A DNA stretch of 64,000 nucleotides. Source: a virus. Its lineage: Duplodnaviria > Caudoviricetes. The notes under the pieces are model-generated. The model worked only from the letters and a program-made list of their open reading frames with translations. It ran no database searches and was not told the DNA's origin. Each line of letters starts with the position of its first letter. Within the stretch, counting starts at the first letter, position 1. Made by a program: the position numbers and the translations under genes. Location of the stretch: IMG/VR virus record IMGVR_UViG_2588253758_000004, one strand, 5' to 3'. Below are positions 1 through 64,000 of the stretch, one piece after another.

Positions 1-90
1 GGCTGTCATACCGAGTGCCAGTTCCTGCAAGTTTACTATATCGTCCGAATAGGTGTACCTACCACCTGTTTCTGCAATGTATTCCTTCAT
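1..90 (-). CDS. 5' end of a baseplate/tail protein (runs off the window edge)
   Basis: ATG at 90, open frame MKEYIAETGGRYTYSDDIVNLQELALGMTA, directly after the 94..648 gene; absent from the ORF track. Confidence 0.6.
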   Translation of the reverse strand, partial: MKEYIAETGGRYTYSDDIVNLQELALGMTA

Positions 91-93
91 ACG

Positions 94-648
94 TTATTTG
101 TTTGGATATATTTCTGTTCCATCTATCTTTATCAGATATGTTTTTCCTGCCACTTTATAGCTGTTCACCACATAGGAGAGCATATAGACAAACTCTTTGG
201 TCGGTATGGTAATTGAGGGAACGTTCACCATAAAACTCACCTTGTTCAGAGCTCGCTCTTCGGCTAACCGATAGAACTCTCGCGGCTCTTCCAGCGGGTT
301 GGAGGTCAAAACCTGTTCGCTCTGCATCCATACCGTGAAGGGTTTTGCGTTTTTTGCCCCCTCGTGGTAAATATCGACACCTAGCGGTGAGCTCTCCGAG
401 ATAAAGATTCTATCCTCCGACTTGGCAAAGTATCGTTTGAATTTGTAGTTGAGATACCATTCAAAATAGATCACCTGTGAAGTCATTCTCGCCTCGATAT
501 GCTTCTCTTTAGCAAATTGTTCAAAACGCTCATTGAGCGTTTTGAGCGGATAGACCAAACTCTGCAACAAAAGGATATACCGCCTGCCACTAAGGTAGTA
601 CGGCACCAACCGATTAATCAGTTTGTCTGTGGGCACTCTATATCTCAT
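94..648 (-). CDS. Putative baseplate protein (partner of the J-like wedge protein)
   Basis: 184 aa, directly downstream of the baseplate J-like gene; late-promoter motif at 661-689. Confidence 0.55.
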   Translation of the reverse strand: MRYRVPTDKLINRLVPYYLSGRRYILLLQSLVYPLKTLNERFEQFAKEKHIEARMTSQVIYFEWYLNYKFKRYFAKSEDRIFISESSPLGVDIYHEGAKNAKPFTVWMQSEQVLTSNPLEEPREFYRLAEERALNKVSFMVNVPSITIPTKEFVYMLSYVVNSYKVAGKTYLIKIDGTEIYPNK

Positions 649-1534
649 CGTTTCTATCTAAGATTAGTGTAATTGCTTGACGAAAGTTTGGGACCGACTT
701 CTCTTCGCCTTTACCGCTTGACTGTTTGAGGTAGCCCGAAGAGGTGTGCGTCATTCGTCCGACCCGTACCATTGGGGTGATATGACCATCTGAATTATAG
801 GGGGCGATGTAGATGCCCTGTACGGGTGTTGCGTTGGTGTCGATATAGACATCTGTTACATGCTCGGCACTGCGAATGGCTGCGATGATGTCCGAGACAT
901 AGATAGTCGAATCGAACTTAATATCCTGCATAAAGACGTTGAGCTGTTCTTCAATCAGGTCATAGACCACCGATTCCATAACCGCACCGTCGTAATAGAC
1001 CGATACACGCGGCACCAACACATCACCCTCCCCGCTTGTAACCTCGATACGAGTACCGGCAAACTTGATTTTGTTGATATATGCCTGAATCATCGTCAGC
1101 TCCTCAATATCTATCGCGTGCAGGCGGCCTTTGTCGCCGGTGGCCACTTTCAGAATCAGTTTATTGTCGAGGTTCACATCGCTGTGGCTCTCCATATAGG
1201 AAGCTTGAGTGACTATCTGCTTTGTGCTATCGGTTTCAGCATAACCGAAGGCAAGTCCATCTTCACGCACCAATATCTCATCGCCCTTTTGGTATTGCTT
1301 CAGTGCGTTGATGTAATAAGTCGGAGTGCCGTTAATGCGGTTGTTAATCACCTTGGATATATCCACCGAAAAGAGATCAAGGATAGCCTCAAAGCTAAAG
1401 ACCACAGCGGCAAAAGTCCACGTTATGCCGTTGAGAATAGATAGCTTCGAGTCGCTGGAAAACTCCGAAAGTTCGAGACGTTTGTTGCGCTCCGCCACCG
1501 CCTCATCGTATATCTGCTTAATTGTTCGTGCCAT
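638..1534 (-). CDS. Baseplate J-like wedge protein
   Basis: 298 aa; MARTIKQI start and YINKIKFAGT...IRSAEHVTDV pattern resembling Bacteroidota phage baseplate proteins; synteny. Confidence 0.6.
   Translation of the reverse strand: MARTIKQIYDEAVAERNKRLELSEFSSDSKLSILNGITWTFAAVVFSFEAILDLFSVDISKVINNRINGTPTYYINALKQYQKGDEILVREDGLAFGYAETDSTKQIVTQASYMESHSDVNLDNKLILKVATGDKGRLHAIDIEELTMIQAYINKIKFAGTRIEVTSGEGDVLVPRVSVYYDGAVMESVVYDLIEEQLNVFMQDIKFDSTIYVSDIIAAIRSAEHVTDVYIDTNATPVQGIYIAPYNSDGHITPMVRVGRMTHTSSGYLKQSSGKGEEKSVPNFRQAITLILDRNDEI
661..689 (-). promoter_or_regulatory. Putative phage late promoter AAAC-N18-CTAATCT
   Basis: + strand AGATTAG(661-667)-18 nt-GTTT(686-689), 12 nt before ATG 648. Confidence 0.65.
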
Positions 1535-2456
1535 ATTTGTATGTCGTATTGTCGATTATAAATTCCCACACACCGCCCTCGTTCCAAGCGGGTTCATTAG
1601 TCAGTACCCATATTGCTCCCATTCCCGAGGTGAGTATATAGCGGTTGTTTTCGTCTCGCTCTGGTTCGGCGTAGTTGCCCGATGGCACCGTTTTCATTGT
1701 GATGCGGCAATTACGGCGGTTACCGTGTTTCTGCACTAAGCCAACTAGAAAGGCATCAATGGTCGGCTGGCGATAGACAAAAGTCAAAAGATTCAGTTCC
1801 ATCAACTCCTTTAGCTCAACGAGCGGCATCAGTTTCTCTGTTTTGATACTATCGAGCGTTATCCGAAATGTGCCCCGAAGCATCGGCAAACTATCAAGTG
1901 GCAAGGAGACATCCGACACCTTGAATCGCTCCACCGAAAGCGGTTTTAATATATACATTGCTAATGGTCGTAAATCACTCACATCAAGAGTTTTGAACGA
2001 TGCTTGTATATACAGTGTAACTTTCCGTTTTTCGCCGATAGATGAATCGAAAATATGGGTGATATTTTGCACCGTGTCGGTGAGCGTAATGGTCTCCCCC
2101 GGAGAGTTATCACCCCAATCAACCTCGATATTTCCGCTACCCGAACAGGAGAAGCCGACACTGATTTCAGTGTTGGAGGTGTAAACCTCAACGCACTTAG
2201 GCAGCGTAAAGCTCTTGGGGTAGACGTGCATTTCACCCGATGCCGGAGTGATACCGTGCGTATCGTAATAGGCTGAAACCTCTTTGTTAATCAGATAACC
2301 TTCGGTGTAATTCAGCTCATCACCCGAACGCAAATCGCTATCGAGCGACAAGTTCTCATTCGTTGCCAGCAGGTCGAGAATCCCCTCCACCGAGCCGTAG
2401 ATATGTAGGGCCACATCATAGATATTTTGCCCTTGTGTGATTCTGTATTTACCCAT
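1518..2456 (-). CDS. Baseplate protein with N-terminal LysM/tail-X-like domain
   Basis: YRITQGQNIYDVALHIYGSVEG...N...L LysM-like pattern; ATG 2456 preferred. Confidence 0.6.
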   Translation of the reverse strand: MGKYRITQGQNIYDVALHIYGSVEGILDLLATNENLSLDSDLRSGDELNYTEGYLINKEVSAYYDTHGITPASGEMHVYPKSFTLPKCVEVYTSNTEISVGFSCSGSGNIEVDWGDNSPGETITLTDTVQNITHIFDSSIGEKRKVTLYIQASFKTLDVSDLRPLAMYILKPLSVERFKVSDVSLPLDSLPMLRGTFRITLDSIKTEKLMPLVELKELMELNLLTFVYRQPTIDAFLVGLVQKHGNRRNCRITMKTVPSGNYAEPERDENNRYILTSGMGAIWVLTNEPAWNEGGVWEFIIDNTTYKYGTNN

Positions 2457-3129
2457 TTTTCTCTCTGACCTCCAATAATAGTTCACCTGTTTCCGAGTTC
2501 ATATAGGCGTTAACGACAATCATATTGTCCGCCTCAAACTCCTTTTGAAGCTTCGCTGCCAATCCTGAGTTCTCAAAATTGCCGTGCAGAAAGTCTATCA
2601 GCCCAACACCGGTTAGGGGATGCTGGTAGAGCGTACCTGCCGATGCCCGAAGCAGAAAGTTTTGGTTCTGTGACAGCGATGCCTTTACCAGCAAATCGGT
2701 CTCTTTGCCGCTATACAGGCTCAGGCGACCACCCTCTAACCGCAGGTTGAAATAGTTCTGCTCATTGATTGCTCTGAACTCTGCCAAACGAATTGCAACG
2801 CCATCGGGCAAAGCCACATCAAACCACAACCCGTTATCACTTGCATTGCGAATAAACTCCGAGAGATCGCTATTCAAATCCACCCGAAACCGCACTCTCA
2901 ACTGCTTGAAAATAGGTTTGTAGGGAATGGAGATATGCGCTTCAAGCCCATCTTTGACTCGTTTCTCGAAGTTCTGCGGAATAATGACCTCTCCATAACA
3001 GTAGTTGTCGTTATCAGCCCCCGGCACACTATCGAGCAGCACAAAATCATAGTTCATCTTGCCGATTATATTGTCTGTGGTCTCCAACTCGCCGTAATCG
3101 GCATCTATCTGTATATCTTGTCTTGCCAT
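2449..3129 (-). CDS. Baseplate wedge protein (gp25-like C-terminus)
   Basis: C-terminal GTLYQHPLTGVGLIDFL motif; synteny; ATG 3129 (MARQDIQ). Confidence 0.5.
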   Translation of the reverse strand: MARQDIQIDADYGELETTDNIIGKMNYDFVLLDSVPGADNDNYCYGEVIIPQNFEKRVKDGLEAHISIPYKPIFKQLRVRFRVDLNSDLSEFIRNASDNGLWFDVALPDGVAIRLAEFRAINEQNYFNLRLEGGRLSLYSGKETDLLVKASLSQNQNFLLRASAGTLYQHPLTGVGLIDFLHGNFENSGLAAKLQKEFEADNMIVVNAYMNSETGELLLEVREKNG

Positions 3130-3138
3130 CGTATAATT

Positions 3139-3173
3139 AAAAAAGCCGCCCAATCGTTTAGGAGTGAGCGGCT
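3139..3173 (-). terminator. Intrinsic terminator-like hairpin
   Basis: AGCCGC(3144-3149)/GCGGCT(3168-3173) stem followed by T6 on the minus strand. Confidence 0.65.
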
Positions 3174-3189
3174 GGTTTCACTCTATAAA

Positions 3190-3218
3190 AGAATAGAGAA
3201 AACAGAGCAAGAAAGTTT
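3190..3218 (-). promoter_or_regulatory. Putative late promoter AAAC-N18-CTATTCT
   Basis: AGAATAG(3190-3196)-18 nt-GTTT(3215-3218). Confidence 0.7.
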
Positions 3219-3220
3219 AT

Positions 3221-3544
3221 TTAGTCACCGGAAATCGAGTCATAAATGGTAGAAACCGTACCCCACATATCATCGGGCAGGTTCTCGTCAGAGATTTTCT
3301 CGCATACCATTTTCAGGTACTCCATCTCGTCTTTGGAGAAGTCGATATGTAGCGGTTTATCTTTCTCTACATCCCACTCGATACGTTTGGTCTCGGCGTT
3401 CTCGTGAAGATTAATCTCTTCGCGCTCCGTTTCTGAGATTTCGATTTTGCGTAGAATCTCTTTCTTGAGATTGAACTGTTTGAAGTTACCCTCCTTGGGC
3501 AGAAATACCGGTAGGTAAAGCCTGTCTTTGATGCTTAATTCCAT
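3221..3544 (-). CDS. Hypothetical phage protein (possible tail fibre assembly factor)
   Basis: 107 aa acidic ORF downstream of the fibre gene. Confidence 0.6.
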   Translation of the reverse strand: MELSIKDRLYLPVFLPKEGNFKQFNLKKEILRKIEISETEREEINLHENAETKRIEWDVEKDKPLHIDFSKDEMEYLKMVCEKISDENLPDDMWGTVSTIYDSISGD

Positions 3545-3561
3545 AACTGATTTTTTAGTGT

Positions 3562-3873
3562 TTATTTTTCTGATGATTGTTGAGTTGCTGTTTGGGGATT
3601 AATTTCATCCCTGATGAGTTCCATAAAGAGCTCAAAGTCCTCGAAGATTTTTAACAAGGGTGCGTTCCCGGGCAGTGAGCAGTTGATGTTGTCATTCTCG
3701 AAGATGACATATCCGAGATGTCGTTTCTCGTTGAGTTCACCCGTAGGCAATGCAAAAACCGATGCTTGGACTTTCGTTAAGGTGTTGTTGGAGGCTGTGA
3801 ACTCCAAAGAGTAGAAGGCATTTCGGGTGCTCTCCTCTGCTGTTTTGATGATTGTTGTCTTTATAATTTCCAT
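3562..3873 (-). CDS. Hypothetical phage protein
   Basis: ATG 3873 (MEIIKTT), 20 nt after a late-promoter motif. Confidence 0.6.
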   Translation of the reverse strand: MEIIKTTIIKTAEESTRNAFYSLEFTASNNTLTKVQASVFALPTGELNEKRHLGYVIFENDNINCSLPGNAPLLKIFEDFELFMELIRDEINPQTATQQSSEK

Positions 3874-3893
3874 AATTGAGATGTGTTTCATTA

Positions 3894-3922
3894 AGATTAG
3901 TGGATGCGGAGCTGAAAAGTTT
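3894..3922 (-). promoter_or_regulatory. Putative late promoter AAAC-N18-CTAATCT
   Basis: AGATTAG(3894-3900)-18 nt-GTTT(3919-3922). Confidence 0.7.
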
Positions 3923-6900
3923 ATAAATCCCAGTCGGCCGTGCTAAATACTTGAAAACAGAATGAGCCCTCATTGGCCGATGAGTCATCTTGGGTTTGGA
4001 CTTGAAAATAAGTGCTGTAAACTCCCATAACAGTAACGTATATCGGGGTATTGGTGTAATAGCCTGTCATCTGCACAAAGTAATTACCACTGAGATTCCA
4101 AGGGAGATTGATTGTGTAGCGTCCGACCGCAGTTCTGGAGATGGTCATTCTGTTGCCATCGTAGGTTTTTTGCTTCATCGACACGCTCGTTCCGGAAAGT
4201 GTCACGACTCCTGATGCCAATACTTGCAGGTAGTTACCGTACCTTCCACTGCACATCATATCGCGTCGGTTAATAACTATCCACCCGAAGAAGGTTACAT
4301 CATCACCGTAACCGAGCAATTCGATAGTCTCACGAGAGAACGTGATGGTTGATTTTTGTATGCCATCTTCGAAAAAATACTTGCCATAGGGGGCAGTAAT
4401 CGACATCACCCCTTGCGATATTGTGCTTCTCCACTGATAATTCACGATACAAACTCGTCTGCCCGAATTGTCAAGTGTCCACGGCAATGGAACATTCTCA
4501 TCCCAACTACCTCTTGTGGCTACCACGTTGTCGAAGTTATTGAGATTCTGTTGGTTCAAATTAGCAGTATCACCAAAGTTGATGTAGATTGACGGATCGT
4601 TCATTACAAAAGGACTGCGAAATGTTCCTCTAATACGGACATTCGAGAATATCGCTTTTTGTGCCGTAATATTCCCGGCTGTGTCCCAACTTATATTGCC
4701 GTTGGCCAACTGACCCGAACCGTCATTGTTGAGTTTCCATCGTGTTCCGTTGACAATAGAGCCATCAGACGAGAGAGCAACGCTATTTTTGGAGATCTGA
4801 TAGGAGTTAATGCTCCAACCTCCGATATATCCTTTGTCAATGGTCAGTGTGAGTGCATTGATGTTGGCTGCCGTAATGATAGCCGCCCGTATGGAGTCGG
4901 TATTGATACGTGCTGCATCAATTGTCCCTGCGGTGATTTGAGATGCCACTATCGAACCTGTATATACACCTGTCGAGGTAATTTGGGTCAGCTTAGAATA
5001 TGACGAACCACCTAATGCAGTTGTAATGTTATCTATTGGAGCACTCCAATTTAGCGATACAGACGATGCAAATATTACTGTCCCGGCTGCGTTCCAAGAG
5101 ATATTCCCATTGGCTATTTGTCCTGAACCATCGTTGTTGAGTCGCCATTTAGTTCCGTTGTATATAGAGCCGTCAGAACCCAAATAGACGCTGTTTTTCC
5201 AGATATTCTGATTGTCAAAACCCCAGCCTGCAATGCGGTTGTAGACCTGCTGGCTACCGGAGAGTAGTGTATTTGCAGAGAGACAGAAATACTCCAGATT
5301 ATCGTGAGACATCATCTGAACGCCCATAAACCCTGTTTTGATACTGCTGCCTGACGCTGCAATCTGCCCAAATGTAATGTGACCTGCGTTGTTTGTTTGG
5401 TGCCATGTCATCGTAATTCCATAAAGCTTGCAGGTGCCTAAATATATGCTACCGCTTCCTGAGTTTGTTGTCCGAATCTGAATAGGGGTCTGACCAAATG
5501 CACCAATAGCCCCGACACTCATATTATCACTTCCAATGGTGAAACCTCCAATGGTTCCACGCACAAAGGAGCAGGATAAACCATTGATGTAGGTCGTATT
5601 AATAATATCGGATTTGATACTGGCAGCATCAAGTTTGGTGGCAGTAATGCTACCCGTTGCAATTCGGTCTGCGCTTAGTGTGCCTGTGATGATGCTACTT
5701 GCATTGATGGCTACGGCATTGACCTGAGAAGCTGTCAGCGTTCCGGTATAAATACCTGTCGAACTGATGTATGTGAGCTTAGGAAATGACGCGCCACCCA
5801 AAGCGTTGTTAATATCGTTTATTGGCGTTGTCCAGCTAAGCGATACAGCAGCTGAGAATGTCACCGCCCCTGCTGCATTCCATGAGATATTACCCGAAGC
5901 CAAGCTCCCGGAGCCATCGTTATTCAATGCCCATTTGCCGGAGTTGGCAATTGAGCCGTCAGCACCCAGATAGACGTTGTTTTTGTATATCTGCGAAGCA
6001 TTGAGATTCCAACCTGCTATCTGATTGACAGACCCCAAACGAACCAAGGTATTACCTGCCGAATCGGTAGAAAGCATCCCAAAATCGCTGTTGCTCGTAT
6101 AGTACAGCATTGTTCTGTGTCCAGCAGTTGAACTCGACGAGGCTCCAAAAACGGCAATGCGATTATTGGTCTTATCGAGTATAATCTGACCACCTGAAAT
6201 CGAACCACTATTGATTGTCCATCCACCGATTGTTCCCTGCACAAAAGCACACGACAAACCGTTGATGTAACCCACGTTGATAATATTGGCTTTGATGCTT
6301 GCCGCATCGAGTTTGGTGGAGTTAATGCTTCCGGCTGCAATTCGGTCGGCACTGATTATTCCGGCTGTAATCTGCTCGGCAGTGATAGAACCCGTATAAA
6401 TCCCCGTTGACGAAATTTGCGTGAGCTTCGGAAACGATGTGCCACCCAGAGCAGTATTGATATTGTCGATGGGTGTAGTCCAATTCAGCGACACCGAAGC
6501 GGCAAAGGTTACCACCCCGGCAGCATCCCAAGCAATATTACCCCCTGCCACAGCACCGGCACCGGTCGAATCTAATCTCCATTTATAGCCACGAATACCG
6601 GTAGTCCCGATGGTCATTAACCCTGAAGCTGCTGTATATGCCCCCGAAATGTTGTTCTTTGTCCCGAGATATATGGAGTCCGTATCAATTGACCAGCCTC
6701 CGATTTTGCCTTTGGTAACGTTCAGTGTCAATGCCTCAATATTACCTGCGGTGATAAGCGTTGCTTTCAGTGCTGCTGTGTCTATTCTTGAAGCGTCTAT
6801 CGTCCCGGCACTGATTTGCGAGGCGTTAATACGAATGGCATTGACCGTATTAGCAGAGAGCGTTCCTGTAAAAATTCCACTCGCATCAATGTAGGTAGCA

Positions 6901-7328
6901 CCGACCCACGCCAGCGCGACCTCGCTACCAAACTCAACCTTGCCCGTAACGGCGTTGTACTTGATAGATTGATTTCCTCGCCCCAATTGAGCATTGCCGC
7001 CACTGTCGATAAAAAATGTTTTGTAACCGTCCCGAAAGCCATAGATGCCGTCAATGGTTTCGGTGATTATTACCCCTGCATCGTTGCGTGTAGACATTGA
7101 GAATCGCCCCAAGGCAACACCTGTCAATGTATTGTTGGCATTCTTGACCCCTGCAAAGATTTTGGGCGTGATTACGCTGCTGGAATTAATAACGGTTTTG
7201 GCTGTATTCCAATCCGCCACCCAGTCCAACAGGTTTGCATCGACTCCCGCAGGACCGGGCACGCCATCAGAGAGCGTGGATATGGTAATCCACGCTCGTG
7301 CTAATGTTGTTCCGGGTGCTACGCTCAT
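3921..7328 (-). CDS. Tail fibre / receptor-binding protein with internal repeats
   Basis: 1135 aa, G/S/T/I/A-rich; repeated IGGW, ANGNISW and ITAG...IxAxRI units. Confidence 0.75.
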   Translation of the reverse strand: MSVAPGTTLARAWITISTLSDGVPGPAGVDANLLDWVADWNTAKTVINSSSVITPKIFAGVKNANNTLTGVALGRFSMSTRNDAGVIITETIDGIYGFRDGYKTFFIDSGGNAQLGRGNQSIKYNAVTGKVEFGSEVALAWVGATYIDASGIFTGTLSANTVNAIRINASQISAGTIDASRIDTAALKATLITAGNIEALTLNVTKGKIGGWSIDTDSIYLGTKNNISGAYTAASGLMTIGTTGIRGYKWRLDSTGAGAVAGGNIAWDAAGVVTFAASVSLNWTTPIDNINTALGGTSFPKLTQISSTGIYTGSITAEQITAGIISADRIAAGSINSTKLDAASIKANIINVGYINGLSCAFVQGTIGGWTINSGSISGGQIILDKTNNRIAVFGASSSSTAGHRTMLYYTSNSDFGMLSTDSAGNTLVRLGSVNQIAGWNLNASQIYKNNVYLGADGSIANSGKWALNNDGSGSLASGNISWNAAGAVTFSAAVSLSWTTPINDINNALGGASFPKLTYISSTGIYTGTLTASQVNAVAINASSIITGTLSADRIATGSITATKLDAASIKSDIINTTYINGLSCSFVRGTIGGFTIGSDNMSVGAIGAFGQTPIQIRTTNSGSGSIYLGTCKLYGITMTWHQTNNAGHITFGQIAASGSSIKTGFMGVQMMSHDNLEYFCLSANTLLSGSQQVYNRIAGWGFDNQNIWKNSVYLGSDGSIYNGTKWRLNNDGSGQIANGNISWNAAGTVIFASSVSLNWSAPIDNITTALGGSSYSKLTQITSTGVYTGSIVASQITAGTIDAARINTDSIRAAIITAANINALTLTIDKGYIGGWSINSYQISKNSVALSSDGSIVNGTRWKLNNDGSGQLANGNISWDTAGNITAQKAIFSNVRIRGTFRSPFVMNDPSIYINFGDTANLNQQNLNNFDNVVATRGSWDENVPLPWTLDNSGRRVCIVNYQWRSTISQGVMSITAPYGKYFFEDGIQKSTITFSRETIELLGYGDDVTFFGWIVINRRDMMCSGRYGNYLQVLASGVVTLSGTSVSMKQKTYDGNRMTISRTAVGRYTINLPWNLSGNYFVQMTGYYTNTPIYVTVMGVYSTYFQVQTQDDSSANEGSFCFQVFSTADWDL

Positions 7329-8618
7329 CTATTTTGAGATTAGTTCACATTCAAAAGTCGCCTTGCCGCTTACTTCTGACGCTTGTACGGTGATGGTTTT
7401 GGTTACTCGGCTCTCTGATTGTGGAACGCCGCTGTCATTGTACTTGTTCCACTTATAGGAGTAAGTAACACCCGTTGCATCAATCTCTTCACCGTTACGC
7501 CATACTTTGGCGGTCAAGGTCAGTGAGCCTGCTCCGTTCTTGATAATATTGCCTGCCGGAGCTGCAATGTCAATGGTGATGGGGTCGGACATATCCGAAA
7601 GCGAAACGATATCGCTCACTACGCTGTTGGTCGTCCCACTGGCTGAGTCGGTGTCTTTGATAGCACACTTGAACGTCTCATAATTAAGCACCGCACCGTC
7701 TGGAACTATAATCTCATTAGTGGTGTGCCCAGTGATTCCGCCATAGGTGTAGGTTGCATTAATTACACCCCAGTTTGTGCCGAGGGTAACGTCATACTCA
7801 GGGCAGGTGATTGCAGCTCCGCTTGCCACAGCTGTCGTTACATTGGTGGTGAATGTGACTGCTTTGGTGGACGTATTAACGCTCTGCACCACATACGATG
7901 CTGCACCAATGGTTGCCAGTGAGCCCTCAATCACATCGGTTACGTCGCTGAATATAACAACTGCTTGTCCTGTGGTCGCGGCTGCTCCGGCGGTCTTGTT
8001 TGCAAAGACCCCTGCCTTTTTGATGCCCCATTTGTAGCTCACCAGCGTATTGTCAATCTGGTTACCCCGCCATAGATCGCAGTGGATTTTTAGTGAGCTG
8101 GGCGATGCGTTTTGGAATACACTGCCATCAGGAGTGTAAGCAATCGCACATATCAATGCACCGGCATTGTCCACCCTTGCAAAAGCAATGTCGGTTGCAA
8201 ATGGCAGTTCAAGCCCTGTGCGTGGGTCAATAAAGATTGCCTCAAAGCGATAACGCACGGTCGTAGCTGCCGAGAGTTGGTTCTGTTTCACAGTCAACGC
8301 ATACGGAGCTACCGAAGTTGAAAACTCGGTGGTGCCTGCCACATTTGAGAGTGCCGTGCCGTCCTTGTACCACTTTACGCTGCCTGCCTTGATACGCCCG
8401 GCTACACTCATCTGGTTAGCCGTATCGCCACTCATATAAACCGATGGGGTCAATACGAGAAAGGGCGAAGAGGTCCAGTTGGGCGAATAACTTGCTGTGT
8501 CCTTGCTGAAAATTTGCGTTGTAGCCTGATTGGAGGTGATAAACGCATTGATACTTACTGAGTCATTTAGGTCGATAATCGTAATCTGACCTCTTGCGAT
8601 TCTGTCGCCTGTTGCCAT
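7329..8618 (-). CDS. Virion structural protein with Ig-like domains
   Basis: 429 aa; G..FKNG...LTAKVWRNG...YKWNKY...TFECEL pattern. Confidence 0.6.
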   Translation of the reverse strand: MATGDRIARGQITIIDLNDSVSINAFITSNQATTQIFSKDTASYSPNWTSSPFLVLTPSVYMSGDTANQMSVAGRIKAGSVKWYKDGTALSNVAGTTEFSTSVAPYALTVKQNQLSAATTVRYRFEAIFIDPRTGLELPFATDIAFARVDNAGALICAIAYTPDGSVFQNASPSSLKIHCDLWRGNQIDNTLVSYKWGIKKAGVFANKTAGAAATTGQAVVIFSDVTDVIEGSLATIGAASYVVQSVNTSTKAVTFTTNVTTAVASGAAITCPEYDVTLGTNWGVINATYTYGGITGHTTNEIIVPDGAVLNYETFKCAIKDTDSASGTTNSVVSDIVSLSDMSDPITIDIAAPAGNIIKNGAGSLTLTAKVWRNGEEIDATGVTYSYKWNKYNDSGVPQSESRVTKTITVQASEVSGKATFECELISK

Positions 8619-8630
8619 AATGTTTTTGTT

Positions 8631-10445
8631 TTATTGGTTTGATATATTGAGATTTACTTCACAATCGAATGTTGCTCTGTGTGTGATGTCGTCTGCTGTC
8701 ACCTCAACGCTTTTCCCTATGCGTGGAGGGTTGTTCCAATACTCATCAGCATAGGTGTCGCTACTTGTTCTGAACCATCGAAATTCGCTTTCGTGAATGA
8801 GGTGTGTGATGTTCTCGCCTGCTCGAAACACCGATGCCGATAAAATGGTAGAGATTAGCCCATTCTTGAATGTATTTCCCTGCGAGGAGTAAACGACCAC
8901 ATTAACTGCCGAGATATTCTCTCGCACCTGCTCATCGAGGTCTTCCCAGCGAATGGTTACGTCTTTAAGCTGAATGGTCTCCTTAGTCCACTTGAAGCGT
9001 CCACTTGCAAAATGCCCCGTGCCATCACGGTTGATAACAAAAGAGTCATCACACGAAGAAATTGATCCATCTTCGTTGAGTTTGAGCAGTGGATTTTGGA
9101 TCGTGCCGCCGATACCTCCTTTTGAGAACCAAGCTCCGTAGTCCTCCGTTTCGTTGAGTCGTCCGTCTGTGGGTTGGTATTGAGAGGTGTTCTCTCCGGC
9201 TTCGAGTTGCGGAGCCGTAACATATGGCTCACTTTGCTCGCTCACTAAGCGAATAATCATTGTACTCGCAGATGAGTGCTTAACTGTAAAGACGATTTTG
9301 TGTCGTCTCCATTCGTTTGCGGTTTCAGTTACCAGTGGGCCGATGCGATGTTCGTCCTGATAAAATGTGATTGCGCCAAGCCCAGAATGAACCCATATCG
9401 AAAAACAATACTTTCGCCCAACACGCTCTTCACGCCAAGCGGAGCTTTGAACAGTCAGTGCGGAGTTGGTTGATAGACGGCGTACTTTCCCAATACCAAC
9501 AGGAGAAATCATATCAACCACAGCAGAATTGGTAAAAGCACATTCAGCTGAGTTCAGAATAACGTTCTTATGAATCTTGCCTACATAAAAGGTCGAAGCA
9601 AAGCCGTTCTCATCACCAGCCGTCAATGTTCCGGCGATATTGACGTTGCGTGTAGCGTAGAGATTCTGAAAGTATGCTCCATAACCTTCGAGCATCCCAA
9701 ACACGGGGTCGATTATTCCTGTAATCTTACCCATACGTGCCTTAGTCGCTTTGGCAAAAGTGGCTATATCCGAAAGACGAATCACGTTCAGGTCGGTGAT
9801 TTCGCACCACTCATCACCCGACAGGTTCGGATTGATTTTCAAGGTTCGTGCATACTGACTTGGATAATCCATCACGATAGCCGAAAGTCGATAGCTCCAC
9901 TCGGTTGTAATGTCGAAACTATCCTCTCCGTCCGTCTCATCGGTGTAACCAATCGAGAGCTTTGCTCCGTTGATAGTTTTTGAAGCACGTACACGAAAAG
10001 AGACGATGAGCATTTCAGGGTTGCTCACCTTGCCGCTAATTGGAAAAGAAAATTGAGTAGTGGTTTTACGAGCTTCACGGATATACAGCAATGAATGTTC
10101 AAAACCAAGCCCGTCAATCACGTCCATATAGGGCGAATCACTGTCCGATGCAGTCATATATAGCGCACCGCCACGAGAGCGGTCCACGAGACTGGTGACA
10201 CGCACAAAATCGAGCAGCTCGCCACTCTTTGGCTCATCACCCTCAAAAAGTGCACCTATAAAGTAGTGAGACTCCTTGCCAGCGATAATATCCGTACCAG
10301 TTTCAGTCACCACCATCAGCGAATAGATCAAGTTCGGCGTATCGAAATACTGCCTCCGAACCACATCGCCAACACGCAAACCCTGAACCTTCTTGGATTC
10401 AGGGTCAATCGCTATCTTATATCGTGAGTATCTGTTTACTGCCAC
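8631..10445 (-). CDS. Tail protein (carbohydrate-binding/Ig-like modules)
   Basis: 604 aa, GTG start; YCFSIWV...PQLEAG module and C-terminal FKNG...ATFDCEV module. Confidence 0.6.
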   Translation of the reverse strand: MAVNRYSRYKIAIDPESKKVQGLRVGDVVRRQYFDTPNLIYSLMVVTETGTDIIAGKESHYFIGALFEGDEPKSGELLDFVRVTSLVDRSRGGALYMTASDSDSPYMDVIDGLGFEHSLLYIREARKTTTQFSFPISGKVSNPEMLIVSFRVRASKTINGAKLSIGYTDETDGEDSFDITTEWSYRLSAIVMDYPSQYARTLKINPNLSGDEWCEITDLNVIRLSDIATFAKATKARMGKITGIIDPVFGMLEGYGAYFQNLYATRNVNIAGTLTAGDENGFASTFYVGKIHKNVILNSAECAFTNSAVVDMISPVGIGKVRRLSTNSALTVQSSAWREERVGRKYCFSIWVHSGLGAITFYQDEHRIGPLVTETANEWRRHKIVFTVKHSSASTMIIRLVSEQSEPYVTAPQLEAGENTSQYQPTDGRLNETEDYGAWFSKGGIGGTIQNPLLKLNEDGSISSCDDSFVINRDGTGHFASGRFKWTKETIQLKDVTIRWEDLDEQVRENISAVNVVVYSSQGNTFKNGLISTILSASVFRAGENITHLIHESEFRWFRTSSDTYADEYWNNPPRIGKSVEVTADDITHRATFDCEVNLNISNQ

Positions 10446-10469
10446 TTCTTCAAGGTTGTTGTACCTTTA

Positions 10470-10498
10470 AGAATAGTGCTAAATGACTTCTTGGGTTT
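10470..10498 (-). promoter_or_regulatory. Putative late promoter
   Basis: AGAATAG(10470-10476)-18 nt-GTTT(10495-10498). Confidence 0.7.
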
Positions 10499-10661
10499 GA
10501 TGCTGCAATAAAAAAACGAGATAGACATTGATAAAAGAGAATGATTCAAGTATTACACACATTACACTATGAGGTTGATCCCTGAATTTATGTTTATTTT
10601 AAATTACTGTGTGCTATGCGAAATTTATTACTTAGCATATACAACTCATTAAATTATTCAA

Positions 10662-10669
10662 TATCTTTG
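10662..10669 (+). promoter_or_regulatory. Bacteroidota housekeeping -7 box (TATCTTTG) for the R-M operon
   Basis: Matches TAnnTTTG, 28 nt before ATG 10698. Confidence 0.6.
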
Positions 10670-10697
10670 CTGAAAATACCAATTCATAGGTTGGATT

Positions 10698-10907
10698 ATG
10701 AAGAAATTAAATAGACTAAAAGTCGTTCTCGTTGAAAAAGAAAAAACAGGGAAATGGCTATCTGAACAGTTAGGGAAAGATCCTTCAACTGTTTCAAAAT
10801 GGTGTTCCAATAAGATTCAGCCATCCGTAGAGATGTTAGATGAGATAGCCGTTTTGCTAAATGTAGATGTGCGAGAATTATTAAACAAGAGTAAATCTAA
10901 AGTATGA
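10698..10907 (+). CDS. Cro/XRE-family HTH regulator
   Basis: 69 aa, WLSEQLGKDPSTVSKWCSN..QPS HTH; ATGA overlap with hsdR. Confidence 0.85.
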   Translation: MKKLNRLKVVLVEKEKTGKWLSEQLGKDPSTVSKWCSNKIQPSVEMLDEIAVLLNVDVRELLNKSKSKV

Positions 10908-13669
10908 CAACACAATCAGAACAGGCTTTAGAGCAGGGGTTGATTAAGACTCTGGTCTCTATGAATTATCAAAAGATTGAAATAGCGGATGAAAATGCTA
11001 TGGTTGCCAATTTTCGCAGTCAGCTTAATAAGCATAATAATACAGAACTTACAGATGATGAGTTTAATCGCATAATGATTCATCTGGAGAACGGTTCGAT
11101 ATTCGCAAAAGCAGAGAAACTTCGTAATCGTTTTCCTCTGACTCGTGATGACGAGTCGGTAAAGTGGATCGAGTTTCTAAATACTCAGGAGTGGTGTAAG
11201 AACGAGTTTCAGGTTTCAAATCAGATTACTGATGAGGGTAGGCGCAAATGCAGATATGATGTTACTATTTTGGTGAATGGATTGCCACTGGTGCAAGTGG
11301 AGCTGAAAAAGCGAGGCATAGAGCTTAAGCAAGCATACAGTCAAGTTCAACGTTACCACAAAACAGCATTCAAAGGACTATTTAACTATATACAGATATT
11401 TGTCATTTCAAATGGCGTAAATACCCGTTATTTTGCCAATAACCCCAATCAAGGCTATAAATTCACGTTTCCTTGGGCTGACTTCAAAAACAACCACATA
11501 GACCGCTTAGACATCTTTGCTGCAATGTTTTTTGAACAATGCACGTTGGGGAAAATGCTTGCCAAATATGTAGTGCTGCATCAATCGGATAAGTGCTTAA
11601 TGATTCTAAGACCCTATCAATTCTATGCGGTTGAAGCCCTACTTGATAAGGTGGCTAATTCTGTGAAGAATGGCTACATTTGGCATACTACGGGTAGTGG
11701 CAAAACCCTGACTTCGTTTAAGGCAGCTCAGTTGATCGCAGAGATGAGCGATATTGACAAGGTGCTTTTCGTTGTTGATAGGCACGATTTAGATACCCAA
11801 ACTAAAAAAGAATACGATGCTTTTGCCCCGGGGGCTGTGGATAGCACTGACAACACAAAAGAGTTAGTCAAAGCATTGCAGGGTAAGAAGAAATTGATGA
11901 TAACAACGATTCAAAAGCTGAATCACGCAGTACAAAAAGACAGATATAGTAAAAGTTTACAGGGAGTAAAAGATAAGAATATCGTAATGATATTTGACGA
12001 GTGCCATAGAAGTCAATTCGGAGATATGCACTCGAATATAACAGGATTTTTTAGTAAGATTCGTTATTTTGGGTTTACAGGTACTCCAATTTTTGCCGAC
12101 AATGCTAACAATGGTCGCACCACAAAGGATATTTTTGGTGAAAGACTTCACGAGTATCTAATAAAAGATGCTATTGCAGATGAAAATGTACTTGGCTTCT
12201 TGGTGGAGTATCATGGCAAATGGAAACGAAAAAATGAAAACGACAAACAAGTAAAATCCATTGATACAGCGGAAGTTTTATTGAAGGATGAAAGGATAGC
12301 TTCGATAGCAGATTTTATACTCTCGAACTACAACTCCTCTACATACGAAAGGGATTTCAATGCTATGTTTGCGGTTGGTGGTGTGAAGATGCTTATCAAA
12401 TACTACGATATGTTCAAGAGTCGCAACCATGACCTAAAGATTGCTACGATTTTCACATATACTCAGAACGAGGAATCGGAAGATGAGTTTACTGGTTTAG
12501 GGCAAGGTTTTGCCTCCACTCAAAACACTAGAGATATTTTAGAGCGGTATATCAAAGATTATAACGAAACATTCGGCACAGACTTCGATACAGACCACTT
12601 TGGGCTCTACTATGACGACATCAATAAGCGAATGAAAAATCGCCAAATCGACCTTCTGATAGTATCTGATATGTTTCTTACGGGTTTTGATGCCAAGAAA
12701 CTCAATACGCTTTATGTAGACAAAAATCTCAACTATCACGGTCTTTTGCAAGCCTTCTCTCGAACCAATCGAGTGCTTAACGAAAAGAAAAAGTTTGGCA
12801 AAATCACTTGTTTTAGAGACCTTAAACAGCAGACAGATGATGCCATAAAGCTCTATTCCAACAACAAATCTTCGGAGGTGGTTTTGATGAAGCCCTACGA
12901 AAAACTTGTCGAGAGATTCAATGAGATGGCAGCAGAATTTTTATCTCACTTTCCTACTATCAAAAGCGTTGGTGGTTTAGACTCAGAGTTAGATAAACGT
13001 CGTTTTGTAATTCTCTTTAGGGCAATGCTTAGACTGAGAAATGAAGTCAAAGGCTATAATGAATTTGATGCAGAAGACCTTACAATAGAAGAGCAACGAT
13101 TTGCCGACTATCAAAGCAAATACCTTGATATGTCTAACGAGTTTGCCATAACCTCTGAAAAAGAAGATGCCGAAAGTATCCTACAAGATATAGACTTTGA
13201 GTTAGAGTTAGTACACAGAGACATTATCAATGTGATGTACATTCTCTCACTGCTTCAAGACCTTAAACCTGAATCGTCATCTTATCCTAAAGATCGAAAA
13301 GCAGTTCTTGATACGATGGATTCAGACCCTGATCTGCGTTCCAAAATTGTCTTGATTGACAACTTTATTCGCCTGCACATTGACGGGCGGCAGAGTGATG
13401 ATTTGCCAGCGGATATGGAGGGCGATTTGGATAAATACATCGCTACCCAAAAGGCTATTGCCATTGAGCAAGTTGCTGTCGATGAAGGCATTGATAGCTC
13501 TTTGCTACACGAATATGTATCAGAGTATGAGTATTTAGGGAAACCCAAAAACGAGATAATTAAGCGAGCAATTGACCCATTGAAATTATCATTTATGGAT
13601 GCTCAAACGAAAAAGAAGAGCCTAATCGACAAGATGAAAGATATTATTAAACTATTTAGCTGGAACTAA
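10904..13669 (+). CDS. hsdR: Type I restriction endonuclease subunit R
   Basis: YDVTILVNGLPLVQVELK nuclease motif, HTTGSGKT, DECHR, FTGTP, MFLTGFD, QAFSRTNR. Confidence 0.97.
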   Translation: MTTQSEQALEQGLIKTLVSMNYQKIEIADENAMVANFRSQLNKHNNTELTDDEFNRIMIHLENGSIFAKAEKLRNRFPLTRDDESVKWIEFLNTQEWCKNEFQVSNQITDEGRRKCRYDVTILVNGLPLVQVELKKRGIELKQAYSQVQRYHKTAFKGLFNYIQIFVISNGVNTRYFANNPNQGYKFTFPWADFKNNHIDRLDIFAAMFFEQCTLGKMLAKYVVLHQSDKCLMILRPYQFYAVEALLDKVANSVKNGYIWHTTGSGKTLTSFKAAQLIAEMSDIDKVLFVVDRHDLDTQTKKEYDAFAPGAVDSTDNTKELVKALQGKKKLMITTIQKLNHAVQKDRYSKSLQGVKDKNIVMIFDECHRSQFGDMHSNITGFFSKIRYFGFTGTPIFADNANNGRTTKDIFGERLHEYLIKDAIADENVLGFLVEYHGKWKRKNENDKQVKSIDTAEVLLKDERIASIADFILSNYNSSTYERDFNAMFAVGGVKMLIKYYDMFKSRNHDLKIATIFTYTQNEESEDEFTGLGQGFASTQNTRDILERYIKDYNETFGTDFDTDHFGLYYDDINKRMKNRQIDLLIVSDMFLTGFDAKKLNTLYVDKNLNYHGLLQAFSRTNRVLNEKKKFGKITCFRDLKQQTDDAIKLYSNNKSSEVVLMKPYEKLVERFNEMAAEFLSHFPTIKSVGGLDSELDKRRFVILFRAMLRLRNEVKGYNEFDAEDLTIEEQRFADYQSKYLDMSNEFAITSEKEDAESILQDIDFELELVHRDIINVMYILSLLQDLKPESSSYPKDRKAVLDTMDSDPDLRSKIVLIDNFIRLHIDGRQSDDLPADMEGDLDKYIATQKAIAIEQVAVDEGIDSSLLHEYVSEYEYLGKPKNEIIKRAIDPLKLSFMDAQTKKKSLIDKMKDIIKLFSWN

Positions 13670-13677
13670 TTGAACCT

Positions 13678-15219
13678 ATGAGCGAAGAACAACAACGGAT
13701 ATTGAAAGCACAGCTATGGAAGATGGCGTGCGAAATGCGTGGTAATATGAATGCCAGCGACTTTATGAATTTTGGGCTTGGATTGATATTCTATAAATAT
13801 CTTTCTGAACGGATCGAAATGTTTATCAACGACCAACTTCAAAATGACAACACCGATTTCAGAACAGTTTGGGCTGAGGGTAACGAGGATATAAAACAAG
13901 AGTTGCGCAACGTAGCTATTGAAGATATTGGTTACTTCTTGGAACCTGAGTATCTCTTTTCAACACTCTCGGCAGATGCAAAGGACGGAAAATTCATCCT
14001 TGAGGCATTGGGGCAATCGTTCAAACATATTGAGGATAGCACCCTAAGTGCTGACTCTGAGGATGATTTTCAAAATCTGTTTGACGACGTAGATTTAACT
14101 TCGGCTAAACTGGGTAAAACTGCTGATGATAAGAATAAATTAATTAGCAGTTTGTTATTGGCTCTTGACGAGGTCGATTTTTGCCTGAAAGACACAGAGA
14201 TTGATATCCTGGGTGATGCCTATGAGTATATGATCGGAGAGTTTGCGGCAGGGGCAGGGCAAAAAGCAGGTGAATTCTACACCCCACAGCAGGTATCGAA
14301 AGTATTGGCTCAAATAGTAACCGTTGGCAGAGAACGTGTTCGCAATGTGTATGACCCTACTTGTGGCTCTGGTTCGTTGCTTTTGAGTGTTGCAAAGGAG
14401 GGTTTCGCCGAATTTATATACGGACAAGAGAAAAACCCGACAACATACAACCTTGCCCGAATGAATATGCTGCTTCACAACAGGCGTTACGATAAATTTG
14501 AAATACGAAGTGGCGACACCTTGGAGGATGACCAATTTGAAAACGAAGTTTTTGATGCAATCGTAGCAAATCCACCGTTCTCGGCACAATGGAGTGCTGA
14601 TAGCAAATTCAATACTGATGACCGTTTTAGCCGTGCCGGAGCGTTGGCTCCTAAAAGCAAAGCTGATTATGCCTTTATTCTGCATATGATTCACCACTTG
14701 CACGATGGAGGTACAATGGCTTGTGTTGCTCCACACGGAGTTTTGTTTCGTGGTGCTTCAGAGGGAAAAATCCGTAGATATTTGATTGAAACAAAGAACT
14801 ACATAGATGCTATTATCGGACTTCCCGCCAACTTGTTCTACGGTACATCTATACCGACTTGTATTTTAGTGCTGAAAAAGTGCCGCAAGGAGGGAGACGA
14901 TGTTTTGTTTATTGATGCTTCGAAAGGATTTGAAAAGGTCAAGACCCAAAACAAGCTTTTACCTGAACACATTGAGAAGATTGTTAATACCTATAAAAGT
15001 CGTGCTGAAATCGAGAAATATTCTCACAAAGCAACCATTGAGGAGATTGCCGAAAATGATTTCAATCTGAATATTCCTCGCTATGTAGATACATTTGAGG
15101 AGGAAGAAGAGATTGATATTAAGGCTGTGATGGCTGAAATCAAGACACTTGAAGCCAAACGCAGCGAATTAGATAAGCAGATAGATGTTTATTTGAAGGA
15201 GTTAGGCTTAGTCTTTTAA
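13678..15219 (+). CDS. hsdM: Type I R-M methyltransferase subunit M
   Basis: GEFYTP, YDPTCGSGSLL, ANPPF, FNLNIPRY. Confidence 0.97.
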   Translation: MSEEQQRILKAQLWKMACEMRGNMNASDFMNFGLGLIFYKYLSERIEMFINDQLQNDNTDFRTVWAEGNEDIKQELRNVAIEDIGYFLEPEYLFSTLSADAKDGKFILEALGQSFKHIEDSTLSADSEDDFQNLFDDVDLTSAKLGKTADDKNKLISSLLLALDEVDFCLKDTEIDILGDAYEYMIGEFAAGAGQKAGEFYTPQQVSKVLAQIVTVGRERVRNVYDPTCGSGSLLLSVAKEGFAEFIYGQEKNPTTYNLARMNMLLHNRRYDKFEIRSGDTLEDDQFENEVFDAIVANPPFSAQWSADSKFNTDDRFSRAGALAPKSKADYAFILHMIHHLHDGGTMACVAPHGVLFRGASEGKIRRYLIETKNYIDAIIGLPANLFYGTSIPTCILVLKKCRKEGDDVLFIDASKGFEKVKTQNKLLPEHIEKIVNTYKSRAEIEKYSHKATIEEIAENDFNLNIPRYVDTFEEEEEIDIKAVMAEIKTLEAKRSELDKQIDVYLKELGLVF

Positions 15220-15263
15220 TACAAATCCTCAATGCTATTACAGAACGAAATACAACAACCGAG

Positions 15264-16463
15264 ATGAAGAATAATAAAAATAATAATTGCAATTTTCCAA
15301 CTTTGCGATTCCCTGAGTTTGCTGGGGAGTGGGAGGAGGTGAGGTTGAAGGATATTTGTACTATCTCCAAAGGGGCTGGTATCTCAAAAGACCAATTATC
15401 AATAGACGGAACGCCTTGCATTCTATATGGAGAGTTATACACCAAATATAAATCCGAGGTTGTCCGAGATGTCTTTAGTCGCACAAACATTTGTGATTCA
15501 AACCTTGTAAGGAGCAAGGCGAATGACGTAATTATCCCTTCTTCGGGAGAAAGTGCAGTTGATATTGCCACAGCACGCTGTATTCCTTATGATGGAGTAT
15601 TACTTGGTGGCGACTTAAATATAATTAGACTGTCTGAGCAAAATGGCATTTTTTTTAGCTATCAATTGAATGGAGCGAGGAAGCGAGAAATAGCTAAAGT
15701 AGCACAGGGGGTATCAGTGGTACACCTATATGGCGAAAATCTCAAGAACCTTACGGTCTTCTATCCACTAAAAGCGGAACAGGATAAGATAGCTCGATTT
15801 TTATCCTTAATCGACGAGCGTATCGCAACCCAAAACAAAATAATTGCCCATTTAGAATCTCTAATTAAAGGGCTTTATTCAACCACAAACAAAATTGGAT
15901 GGAAGAGTTACTTATTAAGCGAATTGATGATTGAGCGTAAAGAGTTTAATACAAAGCAATTTCCTATATATTCCGTTTCTGTTGACGTTGGACTTGTTGA
16001 CCAAATTGAACACCTTGGAAGGTCTTTCGCTGCTAAAGACACAAGACACTACAATGTGGTAAGACCTGGTGATGTGGTGTATACTAAAAGTCCTACAGGT
16101 AGTTTTCCTTTTGGTATAGTGAAGCAAAGTTTAGTTAATCCAGCCGTAGCTGTATCACCACTTTATGGAGTCTATCAACCTAAGAGCATCCATATAGGGA
16201 GAATAATCCAACACTATTTTGCATCTCCTATTAGAACAAACAATTATTTGCATTCCCTCATACAAAAAGGTGCTAAAAATACTATCAATATTTCCACTCA
16301 ACATTTTTTAGATAAAGCCATTCTTTTACCAAGTAGCGAAAAAGAAATAATCTCTATATCTGAACTTTTAGCGTCATACAATGATAAATGTGACCTCGAA
16401 AAGGCACTCAGAGAACATCTATTGTCTCAAAAAATGTTCTTACTACAAAAGATGTTCATATAA
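15264..16463 (+). CDS. hsdS: Type I R-M specificity subunit S (expressed copy)
   Basis: PTLRFPEF..EW start, two TRDs, central EQDKIARFLSLIDERI, C-terminal LLQKMFI. Confidence 0.93.
   Translation: MKNNKNNNCNFPTLRFPEFAGEWEEVRLKDICTISKGAGISKDQLSIDGTPCILYGELYTKYKSEVVRDVFSRTNICDSNLVRSKANDVIIPSSGESAVDIATARCIPYDGVLLGGDLNIIRLSEQNGIFFSYQLNGARKREIAKVAQGVSVVHLYGENLKNLTVFYPLKAEQDKIARFLSLIDERIATQNKIIAHLESLIKGLYSTTNKIGWKSYLLSELMIERKEFNTKQFPIYSVSVDVGLVDQIEHLGRSFAAKDTRHYNVVRPGDVVYTKSPTGSFPFGIVKQSLVNPAVAVSPLYGVYQPKSIHIGRIIQHYFASPIRTNNYLHSLIQKGAKNTINISTQHFLDKAILLPSSEKEIISISELLASYNDKCDLEKALREHLLSQKMFLLQKMFI
15290..15874 (+). repeat. Left arm of 585-bp inverted repeat (hsdS N-terminus, TRD1 and central conserved region)
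   Basis: Reverse complement of 17042-17626; translations identical up to HLESLIKGL. Confidence 0.92.
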
Positions 16464-17626
16464 ATAACCTTTGCAGGAGTGTTTGTTTTTGCAGATTGTA
16501 TGCACTTAAAACTTTTGTCTCAATGGTGATTTTCTCATCTACACTCTTAAGTAGATTGGCAATTTGCTTTTGCGTGTTAATAGTTGGGATGAAGATTTTC
16601 AATCGTTTTACTTCATTTGCTGAGATTTCTGAAAAAGTTGAACCACTTGCTTTCTTTATTAATTCGGATTTTTTTGTTCGCATGAAATAAAAGAGAAATT
16701 CATAATCAACGTGAGTTGCGACAAGAGATTGAAAGCCCTGATTAGTAGTGCAAGTAGACTGACAAATAGAACATTCTCCAATGGTAGCTCTTGTCGAAAG
16801 TAAGAGGCTATTAGGCGGCAATAATTTTGCACTTGAATTTTTTAGTCCTTTTTCGGTGATAGTCCGATTGCTGCTATTAACGTATTTTGCTCTTCCTATT
16901 TCAGAAGGTGTGAACCAATTTATATCACCACCCCAAAAGGAAGGAATGCTTGTATCAGGAGTTCCTCCACTAACAACAGAAGCAACTTCTGAGATAGTAG
17001 ACTCTTCCCATCCTGCATTATTTTCAAAGATAATTTGACTTAGCCCTTTAATTAGAGATTCTAAATGGGCAATTATTTTGTTTTGGGTTGCGATACGCTC
17101 GTCGATTAAGGATAAAAATCGAGCTATCTTATCCTGTTCCGCTTTTAGTGGATAGAAGACCGTAAGGTTCTTGAGATTTTCGCCATATAGGTGTACCACT
17201 GATACCCCCTGTGCTACTTTAGCTATTTCTCGCTTCCTCGCTCCATTCAATTGATAGCTAAAAAAAATGCCATTTTGCTCAGACAGTCTAATTATATTTA
17301 AGTCGCCACCAAGTAATACTCCATCATAAGGAATACAGCGTGCTGTGGCAATATCAACTGCACTTTCTCCCGAAGAAGGGATAATTACGTCATTCGCCTT
17401 GCTCCTTACAAGGTTTGAATCACAAATGTTTGTGCGACTAAAGACATCTCGGACAACCTCGGATTTATATTTGGTGTATAACTCTCCATATAGAATGCAA
17501 GGCGTTCCGTCTATTGATAATTGGTCTTTTGAGATACCAGCCCCTTTGGAGATAGTACAAATATCCTTCAACCTCACCTCCTCCCACTCCCCAGCAAACT
17601 CAGGGAATCGCAAAGTTGGAAAATTG
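16456..17626 (-). CDS. hsdS: Silent inverted hsdS cassette (same TRD1, alternative TRD2)
   Basis: No ATG at the 5' end (frame opens at TTG); different TRD2 (SGGTPDT...GSTF); tail-to-tail overlap with the expressed copy. Confidence 0.85.
17042..17626 (-). repeat. Right arm of 585-bp inverted repeat
   Basis: Reverse complement of 15290-15874. Confidence 0.92.
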
Positions 17627-17697
17627 ACAATCTAAAATCTCTAATCTTAATTCGTTTTTTATATATTATATGTCGAACAATATAAAATCAAAAAAAT

Positions 17698-18621
17698 ATG
17701 ACACAATTACCAATTCAAGAGATTACATGCTTATGGCGTGCAGACAAAAAACAGTATGTGAAAACATCTACAATTTCTGCGTACACACTGCTAATTGAGA
17801 ATCATATCCTACCAGCCTTTGGAGAGGCTGATAGAATCAATGAGTCAGATGTGCAAGGGTTTGTTTTCGAGAAACTAAATTCAGGATTGAGCCACAAATC
17901 AATCAAAGATATACTCATCGTTCTGAAGATGATATTAAAATTTGGAGTTAAAAATGGATATCTCGAACACACTCAAATAGATATAAAGTTTCCTACTCAA
18001 CGAGACAAACACGAAATAGAAGTTTTAAGTAGGAGTAATCACAGAAAGGTCATATCTCATATTGAGGAGAACTTTACATTTCGGAATCTTGGTATTTATA
18101 TTTGTCTTTGTGCCGGAATGAGAATTGGCGAGATATGTGCATTAAAATGGGAGGATATTGATACCGAGAATGGTATCATAAGCGTCAAAAAGACCATTCA
18201 ACGTGTATATATGATTGAAGGAGAGGAACGATATACAGAACTGATTTTAGACTCGCCAAAGACCAAAAACTCTATTAGAGACATCCCTATGACAAGAGAT
18301 TTATTGAAATTATTAAAGCCACTAAAACGTATTATGAATCACAATTACTTTGTCCTTACCAATGAATCCAAACCGACCGAACCACGTACATATAGGAATT
18401 ATTACAAACAATTTATGCAAGATATTGGAGTGCCAATATTGAAATTTCATGGACTTAGACACAGCTTCGCAACTCGTTGTATAGAGAGCAAGTGCGACTA
18501 TAAGACTGTTAGCGTCATATTAGGGCACTCAAACATTAGTACGACACTAAATCTTTATGTTCACCCCAATATGGAACAAAAAAAGAAATGTATAGACCAA
18601 ATGGTAAAAGCATTAAAGTAG
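17698..18621 (+). CDS. Tyrosine recombinase (probable hsdS invertase)
   Basis: GMRIGEICALKWEDI, HGLRHSFAT, LGHSNISTTLNLYVH; adjacent to the inverted hsdS. Confidence 0.9.
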   Translation: MTQLPIQEITCLWRADKKQYVKTSTISAYTLLIENHILPAFGEADRINESDVQGFVFEKLNSGLSHKSIKDILIVLKMILKFGVKNGYLEHTQIDIKFPTQRDKHEIEVLSRSNHRKVISHIEENFTFRNLGIYICLCAGMRIGEICALKWEDIDTENGIISVKKTIQRVYMIEGEERYTELILDSPKTKNSIRDIPMTRDLLKLLKPLKRIMNHNYFVLTNESKPTEPRTYRNYYKQFMQDIGVPILKFHGLRHSFATRCIESKCDYKTVSVILGHSNISTTLNLYVHPNMEQKKKCIDQMVKALK

Positions 18622-18626
18622 ATTTG

Positions 18627-20285
18627 TTATTGCAATTTCATTACACGATCTCCGCTACAACTATCGCTCACCCAAAGTGAACCGTTTGTAGCGGAGTTTT
18701 TTTGGACTTCCAATTCGTAAATGCGCATCTTCTTGCGAATGGTTAGCTCATCGAAGGTTGCAGAAACATTGCCTGTTGTTCGATTACGGATTATTGCCCA
18801 GCCAGCCCCTGCAAAGCCTGACGCAAAGTATTCAGAACTGAGTGAATCGAGAAAAACGGCATTGCCACAGTGCTTGATGCCACCCTCAATCGAGAGCAGG
18901 TAACTTTCGTTGCCGAAATATAGAGCGTTTGCGGTCAATCGTGTCGATGAGCCATCAATACCAATATGACCCGCAGCCTCGACAGGTTTTCCAAAGGTAA
19001 TGAAGTCAGCATCTGTGGTGATAAAGAGCGAATCGCTGTCACGGTTTAAGGGTTTGTAGATACTGGTTGATGGACGGTGCGAGAATCGTGTTTTGCAAAC
19101 CACATACAGGTTTTGATTTGCCTTGCCGTACTCTGATAGCGAAGAGAATGTAATACCGTCTTTATCACCGTATAGCATAGCTCCTTTGTCCGTTCCGAAG
19201 CGCAATCGTTTGTGCATAATCATACCCTCGTCATCGCTATCGACACGGTAACTGGACAACAATTCGTCACCGTAGTTGTGGCGTACTTTGAGTGAGTCGG
19301 GAAAATATGCCGCTCCGTAGTTGGTTAGCAGGATATTGTCGCCGTCTATGTCCGATATGCCTGCAAAGAGTCTAATTTTGTTTGTCGATTCACTTCCGAG
19401 TAACAAATCTGCACCGGCAGAGCTGAGTTGTATGTCGCCATCTCCAACTCTTATCAATACAGGAACTCCATCAATCTTTATTCCATATCCGGAGCCAAAC
19501 GAAAGGAAAGCATTGGCTGAGAGTGTATCTTTGGTTGCTGTAAGTAACGGCACACCATTAAATCCAAGCTCAAAACCATTGAGAGCACGAAACAAACCTC
19601 CAACCGTTGCTTTTTTTGCAACAGTTAGTGAATCTGAGACAGTGGCATTTTGCATCGACCAATCGACTGTTGACAGGTTCGCATTTCCCTTGTGCCATAC
19701 ATCGTGCCCATTAATCTGAATAGTCGATGTAGAGATGAAAACACAATTTGCTTTGTCTGGTCCAAAAACTATTTCGCCACTGCTTTTGATAGCTGCACCT
19801 GCTAAATCAAAGATTTCAGCATCAACGTTAGCTGTTCCTGTGACGGAGTTATATCTCAACAACTGCCTACCACCAATATAAAGACTCTCGCCTCCAATGC
19901 GAACATCACCATAAAGGCGAGTTCCATATCGCTCATCCTCATAGTAGGTTTCAATCAGACGTGTATTACCGATACCAGCTTCAAACCCATAATTCGCCCG
20001 AAACATGCCAGACATATCGCCACCAGACTTTTTCAGATAATCAATCAGCACCCCTCCGCCACCAGAACCACCACCTTCGACAGCTCCGGCAATCGCATCA
20101 GCAAATCCATAAGCGGTGTTCCGTAGGCGTATCGAGGTATCATCGCCTTCTGAAATGCCATACGGATTATCGGGACTCTTCTTATCCTGAGCATTGAAAA
20201 AGTTGTTGTATAACTGGGAATATATCGAATAGCATAATGAGTCTCTGTCTAACTCGCCAATGCCGGGCAGTAGTTGCAGGCTCAT
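18627..20285 (-). CDS. Tail/fibre structural protein
   Basis: ATG 20285 (ATGA overlap with the upstream gene); YLKKSGGDMSG, VWHKGN and FDELTIRKKMRIYELEVQK motifs. Confidence 0.65.
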   Translation of the reverse strand: MSLQLLPGIGELDRDSLCYSIYSQLYNNFFNAQDKKSPDNPYGISEGDDTSIRLRNTAYGFADAIAGAVEGGGSGGGGVLIDYLKKSGGDMSGMFRANYGFEAGIGNTRLIETYYEDERYGTRLYGDVRIGGESLYIGGRQLLRYNSVTGTANVDAEIFDLAGAAIKSSGEIVFGPDKANCVFISTSTIQINGHDVWHKGNANLSTVDWSMQNATVSDSLTVAKKATVGGLFRALNGFELGFNGVPLLTATKDTLSANAFLSFGSGYGIKIDGVPVLIRVGDGDIQLSSAGADLLLGSESTNKIRLFAGISDIDGDNILLTNYGAAYFPDSLKVRHNYGDELLSSYRVDSDDEGMIMHKRLRFGTDKGAMLYGDKDGITFSSLSEYGKANQNLYVVCKTRFSHRPSTSIYKPLNRDSDSLFITTDADFITFGKPVEAAGHIGIDGSSTRLTANALYFGNESYLLSIEGGIKHCGNAVFLDSLSSEYFASGFAGAGWAIIRNRTTGNVSATFDELTIRKKMRIYELEVQKNSATNGSLWVSDSCSGDRVMKLQ

Positions 20286-21157
20286 TTGGTATAAGATGTT
20301 TTGGATAAGAATTTTTGAATCTTTGAAGCGAGCGAAGGGAAGTTTGGACAGTTGATTGCAGGCATCGTCCCCATCAATGTCGGGGTCATAATTTTTGAGC
20401 ACTCTGTGATGAATTCGAGCATCAATTGAGCCAACTCATTACCCAATACCAACGGTTCGGTAGCATTTTCATCGCCAAGTGTAACCTTATTGTCCGCCAA
20501 CACAATGGTCGTACGGTTTACCTTTTGCTGTATTTTATCTTTGGATTGATTGACTTCTGATTTATCAACCTTGTGAGTAATAGTTTCGGCAACTACTGTG
20601 ATTGTTGCCTCTTTATCGTTCTTATTCTTTACAGAAGTCAGAACCTGCTCTGCTGTGTATTTGGTCGTTGCCTGATTTCCGGTAGGCTCCAATTCATCAT
20701 AGTCGGGAGAATCATTACTCTCAGGGTCTAACTCTTCGGTTTCGACGACACCTACAACGGTCTCTTTATGAGCGTGAATTTGGATGAAATCGGCGTGGGA
20801 GAAGTTGACCACATAGCTATATCTGGTAGCTGCATCGCTAACGATGGTCACATCCGAGAACAGAGTCGGAATAATCAGAAAACCACCTGCATTGTCTTTA
20901 GCCCCGGCAAGTAGCACGCCTTTATGGATAAATGGCTCTGTGCTGGCAGTCTCATCGGGAAACTCTCCCACGTCAATTGTGCCACAAAACTCATCACTTG
21001 GATCATCATTAATTTTGGCAACATACCCGTGAATCAATCGTGCCGTTCCCACACCGCCCGTTCCTGATGGCGACATATTCACACGGTCAATACTACGTCC
21101 CAGAGCAATCTTACGGATTGCCTCGCTTATCATCCGTCCACTATTTGCTGAATCCAT
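20282..21157 (-). CDS. Baseplate spike / gpV-like protein
   Basis: 291 aa, OB-like N-terminus and C-terminal EPLVLGNEL; follows the hub gene. Confidence 0.55.
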   Translation of the reverse strand: MDSANSGRMISEAIRKIALGRSIDRVNMSPSGTGGVGTARLIHGYVAKINDDPSDEFCGTIDVGEFPDETASTEPFIHKGVLLAGAKDNAGGFLIIPTLFSDVTIVSDAATRYSYVVNFSHADFIQIHAHKETVVGVVETEELDPESNDSPDYDELEPTGNQATTKYTAEQVLTSVKNKNDKEATITVVAETITHKVDKSEVNQSKDKIQQKVNRTTIVLADNKVTLGDENATEPLVLGNELAQLMLEFITECSKIMTPTLMGTMPAINCPNFPSLASKIQKFLSKTSYTK

Positions 21158-21173
21158 ACTATGCTTTTGGTAA

Positions 21174-21202
21174 AGAATAGTGCGAATTGGTTGAAATGGA
21201 TT
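21174..21202 (-). promoter_or_regulatory. Putative late promoter (one mismatch: AATC-N18-CTATTCT)
   Basis: AGAATAG(21174-21180)-18 nt-GATT, 16 nt before ATG 21157. Confidence 0.55.
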
Positions 21203-21334
21203 ATCTTTGCTATGCTACTCTTTGTGTTGCCGCGTCATTATTATTTTGATGTAAGTCAATTATTTTCAACAAAAAACATCAAAAATCAAAGAATACCCAT
21301 TATATTTGCATATTATTTGGAAAGGAATTGTTTT

Positions 21335-21814
21335 ATGAACAATATTAACGACATAGTAGACTATATCATCTCTAAGGTTAAGTCAGAAGATGATTCTGCA
21401 TCTTTGATTAATTTAAAGTTGCAGAAACTATTGTATTATATTCAGGCTTGGTCATATGGTATTAATGGGAAAGCTATGTTTGAAGGCGAATTTCAAGCGT
21501 GGGTTCATGGCCCTGTAAATAGAGAAATATATGATAGATTCAATCCAACCAAGTATTTATATTCCGAAATAAATCTGGAAGATAGAATAAAAACTGATGT
21601 GAAAATAGATGAAGAAACTGCTGAATTCATTGATTTTATCTTGGAAAATTATCTTAAATATAGCGGTGCCGAACTAGAACGTCTTTCGCATTCTGAGTTA
21701 CCTTGGATTCAAACAAGAGGTAAGATAGGAGCATATGATAGGTGTGAAGAATGTATCTCTGAGGAATTATTAATTAGTTATTATGGCTCCAAGTGGAAAG
21801 AGATTAACTCATAA
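21335..21814 (+). CDS. Panacea (DUF4065/SocA-like) antitoxin
   Basis: NLKLQKLLYY, FQAWVHGPV, LERLSHSELPW; ATG 21335 after TATATTTG (21301). Confidence 0.88.
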   Translation: MNNINDIVDYIISKVKSEDDSASLINLKLQKLLYYIQAWSYGINGKAMFEGEFQAWVHGPVNREIYDRFNPTKYLYSEINLEDRIKTDVKIDEETAEFIDFILENYLKYSGAELERLSHSELPWIQTRGKIGAYDRCEECISEELLISYYGSKWKEINS

Positions 21815-22520
21815 TATTGCCAAATATGGCAATTCATTAATCAATAAAGAACAAGAAAAAGCAATAAGGGAGACCAATATTGCTTTTTCTTTTGAATATT
21901 ATAAAGAGATAGATTTATTTGGTGTTGGACATTGTGATGCAAAATGGCATATAAGCATATATGATAGGCTGGCATCATTATCATGTTTGACACCCAAAGA
22001 CATATTGGAGGATGGAAGGTACAAAGAAACTCTTAAATGTCATGCGATTGATTGGTCTGCAAAAAACATTCCCATTGAAAAAAAATCTCTAAATTGGCTC
22101 CCTCATCACGTATTGGATGGTGACGAATTTCCAATTATGCAACTGTCAATATCTAAAGGAACAGGAAGAATTATTGGCTTTTTTGACAAAGACTCATTTG
22201 TGTTTAATATAATACTATTTGATCCAAATCATAATTTACAACCTTCAAACTATAGTGACTATAAAATGAGGCCAACCCTAATTGGCACATCTCAATATGA
22301 CGACCTTCTAGGAAAGCTTATTGTTATCAGAGATGAGATGAGTAAATGCCCCCAAACATCTTGTATTCTCAACGCTCACATAGATAATATTGAAAACACA
22401 CACAACATAATATATGTAGGACTCGATGCAGACTTCTATGAACAATATATTGAGATAATTAAGACTCATTCCTTGAGGGATATTGTTGAAGAAGGAATTT
22501 TCAAATTTATGACTGAGTAA
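21783..22520 (+). CDS. Putative toxin partner (RelE/MAG6450-like RNase fold)
   Basis: Overlaps the antitoxin; FSFEY...HAIDW...GRIIGFF...FNIILFDPNHNL. Confidence 0.55.
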   Translation: MAPSGKRLTHNIAKYGNSLINKEQEKAIRETNIAFSFEYYKEIDLFGVGHCDAKWHISIYDRLASLSCLTPKDILEDGRYKETLKCHAIDWSAKNIPIEKKSLNWLPHHVLDGDEFPIMQLSISKGTGRIIGFFDKDSFVFNIILFDPNHNLQPSNYSDYKMRPTLIGTSQYDDLLGKLIVIRDEMSKCPQTSCILNAHIDNIENTHNIIYVGLDADFYEQYIEIIKTHSLRDIVEEGIFKFMTE

Positions 22521-23826
22521 ATTTAGCTTTATACGGCACAGTGATTTTCTGCCTATACCCATTTGTCCCAAAGGTGGTTGTTACTTCATCAATGATATAA
22601 ACTCCGTTCTTTGACGGGTTACGTGTGTCGATGAGTTCCACTTGCACGGCGGTGTTTAGAGCTAAATCGCCGAAGATGGTGACAGAGCCGGTGATGCCGT
22701 TCAGGTTGTAGTTCTTGAAGTATTCGATGGTCTCCTCGACCAACTTGTCAGAGTCTATATTCATATTGGGCGACATATAGGGAGCAATGGTGTAGGTGCT
22801 CAAATCAACCTTGGTCTTTGTTGCTGCTCCCTCTGCGGTGGTGTTGCCGGTAACCTTGTGTGTCTTCTTACTGATTTGGGTTGCGTTTACCGTCTGAAAC
22901 TCTTTGCTGCCTACTACGGTCGGGTCGTACTCCGGATTTAGTCGAACTGTTACCTCGAAAAACTTCTCATCAGCTCCCAATGCTTTGCCGGTGACGGCAA
23001 GAAACTTCGGGTCGGTCTTGATCACTTTCAAATCGCTCTGGGCAACGTGGTAATCAAATAGAATTTTAAACGGTTTTGCTTCACTGTCTTGTGGGAAAGT
23101 AGGTTGGCTTTTACTGGACGAGTAAGGGCGACCAATAGCAATCGTCGGCATATTGTTTGGGCTGTTCTCGTCATACTTCAGGAAGCAATAGACCTTATAT
23201 TTAGACCATTCTGAGAGAATATCAGCCACCGTAAAATTGTCGGTAATCTTGACTTTGCCGATTTGAATATCAAAACGCTTGGTCTCCGAGTGAACCTCAA
23301 AACCGGTGTCTTTCAATAACCCGTATTTCTCGCCCAGAATATCATTTACCTTGCAAGTCTTCGTAGTTTCAAACTTTGGAGCCTGCTTTAGTTTGAGTTT
23401 GTAAGCCATATTTTCGCACTGAATCTCAAACTGACTATCGGAATTGTACGCCGTGATATAGCCATCAAACATATTTTTGAGCACACCGTTGTAACCCAGT
23501 TTGATATTTACCCGCTGCCCGATGGTGAACGTGGTTGCATCCATAGCTTGCTGAGAGGTGCGCTTTTCGATGATTACGCCGTCCTCCATAATCTCAGTGG
23601 TTACACGCTTGGCATCTTTGCCCTCGATGGTGGCATTGCCAATAACGGTGCTCTGAAACACCGTCCCTTTCGGGAAGGTTATCTTTGCCGTGCCTATCAG
23701 CTTTTTATAGCTCTCGTCAATCTCAATTTCCTGCACTTCGGTTAGCACAATGGGGTTGTTGATAGCTATCGGATTGGCAGGGTCAGCATCGCCAATCGTT
23801 ATTTTACAGGTCAGTATGTCAATCAT
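22507..23826 (-). CDS. Baseplate hub / late control D-like protein
   Basis: TAKITFP, VNIKLGYNG...FDGYI, GSVTIFG, GVYIIDEVTTTFGTNGYRQKI. Confidence 0.7.
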   Translation of the reverse strand: MIDILTCKITIGDADPANPIAINNPIVLTEVQEIEIDESYKKLIGTAKITFPKGTVFQSTVIGNATIEGKDAKRVTTEIMEDGVIIEKRTSQQAMDATTFTIGQRVNIKLGYNGVLKNMFDGYITAYNSDSQFEIQCENMAYKLKLKQAPKFETTKTCKVNDILGEKYGLLKDTGFEVHSETKRFDIQIGKVKITDNFTVADILSEWSKYKVYCFLKYDENSPNNMPTIAIGRPYSSSKSQPTFPQDSEAKPFKILFDYHVAQSDLKVIKTDPKFLAVTGKALGADEKFFEVTVRLNPEYDPTVVGSKEFQTVNATQISKKTHKVTGNTTAEGAATKTKVDLSTYTIAPYMSPNMNIDSDKLVEETIEYFKNYNLNGITGSVTIFGDLALNTAVQVELIDTRNPSKNGVYIIDEVTTTFGTNGYRQKITVPYKAKFTQS

Positions 23827-23829
23827 TGC

Positions 23830-24795
23830 TTAGAACCATTTTAAGAGTGAAGAGGGGTCTACTACGCCTCGCCCGATGTTGACAATCTTAATCCACTTGT
23901 TCGTCTCACGAATGGCATCGTCCACCTTTTCTTGCTCGGCAATTTTTAACTCGATGCTTTCGGACGGCTCAACCGCTACACACGAGAGTGAATAGGGCTG
24001 CACATTGCGGCAATCGGCAGTCGGCAGCGAATAGTTTAGCACGATAAGTTTTTCGATTTTGAACTGGCGCAAAATTGTATTATCGCAGTCAATCACCCCT
24101 TTGAACTGCATCAACTTCAAAAACTTCGACACCTCTGCTTCCGGGTAGACATCTGGGTATTTGCTCGTGATTTTGCCATTGATAGAAACCTCTAAATCAC
24201 CACCCGAAACATACTCCTTTCGGGTGTAGTCTCGCCCCTGCACCTGTGTCATTACGATATTGTTCTTACTGCCTACCTGCACCATTGGTTGAAGGTCGAT
24301 AAAAGCCACCTCACCATACTTACTGTTAGGTTCAACTTTTCCCGAAGCTGTATCGTAATAATTCCCCTCTTTGCTGATAGAGAGCTCCAAAAAGTCCGCA
24401 ACCACACGTCCGACAATGGTGTCGGTGTAGCTTTTCTTTTTGGCAACGGCTTGTTGCTCCGAGATAAGTTGATAGTATTGTCCGGCTTTGTTTGCAATGC
24501 TGGTCTGCGACACGCTCTGAAGGATTTTGTCTCGCTCCCGTTGCTCCCAGTATTGGATAAAACGAGGATAAGAACGTAATGCTCCATATGCCAATTGAGA
24601 TGCTGTTTGAATCAATGCACGTTTGAGAATCTCCCTATCTTTCGAGAAGTAATGCACCGCGCCGTCTTGAAACTCCGCCAAGCCCATACCAAGAGCACGT
24701 CGGGCAGCATTACCAATGTAGCCACCCAGCGAACCGTTGCTGATGATTCCTCCGCTAAGAAGAACCGATTTACCTATATTCCAGAGTCTACTCAT
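23830..24795 (-). CDS. DUF6046-like tail tube initiator protein
   Basis: KNNIVMTQVQGRDYTRKEYVSGGDLEVSING; follows the tape measure gene. Confidence 0.6.
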   Translation of the reverse strand: MSRLWNIGKSVLLSGGIISNGSLGGYIGNAARRALGMGLAEFQDGAVHYFSKDREILKRALIQTASQLAYGALRSYPRFIQYWEQRERDKILQSVSQTSIANKAGQYYQLISEQQAVAKKKSYTDTIVGRVVADFLELSISKEGNYYDTASGKVEPNSKYGEVAFIDLQPMVQVGSKNNIVMTQVQGRDYTRKEYVSGGDLEVSINGKITSKYPDVYPEAEVSKFLKLMQFKGVIDCDNTILRQFKIEKLIVLNYSLPTADCRNVQPYSLSCVAVEPSESIELKIAEQEKVDDAIRETNKWIKIVNIGRGVVDPSSLLKWF

Positions 24796-24813
24796 TGTTG
24801 TTTTTTTAGTGAA

Positions 24814-27800
24814 TTAGCCGTTCCATGACGCATCAAAATCATGCACCACATCAATTAGTGCTTGTGCTAACTGCTCTTTGAGTCCCTGCACCTCAGACGA
24901 TTTGCCATCTTCTGATTTGAGTATTTTGATTGCCTCGACACTCAGTAAGTTGGTGATGTTGACGATGACCTGTTTCGGTGCAGCGGATGAAAGTTTGCCG
25001 GTTCCCGAATAGTTACCACCAGCCAGTCCATCGTCCGGGTCGCCGGTGTTGTAGGTGATTCCGTTTGCGTTCCAAGGCTGCGGATCTGCTCTGTCGGGTT
25101 CGTTGGAATAGAGTAACCGTGTAAAGCCTGCTTTCTCCATAATATTTTTGGCAATCTCTTCCGAACCTCCCCATGTCTGACGGAGTGAAGCCATCATATT
25201 CACCACACGATTGTGCACATCCTGAGAACCTGCGAGGGCATCTTCACGCTCTTTGTCGGTGGCGTTCTTATCCAATGCACGCTGCACCCAATTGCCGTTC
25301 TTATCTTTGTAGAATCCACGGTCAGTAAGTGCTTTGTAGCTAAAACCTGCTTTTACCAGTGCACTCTGAGCGGCATCGGGCGAAGCCATTATCTGACGAT
25401 ACAGTGTCGTAAAGTTGGTAATCTCAGGCACCAACTCTCGGTTCATATAATCGACATAATCGTAAAGTTTGTAAGCATCGGCCTCTTTCATATCGCCAAT
25501 GCCCTTCACATAGTTTGCCTTACCGTCTTTGCCGATTGTAAATAGAGTGCGGTCTAACGAACCCTCGTCCTGACCATATTTGGAGCGGATATTTTGCATA
25601 AACGCACCAATCTCAATGTCGGTTCGGGCTTTACCTAAATCTGCATAAGCCGAGTTGATACGTGACTGACTATCCTTACGAGCAAGGGTGCGAAGAGCAC
25701 TTCGGGTGTCGTCTTGACGGGCATCGTTGTATGTGTATTGATTAGCATAACTGGTATAACCACCATACCTTGCACTCATACCTGAGCCCATTGAAGAGAG
25801 AGTCGCCGCCCACCAGTTGCCTGTGAATGCACCAATCTTTTGCCCCGACCCTTCGGTAATGGTTTTGCCAGAAGTCAATTCGTCCATTGCCTTCTTAGCC
25901 TCCATAGCTGTTTTGTAGGTGACAGCCAGTGAGCTATTTAGGGCATCAATCGAGGGATAACGGTACTTCTCATTTGCCCGAATCTCCTCCAAAACGGCAT
26001 CCTTTGCCTCTTTGACCTTCCAAGTCTTATATGCCAAAAATCCGATTGCACCAATAAGGGCACTCACTCCGGCAGTGGCAACCAATGCACCTGTCCCAAG
26101 TGCTGCGATCGAGGCTCCGGCACCAATCAAACCATTTCCTGTGGCTACCTGATTGGCAAATAGACCAGCTCCCTTGAGCCCCATGCCTCCAACTCCGGCA
26201 GACATCAGAGCTTGAGCCATTGCCCCCTTGCCCGACACACCTGCCGCACTCAGAGCCGTTACGATTTGGCGTTTGGCTCCGAAAGAGAGCTTACCGCCAC
26301 CCATACCGACCAATGACGTGATGGCCTGAAGTCCTGACGATGCAACAGACTGCTTGCCCATAAATCCGAGTGCAACCCCGATATTGGTAATCGCCCCGGC
26401 GAGTTTGAATAGACGTGTAGCAACGAAGCTCGAAAACAGCAGCGGCTCAATCCAATGAAAATTACGCCCAACCCAAGCACCTATCTTAGCAAGCACCGAA
26501 ACGATATTGAGCAGTGCCTGACCAATGGAAGCCAATCCAACGGCAAACTCACGGCTCTTGAACTTCTCAATAAGCTCCCGAAGTGTCGATTTTATGATAG
26601 GTTCGATAATCTCATAGCCCTGCATAAAACTTTCGGTCACCTGAGAGGTCATCTGTGCCCAGAGTCCTTTGGTGTTTTCCTGCTTGACCTTGGCAAGTTC
26701 TGTTGAAATGCCGTGTGAGCCTTGATTCTGCACGGTGAGGGTTTTAAGCTGCTCGTAGTTGCGGACAAACATCATAGCCGCATTACCGCCGATTTTACCG
26801 AATATGGCCTGCATATCGCCCATCGTGGCACCCTTCTTATTGAGCTCCTCAAAAATCTCTGCCAGTGGGCGTAGTCGCTCAACCTGTTTTCCATAAACAT
26901 CTTCGTGGGTCGTAAACTTCACTCCAAGACGGTCGAGCGTATTTTGAGATTCACGAGTCGGTTTGGCAAAACGTGTAGCCATAGCACGCATAGCAGTACC
27001 CGCCATCGTACCTTTGACACCCATATTACCCAAAATACCAATCGCTGCGGAACTTTCGGTAAATTCCACCCCTGCCATACGCATATAACCTGCCGCCATC
27101 TTATAGGATTCTGCCATCTCAATGATGTTCACATTCGAGCGAGAGATGGTCGATGCCAAAATATCGGCAACCGAGTTCATACTCTCACTCTTGATGTCGT
27201 ACCCGGCCATTATATTGGTCGCGAGGTCGGCAATCTGAGATACATCATTATCGCCAATCAGAGCAAGGTTCGTAATCGGGCGTATCGACTCGTTGATGGT
27301 ATTGATGTTCATACCCGCCATTGAGAGGTATTTCACCGCCCCTGCAACTTCTGAGGCGGTAAATTTGGTCTCCACACCAATCTGACGAACATACATCGCC
27401 ATCTTCGTGAAACGGCTCTCGAAGGTGGTCAAATCAGAGTCGGCAACCCGCAAAATGCTCTGTGCCGAGGTCATAATGTTGGAATACTCAATCGCCTTGG
27501 TCAGCTCCGTGCGCAGAAAGCCATACATCATATAGGCGTTGAACATATGCGCCATCGGCAGTGTCCTGAGCGATGGAGTTCGGGCATATTGCAGTCGATT
27601 AATAGCCGCACGTTGTCGGTTGGTCTGCCCGGTGACAATATTACGCTGTCCGCGCTGAACGGTATTGATTACCTGTGCCGCATTTTGCCTGTCGGTACGT
27701 GTTTTGTCTCTGGCTGTGCGAGCAGCTTCGGTTGCGGCTTGTCGCTCTCGCATATCATTCGAGCGCATCCGAAACTGACGATCCCACTCTTGACCTCGTA

Positions 27801-28638
27801 ATTGTTGTTGAAGTCGCTGTGCTCTTAACTTGTCAGCCGCATCCTCTTTACCAAACTCTCGTTTCTGTGTCGCAAGGGCACGGTTGGTGATCAGCCTCTC
27901 GTTGAGTTTGTCCGATACGGCTTGCGGTAATACATATTCCCGAACCGGGTTATAGACAAAGGGCGGTTTGATGGTATTTGCGATCGGGTTTGCAGCGGTA
28001 GCCTTGCCGGGCGACCCCATACCCATACCGAGAGTCATCTTCGATGCTCCCTTTATCTGGTTCATCAAGCCGAGAATCTCAATGAGTCGCTGTTTGGCAA
28101 CGTCGGTCTTGATGTTTATCTCACGACCTTTTTCAAGCTGAACTAGTGCAGCGGTAATCTTACCAATAACCTTTGTGATACTCTTCTGAGCATCAAGCAT
28201 AGACTTGACTGAGGTTGCTGCACTCTGCTCAACGGCTGCATTACGGCTCTCTGCCTCTTTCTTATTGAGCAGAGCTTTGGCTTTCGCCTTGATATTCTTG
28301 CTGTCTAATGGCTGATTGGCATTAATAACCAAATTGATACCCTTTGACATCTCTCTGATTTCACCAAGCAGGCTTTTCACACGGGTCAGTTTCTCTTCGG
28401 TTCCTGTCGTGTCGATAGATACCTTGTAGTTATAGTCCCGCTTCTTACCTGACTGAGTACGAAAAGCCTTGTCAATTTCGGTCATCATACTCTGAATGTT
28501 GGCAAGTGCAGGTTTTATATCTGCCTTTGCCTGCATCAGTTTTCCAACAGCAGTTGCAAACTCCTGAACCTGTGTAGTTCCCTTTGTCGCATCTACATTG
28601 ATAGTATAACTGACTGTATAGTTTTGATCTTGAGCCAT
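24814..28638 (-). CDS. Tail tape measure protein
   Basis: 1274 aa; TP901-type core (TKFTASEVAGAVKYLSMAG, GVKGTMAGTAMR), Ala/Gly-rich helical region. Confidence 0.92.
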   Translation of the reverse strand: MAQDQNYTVSYTINVDATKGTTQVQEFATAVGKLMQAKADIKPALANIQSMMTEIDKAFRTQSGKKRDYNYKVSIDTTGTEEKLTRVKSLLGEIREMSKGINLVINANQPLDSKNIKAKAKALLNKKEAESRNAAVEQSAATSVKSMLDAQKSITKVIGKITAALVQLEKGREINIKTDVAKQRLIEILGLMNQIKGASKMTLGMGMGSPGKATAANPIANTIKPPFVYNPVREYVLPQAVSDKLNERLITNRALATQKREFGKEDAADKLRAQRLQQQLRGQEWDRQFRMRSNDMRERQAATEAARTARDKTRTDRQNAAQVINTVQRGQRNIVTGQTNRQRAAINRLQYARTPSLRTLPMAHMFNAYMMYGFLRTELTKAIEYSNIMTSAQSILRVADSDLTTFESRFTKMAMYVRQIGVETKFTASEVAGAVKYLSMAGMNINTINESIRPITNLALIGDNDVSQIADLATNIMAGYDIKSESMNSVADILASTISRSNVNIIEMAESYKMAAGYMRMAGVEFTESSAAIGILGNMGVKGTMAGTAMRAMATRFAKPTRESQNTLDRLGVKFTTHEDVYGKQVERLRPLAEIFEELNKKGATMGDMQAIFGKIGGNAAMMFVRNYEQLKTLTVQNQGSHGISTELAKVKQENTKGLWAQMTSQVTESFMQGYEIIEPIIKSTLRELIEKFKSREFAVGLASIGQALLNIVSVLAKIGAWVGRNFHWIEPLLFSSFVATRLFKLAGAITNIGVALGFMGKQSVASSGLQAITSLVGMGGGKLSFGAKRQIVTALSAAGVSGKGAMAQALMSAGVGGMGLKGAGLFANQVATGNGLIGAGASIAALGTGALVATAGVSALIGAIGFLAYKTWKVKEAKDAVLEEIRANEKYRYPSIDALNSSLAVTYKTAMEAKKAMDELTSGKTITEGSGQKIGAFTGNWWAATLSSMGSGMSARYGGYTSYANQYTYNDARQDDTRSALRTLARKDSQSRINSAYADLGKARTDIEIGAFMQNIRSKYGQDEGSLDRTLFTIGKDGKANYVKGIGDMKEADAYKLYDYVDYMNRELVPEITNFTTLYRQIMASPDAAQSALVKAGFSYKALTDRGFYKDKNGNWVQRALDKNATDKEREDALAGSQDVHNRVVNMMASLRQTWGGSEEIAKNIMEKAGFTRLLYSNEPDRADPQPWNANGITYNTGDPDDGLAGGNYSGTGKLSSAAPKQVIVNITNLLSVEAIKILKSEDGKSSEVQGLKEQLAQALIDVVHDFDASWNG

Positions 28639-28657
28639 TCGCTACATCTTTATACAA

Positions 28658-28686
28658 AGAATAGCAGAATTTGACCGTGATAGTTT
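28658..28686 (-). promoter_or_regulatory. Putative late promoter
   Basis: AGAATAG(28658-28664)-18 nt-GTTT(28683-28686), 19 nt before the tape measure ATG. Confidence 0.72.
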
Positions 28687-28727
28687 AATGCAATACGAGT
28701 TGCTTATTGACGAAAACATACATATAG

Positions 28728-28758
28728 TTTGTTTTTCGTCAATAAGTCGTTATCTTTG
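28728..28758 (+). promoter_or_regulatory. Bacteroidota housekeeping promoter TTTG-N19-TATCTTTG
   Basis: Canonical -33/-7 boxes before ATG 28776. Confidence 0.7.
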
Positions 28759-28775
28759 CACTAAATATTCTATTT

Positions 28776-29993
28776 ATGATACCAAGGGAGATATACTTAA
28801 AAAAACTACGACTGCTTCGAGACCAAGACTTAATCAAAGTAGTTACAGGTGTGCGCCGTTCAGGAAAATCAACACTATTGTCTGCATTTGCCAATGAACT
28901 GTTAGAATCTGGAGTCAAACAGGAGCAGATTATTTTCTTCAACTTTGAGGAGCGTGAAAATTTAGAACTCACTGACTGGACAAAGCTCTATGACGAGATA
29001 ATAGTAAAAACGGATCCACTTAAGAAGAGTTACATTTTTTTGGATGAGGTGCAAATTATATCTAATTTCGAAAAACTTGTTGATAGTTTGTATGTCAAAA
29101 AGAATATTGACCTTTATGTGACCGGCTCCAATGCCTATTTGCTTTCAAGCGAATTGGCGACCTTGTTAACGGGTCGGTATATTGCTATCAATGTGCATCC
29201 TTTCTCTTTTGCAGAGTATGCACTATGCTTTCCGGAAGAAAAAAACACAGACCGTCTGTTTAGGCAATACTTAAATAATAGTGCTTTCCCTGAAGCTGTT
29301 CATCTTTCAAAAGTAGCACCTGAACTAGTGAATGACTATTTGCAATCTATTTACGACACCGTTATAGGGAAGGATATTGTTGTTCGACACAAACTTCGTA
29401 ATTTCAATAAATTACAGCGTGTAATTGAGTTTCTTTTTGACTCTGTGGGTTCACTCGTTTCACCAACCAATATAGCAGAACAGCTGAATCGAGCCTCTGA
29501 CAAAACCATATCCCACAATACAATAATAAAGCTGATAAAGTACCTTACAGAATCATATATTCTCTATTGTGCACCACGGTACGATATTAAAGGTAAAGAG
29601 TTGTTGTCCACCAATGATAAGTATTATTTGATTGATTTGGGGTTGAAAAATATTACCACTACAAATAAATATGATGCAAACTTAGGTCATAAGTTAGAGA
29701 ATGTAATCTATTTTGAACTTCTCAGGCGCGGAGGAAAAGTTTTTGTAGGAAAACAGAATGACAAAGAGGTTGATTTTGTAGTACATAAGGCGAATAACGA
29801 GAGAGAGTATTATCAAGTCGCATACAGCATTAATGACGAAAAAACACTTGAACGAGAATTTTCGTCATTAAGGCTCATTAAAGACAATTACCCAAAGTAT
29901 CTGCTAACCCTCGACTATGATACGGCTGTAATTGATGGGATACATAAAATCAACGTTATCGATTGGCTATTAGATGAGGTAACCGGGGGCTAA
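28776..29993 (+). CDS. AAA+ ATPase (AAA_14 + DUF4143 family), cargo gene
   Basis: GVRRSGKST, FLDEVQ, TGSNA, KYYLIDLG, EVDFV. Confidence 0.88.
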   Translation: MIPREIYLKKLRLLRDQDLIKVVTGVRRSGKSTLLSAFANELLESGVKQEQIIFFNFEERENLELTDWTKLYDEIIVKTDPLKKSYIFLDEVQIISNFEKLVDSLYVKKNIDLYVTGSNAYLLSSELATLLTGRYIAINVHPFSFAEYALCFPEEKNTDRLFRQYLNNSAFPEAVHLSKVAPELVNDYLQSIYDTVIGKDIVVRHKLRNFNKLQRVIEFLFDSVGSLVSPTNIAEQLNRASDKTISHNTIIKLIKYLTESYILYCAPRYDIKGKELLSTNDKYYLIDLGLKNITTTNKYDANLGHKLENVIYFELLRRGGKVFVGKQNDKEVDFVVHKANNEREYYQVAYSINDEKTLEREFSSLRLIKDNYPKYLLTLDYDTAVIDGIHKINVIDWLLDEVTGG

Positions 29994-30017
29994 TTGCAAC
30001 CTAAAACAATCCCCTGT

Positions 30018-30075
30018 AACACTGAAGTGCACCCTAAAAGTTAGACAAAAAACTTTTGGGGTGCACTTCAGTGTT
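30018..30075. repeat. Palindrome resembling two IS3/IS150-type ends with no interior; probable bidirectional terminator
   Basis: AACAC-TGAAGTGCACCCTAAAAGTT-AGACAAA-AACTTTTGGGGTGCACTTCA-GTGTT between convergent genes. Confidence 0.6.
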
Positions 30076-30088
30076 GGCAAGAAAGCAA

Positions 30089-30295
30089 TTAAGGAGGCGA
30101 TGAGCCGGAAAGGATGTTTGTAGTCATTCGACTGACGGTCATTTGCTGATGTAACCAAAGTGCCTCTTCGGATAGCATCGCAAACTCTTCGTCACTGATT
30201 TTTTCCAAATCTACGCCGGGAAAGTAATGTCGGATGTAAATTATCCGTTGACGTATACGGTCATTGTCACCTACTTCCCAGCTTTGGATAAACCC
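30089..30295 (-). CDS. Tail assembly chaperone C-terminal extension (gpT-like) reached by -1 frameshift
   Basis: Slippery G GGT TTA (30295-30289); -1 frame FIQSWEVGDNDRIRQRIIYIRHYFPGVDLEKISDEEFAMLSEEALWLHQQ... to TAA at 30089. Confidence 0.75.
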   Translation of the reverse strand, partial: GFIQSWEVGDNDRIRQRIIYIRHYFPGVDLEKISDEEFAMLSEEALWLHQQMTVSRMTTNILSGSSPP

Positions 30296-30642
30296 ACCAA
30301 AACGGTTTGTCTCGTGGTGATGATTTCAGAGAGTTGTCCCATTAAGCCGAACAGGAACAGCGATTCGTTATCAACCAGATCTTTGTCCCCCTCAATATAA
30401 CAATCTTTGGCAAGGGTGCGCATAGCCATCACTTCATCCTTCTTGGATGCAGCCATAAACTTGCTGAACTGAGCGAATGAAGGTTCTCCCAGATAGGCAA
30501 CATAAATCTCTTTTTCCTCATTGTCTACGTCGCCAAATACGACCATAGGATAGACCTTGCGGAGTTTCTTTTCTGCTTTAAGCTCCTTGGCACGTTTACG
30601 GATCTGCTCCTCCTGTGCCAGTGTCAATGATTTTTCTTCCAT
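30271..30642 (-). CDS. Tail assembly chaperone (gpG-like)
   Basis: 123 aa between tube and tape measure genes; slippery site near the 3' end. Confidence 0.75.
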   Translation of the reverse strand: MEEKSLTLAQEEQIRKRAKELKAEKKLRKVYPMVVFGDVDNEEKEIYVAYLGEPSFAQFSKFMAASKKDEVMAMRTLAKDCYIEGDKDLVDNESLFLFGLMGQLSEIITTRQTVLVGLSKAGK

Positions 30643-30668
30643 TTGAATTTTAATTAAAGTTCATCTAA

Positions 30669-30697
30669 AGAATAGTGGAAGGGGACGGTGAAAGTTT
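30669..30697 (-). promoter_or_regulatory. Putative late promoter
   Basis: AGAATAG(30669-30675)-18 nt-GTTT(30694-30697). Confidence 0.72.
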
Positions 30698-31181
30698 ATT
30701 GTATTTCAAATATTCTTCCTGCAATACCGCAATTTTTTAGCACCTGCGAGTTAGCCTCGTCAAAAGCAATCAGGCACGATGGTGCACCGGCAGTACCACC
30801 ACGCTCACCTGTAACGTGATGAAACGACAATCGCCCTTTGATAAAGAGAATCGAATGAGCGTGTCGAAATATGAGTTCCTGAAAGAGCTTGGTTTCGGTT
30901 CGGGCAAAGGTGAGTGCTATAGCGTTCTTATGCTCGATACAGCGTTCTATAAACTGAATAATAAGCCGAGTGTCATACGGTGGATTGCAAAAGACACGTC
31001 CTTGCCACGGCTGTACTAAGCCGTCATCTTCGATAGTGAAGTGATTATTTGCTGTTGCCCAAGGACGATTAATAGGAGCACAGGGGTCTAAATCAAATTC
31101 TCCAAGTTTAGCTAAAATATCCGGAGGAGTTAACCATTCATTCTTGCCGGTGGAGGAGTTTCCCTCAAAAGTTACGTTCAT
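30696..31181 (-). CDS. Phage N6-adenine DNA methyltransferase
   Basis: EWLTPP, FDLDPCA, VFCNPPY, FIKGRLSF. Confidence 0.85.
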   Translation of the reverse strand: MNVTFEGNSSTGKNEWLTPPDILAKLGEFDLDPCAPINRPWATANNHFTIEDDGLVQPWQGRVFCNPPYDTRLIIQFIERCIEHKNAIALTFARTETKLFQELIFRHAHSILFIKGRLSFHHVTGERGGTAGAPSCLIAFDEANSQVLKNCGIAGRIFEIQ

Positions 31182-31206
31182 ATCTGATACGATTATTGTT
31201 CGTATC

Positions 31207-31235
31207 AGAATAGTGTGATTTCGGTTGAATGGTTT
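31207..31235 (-). promoter_or_regulatory. Putative late promoter
   Basis: AGAATAG(31207-31213)-18 nt-GTTT(31232-31235). Confidence 0.72.
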
Positions 31236-31236
31236 G

Positions 31237-31270
31237 AAAAAAGCCGCGACCTATCACAGGCAGCGGCTTT
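31237..31270 (-). terminator. Intrinsic terminator
   Basis: AAGCCGC/GCGGCTT stem with T6 on the minus strand. Confidence 0.7.
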
Positions 31271-31308
31271 CGCACAAATGATTAAGCTGAAAAATCAATT
31301 TTCTATTA

Positions 31309-31337
31309 AGATTAGCCGAACAATGAGCAAAGAGTTT
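31309..31337 (-). promoter_or_regulatory. Putative late promoter with no downstream ORF
   Basis: AGATTAG(31309-31315)-18 nt-GTTT(31334-31337). Confidence 0.6.
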
Positions 31338-31348
31338 AATCAAAAGGA

Positions 31349-31804
31349 CTAAATCGTATCGCCATCGCCAATTTGGATGTCGAATGGGTTCAAGTCGAAC
31401 TCCTTGGTGATGTCGGTATCGTCCTGCTTGGACTCCATACCGTCCTCAGAGAAGATACAGCCCTTCAAGGTTACGGTGGTTGTGGTCCAGTCATCTGATG
31501 CCATTGGGTTGGCAAAGCTGACGATAAGGTCGAACTCTCCGATATCCATCAATGAACCATAAGTCGAGCGCAACATCTGCTGAGTGGCATAATCCATCGT
31601 GATGGATGCCGTATAAGAGATATTTCCAAAACCACGACTGACGGGTTTACCGCCCATTCCGTAGTTCGATTCAATCTTACGTTTCTTGTTCCATTTGATA
31701 CCCGAAACACCCTCAAGTGTGGTTGAGCCTGCCTCGATTCCGAGAGCTGTCGATGAGAGGGTTATCATCGACCACGAATAGGCTACGTTGTTAATTATAG
31801 GCAT
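31349..31804 (-). CDS. Tail tube protein
   Basis: MPIINNVAYSW start, YGMGGKPVSRGFGN, TVTLKGCIF; follows the sheath gene. Confidence 0.8.
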   Translation of the reverse strand: MPIINNVAYSWSMITLSSTALGIEAGSTTLEGVSGIKWNKKRKIESNYGMGGKPVSRGFGNISYTASITMDYATQQMLRSTYGSLMDIGEFDLIVSFANPMASDDWTTTTVTLKGCIFSEDGMESKQDDTDITKEFDLNPFDIQIGDGDTI

Positions 31805-31849
31805 ATTAAACTGTTTTTTAGCAAAGTCCAATAAAAGACACTATGTGTC

Positions 31850-33193
31850 CTATTTAGCGGTTAATGAAAGTCCCTCTTCGACATAGATTTTTGTGGCAAC
31901 ACCCACCGGCACAAGAACAAAAGAGATTCTGAGCGTATCATCCACCAAAACATTCTGGTTGGGGTCGATATTGACCGCATAACCTGAAATCTCCTGAGCC
32001 GCTTGCATCTTGGCGAGAATATCACCAATCAATGTTTTGAAGGCTGAAATCTTTGCCGGAGCAAGGAATCCTGTTGCAGGGTTCACAAGCAGCGGTGAGT
32101 TCACATACGGGAGCAGAGCGGCACGAACCGAGCGGCGACTCTTGTTGATGGTGCGGTTACGGGCAATGGTGCGGTAGTCGCCTCTCGAACAAGTCTGATC
32201 CTTGCTGATATACACGCCGTTTTCACGTCCGGCATACTTCATCGGGAATATATACCCCTTCTCATCGAAGTCATCAAGTAGCACAGGCGAGAGTGATTCG
32301 TACATATTGAGACTTATAAACTCCTCTTCTGCATCGAGATTGATATCGCCAAAACCCAGCTCAATGTCTTGAAAATTGACATCAAAGAGATTGAAAGTTT
32401 TTACCCAGGCAACAGATTCTTGAACGCCTGCTCTGGCTATCGCACCCATCATTGCACCAAGGAAACCGACCGGAGTGTTATTGACGTTACGTTTCTGCAT
32501 CGTATTGATAACCTCACTACGAGCCTGACCGAAAATCGCACTCACACGGCGAGATTCACAAATCGCCGATGGGATTTTGTTCAGGTCTATCTGCTTGTTA
32601 TCAGCACTGTCGCCACCGGTATTTGATGGATTTGCTGACAATACGATAGAGAGGGGCTGATGTTGATTCGAGAGAGCTTCGGCTTTACCGTTCAGGGTAG
32701 GTATAATGTTGAGATTATACTTCTGCTCCGAACCGTTCAAGAGCCACAGAGGTTGCTCCGTCCAAACGCCCAACTGGTTTATCATACCGCCTGCCACACG
32801 CTGCATTGCGTCGATAGCGTCCCAATTAGAAGAGCAATCTGCAAACATCACATACAGGCGACCACTGCCGTCCACATTGCCGCTCATTCGGAAAAACTCA
32901 CGTATGTGGTAAGCGGGAATACCGTGCAGGAAGTTGACATTATTCTCATCATCCTCGGTGGTCTCCACACGCTCGATGATGCCGAAGTCAGTTGTAGCAG
33001 ATTTCAAACTGGTGATGTATGCAACATCGCCCAGTTTTAGTTTCGAATCATTGTTTTTGCCATAACCTGCGGCGAACAAGTCAGGCTGTTTAGAGACATC
33101 AAATAGCAACCCGGTAACCTTCTCGTTGCCGGTCGCTCCGCCAAACGGGATGTTCCCGTCAACGTCTTTTATGAATACATTACCAAGTGCCAT
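31850..33193 (-). CDS. Tail sheath protein (DUF2586-like)
   Basis: 447 aa; DYRTIARNRTINK, IDPNQNVL, VPVGVA C-terminal sheath motifs. Confidence 0.82.
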   Translation of the reverse strand: MALGNVFIKDVDGNIPFGGATGNEKVTGLLFDVSKQPDLFAAGYGKNNDSKLKLGDVAYITSLKSATTDFGIIERVETTEDDENNVNFLHGIPAYHIREFFRMSGNVDGSGRLYVMFADCSSNWDAIDAMQRVAGGMINQLGVWTEQPLWLLNGSEQKYNLNIIPTLNGKAEALSNQHQPLSIVLSANPSNTGGDSADNKQIDLNKIPSAICESRRVSAIFGQARSEVINTMQKRNVNNTPVGFLGAMMGAIARAGVQESVAWVKTFNLFDVNFQDIELGFGDINLDAEEEFISLNMYESLSPVLLDDFDEKGYIFPMKYAGRENGVYISKDQTCSRGDYRTIARNRTINKSRRSVRAALLPYVNSPLLVNPATGFLAPAKISAFKTLIGDILAKMQAAQEISGYAVNIDPNQNVLVDDTLRISFVLVPVGVATKIYVEEGLSLTAK

Positions 33194-33199
33194 AGTTGA

Positions 33200-33565
33200 T
33201 TAGTTCTGTTTGTAATAGGGGTTTTTGTAAAGTGTTGCACCGCCTCTAATTCGCTCTGCAGTGTCGGGTGTAAACACACCTCCATGCTTGTCTACATAAA
33301 GCGACTGGTGGTTCGGGAACGTTTTGAGAATGCCGAGCGTGAAACTGTCCGGGTCATTTTCAACTTGTTTCTGTGCCCCCTTTTCAGAGGTTGCAATCTT
33401 CTCCTGTTTCGGTTGGGGTGCCTCAATTTGTGAATTGGTATCGGCAGTAGCTGTTTCCACTTGGGTCTCTTCTTGCAGAGCAACTCCTTCTGATGGTTGC
33501 TCTTGAAAGGTTTCGGCTCCTACTCCCTGAGCCATATCTTCTGTCGGTATTTTTTGTTTTGCCAT
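33200..33565 (-). CDS. Hypothetical structural-module protein
   Basis: 121 aa between capsid and sheath genes; acidic low-complexity N-terminus. Confidence 0.65.
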   Translation of the reverse strand: MAKQKIPTEDMAQGVGAETFQEQPSEGVALQEETQVETATADTNSQIEAPQPKQEKIATSEKGAQKQVENDPDSFTLGILKTFPNHQSLYVDKHGGVFTPDTAERIRGGATLYKNPYYKQN

Positions 33566-33580
33566 TGTTAGTCAAGAATT

Positions 33581-33611
33581 AAAAAGGGAGGTGGAGATTG
33601 CCCCACCTCCC
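33581..33611 (-). terminator. Intrinsic terminator after the major capsid gene
   Basis: GGGAGGTGG/CCACCTCCC stem + T5. Confidence 0.75.
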
Positions 33612-33649
33612 CGGGATTAAAGAATCTATGATCAGCAGTAAAGAAAGGG

Positions 33650-34696
33650 TTACGCCTTTTTGTATGCCGTGTGGACCACAATCTCGCCAGGACGAACAAT
33701 GTTTACGTCCATCTTCATACGCATCTGGAAGAAGAAGAGCTCTGAGTTCGCTTGCAGGCGGTCAATCTTCAACACCTCGCTGTCATTGGCGTAGTCAACA
33801 CCCATCCAAAGGTTGGAATCCATTCCGGTGGTGAACTGACCCAACACGATGGTGTGTTCGGGAATACCCACGATAGGTGTGATTTTCTTGCCCTTGAAGC
33901 GGTAGCGGTTCACCTCTGTATTCTCAGAGTATTTCACCATCTTGTCCGAGATGTACTGGTCGTAAGCGTCCCACGCTTCCCAACCGATGACAAATGAGAG
34001 TCCCGGATTGTTGCGGATCTGCTTGGGACACTTTTTCCACATCGCATAGAGGGCGGCTTCAACTGCTGCACCGTCGGTCAGTTCAGTGTTGCCTGAGACA
34101 ACACATTGACCACCTGCGATAGTTTGGGCATCGGTGGCATTCACGTTGTCGATAATGCGTTTGATTACACCGTCGAAATACTTCTCCTTGCCACGTCCGA
34201 TTTGAATAGAGTCTGTCGGAATCGCCACTCCCGCAGCCGCTGCACCACCTTTGGCCGCTGTCCAGATAGCGTTGCCGATGTACTCGTTTTTCTTGTCCAT
34301 CAACAGACGAAGCATAGTCGCCTGCACCTTGGGATCAAGCTCACGGAACACCAGGTTTCCGTCAGGTTGTGCAAACTTCCAATACTTTTCGTAGTCACGA
34401 GGGTTGAACTCCAAATAGACCATAAAGTCGGAAGGGTTCAGGTGTCGCTCGGTAAATTGGTACTCATTCTCGCCGTTTGGACCCTTGGCACCTTGGACAG
34501 ATGTTGGGGTTGGCGTGTTGTCCTGAATAATTTCACCCAGCTTGATTGCCGGTAATGTGTACTTGTGTTGAATGCCCGACTTGATGTGGATAAGACCCTG
34601 TTTGTAGGTGTCATTACCTTGGGCGGTATAGGTGAGTAGGTCTTCGAGAACCTCTCCGTTATACCCATTCTGTAAAAATGATACTGTATCTGCCAT
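33650..34696 (-). CDS. Major capsid protein
   Basis: 348 aa directly after the Clp protease/scaffold gene and followed by a terminator; ends FFFQMRMKMDVNIVRPGEIVV. Confidence 0.78.
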   Translation of the reverse strand: MADTVSFLQNGYNGEVLEDLLTYTAQGNDTYKQGLIHIKSGIQHKYTLPAIKLGEIIQDNTPTPTSVQGAKGPNGENEYQFTERHLNPSDFMVYLEFNPRDYEKYWKFAQPDGNLVFRELDPKVQATMLRLLMDKKNEYIGNAIWTAAKGGAAAAGVAIPTDSIQIGRGKEKYFDGVIKRIIDNVNATDAQTIAGGQCVVSGNTELTDGAAVEAALYAMWKKCPKQIRNNPGLSFVIGWEAWDAYDQYISDKMVKYSENTEVNRYRFKGKKITPIVGIPEHTIVLGQFTTGMDSNLWMGVDYANDSEVLKIDRLQANSELFFFQMRMKMDVNIVRPGEIVVHTAYKKA

Positions 34697-34711
34697 GTTT
34701 TTAACTGATTA

Positions 34712-35257
34712 TTATTTCATTGATTTGAATTGGAAGTTCTCACCGACCACCTGAGTAACCTTCTCGGCTATCTTCTCTTCGGCGGTTTTGGTCGACTCGG
34801 CAGCAGCTTGAACATTAGCCGGGTCAGCAGCGATTTCCTTTGAGATTTGTTCACGCACGGGAATTCCGGCAAGGGTGCTTTCAACCAGTGCAAGGTTGTT
34901 ATCAGCCATATTTACCCAGTCGGCTTTTGTCTCACGGCTGATTTTTCCTGCCTCGATAGCAGCTTCAATCATCGTTTCGATTTTTGCCTTCTTCTCGGTA
35001 GCCTCTTTTTGCTGATAGGTCGAGAGTGAAGTGGTTGCGGTAGCCAAGTCTTTCTGAAGGTTGGTGATTGCAGCCTCTTTGCCTGCGATAACCGTCTGTG
35101 CGTCTGTGAGAGATTTTTCAGTCTCTTTCAGTTTTGCCTCGATGGTCACCAGTGCATTGATACGTGCCATCACATCCTTCATTTCGTAATTCTCTTTTAG
35201 TCCGAGTGTTGCGGCTACCGCAGCGTATTCGGCAGAGGTTGTTTTTTCTGAATTCAT
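34712..35257 (-). CDS. Nested in-frame scaffold protein (181 aa, MNSEKTT...)
   Basis: Internal ATG after an AT-rich leader, with its own promoter motif at 35283-35311. Confidence 0.6.
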   Translation of the reverse strand: MNSEKTTSAEYAAVAATLGLKENYEMKDVMARINALVTIEAKLKETEKSLTDAQTVIAGKEAAITNLQKDLATATTSLSTYQQKEATEKKAKIETMIEAAIEAGKISRETKADWVNMADNNLALVESTLAGIPVREQISKEIAADPANVQAAAESTKTAEEKIAEKVTQVVGENFQFKSMK

Positions 35258-36001
35258 CGTGTTAGTATTATTTGTTTGATTAAGAATAGTGTTATCGCCT
35301 TCAAAAAGTTTAATGGGCTGATCTGTGGGGAGAGAAGCTGTGATTTCAGCCATCAGATTTTGGATTTGAGAGATGTCTTCAACCCCAGAGATCCCTGCCT
35401 TCACCTTGTCGCAAAGTTGCTTTGAGGTTGGGATTACATTCTCTGTTGGGATGATACCTGCTTTGACTGCCGAAGCTGCATCGAAGAATGTTCCGTCTTT
35501 GTCCGCCTCGCCGCTCATAATGGCGCGGACATGTTCGGCTTTCAGCCCGAAGCGTTTGCGGTAGATGGTTTCGATTTGTTTGGTGAATGCCTTGACCATA
35601 TCCGATGGTTCATCGCACTGGTTCTCTGTGTTGCATTTATCTTCGGCGGTGGGCTGGAAGGGATTGTGAATCATCAGAATCGCATAGTCCCGCATCAGGG
35701 ATCGGTCTGCTGCCGCCCAAATGATGGAACCCATCGAAGCGGCCAAGCCCTCGATGATGCATTCTGTTTCGATTTTGGAGTTACGGATGGTGGAGTATGT
35801 GCTCATACCGTGAAGCACAGAGCCGCCCTCAGAGTTGATAAGCACTCTGATACATTTGGGGCGTACTACATTTTCGAGATAATCGAACTCAGCATTGAAT
35901 TGGCAGGTGGATTCCTCCGAGACCCTGCCGAAAAAGCGAATCGTAGCCACTTCGCCACTTTTCGCTTCGCCGATTATGTTTTGGAATTTTTCTGTGTTCA
36001 T
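34712..36001 (-). CDS. ClpP-type prohead protease with C-terminal scaffold
   Basis: INSEGGSV, GLAASMGS, LMIHNP; ATG 36001, 16 nt after a late promoter; coiled-coil C-terminus. Confidence 0.88.
   Translation of the reverse strand: MNTEKFQNIIGEAKSGEVATIRFFGRVSEESTCQFNAEFDYLENVVRPKCIRVLINSEGGSVLHGMSTYSTIRNSKIETECIIEGLAASMGSIIWAAADRSLMRDYAILMIHNPFQPTAEDKCNTENQCDEPSDMVKAFTKQIETIYRKRFGLKAEHVRAIMSGEADKDGTFFDAASAVKAGIIPTENVIPTSKQLCDKVKAGISGVEDISQIQNLMAEITASLPTDQPIKLFEGDNTILNQTNNTNTMNSEKTTSAEYAAVAATLGLKENYEMKDVMARINALVTIEAKLKETEKSLTDAQTVIAGKEAAITNLQKDLATATTSLSTYQQKEATEKKAKIETMIEAAIEAGKISRETKADWVNMADNNLALVESTLAGIPVREQISKEIAADPANVQAAAESTKTAEEKIAEKVTQVVGENFQFKSMK
35283..35311 (-). promoter_or_regulatory. 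Putative late promoter inside the protease gene
   Basis: AGAATAG(35283-35289)-18 nt-GTTT(35308-35311). Confidence 0.68.
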
Positions 36002-36017
36002 AAAATACCTTTCCCAA

Positions 36018-36046
36018 AGAATAGGGCTATGGCACAGAAAAAGTTT
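36018..36046 (-). promoter_or_regulatory. Putative late promoter
   Basis: AGAATAG(36018-36024)-18 nt-GTTT(36043-36046). Confidence 0.72.
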
Positions 36047-36220
36047 ATTGCGTGTGGTTTGGATTGAACTTTTTGAAATAATCAGCTGAGTTTGCATTGA
36101 TAAAATGCAAATTTCTATATGTTTTTGCATTGAATAATCGCAAATTCAAGAACAATAGCACTGGCAAACAATACATTATGTAATTGTGAGTTTTGCGCAA
36201 AAGTGCAGGATATAGAAAGC

Positions 36221-36250
36221 AAAAAAAGGCGGCAACCATCGTCACCGCCC
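36221..36250 (-). terminator. Intrinsic terminator after the KilA-N gene
   Basis: GGCGG/CCGCC stem + T7. Confidence 0.65.
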
Positions 36251-36257
36251 CTGTGGG

Positions 36258-37073
36258 TTACTGTTTCTCGAACAGTGAAAATATCAAGTCTCGCCCTTTT
36301 GCCGTCCAGACCAAATACTTGGTTGGCATCAGCTCCATCTTGTCCGTCTCTTCGTTATAGCGTTTGCTCATTGTCTCCTTTTCGAAAGCCAGACCCTGAT
36401 TCTCATATTTGGGCATCAAGTACCAACTGCCATCCAATTTGCCGATGATGCCTCGTTGCATCAAGAGGCGATTGAGTTCGTCGGCTTTCAATCCTAACGT
36501 GCGAGCCATGTTAGAGACTGGGTAGTTTCTCCGTTTCTCGAAGGACTCTTGGGTCGTTTTAAGTTGCTCGTAAAATGCAATCTTTGGAGCATTCTCCTCG
36601 ATTTGCTGGACAAGTTGCTCGTGTTTGGCTTCAAGCTCTATGGTTTTTAGGCGGCTCATTTTTAGTTCATCAATGACAAAGGCTACAAAGCCGGGATCGG
36701 TTCTCGCCTTGTCGAGCATCTCATCTGTTGCGGTCAATCCAAAGCGAAACAGCTCTTTGATACGGTCGTTACACCACAGATAGAAATCCGGAGACAACCA
36801 TTGGGCAAATAGTAAGGCAAGATCTTCATGCATCCAAGTACCTTGATTGCTACCTCCCTGATTTACAACAACTAAGCCCGTTGCTGGGATTCCAGTCTTG
36901 GCTGATAATGAGCATATTAACTCCTTTGCTTGTTGAGTAGACAACCAGTTACTTGCTCTCTTCCTGAAAGGCTTCGCCATCTCTGTGGCATTCACCATCA
37001 ACTCCCCTTCGCCAATCTGGAACGAAACCGGGGTGTCGTTGTAGTTGAATATCTGTAAATTTTTCATCTCCAC
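36258..37073 (-). CDS. KilA-N + antirepressor (ANT) domain protein
   Basis: VNATEMAKPF, GTWMHEDLALLFAQWLSP, APKIAFY, LVWTAKGR. Confidence 0.88.
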   Translation of the reverse strand: MEMKNLQIFNYNDTPVSFQIGEGELMVNATEMAKPFRKRASNWLSTQQAKELICSLSAKTGIPATGLVVVNQGGSNQGTWMHEDLALLFAQWLSPDFYLWCNDRIKELFRFGLTATDEMLDKARTDPGFVAFVIDELKMSRLKTIELEAKHEQLVQQIEENAPKIAFYEQLKTTQESFEKRRNYPVSNMARTLGLKADELNRLLMQRGIIGKLDGSWYLMPKYENQGLAFEKETMSKRYNEETDKMELMPTKYLVWTAKGRDLIFSLFEKQ

Positions 37074-37079
37074 CGAATT

Positions 37080-37403
37080 TTAATTTAGGGTTTTGTCTGG
37101 TTGCATAAGAAACAGACCCTCTGCCGTATCAGGATTAAACTTACTTTCGAGATATTTGCTGTACATCTCAAGCCCAACACGAACAAACTCTCTCTCCTGA
37201 CTCAATGCAAGCAGACCAAAAACATTTTTGGATAACTCGAAGTTTGAACCTGAAGTGGCTATCATATGCACCGAGTTGTCAAATTCGACATCTCGAGCCA
37301 AAACGATAAATGACTGTTTGGGGTTATTGTCTGTAAGCTTATGTAGCTCCTCTACAAATTCACTTAACTTTTGAAGTAACTCACTAACTTTCTTATCTTT
37401 CAT
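37080..37403 (-). CDS. Hypothetical protein
   Basis: 107 aa ORF in an operon with the KilA-N gene. Confidence 0.6.
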   Translation of the reverse strand: MKDKKVSELLQKLSEFVEELHKLTDNNPKQSFIVLARDVEFDNSVHMIATSGSNFELSKNVFGLLALSQEREFVRVGLEMYSKYLESKFNPDTAEGLFLMQPDKTLN

Positions 37404-37791
37404 TATTTCTATATTTTAAAATTGTTATCTCTTTATGAGTTTAGAAGTAGATACAAATACTCTTTGAAGTATAGTTCATTTCAGATTGAACTGTTTAAAA
37501 TAGATATATCTTTTTGATACTGGAGAATAGATATTTACTCTGTGTTGTAATGATGAATCAATCTATCTATAAGTGTTTTAATGTATTACAAATATTTAAA
37601 AGAGTGATATTACTACTTTCAGTAAATCAATCTGTTTTTAAGTATTAAGAAAAAGAGTAATGATACTTCAAATGGATACTTACTCTTACAATTACTCTAT
37701 TGGGATAAAGAGTATAGTATTATTATATATACTATACTGATATCTACTTAAGTAATAACTACTCTTTAATTATCTATCTTTCAATTCAATA

Positions 37792-38241
37792 CTATATTTT
37801 CATTTCATATAGGTTAAATATCTCCTCTATAACCTCTCTATTCTCTATCGACAACCACTCTTTGGCTACATTATAGGCTATACCCTTACTGAAAACATAG
37901 TTCTCAGGTTTAATAGAGTGATGAGATAATCTCCCTTCAGTTGGTTTAAGATTCAGATTATGAAGTCTACATAAACCCTCATTGTAGAAGATACACCAAC
38001 CTTCATCTTTTTGAATAGCTTGAACCATAGGAATTGTATAATCTAATCTACCCAGAACTAAACCTACAGCCCAACTGGTAGGCATAAGATACTCTTTGTA
38101 ACCTGCATCAATAAGCCTTTTGATATCTTGAGGAGTACCGAGACAAGGAGTCTTACATTGCTTCCTACACTGCTCACATTTACACTGAATAGGTTTACGC
38201 CCGGTCTTACGAATTATCTTTTTTTGTGGATCTTCTTTCAT
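37792..38241 (-). CDS. Cys-rich putative Zn/Fe-S protein (YkgJ/UPF0153-like)
   Basis: CKCEQCRKQC...CIFY...LCRLH...KPTEG. Confidence 0.55.
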   Translation of the reverse strand: MKEDPQKKIIRKTGRKPIQCKCEQCRKQCKTPCLGTPQDIKRLIDAGYKEYLMPTSWAVGLVLGRLDYTIPMVQAIQKDEGWCIFYNEGLCRLHNLNLKPTEGRLSHHSIKPENYVFSKGIAYNVAKEWLSIENREVIEEIFNLYEMKI

Positions 38242-39428
38242 TATCTTTTCGGTTTTAGCATTAGTTCAGGATGTCTGGTGTACCACAGCTCTATGATATA
38301 TTCACGTCCGGCTTTAGTCCACCGTTTTACACTACCTGTTGGATAGACCTTATCGGGAGACTTCTGCCACATATAGGGCACATCGCACTGCAAAGGACGA
38401 TACGGAGCGTGAACAACCCATTGTCGATTTTCAAAATAGATAATACCTTCCTCAGCTAAAAACCGATTGAGTGCCACGATAGAAATTTCCAACTCGTCAG
38501 CGATACGGATGCTGCGGTAATAGTCTCTATTCTCAACAAACTCTTCATAGAAAGCCACCTTATGCTCATCTTCTCGTATCTTTCGGGCTTGTTCGGCAGC
38601 GAGCATAAGAGCCTCATCGAAATTTTGAGGCACAGGGAAATTGCCCACAGCCTCACCAAGGGTTTTACGATATTCCGTTTTGACGTGTACCGGTTGTTCT
38701 GATTGTATGGGTTGCATTGACACATAACCAGTCGAGACCAGCTCTTCGATTCTGGAGTTGCACCAATCCGAAAACTCAGGCGAAAGCCAGCGAGCAAACT
38801 CCATCGCCAATGACTGGTCGATCCACGTTGCACCATTAGCCCCTCGTGTTGTAAAGACCTGACTATCCAACGAGCCGGACTTTTCTGTATCAACGAGCAT
38901 CTGCCGAAACTCTTTGACGTGTGCAAGTCCAAGCCACACGTAGGGATATTTATCAAAGCTGCGAGACATCTGAGTCGCATTGACGTAGGTTCTGCCATTG
39001 TTTGCTTTGAAAGTTATTGGAAATTTGTCTTGATAATTGAAAATTACAGGCTCTTGCGTTGAAGTTGTGGGAGCACTAATTTTGACAGTACTCTCCATAT
39101 GCACCGGCAGGGAGTTTATCCACTTTTCCATTTTATTGCACACCTTGGCAACCATTCCATTCTCTGAGGATATGCTTCTTAGCAACGAGTGCAGGTCAAA
39201 AGGTTTGACACCCCACCGATTGCGTCCGCCGACTTTGAAGGGAATGCGAAAAGCAGATCGACAGATTCGCATTGCTTGTCCGTTTTCAATTAGGTCCACA
39301 CGATCAAGTATTTTGAGGATATCGTACAGACAAAGCCACATTACCGAATCGTGCTGGTCGTGAATGACACGGACTTGTTTTTTCTCGAATCGTATTACCC
39401 CGATTTTATTGTTTAGCTTGTTCATCAT
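38241..39428 (-). CDS. Bro-N/KilA-N/antirepressor protein
   Basis: WLCLYDILKIL, YVNATQM, ATWIDQSLAMEFARWLSP, PQNFDEALMLAA, WTKAGR. Confidence 0.85.
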   Translation of the reverse strand: MMNKLNNKIGVIRFEKKQVRVIHDQHDSVMWLCLYDILKILDRVDLIENGQAMRICRSAFRIPFKVGGRNRWGVKPFDLHSLLRSISSENGMVAKVCNKMEKWINSLPVHMESTVKISAPTTSTQEPVIFNYQDKFPITFKANNGRTYVNATQMSRSFDKYPYVWLGLAHVKEFRQMLVDTEKSGSLDSQVFTTRGANGATWIDQSLAMEFARWLSPEFSDWCNSRIEELVSTGYVSMQPIQSEQPVHVKTEYRKTLGEAVGNFPVPQNFDEALMLAAEQARKIREDEHKVAFYEEFVENRDYYRSIRIADELEISIVALNRFLAEEGIIYFENRQWVVHAPYRPLQCDVPYMWQKSPDKVYPTGSVKRWTKAGREYIIELWYTRHPELMLKPKR

Positions 39429-39771
39429 CGTAGATATTTAGGTTAGACTTATTCTTATCTTTTACGATACGGCGGCGGCGTGCCATATCTCTGACCGAGT
39501 GATATTTCCTCTCTGCATTGCACAACTTGTCGTACTCCTTGAGGGTTAGTTCTGCTAAATCAGTTAAATCGACTTCGATATTATCGTCGAGATGTCTGAA
39601 ATAGAGGGCTCCGGCGGAGATATACTTGCCGTTGCACACTAATGAAATTGCTTGCGGATTGCAGTTTGTTACTTCTGCTGCAGCTCGGATTGAACGAGCA
39701 ATGGCTACTAAGCCAAATGCTCCGTTGAAAATCAATACTAGCTTTGGTTGATGGAATGGTGCTCTTCTCAT
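39406..39771 (-). CDS. Putative DNA-binding protein (NUMOD1-like HTH)
   Basis: SIRAAAEVTNCNPQAISLVCNGK...GALYFR. Confidence 0.55.
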   Translation of the reverse strand: MRRAPFHQPKLVLIFNGAFGLVAIARSIRAAAEVTNCNPQAISLVCNGKYISAGALYFRHLDDNIEVDLTDLAELTLKEYDKLCNAERKYHSVRDMARRRRIVKDKNKSNLNIYDDEQAKQ

Positions 39772-40202
39772 TGTTCTTCTAATAATTTGGTTAAGTACTC
39801 TTTCGTCAACCTGTTTCTGACTACCTGAGCAATATGAGTATCTGAAAGAACAACACCATCCAGAAGAAGCTCTGATACCCTTTCTAACATATAAACAGCA
39901 AAGTTCGGATCAACATAAGCCACAAAAAGCAAGGCCAAAGATTCGTCAATTAAGATATGCTGGGTCGCTTCATCCGTTATTATCAATTCTCCGTCCGATA
40001 ACTCATAGGCTTGTTTGACTGTCTCAAACCAGAATGAGAACTTGCGAGCAAAGTCAATTGGCGAGTTTTTGTGGTTATTCTCTTTGAGTTCGATGTAGAG
40101 AGTAGCATCAAAGTAGGTGGTGCCATTCTCTGATGTTCCGAAAACGAGTTCCGGAAATTCCATATACCTGACAGAAAAAGGAGTAACGGTTTTATATTTC
40201 AT
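39768..40202 (-). CDS. Hypothetical protein (degenerate KilA-N-like)
   Basis: YFDATLY...LIDESLALLFVAYVDP; host-type TATATTTG box at 40240-40247. Confidence 0.55.
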   Translation of the reverse strand: MKYKTVTPFSVRYMEFPELVFGTSENGTTYFDATLYIELKENNHKNSPIDFARKFSFWFETVKQAYELSDGELIITDEATQHILIDESLALLFVAYVDPNFAVYMLERVSELLLDGVVLSDTHIAQVVRNRLTKEYLTKLLEEQ

Positions 40203-40421
40203 TTTTCTTGATAAAAATTATTATACCTCAATTACGCTACAAATATAAATAAAACGACACACAAAATGCGTGTTTTTTATTGCGTAATGTTCTGTTATTA
40301 AGTATGTTATATCTGTTCGCTGGGCAGTTTTTGAGAATTTTGATATAACGATTGCAAAACAATAAAAAACAGACTAACAGACTGATATTTGAAGTTGCTA
40401 TGTATCAATTAATTTAACACT

Positions 40422-40450
40422 CAACTTTTTTTGTTTTTTGCCCCTATTCT
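40422..40450 (+). promoter_or_regulatory. Putative late promoter (one mismatch: CAAC-N18-CTATTCT)
   Basis: 16 nt before the portal ATG, on the opposite strand from the other copies. Confidence 0.62.
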
Positions 40451-40466
40451 GTAGGAAATATTTGTT

Positions 40467-41792
40467 ATGCAGGTAGAAACATCTCAAAATTCATTCAATG
40501 GGGAGCTTTTGGAGAGCATATTTCGCACTTCAAAAAAGACCATCACAGAATATGTTCGGGAGATTGAAAGAAACAATCGTTATAAATCCATACGGCAGGA
40601 CATCACTTTGGGCACTATCCTTGACGACCGCTCTCGACTGATTGACCTGTATGAGGCGTGTTTAGAGCAAGATGCTCATATCCGTTCTGTTATTGAAACG
40701 CTTGAGAGCCAGATTCTGGGCGACAGGTATATGTTGGCCCGTATGAACGACAAGGGAAAATATGTAAAGGATGTCCATTATACCCAACTCATTCAGGGTA
40801 CGCAGTTCGATAAAATCATTCGTGGCATCATAGAATCTAAATTGTTTGGGTACTCACTCATTGAGATTATGCCGCAGATCAACAAAACCACCGGCAAATT
40901 AGCCGAAGTCAATCTCATCGAAAGGCGTAATGTTCTCCCTGACCAGCATACTGTTGTCAAGCGACAAGGGTTATGGCTGCCGAACTGGGATATCTCATCG
41001 GCGGCCTACCGTGCAAATTATGTGCTGGTAAACTCCGGCGGCATAGGATTGTTCTCCGCTACTACACCGCTTATCCTTGCCAAAAAGTTCACGGTAGCCA
41101 ACTATGTGAACTTCTCGCACACGTATGGTCAACCGATTATCCACGGCAAAACGGTCTCAGAGAGCAATGCCGACCGCAAACGTCTTGCCAACGACATAGC
41201 CAATGCTGCACAGAACAAGGTAGTAATTACCGGAATTGAGGACGAGGTGGAGATCAAGACCTTTACGATGTCCAATTCAGAGAAGATATACACCTCGCTT
41301 ATCGAATTTGTGAATCGTGAAGTGTCGAACCTCATTCTTGGTTCTGAGTCGATGGCGGGAGCCACTCAATCATACGTCGGTTCGACCAAAGCTCATCAGG
41401 ACATCTTTCGTGAGCGTATCGAGGTCTATCGCCGTTACATCGAGAATGTGATGAATGAAGAGATAATGCCCCGATTGGTTGCGATGAGTTATCTCCCCTC
41501 AGACCTTGAGTTCAAGTATTCAAACCGCATTGAGATGAACAATGAAGATCGAATCAAACTCTACCAACTCATTACCGACAAATACGAAGTGGCTGCCGAT
41601 GAGATTGAAAAGGAGTTCGGCATCAACGTGGGTCGTCAACTCAATGTGGAAGTCGGTTTGGAAGGCAGTGTAGTGGGAGCAAACGCTTCGAAAGATAGGC
41701 GTGTGATGAGCGATGAGGAGTATTATCGCCGTTACGGGCATAGTAGAAGCTCCAAGGTTGCTAACTTTCTAAAGGTTCCATCAAATGGCTAA
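40467..41792 (+). CDS. Portal protein (DUF935/Mu gp29-like)
   Basis: LIDLYEACLEQDAHI, FGYSLIEI, YGQPIIHGK, NREVSNLILG. Confidence 0.85.
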   Translation: MQVETSQNSFNGELLESIFRTSKKTITEYVREIERNNRYKSIRQDITLGTILDDRSRLIDLYEACLEQDAHIRSVIETLESQILGDRYMLARMNDKGKYVKDVHYTQLIQGTQFDKIIRGIIESKLFGYSLIEIMPQINKTTGKLAEVNLIERRNVLPDQHTVVKRQGLWLPNWDISSAAYRANYVLVNSGGIGLFSATTPLILAKKFTVANYVNFSHTYGQPIIHGKTVSESNADRKRLANDIANAAQNKVVITGIEDEVEIKTFTMSNSEKIYTSLIEFVNREVSNLILGSESMAGATQSYVGSTKAHQDIFRERIEVYRRYIENVMNEEIMPRLVAMSYLPSDLEFKYSNRIEMNNEDRIKLYQLITDKYEVAADEIEKEFGINVGRQLNVEVGLEGSVVGANASKDRRVMSDEEYYRRYGHSRSSKVANFLKVPSNG

Positions 41793-42585
41793 GGTAGAGG
41801 TTAAGGAGAATAGCAAGACACGGGAACAGTTCCTGCTGATAGTGGACGCTTTCAGACGTATGCTCTACAACGTAGAGAATAGTGCTGAGCGGTTAGAGGT
41901 CTTTGACGATATTATCACATTGCGAGCTTCGTTTCTGATTGACTCCGTGCTGGATGGTTTGCGGATTGACTTTGACAGGGCAATGGAGCTTTTTCAGGCT
42001 AAGAATCTGCATCTGACCGAGCGAGATGAGTCAGAACGAGATACCCTTATGGCCGCATTTGACAATCTGGTAGATTTTGCCGTAGCCCAGGAGGTGGCAA
42101 TGATGCAAGAACTCCCCGAGGAACTCGACTTGGCTGAGATGGAGAGCTATGAGGCTATCTGTCGCAAGTACAACGAAACCTATGCAGAAACCGAGAATGC
42201 ACAGGTACTACACGCCGGGGCGATAGCTGCATTTTGGATAGGACTTAGTGCAGAATCATTGATAACTTACAATACCCAAAACGATGAGCGAGTAAGAGAA
42301 CTACACCAATCATTTGACGGGCTGACCTATCCAAAGAGTCAGTTTCCACCGGAACTAATCCCTCCAATCGAATGGGCATGTCGCTGTTATCTCACGGCAG
42401 ATGGTTACGGCTCTGTGATGGATTCTATACTTAAGCCTCAGATAAAGGTCAATCCAATTTTTGCTGAGAGCTTGGCTACCGGTGGGCGCATCTTCACTAA
42501 CGCACACCCATACTTTCGACACACGCTTCCGCCCGAGGTAGAGGCAATTAAGCAACGCATAAAGACAAAGCTATGGCTAAGATAA
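41785..42585 (+). CDS. Minor head morphogenesis protein (Mu gpF/SPP1 gp7-like)
   Basis: YNTQNDERVRELH...PPIEWACRC. Confidence 0.85.
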   Translation: MAKVEVKENSKTREQFLLIVDAFRRMLYNVENSAERLEVFDDIITLRASFLIDSVLDGLRIDFDRAMELFQAKNLHLTERDESERDTLMAAFDNLVDFAVAQEVAMMQELPEELDLAEMESYEAICRKYNETYAETENAQVLHAGAIAAFWIGLSAESLITYNTQNDERVRELHQSFDGLTYPKSQFPPELIPPIEWACRCYLTADGYGSVMDSILKPQIKVNPIFAESLATGGRIFTNAHPYFRHTLPPEVEAIKQRIKTKLWLR

Positions 42586-43154
42586 CGTTGGATGATTTTT
42601 GCAATCAGTGGAGTCGAGGAAAGCAAGTTCGCCCCTGGCACTCGCTACTGGCAAAAAATGCTGAGGACTTCGCCACGCTTGCCGGTGAGTATGCTCTAAG
42701 CCGTTTTCGCACTTCTTTTGTGGAGGGTGGTTTCTATGGCAGCGGTCAGAAATGGGCACCTCGTGAGTCGAAGTGGGGCGAAAAATTCACCCACCCGATA
42801 ATGATTGACCAAGAAGAACTTAAGAACAAAATCAAAGGAGAGATGGGCAAAGGAGGTTCTTATAGCGTGTTCGGGAAACGGGACTATCGCCGTCGCTACC
42901 GTTACGATATTTGGACTTCGGAACAAAGCAAAGCAATTAAGGGAAAGCGTGGCAAGAAGCGAGGTCGCAATCAGAGTTACGCTGCCGTCCATAATACCAA
43001 CCCTAGTTTAGGACTCTATACTGTCAATCAATACTCCTCACGTCGTCCCGTTCAGCGTCAGTTCATCGGGCATAGTGAGAAGTTACTCAATACCATCGAG
43101 AGAGTTTTTGTTCCCCTAATTTTTAGAGACTTCCCCGGATATGATAAAAGATAA
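42573..43154 (+). CDS. Virion morphogenesis protein (Mu gpG-like)
   Basis: SF..GGF...KWAPR, YAAVHN, QRQFIGHS. Confidence 0.75.
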   Translation: MAKITLDDFCNQWSRGKQVRPWHSLLAKNAEDFATLAGEYALSRFRTSFVEGGFYGSGQKWAPRESKWGEKFTHPIMIDQEELKNKIKGEMGKGGSYSVFGKRDYRRRYRYDIWTSEQSKAIKGKRGKKRGRNQSYAAVHNTNPSLGLYTVNQYSSRRPVQRQFIGHSEKLLNTIERVFVPLIFRDFPGYDKR

Positions 43155-43896
43155 GAGACCACAAATAGAACAACCGGTTACCCAAACGCCGCAAGAGAAG
43201 CAAATCATAATTCCTGAAGAGTATCAGAAAAATCCGTTTGTAGAGATGTATCAAGCGGTAAAACGCACTCTTCTAACCCTAAGAGAGAACCCCGAGAATC
43301 CATTGTCACCGCCATTCTTCAAGACCATAGCGATTGACAATGGGCAGTATCTGCGTATCATTCGAGACCGCAACCTTGAGATGGAGGTTACTTTTCCTGC
43401 TATCTTCGTTCACTTTGTCAATGTGCGATACCTTGTGCAGCAACAACGTATCGGTGAGGGGCGTGCCACTATGCGCATCCGTTTTGTGCTCAATAACCTC
43501 AATAGCTCCGATCCCGACAAGGAGTGCGAGCCCTTTGAGGTCTTCCAACGTATCAATGTAGCCATTCAGGATGCAAAGAATAGAGAACCGGCCATCAACG
43601 AGCGGTGCAATCTGACCTACTTCGATATGCCGCAAACCACCAATATGCTTCAGGCATACTGGATAGACTACGAAGTGTGGTTCCGTGAAATATCAGCATG
43701 GAAATATCGGGACTGGTTAGAACGCTATTTGGTGATCCCGCCCTTTACGAATCACTCCGATGCTCCGCAGCACGACAACAATCACCACGGTGACCACCCA
43801 AATCCGAAATATCAGGAGGTAACCGGCTATGTTCCGTCTGTAGAGCAGGAGAATAAAGAGGAGGGAGATGATTTACAGAGAAAATCACCGCAATAG
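43141..43896 (+). CDS. Putative tail completion/terminator protein
   Basis: FPAIFVHF motif; follows the gpG-like gene. Confidence 0.5.
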   Translation: MIKDKRPQIEQPVTQTPQEKQIIIPEEYQKNPFVEMYQAVKRTLLTLRENPENPLSPPFFKTIAIDNGQYLRIIRDRNLEMEVTFPAIFVHFVNVRYLVQQQRIGEGRATMRIRFVLNNLNSSDPDKECEPFEVFQRINVAIQDAKNREPAINERCNLTYFDMPQTTNMLQAYWIDYEVWFREISAWKYRDWLERYLVIPPFTNHSDAPQHDNNHHGDHPNPKYQEVTGYVPSVEQENKEEGDDLQRKSPQ

Positions 43897-43920
43897 CTTG
43901 ATAAAGAACCATAAACAACG

Positions 43921-43953
43921 AAACGGAGCGACAATAGTTTGCTCCGTTTTTTT
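43921..43953 (+). terminator. Intrinsic terminator
   Basis: AAACGGAGC/GCTCCGTTT + T-run. Confidence 0.8.
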
Positions 43954-44832
43954 ATGTCCTTGCGGTAACTATAACCAATCGTTCAAAGTTTGAACAAATA
44001 AGTAGGAATAAAACTTGAAAAAATGCCCTTATCGAGCGTATCGAATCCGCACCTGTAGGCACACCCTCCCCCGTCTTTTTTATATCTTAATAACGCTGAA
44101 TATCAATGTTTTAATAGGTTTACTTTGCTCTAAAGTAAACCAAAACGGAACTAAAACGCCAAAAAAAAGTTTGAACGCTCATAGTTGAAAATAGAGTAAA
44201 ACGGTTAAAATCGTTGTTAATTATTGATATTTAGCTTTTTACAAAGGGAAAAACTTTTATTTTTTTCATTGAAACAGTGAAAAACGCCCAAAAATGAATA
44301 TTTTTTTTGTTCTACCTACAAAAGTTTTTTCTTTCTATCTGATTTTCAAACAGTTAGAACTTTCCTCCTCGCACGCGTATGTGTTCAAGTCTATTTTTGG
44401 CGTGTGTTTCAGCCACTTACAAAAAGTTTTTTCAAAAAAAGTTTGGCGTTTGAAAAATTGGTATTATACTTAATCAAGTCCAACGGCAAAGAGTAACGCC
44501 ACAAAACGGACTTAAAAACAGTATCAAAAAACGAAACGCAAAAAAACAAACTTTGATACTGAAAAAACGCTCCTTGACAAAATAGTAGTTTTATTGTGGG
44601 TAACGCCACAAACACAAACTTTTTGCAAATTGTGGGTTATACTCACAGTTGAGTAGTTTCTGAAACACTCCAAAAAGTCCCTATGTTACTATGATTGACA
44701 AAAAATAAAAGTTTGTGCAAATTGATTTTTTGCACAGACTGCAAAAAACGTATAAAAACGCTGTAGGGTGTACTATACCCAAACGGCAAAATATAGCAAA
44801 ACCAATGTTTAACAATTAAAAATCAAAAGAAA

Positions 44833-45435
44833 ATGAAACAGTTAGCTATCAACGTGCAAAAAAACGTAACAATCATAGATTTAGTTTGCACTCCAAACGT
44901 TATTTTGTTGGCAAAACAAAGCACAACAACAAACACAAAAACGGGTGAAGTATCAACTTCAGTGCGGTTTATTGAGGTGTGCAAAGTTGAAAAAACAGAC
45001 GCTTTGACAATCGTACAAAGTTTGCTAAAGTACTGTATTACAGAATATTTTGTCTGCAGTGATATTGACAAAGATTTTGCAGATACAAACATTAAGCAAC
45101 GCAAAATTTTTAACCAATTTTTGAGCGGTAACACAATTTATCGCACCAACTCTGAAGGCAAAATTGCAAACGCTCTGGAGTCTGAAGTACCCTTCACACA
45201 AACGGCACTCAAAGTCAAAGATTATCACACTATTACAACGTGCAAAAAAGAAAATCTCAAGGCTGCAATTTTCCAACACTCCAAAGCTATTTTGTCGCTA
45301 TGTAAGTACTTGAGACTTATCATTGACAAAGCAGAAACGCTTGAGACTGAAACGGCACAAAGTGAAACAACAACAAAACGCAAAGCAACCGCTCCAGCTA
45401 TTGACGGCACACAACCAATAGCGCAAGCAAGTTAG
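44833..45435 (+). CDS. Hypothetical protein, first gene of the early-like region
   Basis: 200 aa ORF with AT-rich leader, followed by a terminator. Confidence 0.7.
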   Translation: MKQLAINVQKNVTIIDLVCTPNVILLAKQSTTTNTKTGEVSTSVRFIEVCKVEKTDALTIVQSLLKYCITEYFVCSDIDKDFADTNIKQRKIFNQFLSGNTIYRTNSEGKIANALESEVPFTQTALKVKDYHTITTCKKENLKAAIFQHSKAILSLCKYLRLIIDKAETLETETAQSETTTKRKATAPAIDGTQPIAQAS

Positions 45436-45460
45436 CACCTCCAGACCGTATCAAACCACA

Positions 45461-45497
45461 AAGCAGACCGCACCCCGAAAGTGTGGTCTGCTTTTTT
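45461..45497 (+). terminator. Intrinsic terminator
   Basis: AAGCAGACCGCAC/GTGTGGTCTGCTT + T-run. Confidence 0.8.
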
Positions 45498-45656
45498 ATG
45501 CCCTTATTTATCGTGCATAGCATAATGGTTTAATACCGCTATGCAAAAAGTTTTTCCGCCGGACGTGCGGACTTTATCCGGCAAACGTGCGGGGTTACTA
45601 TGCCCTGACGTGAAGTCGTCTCGGGGCAAATTGTCTCAAAACATAATCGTAAACGT

Positions 45657-46112
45657 ATGAAAACCAATAAAATTCTGGACAACTATTGTCGGCTCTATGG
45701 GGTAACTATGCCCGAACTTGACCCGACCCAAACTCACTATTTCGTAACCTTTTCCGCTGATGGTGTAAGCGTTCTGTATATGCACAAACCGTCAGAGCTT
45801 CTGGGGCGGATTGTGTGCGGAGCGATGAAGCGTGGCACGGTGCTGTATGTGCATAACGGCTGGGTAAAACCTTTGACGTGGGAGACGTGGAAACGCACTT
45901 GGGCGAAACTCTTTGCCCCGAAACCTCGCAAGCCTAAAGCCCTTGTCCCCAATCGTGAACCTGCATACCGTTCAGAGATTTTCGAGACAATGCAGCCGAA
46001 ACGTCCCGCCAAAAAAGCCCGAAAATGCGGCTATGAACGCACCTACAACGCCAACACCTCAATGAACCTACTATCGCACCCACTGTCGGGAGTGCGTGTG
46101 GAGTGCATCTAA
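45657..46112 (+). CDS. Hypothetical basic protein
   Basis: 151 aa ORF. Confidence 0.6.
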   Translation: MKTNKILDNYCRLYGVTMPELDPTQTHYFVTFSADGVSVLYMHKPSELLGRIVCGAMKRGTVLYVHNGWVKPLTWETWKRTWAKLFAPKPRKPKALVPNREPAYRSEIFETMQPKRPAKKARKCGYERTYNANTSMNLLSHPLSGVRVECI

Positions 46113-46163
46113 TACGCCAAAACTATGCAATCGAAGAGCCGTGAGCCGAAGAGATTACACCTA

Positions 46164-47372
46164 TTAAAGTGATAAGAACTCGTGTGCTGGTATCATTTGT
46201 ATGGTTTTATCATCAGCAGTAAACATATCGCTTTGGTTGTGCGTAACAATATATCCGTGACTAATGTCGAGACTTTTCATAGCATCTAAGAGTCCGTTAT
46301 ATTCTCGCTCAAAATTCTCACTGTCAATAGTTAGACATACCTGAACAGCAATGGTTACTCGTCCTTTATCCATCACCACAAAATCACACTCGCCACGATC
46401 TTTATAGTAGAATATTTGCTTATACTTGCGGCGCAGATTTAGGAATATCAAATTTTCAAGTCTGCGACCCATATTATCGCTTGTAGATAGTGCATTTTCA
46501 GTATAGAGACCCATGTCCATCACATAAACCTTCTTTGGATTACGTGCCTGCACTTTAAGCGAATGACTAAACATCGGCACAAATTCAAGAAGATACGAGT
46601 CTTTGAGGTATGAAAAATACTCTAAAAACGTTGCGGGTGATTTTATGTCGAACATACCAACCAACTTATTGGCAGACAACAAATTTCCAATATTAGTTAT
46701 CAGATAGGCTGCTAATTGCCGTAGAGACATAACATCTCTAACTGAATTTCTCACAGCAATATCTCGCATAAGTATATCATCTACCAGCATATTAAGAAGC
46801 ACTGGTGAACCGCTTTTGAGATACTCTGGTATTCCTCCTGAAACAAGATAACTCATTACTGAGTCTTCATTATTTGGCAGTTGTTTGAAATCAATAAACT
46901 CCTTGTATGAAAAAGGGAATAACTCCATTGATAAGTGGCGACCTGTAAGATGTGTGCCAAGTTCTACACTCAGCATTGAGGCATTAGAACCTGTGATAAA
47001 CACTTTATAACCTTCGCGTAACAGTTGATTGACATACATTTCCCAGTTTTCAACAATCTGTATCTCATCGAAGAATAGAACCTCTATTTTTCTGCGAATT
47101 ATCTCTTTGTGCAGGCGTACAAAATCGTCTGTTTTGAAGCTTGACAAACGTATATCGTCAAAGTTTAAGTATATCGCATCTTGATAGTCTCTGCGAAGAA
47201 GTTGTAGTAAGAGCGTACTTTTACCACATCTTCGTATGCCTGTGATTATAGTGGCGAATGATTCAACCGAAGGGATGTCAGTTAATGCCTGACGTATAAA
47301 TCCGGTTTCGCGCTTCAAGAATGTTTCTCGCTGCGAATCTATTACTTGTGCTATATCCTCTTGTCTTACCAT
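46164..47372 (-). CDS. AAA+ ATPase (AAA_14 + DUF4143 family), second cargo copy
   Basis: GIRRCGKST, FFDEIQ, TGSNA, KKVYVMDMG, ECDFV; TATATTTG box at 47409-47416. Confidence 0.88.
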   Translation of the reverse strand: MVRQEDIAQVIDSQRETFLKRETGFIRQALTDIPSVESFATIITGIRRCGKSTLLLQLLRRDYQDAIYLNFDDIRLSSFKTDDFVRLHKEIIRRKIEVLFFDEIQIVENWEMYVNQLLREGYKVFITGSNASMLSVELGTHLTGRHLSMELFPFSYKEFIDFKQLPNNEDSVMSYLVSGGIPEYLKSGSPVLLNMLVDDILMRDIAVRNSVRDVMSLRQLAAYLITNIGNLLSANKLVGMFDIKSPATFLEYFSYLKDSYLLEFVPMFSHSLKVQARNPKKVYVMDMGLYTENALSTSDNMGRRLENLIFLNLRRKYKQIFYYKDRGECDFVVMDKGRVTIAVQVCLTIDSENFEREYNGLLDAMKSLDISHGYIVTHNQSDMFTADDKTIQMIPAHEFLSL

Positions 47373-47485
47373 AACTGCAAAATATCTTTTTACGTATCAA
47401 TATCTATGCAAATATAACACATCTTTCGATATAATGAACAATATCTTTCAAATGAAATGAAAAATAATTTCATTCTCCAACTAAC

Positions 47486-47519
47486 GCCGAGAATCTGCCG
47501 TGATTCTCGGCTTTTTTTT
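47486..47519 (+). terminator. Intrinsic terminator
   Basis: GCCGAGAATC/GATTCTCGGC + T8. Confidence 0.75.
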
Positions 47520-47607
47520 ATACCCATACCCAAAGAAAGTAACTGTGTGACTATTCTAAAAACACAATAAACTCTAAACAAGTAAAATCTCATAAAATCA
47601 ATCCATT

Positions 47608-47814
47608 ATGGCAACACAAATCATAGAGAGAATCTGCAACGCTTGCAGTTGCAACGAAGCTGAGGCACAGGAGTACCTCGAAAGCGAAATCAACAACCTC
47701 AGAGAGCTACGAGACCTCGACGACCTACGAAATAGCGACATCGAGAGTGCCTGCTCCGGACTGGGGCTCGACTTCGACTATATGGCGTACTTCATCGAAG
47801 CACTCGCCAGCTAA
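47608..47814 (+). CDS. Small acidic hypothetical protein
   Basis: 68 aa, D/E-rich. Confidence 0.7.
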   Translation: MATQIIERICNACSCNEAEAQEYLESEINNLRELRDLDDLRNSDIESACSGLGLDFDYMAYFIEALAS

Positions 47815-47841
47815 GTATTAACCTGCAAAACAATTAAAGCA

Positions 47842-49500
47842 ATGATAGAACAACTAAAAGTCGGTGATAAGCTCACCGTGATAAAAGTAAATTCACTTGC
47901 CGCAACCTCAATCAACCGAATTATGATTGACTCGATACAAGACGGCAAAGCGGTCTTTACCGTGAAACGCAAAAAGTATTATCTGAGCGTCGATAACAAC
48001 GTGCTGGTGCTGCGTGGGCACAATCTGGGTATCACCCAGGGGACGTGGAACAATGGCGGTAGCTGCCTGATTATGAGCGGCAACTGCAATCTGGGCGGCA
48101 TGGACAGAGAGTCTATGATCGAGCTGCTCAAAACCAACATCAACCCTCTGTTCGACCAGTGGCAGCGTATCTATTGGTTTGACGGCAAGAGCGAAGAGGG
48201 CGACCCGATATTTGTGCCTCGTCCCGTGACGGCGCACTACCTGCAATACCAAGCAGAGGCAGAGCAAAACATCAACAAAACGGCTCAGCAAATCAACCTC
48301 AATGATTTCATTTACAGCTATCGCAACGGCTCAAAACACCAGAGCCTCAATGATATGTTGAAGTGGCATTTGCGTGAGGATTTAGCGGCAAAAGAGCACC
48401 TGAAACTCGGCAAGGTGGTAGATATTATTGAGATGAGCGAAGAGGCGTTTGATGCTTTGTGCTATGGAGACCACGAATTTAAGCTCAACCACTCTGGCGG
48501 CGATAGGTCAGACGATATATCCGAAGATCGCCAAGATGTACACAACTACTCTCAGTATGAGATAGAGACATTCTACACCCTCTACACACTTATTCGTACT
48601 CCCTCCGGCAGAGCCATTACCGTTGATGCTCAGGGTTACGACTATATGCGCTATACCGGTCTGCTGCCCCACTACAAAACATCAATGGCTGCCGATTGCG
48701 CAAAGGCTACGGCAATCCTGACCAAAGCACAAAACGAGGAGGCAGAAGAGAAACAAACTCAAAAGGCGGAGGCTGAACGTCGGTACCAGCAAGAGTGTAA
48801 ACGGGTGGCGAAGGATTACCCATTCCTCACTGTCACAGTGGATAAATACGACCAGAAAGTAGCTGCGAACAATCTTCGTGTGCTACTCAAAAGAAAGTTT
48901 TCGGAGACAAAGTTCTCAGTCAAAAAATACTACTACGACTCATACACCGTCAGTTGGGTGGATGGTCCAACCGTAGGGCAAGTGACCGAAATTACTCGCC
49001 TGTTCAGAAACGAGGGCTTCGATGGTATGACCGACTCGTCATATCCTATCATCACCCCATTTAACGAGCGATATGGTGGCATAGGCAGTATCAGTGCTGA
49101 GCGAAAAGTTAGCGAACACTACAAAGAGGCGGAACTTGAACTGATTAACGTAGAACTTGGTAAGTCCTATCAAATGAGAGACTTCTCTCCGGAATATGGC
49201 GATAATGTCGGGACAATTATTCATCAACGTCTCTACAAAAAGGATTTTACTCCAACACCTGAACCCAAAGTTAAATGCACGTCCAAAGCCAAACCAGCCG
49301 TCGAAGCCATTCAAACAGAAGGTGTAGAAATAGTGGACTACTCCGAAAAATCCTTTGCCATTATCGGCGACACCAAACCCATCAAAGAGACTCTCAAACA
49401 ATTGGGCGGTTGCTTCAATGGTCGCCTGTCGTGTGGTGCGGGCTGGATCTTCTCGAAGACGAAACTCGACACCGTTAAGCAAACCCTTTTACTCACCTAA
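47842..49500 (+). CDS. Polyvalent-type protein with LPD29-like domain
   Basis: AANNLRVLLKRKF..TKFSV...VSWVDGPT...FDGMTD; C-terminal VDYSEKSFAIIGDTKPIKETLKQLGG...GWIF module. Confidence 0.7.
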   Translation: MIEQLKVGDKLTVIKVNSLAATSINRIMIDSIQDGKAVFTVKRKKYYLSVDNNVLVLRGHNLGITQGTWNNGGSCLIMSGNCNLGGMDRESMIELLKTNINPLFDQWQRIYWFDGKSEEGDPIFVPRPVTAHYLQYQAEAEQNINKTAQQINLNDFIYSYRNGSKHQSLNDMLKWHLREDLAAKEHLKLGKVVDIIEMSEEAFDALCYGDHEFKLNHSGGDRSDDISEDRQDVHNYSQYEIETFYTLYTLIRTPSGRAITVDAQGYDYMRYTGLLPHYKTSMAADCAKATAILTKAQNEEAEEKQTQKAEAERRYQQECKRVAKDYPFLTVTVDKYDQKVAANNLRVLLKRKFSETKFSVKKYYYDSYTVSWVDGPTVGQVTEITRLFRNEGFDGMTDSSYPIITPFNERYGGIGSISAERKVSEHYKEAELELINVELGKSYQMRDFSPEYGDNVGTIIHQRLYKKDFTPTPEPKVKCTSKAKPAVEAIQTEGVEIVDYSEKSFAIIGDTKPIKETLKQLGGCFNGRLSCGAGWIFSKTKLDTVKQTLLLT

Positions 49501-49503
49501 GCC

Positions 49504-50481
49504 ATGAACCCACAGATTCAACCCTATCTACCGACTCACGTTAATCTCTACTTTGTCGATTATCGTGACGACCTATGTGAGCAAAAAGAGCTACTTCAGG
49601 AGTCACTCGCTGCCAACTCATTGGATTCCATACACGAAAAAGTGTGGGATTGGTGGGACTATCCGGAAGGCACTTACCTCGACGAAATCCGCAAAAAGAT
49701 GGAGCAGGACGGAGCCGATGAGCTATACGAGGAGAACGAAGAGGAGATTCGGGACTGGCTCTCGGCAAACGACACCTCTACACCGGTCGAAGACCTGCTG
49801 AGCAACACGGGTAAAATCTCGATGTTCTACTCACTGGGGCTGGAGATAGATGGTTGGCACTCGGGGTTTATGTGCAATCCTTGGCGCAATGGCTCTTATG
49901 CTCAGGACGCTTACAAAGTCAGGCGAGTCTTAGGTATCGCCAAAGATACTCCCGAAGCAACACTCATCGACCGCATTGTCCGACAAGCGTCAGGCGGTGG
50001 CGAACTGCGAATCTATTTCAGCAATGAGCTAACGGCGGTACTCTCCGACGACCCGGAAAATGACTTCAAACAGATTCACTTCAAGGGTGAGTTTGCCGTA
50101 GCCCTCTACAATGCCGGCGAGGGTTCGGGCGACTTTGAATATATCACGCTCTACAGGACGTTCCCATTCAAACGCTCGAATCTCTACACCTCAGAGTCCG
50201 AAAAGTACAACCTCGAAAACTGTTTCGGGATGTGTAGTGATTGGCTTCATAAACAAGGTGCGCCCACCTTCACAATGGAGCTACCCAAACGAGGTCGGCA
50301 AATCAAAGAGTCCAAAAACGCTGCACGCAACGCTCAGGATGCCGAGTACAAACGCATCTTCAAAGCAGGTGGTTGTTCTGCCGGAGATATGGACATCAAC
50401 CGTCATCGAGGTGTCTACTACGAGAACAACTTCCCGTGTGGCAACCGCTGTCCGCACTGTGGGACTTTCTGGATTGATTAA
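49504..50481 (+). CDS. Hypothetical acidic protein with C-terminal Zn ribbon
   Basis: 325 aa; ends CGNRCPHCGTFWID. Confidence 0.7.
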   Translation: MNPQIQPYLPTHVNLYFVDYRDDLCEQKELLQESLAANSLDSIHEKVWDWWDYPEGTYLDEIRKKMEQDGADELYEENEEEIRDWLSANDTSTPVEDLLSNTGKISMFYSLGLEIDGWHSGFMCNPWRNGSYAQDAYKVRRVLGIAKDTPEATLIDRIVRQASGGGELRIYFSNELTAVLSDDPENDFKQIHFKGEFAVALYNAGEGSGDFEYITLYRTFPFKRSNLYTSESEKYNLENCFGMCSDWLHKQGAPTFTMELPKRGRQIKESKNAARNAQDAEYKRIFKAGGCSAGDMDINRHRGVYYENNFPCGNRCPHCGTFWID

Positions 50482-50500
50482 CACTATAACACATAGGATT

Positions 50501-50881
50501 ATGAGAGAATTTATCGAAGTGATGGTCGCCAATGGTTTTCCAGACTACCATTTTATTGCCTCTGAAAAACGTGTGCTCCGCAGTTGGAGTGACCTAATGA
50601 AGTCCGACATTGTCGAGGCATACCTGAAAGCAAACGAGATAGACCCCGAAGCAATAGACTATCTGACCACCGCCGAACTCGCCTACGACTATGTAGAAGC
50701 AAATATCCCTGCTCAACACACCGAAACAGATGATGACGGTGATGAGTATGGTTGTTGGTATGATGAGACCTACGAGATGTGGAATCAAGCCTTTGTTTCA
50801 TACGTTGAGTCCCACTGCTTGGTGGCTTATGAAGTAGACAGTGAGGCATTTTTGGAGAAAGCACGAAATATCAAAACTTAG
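50501..50881 (+). CDS. Acidic hypothetical protein (paralog A)
   Basis: ATG 50501 (MREFIEV); WYDETYEMW motif. Confidence 0.7.
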   Translation: MREFIEVMVANGFPDYHFIASEKRVLRSWSDLMKSDIVEAYLKANEIDPEAIDYLTTAELAYDYVEANIPAQHTETDDDGDEYGCWYDETYEMWNQAFVSYVESHCLVAYEVDSEAFLEKARNIKT

Positions 50882-50885
50882 AATC

Positions 50886-51275
50886 ATGGAAGACTACACA
50901 GAACTAATGGTGCTATTGGGATTTCCCCGATGGCATGTCGAGGGCGGATTTATCAATCACATTCAAGGGGCAATGGTCAATTGCAAAATGAGTGTCTACG
51001 ATTGCCTGCCCCAAGCTCGCCAATATATGCAAGAGAACAAGCTCAACCCCTTAGAGTACAACAACACAGAGTGCTGGCAGTTGGCAGATGAGTTTGTGAG
51101 AAGCAATCTATCGCCTCAGTTTAAGGATGATAATGGCGAAGAGGATTGGTATGATGAGACCTTTGAGATGTGGCAAGATGTATTTGCCTATATCTCAGAG
51201 AGTGCCTATTTGCAGCTTTACAACACCGATGAAAATACTCTGTTCAAATTAATAGAAAAACGAAAAGAAGAATGA
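50886..51275 (+). CDS. Acidic hypothetical protein (paralog B)
   Basis: ATG 50886 (MEDYTEL); WYDETFEMW motif. Confidence 0.7.
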   Translation: MEDYTELMVLLGFPRWHVEGGFINHIQGAMVNCKMSVYDCLPQARQYMQENKLNPLEYNNTECWQLADEFVRSNLSPQFKDDNGEEDWYDETFEMWQDVFAYISESAYLQLYNTDENTLFKLIEKRKEE

Positions 51276-51646
51276 CAAAAATAGTATGCTCGGTTTGTGG
51301 GTCAGAGGACGTGCAAGCCAAAGTTTGGACCAAGCCAAACGAGAATTTCGATAGAACCTGCGACTTTATCGACGAACTGATTGCCGAACCTGCCGACTGC
51401 TGGTGCTGCAACTGTGAGGAGAATCAGAAGTTGATTATTGTCGAGGAGGTCAACAACGAGCCACCCCCAAAGCAATACACCTGCCCGGCGTGCCAAGAAG
51501 ATGCACTGAAATATGCAATGATTGACACAGATGGCACCAATCTCGAAGAGGGCTACTCGTGCGGAGAATGCGGCGAGTGCTTTATCGGACTCGACAACCA
51601 AGAAGTAATCGAACATAACCCAGAAATAACAGAAGACAATGAATAG
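51272..51646 (+). CDS. Double Zn-ribbon acidic protein
   Basis: CSVC, CCNC, CPAC, CGEC. Confidence 0.65.
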   Translation: MTKIVCSVCGSEDVQAKVWTKPNENFDRTCDFIDELIAEPADCWCCNCEENQKLIIVEEVNNEPPPKQYTCPACQEDALKYAMIDTDGTNLEEGYSCGECGECFIGLDNQEVIEHNPEITEDNE

Positions 51647-52346
51647 AGAACTAATAGAAGACCTGCATCAATACTTTGAGCAGAAAGAGAATAGAACCGG
51701 CGAGGAGGTTAATTTCCTCAATCGACTGAAAAATGAGCTGCCTTACTTTCAAGTGACAGCCGTCTCTCGTGAGGACCTTCAACGAGAAGGATTTAATGTT
51801 ACCGATGTAGATGACTCCGATATGACCGAGATTGCTCGCAAACTTGCGGATGACTACTGCGAACAACTATTCTGGCTAAGCCTCGAGATAATTGCAGATC
51901 AGGGCTTCGACATACCTAAATACCTCTGCCCTAAATGTGGCAGCAGAGCGAATAGATACTGCTCTGACAGCAAGATATTTGATTGTTCCAATTGCGATAA
52001 TGAGTGGAAACAAGAAGAATCGACCGGACGCTTTGTCTTAGTCGAACATCCCGAAGAGAGCAAGTTTTACGCTGATTGTGAGGTTGGCTATGACTGTTAC
52101 AACTCCGAGGACAACGGTGCGATGTACGTCCCTGAGCATTTTTATACTGCCCACACCGGCGCAGTGCCCGACACAAATAAACTCTTCATCCCCGTAACGT
52201 GGCCGGAATCTCAAGAGTATTTCGAACTTCAATACGAAAAGGAGTCCATCTTCGAGCTATGCGAACCCATTGAGCATGGCAAAGCATTCGATGACTTCGG
52301 CAGTCAAGCGATCTGGGTGCCGCTTTCACTGATTAACAAGCAATGA
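51639..52346 (+). CDS. Acidic hypothetical protein with Zn ribbon
   Basis: CPKC...CSNC; duplicated V.(H/W)PE.....Y.P motif. Confidence 0.65.
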   Translation: MNRELIEDLHQYFEQKENRTGEEVNFLNRLKNELPYFQVTAVSREDLQREGFNVTDVDDSDMTEIARKLADDYCEQLFWLSLEIIADQGFDIPKYLCPKCGSRANRYCSDSKIFDCSNCDNEWKQEESTGRFVLVEHPEESKFYADCEVGYDCYNSEDNGAMYVPEHFYTAHTGAVPDTNKLFIPVTWPESQEYFELQYEKESIFELCEPIEHGKAFDDFGSQAIWVPLSLINKQ

Positions 52347-52347
52347 T

Positions 52348-52854
52348 ATGGAAGCAATTACAATTAACCTCTCAGCGTATGGGCACGCCTTTGAGATTAC
52401 TTTCACCGAAATAACGCCATTTCAATCTATCGCAGAGGCTCCCGATAATGTGTTGAGTCATATATTTGACCAGTTGGCGGAGATGAATATGCAGGGAGAG
52501 TTTGAAGCACAAGAGTATATCAACTCCAATGACGACGTGGTTAAATACCAAGGAAAGTGGCGAGTAGTACCAACCTTAGACTTTGCCCTTCTGTTACGTG
52601 TAGCCATCTGGGTAAACAACTACGGTCCCGACGAGGGGCTGAGCAGAGAGCTGTTTGCTGAAACTTATGGTTCGGTGATGGGCGACCACTACCTAACCAA
52701 ATGGGATAGCGTCTACCGACATAATATTATCTCTATGGCTGCTTACTTTGGTAACGACTCAAAAGATGGGCAGCGATTTGTGGATATGGTAATGCGACAA
52801 ACAACCAAGTACGAACAACGAATAAAAGCAAAGCACAATGAACGAAGAACTTAG
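52348..52854 (+). CDS. Hypothetical protein
   Basis: 168 aa, tightly packed operon. Confidence 0.65.
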   Translation: MEAITINLSAYGHAFEITFTEITPFQSIAEAPDNVLSHIFDQLAEMNMQGEFEAQEYINSNDDVVKYQGKWRVVPTLDFALLLRVAIWVNNYGPDEGLSRELFAETYGSVMGDHYLTKWDSVYRHNIISMAAYFGNDSKDGQRFVDMVMRQTTKYEQRIKAKHNERRT

Positions 52855-53122
52855 AATAACTACAGACGAGGGCGATGTGGTCTACATTCATCTTTGCCCC
52901 AACAAAACGCCGATAGCCTACCAGCGAAAGAAAAAAGAGTTGGTTGAATGCTCCGGAATGACAGAGGCAGAAGCGGAAAATTGTCTTCTCAGACCAATTC
53001 CCATAGAACTGTTTTACAGTTACGACCAAGGTCTTTTCGGTATCGAAGCTGAGTGCCTTGCCTCCTGCGAGGTCTACAATCCTTATACCGGCGAGGAGAT
53101 TCCGAACGATAATCTACCATAA
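52838..53122 (+). CDS. Hypothetical protein
   Basis: 94 aa acidic; ends YNPYTGEEI. Confidence 0.65.
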   Translation: MNEELRITTDEGDVVYIHLCPNKTPIAYQRKKKELVECSGMTEAEAENCLLRPIPIELFYSYDQGLFGIEAECLASCEVYNPYTGEEIPNDNLP

Positions 53123-53133
53123 AAGAATCACTT

Positions 53134-53724
53134 ATGAGCAGAGAAAAAGGAAAACTAACAACGGCGGACTATCTGCCAATTGCGGAGTTTAATCGGTTGG
53201 TGGAGGGGCTGCACGCCGACGGGCTGTATATGTGGGAGCTCTATTGCAGGTTGTCGTTCTGCACGGCTCTGAGGGCTTCGGATGTGCTGACGCTCACGTG
53301 GGAAGATATTCTCGACCGGGAGTTTCTCGACAAAACCGAGCGGAAAACGCAAAAAGGACGGCGGATCACATTCAACCCCTCAGTCCAGCAGAAAATCAAA
53401 GAGTTATACCAGTTGCAAGGCGAACCCAACAAAAAAGGTTCGCCTTTTTTAAACCCCAAAACTAAATCAGCCTATTCTTTAGAGTACATCAACCGATTGC
53501 TCAAAGGGTTCAAGGTGCGTTACCGACTACCTATCAAGGCATTCTCGACCCACACTTTTCGCAAGACATTCGGGCGGTATGTCTACGAGAGCAACGGACG
53601 AAGTGCCGAGTCGCTGATATTGCTTAACTCGATATTCAGGCACTCAAGCATTGATATTACAAAGGTCTACATCGGACTGCGACAAGCCGAAATAGACAAA
53701 GTTTTTAACTCGATAAAATTCTAA
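53134..53724 (+). CDS. Short tyrosine recombinase (catalytic domain only)
   Basis: TALRASDVLTLTW, THTFRKTFG, FRHSSIDITKVYIG. Confidence 0.85.
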   Translation: MSREKGKLTTADYLPIAEFNRLVEGLHADGLYMWELYCRLSFCTALRASDVLTLTWEDILDREFLDKTERKTQKGRRITFNPSVQQKIKELYQLQGEPNKKGSPFLNPKTKSAYSLEYINRLLKGFKVRYRLPIKAFSTHTFRKTFGRYVYESNGRSAESLILLNSIFRHSSIDITKVYIGLRQAEIDKVFNSIKF

Positions 53725-53727
53725 AAT

Positions 53728-54024
53728 ATGGAACATAACCAAGAATACTACGACAAAGAGTTTACCTGCACAGAGAGCTCCATTACACGAGGTGAATTAG
53801 AGAGTTTACCCTGTCCATTCTGTACCGATGGGGTGAGCGATGAGACGATGCAAAATATCATCAACCTCACCGATAACGCCACAAAACAGATAGTGCGAGA
53901 GAGAAACTTAGAGGGCATCAACATCAACGATGAAACATACTACGAAATATGGTGGGCAGAGCTGGAGTCTGCAGTCATTCACTTCAAAATCCCCTATTAC
54001 GAAGATCTACCAGAAACAGAATAG
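53728..54024 (+). CDS. Small acidic hypothetical protein
   Basis: 98 aa, very E/D-rich. Confidence 0.65.
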   Translation: MEHNQEYYDKEFTCTESSITRGELESLPCPFCTDGVSDETMQNIINLTDNATKQIVRERNLEGININDETYYEIWWAELESAVIHFKIPYYEDLPETE

Positions 54025-54026
54025 CC

Positions 54027-54323
54027 ATGAAAAAAGTAACCACATTAGAAAGTATCGCCAATATCATAGGGGCGACCGGCTTTAAGCAATACGCCAAAGA
54101 TTACGGCAATAGTCGTGTGAACCTTGATGGCGATGTAGTTGATGTAATCAACCTACTGGAGAGCTATCGAGACGATGAAAAATTGATAGACCACTTCAAC
54201 TGCTTCAAACGAGAGATGACCGACAAATACGCTTCGAGCAGCGTACCATTCTACAAAACCGATGCTTTCAACGAGCAGAACCAACAAGAAATCAATGAGT
54301 TTGGCTACATAGCCTCTATGTAG
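54027..54323 (+). CDS. Hypothetical protein
   Basis: ATG 54027 (MKKVTTL). Confidence 0.6.
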   Translation: MKKVTTLESIANIIGATGFKQYAKDYGNSRVNLDGDVVDVINLLESYRDDEKLIDHFNCFKREMTDKYASSSVPFYKTDAFNEQNQQEINEFGYIASM

Positions 54324-54351
54324 CCCCTAACCAATAAAATAGAAACATACA

Positions 54352-57348
54352 ATGTATCAAATAATTCCACAACAAATATCGCAGTCCAAGCGAAAGGAGG
54401 TCAATGCGAAGATACTCTCAGCCATCGAGAGCGGCAACGGAGCTATCTCTGCCGAAGAGGTTTACAATCAATATACAGGCATCGGAGGTCTGCACGAGTT
54501 GAAGCAGGCGGACTTCTCATCTTACCACGACTTTGCACAGGCGAAACGTGAGGCGGAGATGGGTCAGTTCTTCACACCACACGAAATATGTAGCCAGATG
54601 GTCGAAGCGATTAAACCGCAGCCGAATGAGATGGTGATGGATATGTGTTGTGGAATGGGTAACTTTTTCAACTTCCTGCCAAACCAACACAACGTTTATG
54701 GGTTCGACATTGACCCGGATGCGGTGCGGGTGGCCAAATATCTCTATCCCAATGCAAATATCCAAGTCGCCAACCTCTGTACCCACAACCCAGAAGAGCG
54801 TTTTGACATCGTAATCGGCAACCCACCGTTCAACCTCGACTTTGACGGCATTCAATCCCAGTTTTACTACTGCAACAAGGCGTACTGGATGCTCAAACCA
54901 TCGGGGCTACTGATGATGATTGTGCCGGTGTCGTTCCTGCAAAACGAGTTCTGGCAGCGGCCAAAGGTCAATGCAATGAACCGTGACTTCTCGTTTATCG
55001 GGCAGACCAAACTTGCTGCCGATGCTTTCAAAAGCGTAGGCGTTGAGAAGTTCGAGACCAAAATTATGGTCTTTATGCGGGAGTCGAAAAACATCGAGAT
55101 GAATCCCTACAACGCTGAGGAGTTTGTCTCGATGGAGAAACTAACCACTCGTATTGCCCAAGCTAAGGGAATTACCGAGGAGTCCAAACTACAAATCAGA
55201 CAGGAGACCAAAGAGGAGATTTCAGCCGAAAGCCGAGAGTTTGAATATAAACTCAAAAAATATCTCTACGAAATCAAAACCCACAAGTCACTCGAAAAGC
55301 ATTACGACAAGGCTCTCGCCCTCGTTGCTAAGTTCCGTAACCAGCGACCGCCCGAAGGGTGCACCCTCGATGAGCACAAGGCGTGGGAGAAGCGTAAACT
55401 CACCTACAACAAGGTGCTTGCGGTGCTCAAACGATATATCAAAAATCAGAATGTCGTACACCGCAAAGAGATAGCATTAGTCAAGACGCAAAATGGCTTC
55501 AAGTTGAAGGGCTATGCACCGCATCTATTGGATAAGGTAGCTGTAAAATCCGTATCACTGAACGATATTTTATCCGTTGGGGCGAAGTTGCCACGTCCCG
55601 AAAAGATGACTGCCAAACTCCGACGACAATATGTCGCTGTCGAGCGGTTTATCGAACGCAAACGAAATGAATATAAACTGCAATCGAGAAGTTTTGAGAC
55701 GATGCAGCGTGATGAGGCGTTGGATACTAAGATTCAGTCGCTTACATTCTACAATAAAGATATGCAGGCGTGCAGCTTCACCGAGCTGCAACAGCACGAT
55801 ATGGGGTTGGTGTTTCAGAAACGATACGCTCTTTTGAACTGGCAACAGGGCTCAGGTAAAACGGCAGTAGCATATCATTACGGCAAGCACCGAGAGCCAC
55901 ACACCAAAAACACGGTTATTCTCGCTCCTGCAATCGCCATTCACCTAACGTGGGAGCCATTTCTGCAACGGCACGGCGAGAGATACATCATCGCCAGCAA
56001 GCCCGAGCACCTTGTAAATGTACCCAAAGGAGCATTCATTCTGCTGTCACTGACAATGATTAGCGAATTGGTGGGGCCGCTCAAAGAGTTTATGAAGGTG
56101 CGCTCCAATAAAATATGCCTCTTGTTTGATGAGTCGGACGAAATTACTAACCCCTCAGCCAAACGCACACGGCAATCGCTCAACATATTCCGCAGGGCTA
56201 AATTCAAACTATTGGCAACTGGAACAACCACCCGAAACAATATCGGTGAATTGTACTCGCAATTTGAGCTGCTCTACAACAACTCAGTCAATATGATGTG
56301 CAACGCCTACAACGTCTATTTCCAGAATAAAGATGGAGCGATTGAGAGCAAAACCAATGATCGCTACCGTGAACCGTTCCCTGCTCGTGGTGGTGCGGTG
56401 CTCTTCAAAGCGTGCTTCTGCCCGGGCAAGGCTTCAGTATTTGGTATCGAAAAGCAGAATCAAGACGTTTACAACCAAGAACATTTGGCGGCACTTATCG
56501 AAAAGAGCATCATCACCCGCAAGTTCAAAGAGTTTGCCGGTGAGAAGTACGAGATTATCAACTACACCGTAACGCCCAGCGATGGTGAACGAGCCGTTTA
56601 TCGTACTATCCTCGAAAAGTTTCACGAGATTCTGCACTTCTATTTCAACCCGATTGCCGACAAGAAGAAGGAGTCTCAGTTGAACCTTGTTCGACAAATA
56701 CAACTGCTTATCAAGGCGTGTTCAGTGCCGCATAAGATGAGTGGTTATTTCGGATGTGGCTATCCACAAAAGGCAATCACTATCGAACACAAGCTCAGAT
56801 ACGAACTCAAAGGCAAAGTTGCAATTGGTTGCACCTCGCTTGATGCGGTGGAGCTATATACCGATTTTCTAAGTGAGCGATTCCCAGAACGACCGCTGTT
56901 TGTAGTTAGGGGCAATGTCGATTTCAAGCGTCGCCAAGCGATACTTGATAAGTTCGAGAAGACAGAGAACGGTCTATTAGTATGCACGCAGCAGAGCCTG
57001 AAGAGTTCTGCCAACGTACCGAGTTGCGAGGACATCATTATCGAGTCATTGCAGTGGAACATCCCTCGTATGGAGCAGTTCTACTTCCGCTTTATCAGAT
57101 TGGACTCCATTGGTATGCGTCGAGTTCACTACCTGACCTACGAAGAGTCAATAGAGCAGAACCTAATGGCGTTGGTGCTCACCAAGGAGCGACTCAACGA
57201 ATTTATCAAAAGCGGCGAGGTCAAAGATGAATCCGAAATCTTCGAGGAGTTCGACATCTCACCCGACATCATCGAAACCCTCTTCCGTCGCGAACAGGAC
57301 GAACAAGGAAAATTTCACATTCGATGGGGAGCTCAAAATGTAAGTTAA
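54352..57348 (+). CDS. N6-adenine methyltransferase fused to SF2/SNF2-like helicase (DarB-like)
   Basis: YTGIGGL, GQFFTP, DMCCGMGNF, IGNPPF; QQGSGKT, FDESD, ATGT, EQFYFRFIR. Confidence 0.82.
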   Translation: MYQIIPQQISQSKRKEVNAKILSAIESGNGAISAEEVYNQYTGIGGLHELKQADFSSYHDFAQAKREAEMGQFFTPHEICSQMVEAIKPQPNEMVMDMCCGMGNFFNFLPNQHNVYGFDIDPDAVRVAKYLYPNANIQVANLCTHNPEERFDIVIGNPPFNLDFDGIQSQFYYCNKAYWMLKPSGLLMMIVPVSFLQNEFWQRPKVNAMNRDFSFIGQTKLAADAFKSVGVEKFETKIMVFMRESKNIEMNPYNAEEFVSMEKLTTRIAQAKGITEESKLQIRQETKEEISAESREFEYKLKKYLYEIKTHKSLEKHYDKALALVAKFRNQRPPEGCTLDEHKAWEKRKLTYNKVLAVLKRYIKNQNVVHRKEIALVKTQNGFKLKGYAPHLLDKVAVKSVSLNDILSVGAKLPRPEKMTAKLRRQYVAVERFIERKRNEYKLQSRSFETMQRDEALDTKIQSLTFYNKDMQACSFTELQQHDMGLVFQKRYALLNWQQGSGKTAVAYHYGKHREPHTKNTVILAPAIAIHLTWEPFLQRHGERYIIASKPEHLVNVPKGAFILLSLTMISELVGPLKEFMKVRSNKICLLFDESDEITNPSAKRTRQSLNIFRRAKFKLLATGTTTRNNIGELYSQFELLYNNSVNMMCNAYNVYFQNKDGAIESKTNDRYREPFPARGGAVLFKACFCPGKASVFGIEKQNQDVYNQEHLAALIEKSIITRKFKEFAGEKYEIINYTVTPSDGERAVYRTILEKFHEILHFYFNPIADKKKESQLNLVRQIQLLIKACSVPHKMSGYFGCGYPQKAITIEHKLRYELKGKVAIGCTSLDAVELYTDFLSERFPERPLFVVRGNVDFKRRQAILDKFEKTENGLLVCTQQSLKSSANVPSCEDIIIESLQWNIPRMEQFYFRFIRLDSIGMRRVHYLTYEESIEQNLMALVLTKERLNEFIKSGEVKDESEIFEEFDISPDIIETLFRREQDEQGKFHIRWGAQNVS

Positions 57349-57368
57349 ACAATAAAAAACATACAGAT

Positions 57369-57938
57369 ATGACAATCTATTTAGGACAACAACAATCTGA
57401 CGGGGCGATTCGCTACGTCACCACATCGGAGTACAACAACAGTCGCATCACTTCGATTCTGCGAAATTTTTATGCTCGTGAACCACGAGTGACGGCACTC
57501 ATTGAACTGGGCAACTTAGTTATGATAAGACCCACTCCCTACGGCAAATCAAACGGGTATGGAGATAAGGTTCATTGCTATGCCGAGATTAGGGACGACA
57601 AAAAGGGCAAAGGCTCCCGTCTTCCTCGTTATGGCAGCGAGGCGGAGTTTCTGAAACTCGAAGGGCACCTATTTCTATACAAGGATGGCAAATGGCACTA
57701 CCATTATGCTGATGGGTTCTCTGACATCCTACCCCCAACACTACCTATCGTCTCCAATAAACCGTTGGAGGGGCTGGAGTTCTACTACATAGATGAGAAG
57801 GGTGAAATATCCTACTTCTACGGACGTGACTACAAGGGTTGGGACGATATCGTAGCTAAATCCAACAACGACAAAACTCCAATCTTCGTCTTTCGCAACA
57901 ACAAGCTCATCAGAACTATTAACCATCCTATAAATTAA
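57369..57938 (+). CDS. Hypothetical protein
   Basis: ATG 57369 (MTIYLGQ). Confidence 0.6.
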   Translation: MTIYLGQQQSDGAIRYVTTSEYNNSRITSILRNFYAREPRVTALIELGNLVMIRPTPYGKSNGYGDKVHCYAEIRDDKKGKGSRLPRYGSEAEFLKLEGHLFLYKDGKWHYHYADGFSDILPPTLPIVSNKPLEGLEFYYIDEKGEISYFYGRDYKGWDDIVAKSNNDKTPIFVFRNNKLIRTINHPIN

Positions 57939-57945
57939 TAATACA

Positions 57946-59751
57946 ATGGGAAAAGAGATATACAAAGCGGTAGCCAATCTACCCGAAGAGTTAATCACAC
58001 CCGAAATAGCCGCTGCCGCTATTGAAGAAGGTAAAATAGAACTATTGGACTATCTGCCGCATCGATACCTTACGGGTGAGGTGGTGGTTGGCATTATCGA
58101 AAAGAACGCCGATTCATACAGCTGGCGTGGATTTAACCTATCGAGCCTACCCGAGGATATTCGCACCAAAGAGGTGTGCGAGTTTGCGGTCAAGAAGGAC
58201 GATTCAAACATCGAGGCTGTTCCTGCCACATTGCGGAGTGCCAAAATGTTGGAGAAAATCCTGAATACCACCAAACGAAATATCCGGTATCTGCACCTAT
58301 TTCCCGCTGAGGTGTGGACACTGGAGCTTGCCCTTACCGGAGTGAGAGATGTATATTTGGAAACTATCACTTCCTACGGTCCTCGTGGCGGTTATCACGG
58401 CTCAACGACTAAATCAGACGTTAAGCGGGTGCAGATACTATTGAGCTATATCCCCAACGAGATTAAAACAAAAGAGTTCTATATGAGCTTGTTTGACCTC
58501 AAAATCAAACGAGAGGACATTGGAATTCTCACTCCTGATAGATACAAAACAAAGGAATACTACCTCAAAGTCGCTGCAACCGAGTTCGAGCTTGTGCCGA
58601 AGCAGTTCTATGACTACGATATATTTGCGGTGGCGATTGAAAACAAGAAGATTTCGTTTGACGCACCATCATATCACTCATACTACAACAAGCCAACCAC
58701 TGAACAACAAGCTGTAAAAGAGAGTCACAAACAACTGATGGAGGCTGTGTTTGCCGTAATGGACGATGCAATGGCCGACAAGGTGATAGAAGCAGACCCG
58801 AATAACTTCAAAAGAGTGCCCGAGCAGTTCCAAACTCCTGAGCGTCTCATTGGTGCGATTGAGAAATGCGATCGTAATGTAGTGAAAATTTGCCGTGACA
58901 CTCATCCCGAACTCTTTACGTTGGAGGTGTGTCAGGCATATATCCGCAAAAATTGTGAATTGCCAAAACTGCCGGAAACCATATGGACAGATGACTTTGT
59001 GAAATACTGCGAGCAATATGGGACTTCGCTTGAATGGTTCGAACAGATACCGAAGCATCTACAAACAAAAGAACACGTTGCGAGTATTGTCAAAAGGTCT
59101 CCTTGGGATGTTAGATGTGCTCGTCCGGAACTCATCTCACCCGAGCAGGCTGTTGAACTCTATCGCAGTGATCGTAACTACAAAGCGTATATTCCAAAGC
59201 ACTACCTGCAAGACTTTATGGACGACACAGGTCTTGATGAGAAGTTCTACGGCGGTGAGGTGTCGTTTGCTCAATTGCGAGAGGACAAAAAGCAATACAC
59301 CTATTGCCGATTGGGTACTACCTACATCAGCATTCACGCTGACAGCAGCTATACCACGCCAAACATCATCACGGTAACACGCCGTTCCCCTCGCTCTTTC
59401 CGTCCGGAGGTAGTATTCCGCCAAGAGGTCAGCACATTCCACACAACGTGGCTCGAAAAGATGATCGCCGATTATGACCCTTCATTCGTGAAACCAACGG
59501 TCAGCAAAACGCTTAAACCCTACCAAGCGAATGGTTACTTCTCGCTGAAAAAGGTGGCTTCGGAGTATGGTGCCGACATCTACGCCAACGTGCTATTGGG
59601 TGAGCAGCTCTACTTCTCGGCAATGATTGATGGCGAGGTTATCCGCTACGGCTCATTGGAGAAGGTCAAAGAGGAACTCAAAGAGTTTCACACCGAGAGC
59701 ATCGACATCGGCATTCCGGTCTCAGCGGCAGGGTTGCAGGTCGCAATCTGA
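57946..59751 (+). CDS. Helical-repeat protein (DUF4116-like repeats)
   Basis: Recurring P...T.E....A. units over 601 aa. Confidence 0.6.
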   Translation: MGKEIYKAVANLPEELITPEIAAAAIEEGKIELLDYLPHRYLTGEVVVGIIEKNADSYSWRGFNLSSLPEDIRTKEVCEFAVKKDDSNIEAVPATLRSAKMLEKILNTTKRNIRYLHLFPAEVWTLELALTGVRDVYLETITSYGPRGGYHGSTTKSDVKRVQILLSYIPNEIKTKEFYMSLFDLKIKREDIGILTPDRYKTKEYYLKVAATEFELVPKQFYDYDIFAVAIENKKISFDAPSYHSYYNKPTTEQQAVKESHKQLMEAVFAVMDDAMADKVIEADPNNFKRVPEQFQTPERLIGAIEKCDRNVVKICRDTHPELFTLEVCQAYIRKNCELPKLPETIWTDDFVKYCEQYGTSLEWFEQIPKHLQTKEHVASIVKRSPWDVRCARPELISPEQAVELYRSDRNYKAYIPKHYLQDFMDDTGLDEKFYGGEVSFAQLREDKKQYTYCRLGTTYISIHADSSYTTPNIITVTRRSPRSFRPEVVFRQEVSTFHTTWLEKMIADYDPSFVKPTVSKTLKPYQANGYFSLKKVASEYGADIYANVLLGEQLYFSAMIDGEVIRYGSLEKVKEELKEFHTESIDIGIPVSAAGLQVAI

Positions 59752-59776
59752 ACAGAAAAACAATAATAATCAATTT

Positions 59777-59806
59777 TGGGGTGGAGAGATTCACCCCTTT
59801 CTTTTT
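59777..59806 (+). terminator. Intrinsic terminator
   Basis: GGGGTG/CACCCC + T-rich tail. Confidence 0.6.
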
Positions 59807-59878
59807 CCTATCCCTATTCTATTAATGAACAAATAAGTAAATAATTGCGAGTGCGTCTCGCACCAAATAAGTAAAGCG

Positions 59879-60538
59879 ATGAATATAAATGCGAAAAGAA
59901 TCGAAGAGTTAGGCGGATTAGTAAGCCTGACGATGGAGCTAAATACACCGGATTTTCCCGAAGTTGATGAGAAAGAGATTACAGCCTATCTGTTTGATGG
60001 CTTTGGTATTGCTCAGTGTGAAGGGAGATATTTATTTCTGACATATCCCGGTGTCGGTAACGCAATGCTGGATGAACAGATGCGCCGTACCATCAATCAG
60101 AACCGCTATGGCAATCGCCTGCCCGATGACTTCAAAATAACCGTTGATGACTTGGCAATGTGCTTTGCCGAGGTTGAAGAGATTAACCACGAGGAGTATG
60201 TCAGACAACTGATGAAGGGCATTTTCAGCAACTCGAAATCCCTATTCAAAGGCACCAAAATGACACCTGATAAATTTCGAGAGTACAATCTGAGAATCAT
60301 TATGGCTCCGTGCAAACACCTATTCATCTTCAAGGAACACAATGAGTTTATGAAGGAGTTAGACGGTAAAGTCTATGCCGTAACCGACAAAAACGGCAAT
60401 GTAATCTGCGACATATTGGAGGCAGATATGGTTACTTTCGACGACCAAGACATCATTTCGGATGGTGAAATTGTCTCCCTCGACTCAATCGAATTTGTAC
60501 GCTCGCAGCGTGTAGAAATAATAATATTAAACAGATAG
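59879..60538 (+). CDS. Hypothetical protein
   Basis: 219 aa. Confidence 0.65.
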   Translation: MNINAKRIEELGGLVSLTMELNTPDFPEVDEKEITAYLFDGFGIAQCEGRYLFLTYPGVGNAMLDEQMRRTINQNRYGNRLPDDFKITVDDLAMCFAEVEEINHEEYVRQLMKGIFSNSKSLFKGTKMTPDKFREYNLRIIMAPCKHLFIFKEHNEFMKELDGKVYAVTDKNGNVICDILEADMVTFDDQDIISDGEIVSLDSIEFVRSQRVEIIILNR

Positions 60539-60542
60539 AACC

Positions 60543-61346
60543 ATGAAAAAATTCAATATCGAGGAGCTAAAAAAAGCACCTCAAAGAGCACTAATTATAC
60601 AACACTATCAACCCGAGACTCCAATATTATGGCTCGTTCCCAAGTCCGGAGTTATAGTTGATGACCGAGTAGCTATAAGAATGCCCGAAACCGGTTATGT
60701 TACCGATGATGTGGTTTTGATCGATTCCGGCGGTGAGATTCGAGACTGTGACGGCAATATGGTCGGCACGCTCTATTTTGCTGAGAGCAGTGATAATGCT
60801 CGCGTGTCGATAGAAGAACTGGGTAAAATGGTCGAGCAACTACCCATCGGCGGTGCAATCGACTTTACGTGTGATGAAGATAGCGACCACTGGGGCATTC
60901 AAAAACTCCGTCTGTTTGATGGCGAGATTATCGCTATTGGCAGCTATGGCGGTGGAATGACCACAATGTTGGATCGCCAGTTTTCAAGCGAGGCAGAAGA
61001 GTTATATGCCTTTATAAAAGACTCACTCCACGACCACACCCCAGATTGCGTCTATATGAAAGCCCCGACTCACTACAATCAACCTCATTACAATGAGGAT
61101 ATGACCAAGTGCATTGAGAAGCTCAAAGGCTGCACTAACTACAACGATGCCGACAGAATACTCAAAGAGTTCGGCCTCTCATTATCAATCTATGGACACT
61201 ATGAGTCTCCGGTCGCTTATGCTACCTATGCACTCTCTATGGATAAGGAGGAACCCCGCTACATTACACTCTACTACGAATTCAAGAAAGTTGGGCACGA
61301 TAGCTATGTGGCTGACAAAATAATCAAAATTGAAATAAAGGAATAG
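60543..61346 (+). CDS. Hypothetical protein
   Basis: 267 aa. Confidence 0.65.
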   Translation: MKKFNIEELKKAPQRALIIQHYQPETPILWLVPKSGVIVDDRVAIRMPETGYVTDDVVLIDSGGEIRDCDGNMVGTLYFAESSDNARVSIEELGKMVEQLPIGGAIDFTCDEDSDHWGIQKLRLFDGEIIAIGSYGGGMTTMLDRQFSSEAEELYAFIKDSLHDHTPDCVYMKAPTHYNQPHYNEDMTKCIEKLKGCTNYNDADRILKEFGLSLSIYGHYESPVAYATYALSMDKEEPRYITLYYEFKKVGHDSYVADKIIKIEIKE

Positions 61347-61350
61347 GATT

Positions 61351-61722
61351 ATGAAACATTTGAAAGACCAAATTAAGAGTTTCGACGACCGCATCGTGGC
61401 TCTGAGAAAAGAGATAACCGAGGCGATTATTGACCTGCTTAAAAGTAATAAAATCACAGTAGTTACCTTGGCTGAAGAGCCTGACCACCTCTCTTATGTG
61501 GTATGGTTCGACGATGACGGATGTGGACACGACTGTGTGGTGCAAACCGTAATGCTCGACGGCGATAGCGATTTCGAGATTGAAGCATACAGCGAAAGCG
61601 TGGGTTACACCTTAACACTTTCGAGCAAAGATCACGACTTTTCCTGCACAAATGTGCATTGGCTCAGCGATATTCTCACAAGTATGAACTATACATTAAC
61701 TAAAGAAAAAAATGGCAACTAA
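61351..61722 (+). CDS. Hypothetical acidic protein
   Basis: 123 aa. Confidence 0.65.
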   Translation: MKHLKDQIKSFDDRIVALRKEITEAIIDLLKSNKITVVTLAEEPDHLSYVVWFDDDGCGHDCVVQTVMLDGDSDFEIEAYSESVGYTLTLSSKDHDFSCTNVHWLSDILTSMNYTLTKEKNGN

Positions 61723-61882
61723 AACAGTTTATATCACCGTCCGTCTCGACATTGAGAACGACAAGGTGGAACAAATCACAGACGAAGATGTGCAAGAGCT
61801 TATCGCTGAAACCGATTACAGTTTCGGCAGTATGGGTGACTTCAAGATTACTGACACCGAAATATGCGGCACCAATGACTAA
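61712..61882 (+). CDS. Small acidic protein (56 aa, absent from the ORF track)
   Basis: MATKTVYITVRLDIENDKVEQITDEDVQELIAETDYSFGSMGDFKITDTEICGTND; overlaps both neighbours. Confidence 0.65.
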   Translation: MATKTVYITVRLDIENDKVEQITDEDVQELIAETDYSFGSMGDFKITDTEICGTND

Positions 61883-62123
61883 GGTAGTTTTTCGCAAATT
61901 CAAACAGGGCGGTGATATCATCGCCTTGTTTCCGGAGCAGGTCAATAACCTAATGGTGGGCTCCTATATGCACGTTGGACAACACTCAGATGCTGACTAC
62001 ACGGGAGTAATCGCCGCAACCACTCCAGCCACGGAGAGTGAGTACGCCAACCTTTTGGCTGAGCTGAAAAGTATCGGCTATGATGATTTGCAAGTAATGA
62101 AACGCTGTAAACCTAAATTTTAA
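61875..62123 (+). CDS. Small phage-type hypothetical protein
   Basis: MTKVVFRKF...IIALFP...YMHVGQH...ELKSIGY. Confidence 0.65.
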   Translation: MTKVVFRKFKQGGDIIALFPEQVNNLMVGSYMHVGQHSDADYTGVIAATTPATESEYANLLAELKSIGYDDLQVMKRCKPKF

Positions 62124-62129
62124 TCCCTA

Positions 62130-62534
62130 ATGAAGACAATCATAGTAACCGAAATAAGCGAAGGGATTGCATACTATCCCGAGCTACACAACTGGGTAAA
62201 GAGTTTCGATATCGACCCGGACGATGCCATGTTTGAACCGCTATCTCTGATGGATGGCGACCCGGACAAGCTCAAATGCGGCGACCGAGAGGTTTACTTT
62301 ATGGATATTGATTTGGGCGACGCTAAGTTTATCCTGACCAGCGATGAGGTGAACGACGAGCAGAAAAAGATGCTCACCGAGTTTCACCAAGACGACTACC
62401 AAGAGAGATATACTGTTGGAGAATGCAACTGGGAGACATTCAACAAAGCGACCAATGCTGTTGCTTATCGTGGCGGCAAAGGCTACCTCTATACTATCTG
62501 GCTTTACAATCAAACCAACAAAATAGCAAGCTGA
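62130..62534 (+). CDS. Hypothetical acidic protein
   Basis: 134 aa. Confidence 0.65.
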   Translation: MKTIIVTEISEGIAYYPELHNWVKSFDIDPDDAMFEPLSLMDGDPDKLKCGDREVYFMDIDLGDAKFILTSDEVNDEQKKMLTEFHQDDYQERYTVGECNWETFNKATNAVAYRGGKGYLYTIWLYNQTNKIAS

Positions 62535-62535
62535 T

Positions 62536-62778
62536 ATGCCACGAGAAAAGAAAACCACCGAACAAAAGCCCATTCCGATGGACAAACGCATCAAGCGAGT
62601 GTTGGACGACAGCTGGATTGCACCCGTCTATTTCAATGCCGCCATCACCGAACTACTCAACAAGTTCAACGCAATGAACGATGAGGAGCTCACTAAGTAT
62701 ATGGAGGGACTAATCGCTCCAACAACCGCCCGAGCACACGTCAAAGAGATTTACAACCGACTAAATAATTCAGAATAG
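62536..62778 (+). CDS. Hypothetical protein
   Basis: 80 aa. Confidence 0.6.
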   Translation: MPREKKTTEQKPIPMDKRIKRVLDDSWIAPVYFNAAITELLNKFNAMNDEELTKYMEGLIAPTTARAHVKEIYNRLNNSE

Positions 62779-62862
62779 CTGTTTTCGCTCAATCAGAGAG
62801 CAAAATCTCATAAATAACGCTCAGTCAATGAGCAATTCTTCACTTGATTAAACTTAATAAAT

Positions 62863-63192
62863 ATGTCAATTCCTTGTATTAATAGAGTTATATGCCGTTG
62901 CTACAGCTCGGAAACACTCAGAAAAATCGAACGTTGGCTCGAAAATTTGACCGATAATTTTATTGATTCAGAATTAGCTTCAGACTCCATATCTTTCAAC
63001 CTTGACCACGACTACGGTTTCCCTGCCCAAATGATGACGCAGATGACAGCCCAAATCAATGATGATAAGCTGAATATCTCCGTACTCACTTATGATCACT
63101 CACAGGAATACATTGCTCACCACGAATTCAAACAATGCAAATGGCATTGTTGTTACGAAAATGCGGTGCATCCACTGGTTGAAAGCCTATAA
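62863..63192 (+). CDS. Hypothetical protein
   Basis: 109 aa. Confidence 0.55.
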   Translation: MSIPCINRVICRCYSSETLRKIERWLENLTDNFIDSELASDSISFNLDHDYGFPAQMMTQMTAQINDDKLNISVLTYDHSQEYIAHHEFKQCKWHCCYENAVHPLVESL

Positions 63193-63339
63193 TCTACTCA
63201 ATATGAAGACTAAAATAATCATAATCAAATAATATTCATCAAAAAGCATTATATTTGTTATCGTTTCTTGGAACGAAATTCAATCAATAAATCTCTCAAC
63301 AACAAACAAGTATGCTGCTGATAACTGTAACGATTAAAA

Positions 63340-63777
63340 ATGAAACAAGAATTATCAAAAGAAGAGATTTACCTTCTTGCAAGAATCGAGAAGGTAGATG
63401 CAGCAATTTTACTGCATATTCGGCATTTATTTGACGTTAAGTCTGTGCGTAGCAGGCTCATTCTGTATGAATACAATGAGCAGGCTAAGGACCGCCGGTT
63501 TAAGAAGGTGAATATTAAAAAAGCTCTGATGCAGAAGTATGGTGTTTCAAAGACCTATGTCGAGCAAATAATTTACCACCAGAATGAACCTGCAAAGGGC
63601 AAACAATGCGTCAGATGTGGCAAACTAATTACCACCTACTACTGGAACCGAAACGACGGTATTTGTAACAAGTGTAAAGAAAAAGGAATACTCAAATCGC
63701 TTGAAGATGAACAAGACAGAGATGTTGAGCATAATGAAGGCTCGACGAGGGGAACAGACCCTAATACTATTTCGTAA
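63340..63777 (+). CDS. Putative HTH + Zn-finger protein
   Basis: LMQKYGVSKTYVEQIIY, CVRC...CNKC; TATATTTG at 63250-63257. Confidence 0.55.
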   Translation: MKQELSKEEIYLLARIEKVDAAILLHIRHLFDVKSVRSRLILYEYNEQAKDRRFKKVNIKKALMQKYGVSKTYVEQIIYHQNEPAKGKQCVRCGKLITTYYWNRNDGICNKCKEKGILKSLEDEQDRDVEHNEGSTRGTDPNTIS

Positions 63778-64000
63778 CGGGAATGTGTATGAAGCATACT
63801 ATGCTGATGCCGAAAGGTTAGCCGTTCTATCGGGGGCAAAGAGCACTATTGTTGATGAGGTTCCTACGTTTTATGTAGCCTTTGAAGATATCTCTGTGCT
63901 GATGGATAGGCTATCAAAAGCTGACGTAGCGGTGTGCATCTCTGAAATGCAAGATAGCGATGGCAACTTTGTTCCAACAATAAATTATGAAGAAGAATAG
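63707..64000 (+). CDS. Stand-alone MutS N-terminal (MutS-I)-like domain
   Basis: LILFRNGNVYEAYYADA..LA...L.....VAVCISE. Confidence 0.65.
   Translation: MNKTEMLSIMKARRGEQTLILFRNGNVYEAYYADAERLAVLSGAKSTIVDEVPTFYVAFEDISVLMDRLSKADVAVCISEMQDSDGNFVPTINYEEE

Follow-up and report, generated by a model that had tools for sequence, protein, structure and literature searches.

The question raised by this locus is what reads a short two-box motif that recurs, always with the same spacing, ahead of the virion genes in a large prophage. The stretch of DNA analysed, hereafter the window, is 64,000 nucleotides long: it is the virion half of a Mu-like-headed myovirus prophage of about 100 kb, integrated in a Bacteroidales chromosome, and cargo genes are interspersed among its virion genes. 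A preliminary description of the window proposed that the motif AAAC-N18-CTA(T/A)TCT is a late promoter, read by an ECF-like sigma factor or activator encoded elsewhere. Our analysis makes it probable that the motif is indeed the late promoter of this temperate myovirus, read by the phage's own ECF-type sigma factor. That transcription starts at the motifs, that this sigma factor is the reader, and when it acts, we infer from the sequences.

The ten exact copies first described, all on the minus strand, were recovered at the same positions, against an expected number of 0.11; among the 100 shuffles of the window that served as background, none contained more than one. Both one-mismatch copies are also present, with AATC on the minus strand at 21174 and CAAC on the plus strand at 40422. 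At up to one mismatch, the window contains 17 matches where 2.76 are expected, and the five that remain are close to chance level. The claim of an invariant spacer holds as well: when lengths from 12 to 25 nucleotides are allowed, the minus strand has ten copies at N18 and none at the other 13 lengths, and the plus strand has one match each at N17 and N23. The letters of the spacer vary between sites and between relatives while both boxes stay. The consensus extends beyond the first reading, to TAAAC(T/C)TT and C-n-CTAWTCTT, without dyad symmetry: the upstream core is AAAC or CAAC in 11 of the 12 window sites, always followed by N18, and the downstream box, with its TA-like beginning, is conserved over 8 to 10 nucleotides.

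A scan of the whole genome yields 17 exact copies, of which 16, in or next to this prophage, fall between 1,734,340 and 1,878,474, a prophage-rich region, and just one lies elsewhere in the 3.1 Mb. A scan with a position-weight matrix (PWM) agrees with this distribution, with three matches outside the region. The motif is phage-specific, a statement that these counts support. Co-resident related prophages are common, and in this genome related phage DNA is found on both sides of the window.

With respect to genes, the motif precedes 11 of the 26 late gene starts of the window and, as first claimed, none of the 37 starts of cargo, antirepressor or early genes. The host box TAnnTTTG, said to accompany some of the latter, is found at most 100 nucleotides from 4 of these 37 starts, and from none of the 26 late starts. 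The 15 late starts that lack the motif are assumed to be internal to operons. Orientation follows the gene, the copies being co-oriented with the late genes, and the portal block is the only late block of the window on the plus strand. It is also correct that ten of the twelve copies end 12 to 26 nucleotides before a start codon (Table 1), but details were revised at three sites. At 3894, the nearest ATG is 2 nucleotides away, and an in-frame ATG at 20 nucleotides is the likelier start; at 3190 and 31309, a stable hairpin and a run of T's follow, with no immediate start codon. The intergenic one-mismatch copy at 37468, on the minus strand, may be a real site.

Table 1. Copies of the putative late promoter motif, and the protease gene that encloses one of them, in window coordinates. 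Distances are counted between the last motif nucleotide and the start codon.
Feature	Coordinates	Strand	Distance (nt)	Context
Motif copy	661..689	minus	12	Inside 3' end of gene 638-1534; before ATG 648 of gene 94-648
Motif copy	3190..3218	minus		Followed by terminator-like hairpin ~3140-3175 (-17.7 kcal/mol, z -3.6), then ATG 3129 of gene 2449-3129
Motif copy	3894..3922	minus	20	Before probable start 3873 of gene 3562-3873; AAAC overlaps TAA stop codon of 1135-aa gene
Motif copy	10470..10498	minus	24	Before tail-fibre-like gene 8631-10445, GTG start; after type I restriction-modification and recombinase cargo island 10904-18621
One-mismatch copy, AATC-N18-CTATTCT	21174..21202	minus	16	Before gene 20282-21157; 3' of opposite-strand SocA/Panacea cargo pair in late direction
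Motif copy	28658..28686	minus	19	Before tape-measure gene 24814-28638; 3' of opposite-strand AAA_14 cargo gene in late direction
Motif copy	30669..30697	minus	26	Before DUF6848 gene 30271-30642, in tail-chaperone position
Motif copy	31207..31235	minus	25	Before Dam-like methyltransferase gene 30696-31181
Motif copy	31309..31337	minus		3' of tube gene; followed by terminator-like hairpin ~31236-31272 (-22.9 kcal/mol, z -3.4), no gene
Head maturation protease (ClpP fold) with nested C-terminal scaffold frame	34712..36001	minus		Pfam CLP_protease and PHROG head maturation protease matches, starting at residue 44-63 of the longer ORF
Motif copy	35283..35311	minus	25	Inside protease ORF, before in-frame internal ATG 35257, which would yield a 181-aa nested scaffold protein (frame 34712-35257)
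Motif copy, AAAC-N18-CTATTCT	36018..36046	minus	16	Before probable start ATG 36001 of ClpP-like head protease/scaffold gene
Uncertain extra copy, AAAC-N18-CTATACT	37468..37496	minus		Gap upstream of gene 37080-37403 and KilA-N/ANT gene
One-mismatch copy, CAAC-N18-CTATTCT	40422..40450	plus	16	Before Mu-type portal gene 40467-41792

Conservation in related phages had been proposed as a check, and the motif is retained at orthologous late-gene positions. In 80 related IMG/VR loci (1.42 Mb), copies with N18 number 58 on the gene strand and one on the opposite strand, and each other spacer length from 14 to 23 has at most 5. Orthologous sites were picked by protein homology alone and scored with a relaxed motif, AAC-N18-20 being what is retained. 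This relaxed motif is found upstream of the protease in 43 of 44 distinct upstream regions, before the nested scaffold start in 41 of 42 distinct relatives, though the flanking coding sequence diverges, and upstream of the chaperone (the DUF6848 ortholog) in 27 of 31. Upstream of the portal it is present in 60 of 65 loci, in either orientation of that gene: the portal is oriented like the MCP in 57 loci and against it in 9, and the motif travels with the portal gene. No motif was found upstream of the orthologs of MCP (0/38), sheath (0/40) or tube (0/21). An ATG that opens an ORF of at least 50 amino acids lies 8 to 45 nucleotides downstream of 106 of the 117 distinct sites in relatives, versus 1157 of 5000 random positions under the same criterion.

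The sigma factor predicted to lie outside the window was found 9.5 kb to its left (G000:C1:1769509-1770120, minus strand), in the replication module of the phage, between a Rha/ANT gene and DnaB. By domain matches and structure model, this 203-aa protein is an ECF-type sigma factor, that is, of the two-domain group 4. It matches Sigma70_r2 (PF04542) over residues 30-93 with 47.6 bits, for a cut-off of 24, and the sigma70-ECF model TIGR02937 with 59.2 bits, for a cut-off of 42.9; regions 1.1 and 3 are absent. For region 4 (PF08281), whose helix-turn-helix recognizes the -35 box in sigma-70 factors, the score of 18.8 bits falls short of the 25.7 required. The structure model has two helical domains, the C-terminal one at residues 121-191, and a disordered linker at 95-117, and its top Foldseek matches (probability 1.00) are full-length ECF sigma factors, aligned over about 170-190 columns. 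Its best solved relative is SigH of M. tuberculosis; the solved ECF structures named for comparison are 5zx2, 6jbq and 5wuq. A stretch E-T-x-K-S-R-x-F-L-A-K is invariant across the family.

The prophage contains no other Sigma70_r2 match, eight others being found in the host genome, and the gene is syntenic with the annotated sigma gene of the cultured relative BS-TP1. Of 45 related records, 30 have a homologue, as do 13 of the 15 that are at least 90% complete. Five of the records without one were searched for DnaB; all five lack it too, and so are probably fragments.

The -10 box comes in three flavours, CTAWTCT, CTACTCT and CTATACT, which follow the sigma clade and not capsid similarity: in all 12 pairs of records with MCPs at least 93% identical and sigma factors less than 70% identical, the flavours differ, and in all 20 pairs with sigma factors at least 95% identical, they agree. 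The flavour is a preference and not a rule, several phages mixing CTAWTCT and CTACTCT sites. In BS-TP1, whose sigma factor is 41.6% identical, CTATTCT is retained, mostly with ACCC instead of AAAC. Many records are close relatives, and part of the co-variation could come from shared ancestry. The presence of a phage-borne ECF-type sigma factor and the co-variation of the motif with its clade nevertheless support a reading of the motif by this sigma factor. The box of the copy at 37468 has, for its part, the flavour of a different sigma clade.

One may conjecture further, if only tentatively, that sigma factor and promoter have co-diversified within the phage family, with -10 boxes CTAWTCT, CTACTCT or CTATACT-TGG and -35 boxes AAAC or, in BS-TP1, ACCC, and that phages whose capsids are near-identical but whose sigma factors differ have rewritten all their late promoters. 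If true, the family would supply Bacteroidales with naturally occurring sigma/promoter pairs that are orthogonal to one another, and the divergence may keep co-resident related prophages from activating each other's late genes.

An alternative reader would be the primary sigma factor of the host, of the sigma-ABfr type, remodelled by a phage protein in the manner of T4 middle promoters (MotA/AsiA) or of class II activators; TAwTCTT would then act as a weak -7 box of the host, with AAAC(T/C)TT as the site of the activator. The many phage ORFs without a function could include such an activator, but the Mor/C type (PF08765) has no match in the prophage, the best matches in the genome reaching 15 bits elsewhere. 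The AAC at -35 is, moreover, an ECF signature. The layouts of the two promoters are similar: in the available text of PMC7366714, the sigma-ABfr promoter is TTTG-N19-21-TAnnTTTG, and in the late motif 19 nucleotides likewise separate the upstream box from a downstream box that begins with TA. The late box, TA-n-n-C-T-T, partly resembles TAnnTTTG, sharing TA and two T's. However, the late motif has AAAC for TTTG and TAwTCTT for TAnnTTTG, and the C at position 5 and the missing final G set it apart, without exception, from the host box, which the cargo and antirepressor units of the window do use. A remodelled host factor would also leave aside both the dedicated ECF-type sigma factor that the phage and its relatives encode and the fact that the flavour of the box tracks its clade. 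We consider this reading unlikely.

It is highly improbable that an ECF sigma factor of the host itself reads the sites and wires the late genes to a host stress signal. The host does have its eight other Sigma70_r2 genes, and the motif has an ECF-like AAC, but none of the few matches outside the prophage-rich region (one exact, three by PWM) lies at these eight genes, which counts against this reading because ECF sigma factors usually autoregulate; in addition, relatives across many genera (Bacteroides, Parabacteroides, Alistipes, Dysgonomonas, Butyricimonas, Muribaculaceae) retain the motif together with their own sigma factor. Equally hard to credit is a motif that is no promoter at all but a translational or processing signal in RNA, or a site for a packaging or replication protein that binds DNA: most sites are close to start codons and two adjoin hairpins, but two short boxes at a fixed 18 nucleotides around a free spacer are laid out like a sigma-dependent promoter, start codons follow at anything from 12 to 60 nucleotides where a translational signal would be fixed, the copy at 31309 has no gene behind it, and copies are confined to operon heads and to places that follow an opposite-strand insertion, instead of standing at every late gene.

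Assuming that the phage sigma factor is the reader, host core RNA polymerase equipped with it would recognize a -35 box (T)AAAC(T/C)TT and an extended -10 box C-n-CTAWTCTT, with 18 nucleotides from AAAC to CTA. Because its gene sits in the replication module, the sigma factor would be made with the early or middle genes, and would then turn on the virion genes. The late region would be split into at least 11 units instead of forming one long operon, with a promoter wherever an operon naturally begins (at the portal, protease, chaperone and tape measure and, outside the window, at the terminase genes) and after every opposite-strand cargo insertion, where late transcription could thus restart. 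The promoter inside the protease gene, before the in-frame internal start, would supply extra transcripts for the nested scaffold protein. Since the boxes end so close to the start codons, the late messages would have very short leaders. The terminator-like hairpins that immediately follow the sites at 3190 and 31309 are unexplained by this simple promoter model.

Among known systems, the protein belongs by HMM and by fold with the ECF sigma factors, such as sigma-E of E. coli, sigma-W of B. subtilis and SigH, which have regions 2 and 4 alone and, like the phage protein, two domains. ECF promoters have as their hallmark an AAC core in the -35 box, where it is also followed by T's, as in GGAACTT, and where the spacer is also rigid; the phage -10 box C-n-CTAWTCTT is, in contrast, longer than boxes of the CGT, GTC or TCAAA type and unlike them. 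A cognate anti-sigma factor and autoregulation are common, though not universal, in the ECF family. The phage sigma factor is borne in a replication operon, where no anti-sigma gene is evident beside it, its neighbours being Rha/ANT and DnaB, and no motif copy was found upstream of its own gene.

Sigma factors that activate middle or late genes are known from several phages: gp28 and gp33/34 of SPO1, gp55 of T4, gp36 of phiEco32 and gp47 of Salmonella phage 7-11. The logic would be the same here, an early or middle sigma factor redirecting host core polymerase to a motif before the virion genes. The sigma factor is nevertheless of a different lineage, closest to cellular ECF factors; the host belongs to a phylum whose housekeeping promoters are themselves unusual; and the phage is a temperate myovirus of about 100 kb, with several flavours within one family and a late region interrupted by cargo, so that promoters are needed after each insertion. 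Precedents are described in the available parts of PMC2988020 for T4 and of PMC13401047 for SPO1. Another sigma factor on a mobile element, likened here by description only and from another phylum, is SigN (ZpdN) of the B. subtilis plasmid pBS32, which acts after DNA damage according to the portions available of PMC6751061 and PMC10601692. The head module is Mu-like, comprising Portal_Mu, Mu F and a protease in which a scaffold is probably nested, as it is in the I/Z genes of Mu. The late promoters of Mu are activated by C/Mor, whereas here there is neither a Mor/C homologue nor a dyad, and a sigma factor instead.

Searches of open-access text found no published description of the motif, in agreement with the preliminary description, whose author knew of none, and we know of nothing on gene timing in these Bacteroidales phages. 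A switch made of a phage sigma factor and late promoters is of a known kind, but the open-access text searched describes none for these widespread phages of gut Bacteroidales. The prediction is concrete: one small sigma factor and one short promoter would form a testable switch. It improves the map of the late genes, including a predicted promoter inside the protease gene for the nested scaffold, and a promoter behind each insertion might explain how a tail operon can accommodate defence and other cargo genes in its middle. A sigma/promoter pair that is compact and not used by the host would also suit an orthogonal expression switch in Bacteroides engineering. Such large temperate phages are common in Bacteroidales, with 280 capsid relatives in IMG/VR and sigma relatives in the genera named above and in others; BS-TP1, a member of the family, was cultured only recently.

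The putative late promoter AAAC-N18-CTAWTCT (W = A or T) combines a -35 box, AAAC, with a -10 box, CTAWTCT. The ten exact copies listed in the preliminary description are all present in the 64-kb window, on the minus strand (661, 3190, 3894, 10470, 28658, 30669, 31207, 31309, 35283 and 36018), together with its two one-mismatch copies, at 21174 on the minus strand (AATC) and at 40422 on the plus strand (CAAC). When the window is shuffled 100 times with dinucleotides preserved, the mean number of exact copies is 0.11 and the maximum is 1; with at most one mismatch, there are 17 matches against 2.76 expected. The spacer, described as fixed at 18 nucleotides, is indeed so: the minus strand has 10 copies with N18, and none at any other spacer length from 12 to 25 nucleotides. 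The same strand holds 24 CTAWTCT heptamers, 10 of which have AAAC exactly 18 nucleotides upstream. The 12 aligned sites yield a longer consensus, TAAAC(T/C)TT ... C-n-CTAWTCTT, in which the rest of the spacer is free.

The whole 3.149-Mb host genome contains 17 exact copies: 16 are within 1,734,340-1,878,474, in or beside the prophage to which the window (1,779,659-1,843,658) belongs, and one is elsewhere. A weight matrix derived from the 12 sites gives 19 genome matches of at least 18 bits, namely the 12 training sites, 4 sites in flanking phage DNA and 3 elsewhere.

Pfam and PHROG scans identify the window as the virion half of a large myovirus, whose virion genes are on the minus strand except for the portal block. 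The left flank contains a replication module (split Pol III alpha, primase, DnaB, exonuclease, SbcC-like protein), then the large terminase; the right flank contains RNase H, HipA, a repressor-like HTH protein and the integrase. The whole element covers about 100 kb, roughly from 1,755,500 to 1,855,500, and is syntenic with BS-TP1, a cultured temperate Bacteroides phage of 111.7 kb.

Features of the window; virion genes were assigned by Pfam and PHROG
Feature	Position	Strand
Tail-fibre-like proteins	3921-10445	minus
Cargo: type I restriction-modification system, two hsdS genes and recombinase	10904-18621	opposite to late genes
Cargo: SocA/Panacea pair	21161-22520	opposite to late genes
Baseplate hub proteins		minus
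Tape measure	24814-28638	minus
Cargo: AAA_14 ATPase	28776-29993	opposite to late genes
Tube	31349-31831	minus
Sheath	31850-33193	minus
Major capsid protein	33650-34696	minus
ClpP-like head protease	34712-36001	minus
Antirepressor block	36258-40202	
Mu-type portal and Mu F	40467-42585	plus
Early genes, mostly without known function	44.8-64 kb	plus

We searched for the motif, including the two one-mismatch forms, up to 100 nucleotides upstream of 63 curated gene starts in the window, of which 26 are late and 37 belong to cargo, antirepressor or early genes. It precedes 11 of the 26 late starts and none of the 37 others, as had been claimed. The host-type box TAnnTTTG, which had been reported before several non-late genes, is found at 4 of the 37 (two AAA_14 genes, the first gene of the antirepressor block and, at 82 nucleotides, one early gene) and at 0 of the 26 late starts. 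The late starts that carry the motif are not a random selection: they are the heads of operons (portal, protease, chaperone-position gene, tape measure), the first late gene past each opposite-strand insertion (28658 for AAA_14, 21174 for SocA and 10470 for the restriction-modification island), and a few internal points (3894, 3190 and 661). The -10 boxes end 12-26 nucleotides before the ATG. Two more copies lie outside the window, one before a unit of DUF5675 and large terminase, the other before a 165-amino-acid ORF in the position of the small terminase. The capsid, sheath and tube genes of the window have no motif, and are presumably expressed from upstream transcripts; a strong hairpin lies past the capsid gene, at 33585-33612.

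The motif was also said to be worth looking for in related phages. The capsid has 280 relatives in IMG/VR, and the best 80 loci (1.42 Mb, capsid on the plus strand, 81-90% identical) contain 58 copies of AAAC-N18-CTAWTCT on the gene strand versus 1 on the other, and at most 5 copies for each other spacer length from 14 to 23. The exact pattern is missing from 57 of the 80, because most relatives use CTACTCT: AAAC-N18 is followed by CTACTCT 131 times on the gene strand and never on the other, by CTAATCT 33 times and never, and by CTATTCT 25 times and once. Rarer boxes are CTATACT(TGG), CTACACT, CTATCCT and GTAGTCT.

Orthologous sites were then picked by protein homology alone, and the relaxed pattern AAC-N18-20-[CG]TA-N-[ACT]-C-[CT] was sought up to 80 nucleotides upstream, with A[AC]C as the first box for the portal. 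Among distinct upstream regions, it is found before 43 of 44 protease starts, 41 of 42 nested scaffold starts and 27 of 31 chaperone-position genes, and before the portal in 60 of 65 loci; for capsid, sheath and tube the counts are 0/38, 0/40 and 0/21. The boxes are kept at these sites, and the spacer and flanks vary freely. At 106 of 117 distinct sites, an ORF of at least 50 amino acids starts with an ATG 8-45 nucleotides downstream, versus 1157 of 5000 random same-strand positions, and the modal distance from motif to ATG is 15-29 nucleotides. On the faecal phage contig MT835494.1 (99.8 kb), six CTA(C/T)TCT sites stand 12-32 nucleotides before long ORFs.

The portal has the orientation of the capsid in 57 loci and, as in the window, the opposite one in 9: the motif moves with it. 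The portal-MuF block of the window (40467-43896, plus strand) is divergent from the protease-capsid block, as it is in 9 of 66 related loci; the two blocks are co-oriented in the 57 others and in BS-TP1 (54021-56245). The antirepressor block lies between them, with a TAnnTTTG box 37 nucleotides before its first gene.

The copy at 35283 is inside the protease ORF, 25 nucleotides before an in-frame ATG at 35257 that opens a 181-amino-acid C-terminal protein. Nested protease/scaffold pairs exist, for example I/Z of phage Mu, and the protease with its internal ATG has the arrangement expected for such a gene. The protease gene probably encloses an in-frame nested scaffold gene, which has a predicted promoter of its own in the coding sequence; the letters of this promoter are kept in all but one of the 42 distinct relatives despite their position within a protein-coding frame.

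The preliminary description had predicted a sigma factor encoded outside the window. Nine genes of the whole genome match sigma-70 region 2, and one of them, with its match at 1,769,842-1,770,033 (minus strand), is an ECF-type gene 9.5 kb to the left of the window. Its ORF of 203 amino acids (L001:9810-10421 in the left flank) belongs to the phage replication module, flanked by a Rha/ANT gene and DnaB. The protein passes the curated sigma70-ECF model (59.2 bits for a cut-off of 42.9), and its best solved relative is SigH of M. tuberculosis. Its structural model (mean pLDDT 76) has two helical domains and a disordered linker; the top Foldseek matches (probability 1.00) are ECF sigmas aligned over 170-190 columns, with the low TM-scores expected from two mobile domains. 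Region 4 alone is below the Pfam cut-off, and its recognition-helix stretch is invariant across the family. We found no clear TAnnTTTG upstream of the gene, and no Mor/C-type activator in the prophage.

BS-TP1 has a gene annotated as sigma in the same place. Since a query with the single sigma protein gave 7 viral loci, co-occurrence was counted in the records behind the capsid loci: a homologue is present in 30 of 45 related IMG/VR records, and in 13 of the 15 with an estimated completeness of 90% or more. Among the records that lack it, five were checked, including both 'complete' ones; these have neither a Sigma70_r2 match nor DnaB, so that most likely the whole replication arm is absent from them. 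The family comprises at least 201 sequence clusters, all of them generically named, and occurs at 42 loci of species-representative genomes: three are MAGs labelled otherwise, and most are Bacteroidales (Bacteroides, Parabacteroides, Alistipes, Rikenellaceae, Dysgonomonas, Tannerella, Butyricimonas, Muribaculaceae, Prevotella, Porphyromonadaceae). Within 10 kb on either side of the sigma homologues at these loci there are 36 relaxed motif matches on the strand of the sigma gene and 12 on the opposite one; the count is uninformative, as the replication module that holds the sigma is distant from most late promoters.

The flavour of the -10 box, that is, the variant of its letters, follows the sigma clade. 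Sigmas 70-72% identical to that of the window go with CTAWTCT and some CTACTCT, those at 50-53% with CTAWTCT, and those at 53-57% with CTACTCT; at 43%, with similar records at 49-51%, the box is CCTATAC(T/C)TGG, farther from the start codon. Flavour agrees in 20 of 20 record pairs with sigmas at least 95% identical and in 32 of 35 pairs at 80-95%, and differs in all 12 pairs that combine capsids at least 93% identical with sigmas less than 70% identical. These patterns are what sigma-promoter co-evolution would give, with two caveats: the records are mutually related, and flavour is preferred rather than obligatory, several phages mixing W- and C-type boxes. In BS-TP1, whose sigma is 41.6% identical, CTATTCT is retained upstream of gp23, the tape-measure gene, gp36, and the protease, portal, gp124 and endolysin genes; at most of these sites (c)ACCC replaces AAAC 18 nucleotides upstream, which may mark a change in -35 specificity.

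A host sigma redirected by a phage activator could also read the motif, as the box has the TA and the T's of TAnnTTTG, equally far from the upstream box; however, the presence of a dedicated phage sigma and its link with flavour make this explanation less economical. It is unlikely that the reader is a host ECF sigma, since the chromosome has hardly any copies of the motif elsewhere, and none at the coordinates of the other Sigma70_r2 genes. A signal other than a promoter does not fit two boxes, a fixed spacer length, a free spacer sequence and a varying distance to the start codon.

We judge the preliminary description correct in observation and in inference, promoter activity being a point that we also infer. 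A search of sequencing runs for RNA from this DNA gave one metagenome run, guessed to be RNA and sharing 0.07 of the words, and one unlabelled run. The phage sigma would be made along with the replication genes, then guide the host core polymerase to about 14 predicted promoters, at which transcription would start; they are spread over the virion genes, and the window holds 12. Counting the -10 box from the C two nucleotides before CTA would make the spacing AAC-N16, the usual one for ECF promoters. A promoter past every insertion would let the tail operon accept opposite-strand cargo with no loss of downstream expression, and the internal promoter would raise scaffold over protease. Late messages would have short leaders, which fits a phylum described, in a passage of PMC7366714, as not relying on Shine-Dalgarno pairing.

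In the open-access literature searched there is no description of the motif, the sigma or transcription control for these Bacteroidales phages, and the main text of the BS-TP1 paper (PMC12694917) has no mention of 'sigma' or 'promoter'. The kind of system is familiar: phage sigmas that switch on late genes are textbook knowledge (SPO1, T4, phiEco32), and the one proposed here would belong with them. What is new is the member, that is, a sigma lineage, its motif and a widespread family of large temperate Bacteroidales phages. Of greater interest is the possibility that the flavours of the different clades are truly orthogonal.

Strong terminator-like hairpins with T-runs lie directly 3' of two motif copies on the minus strand, at 3130-3218 (-17.7 kcal/mol, z -3.6) and 31236-31337 (-22.9 kcal/mol, z -3.4). 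The copy at 31207 begins right past the T-run of the 31309 site, giving the order promoter, terminator, promoter, dam gene. Such sites could produce short terminated RNAs, serve as an antitermination point, or be a scar of the dam-gene insertion.

The restriction-modification cargo (hsdR, hsdM) is placed midway within the tail-gene region. Its two hsdS genes are oppositely oriented and have in common a 590-bp inverted repeat with 99.8% identity (15286-15874 and 17042-17631), next to a tyrosine recombinase: the island resembles a shufflon for phase-variable specificity that the phage carries as cargo. Toxin-antitoxin-like cargo is found in the baseplate region, as the SocA/Panacea-domain protein and its partner, and close to the right end of the prophage, as an HTH and HipA kinase pair (L002:3316-4896, in the right flank). 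Partial duplicates with 92-99.9% identity, of terminase-region DNA, an integrase/HTH_17 module and several IS elements, flank the prophage (about 1,718,000-1,760,000 and 1,843,659-1,890,600), and a Mutator-family transposase begins exactly at the right edge of the window; together they suggest a phage hotspot with a second prophage, either related or a remnant, and with IS-mediated rearrangement. The right flank also carries an AIPR/DUF4420/Z1 defence cluster, at L002:15506-19884.
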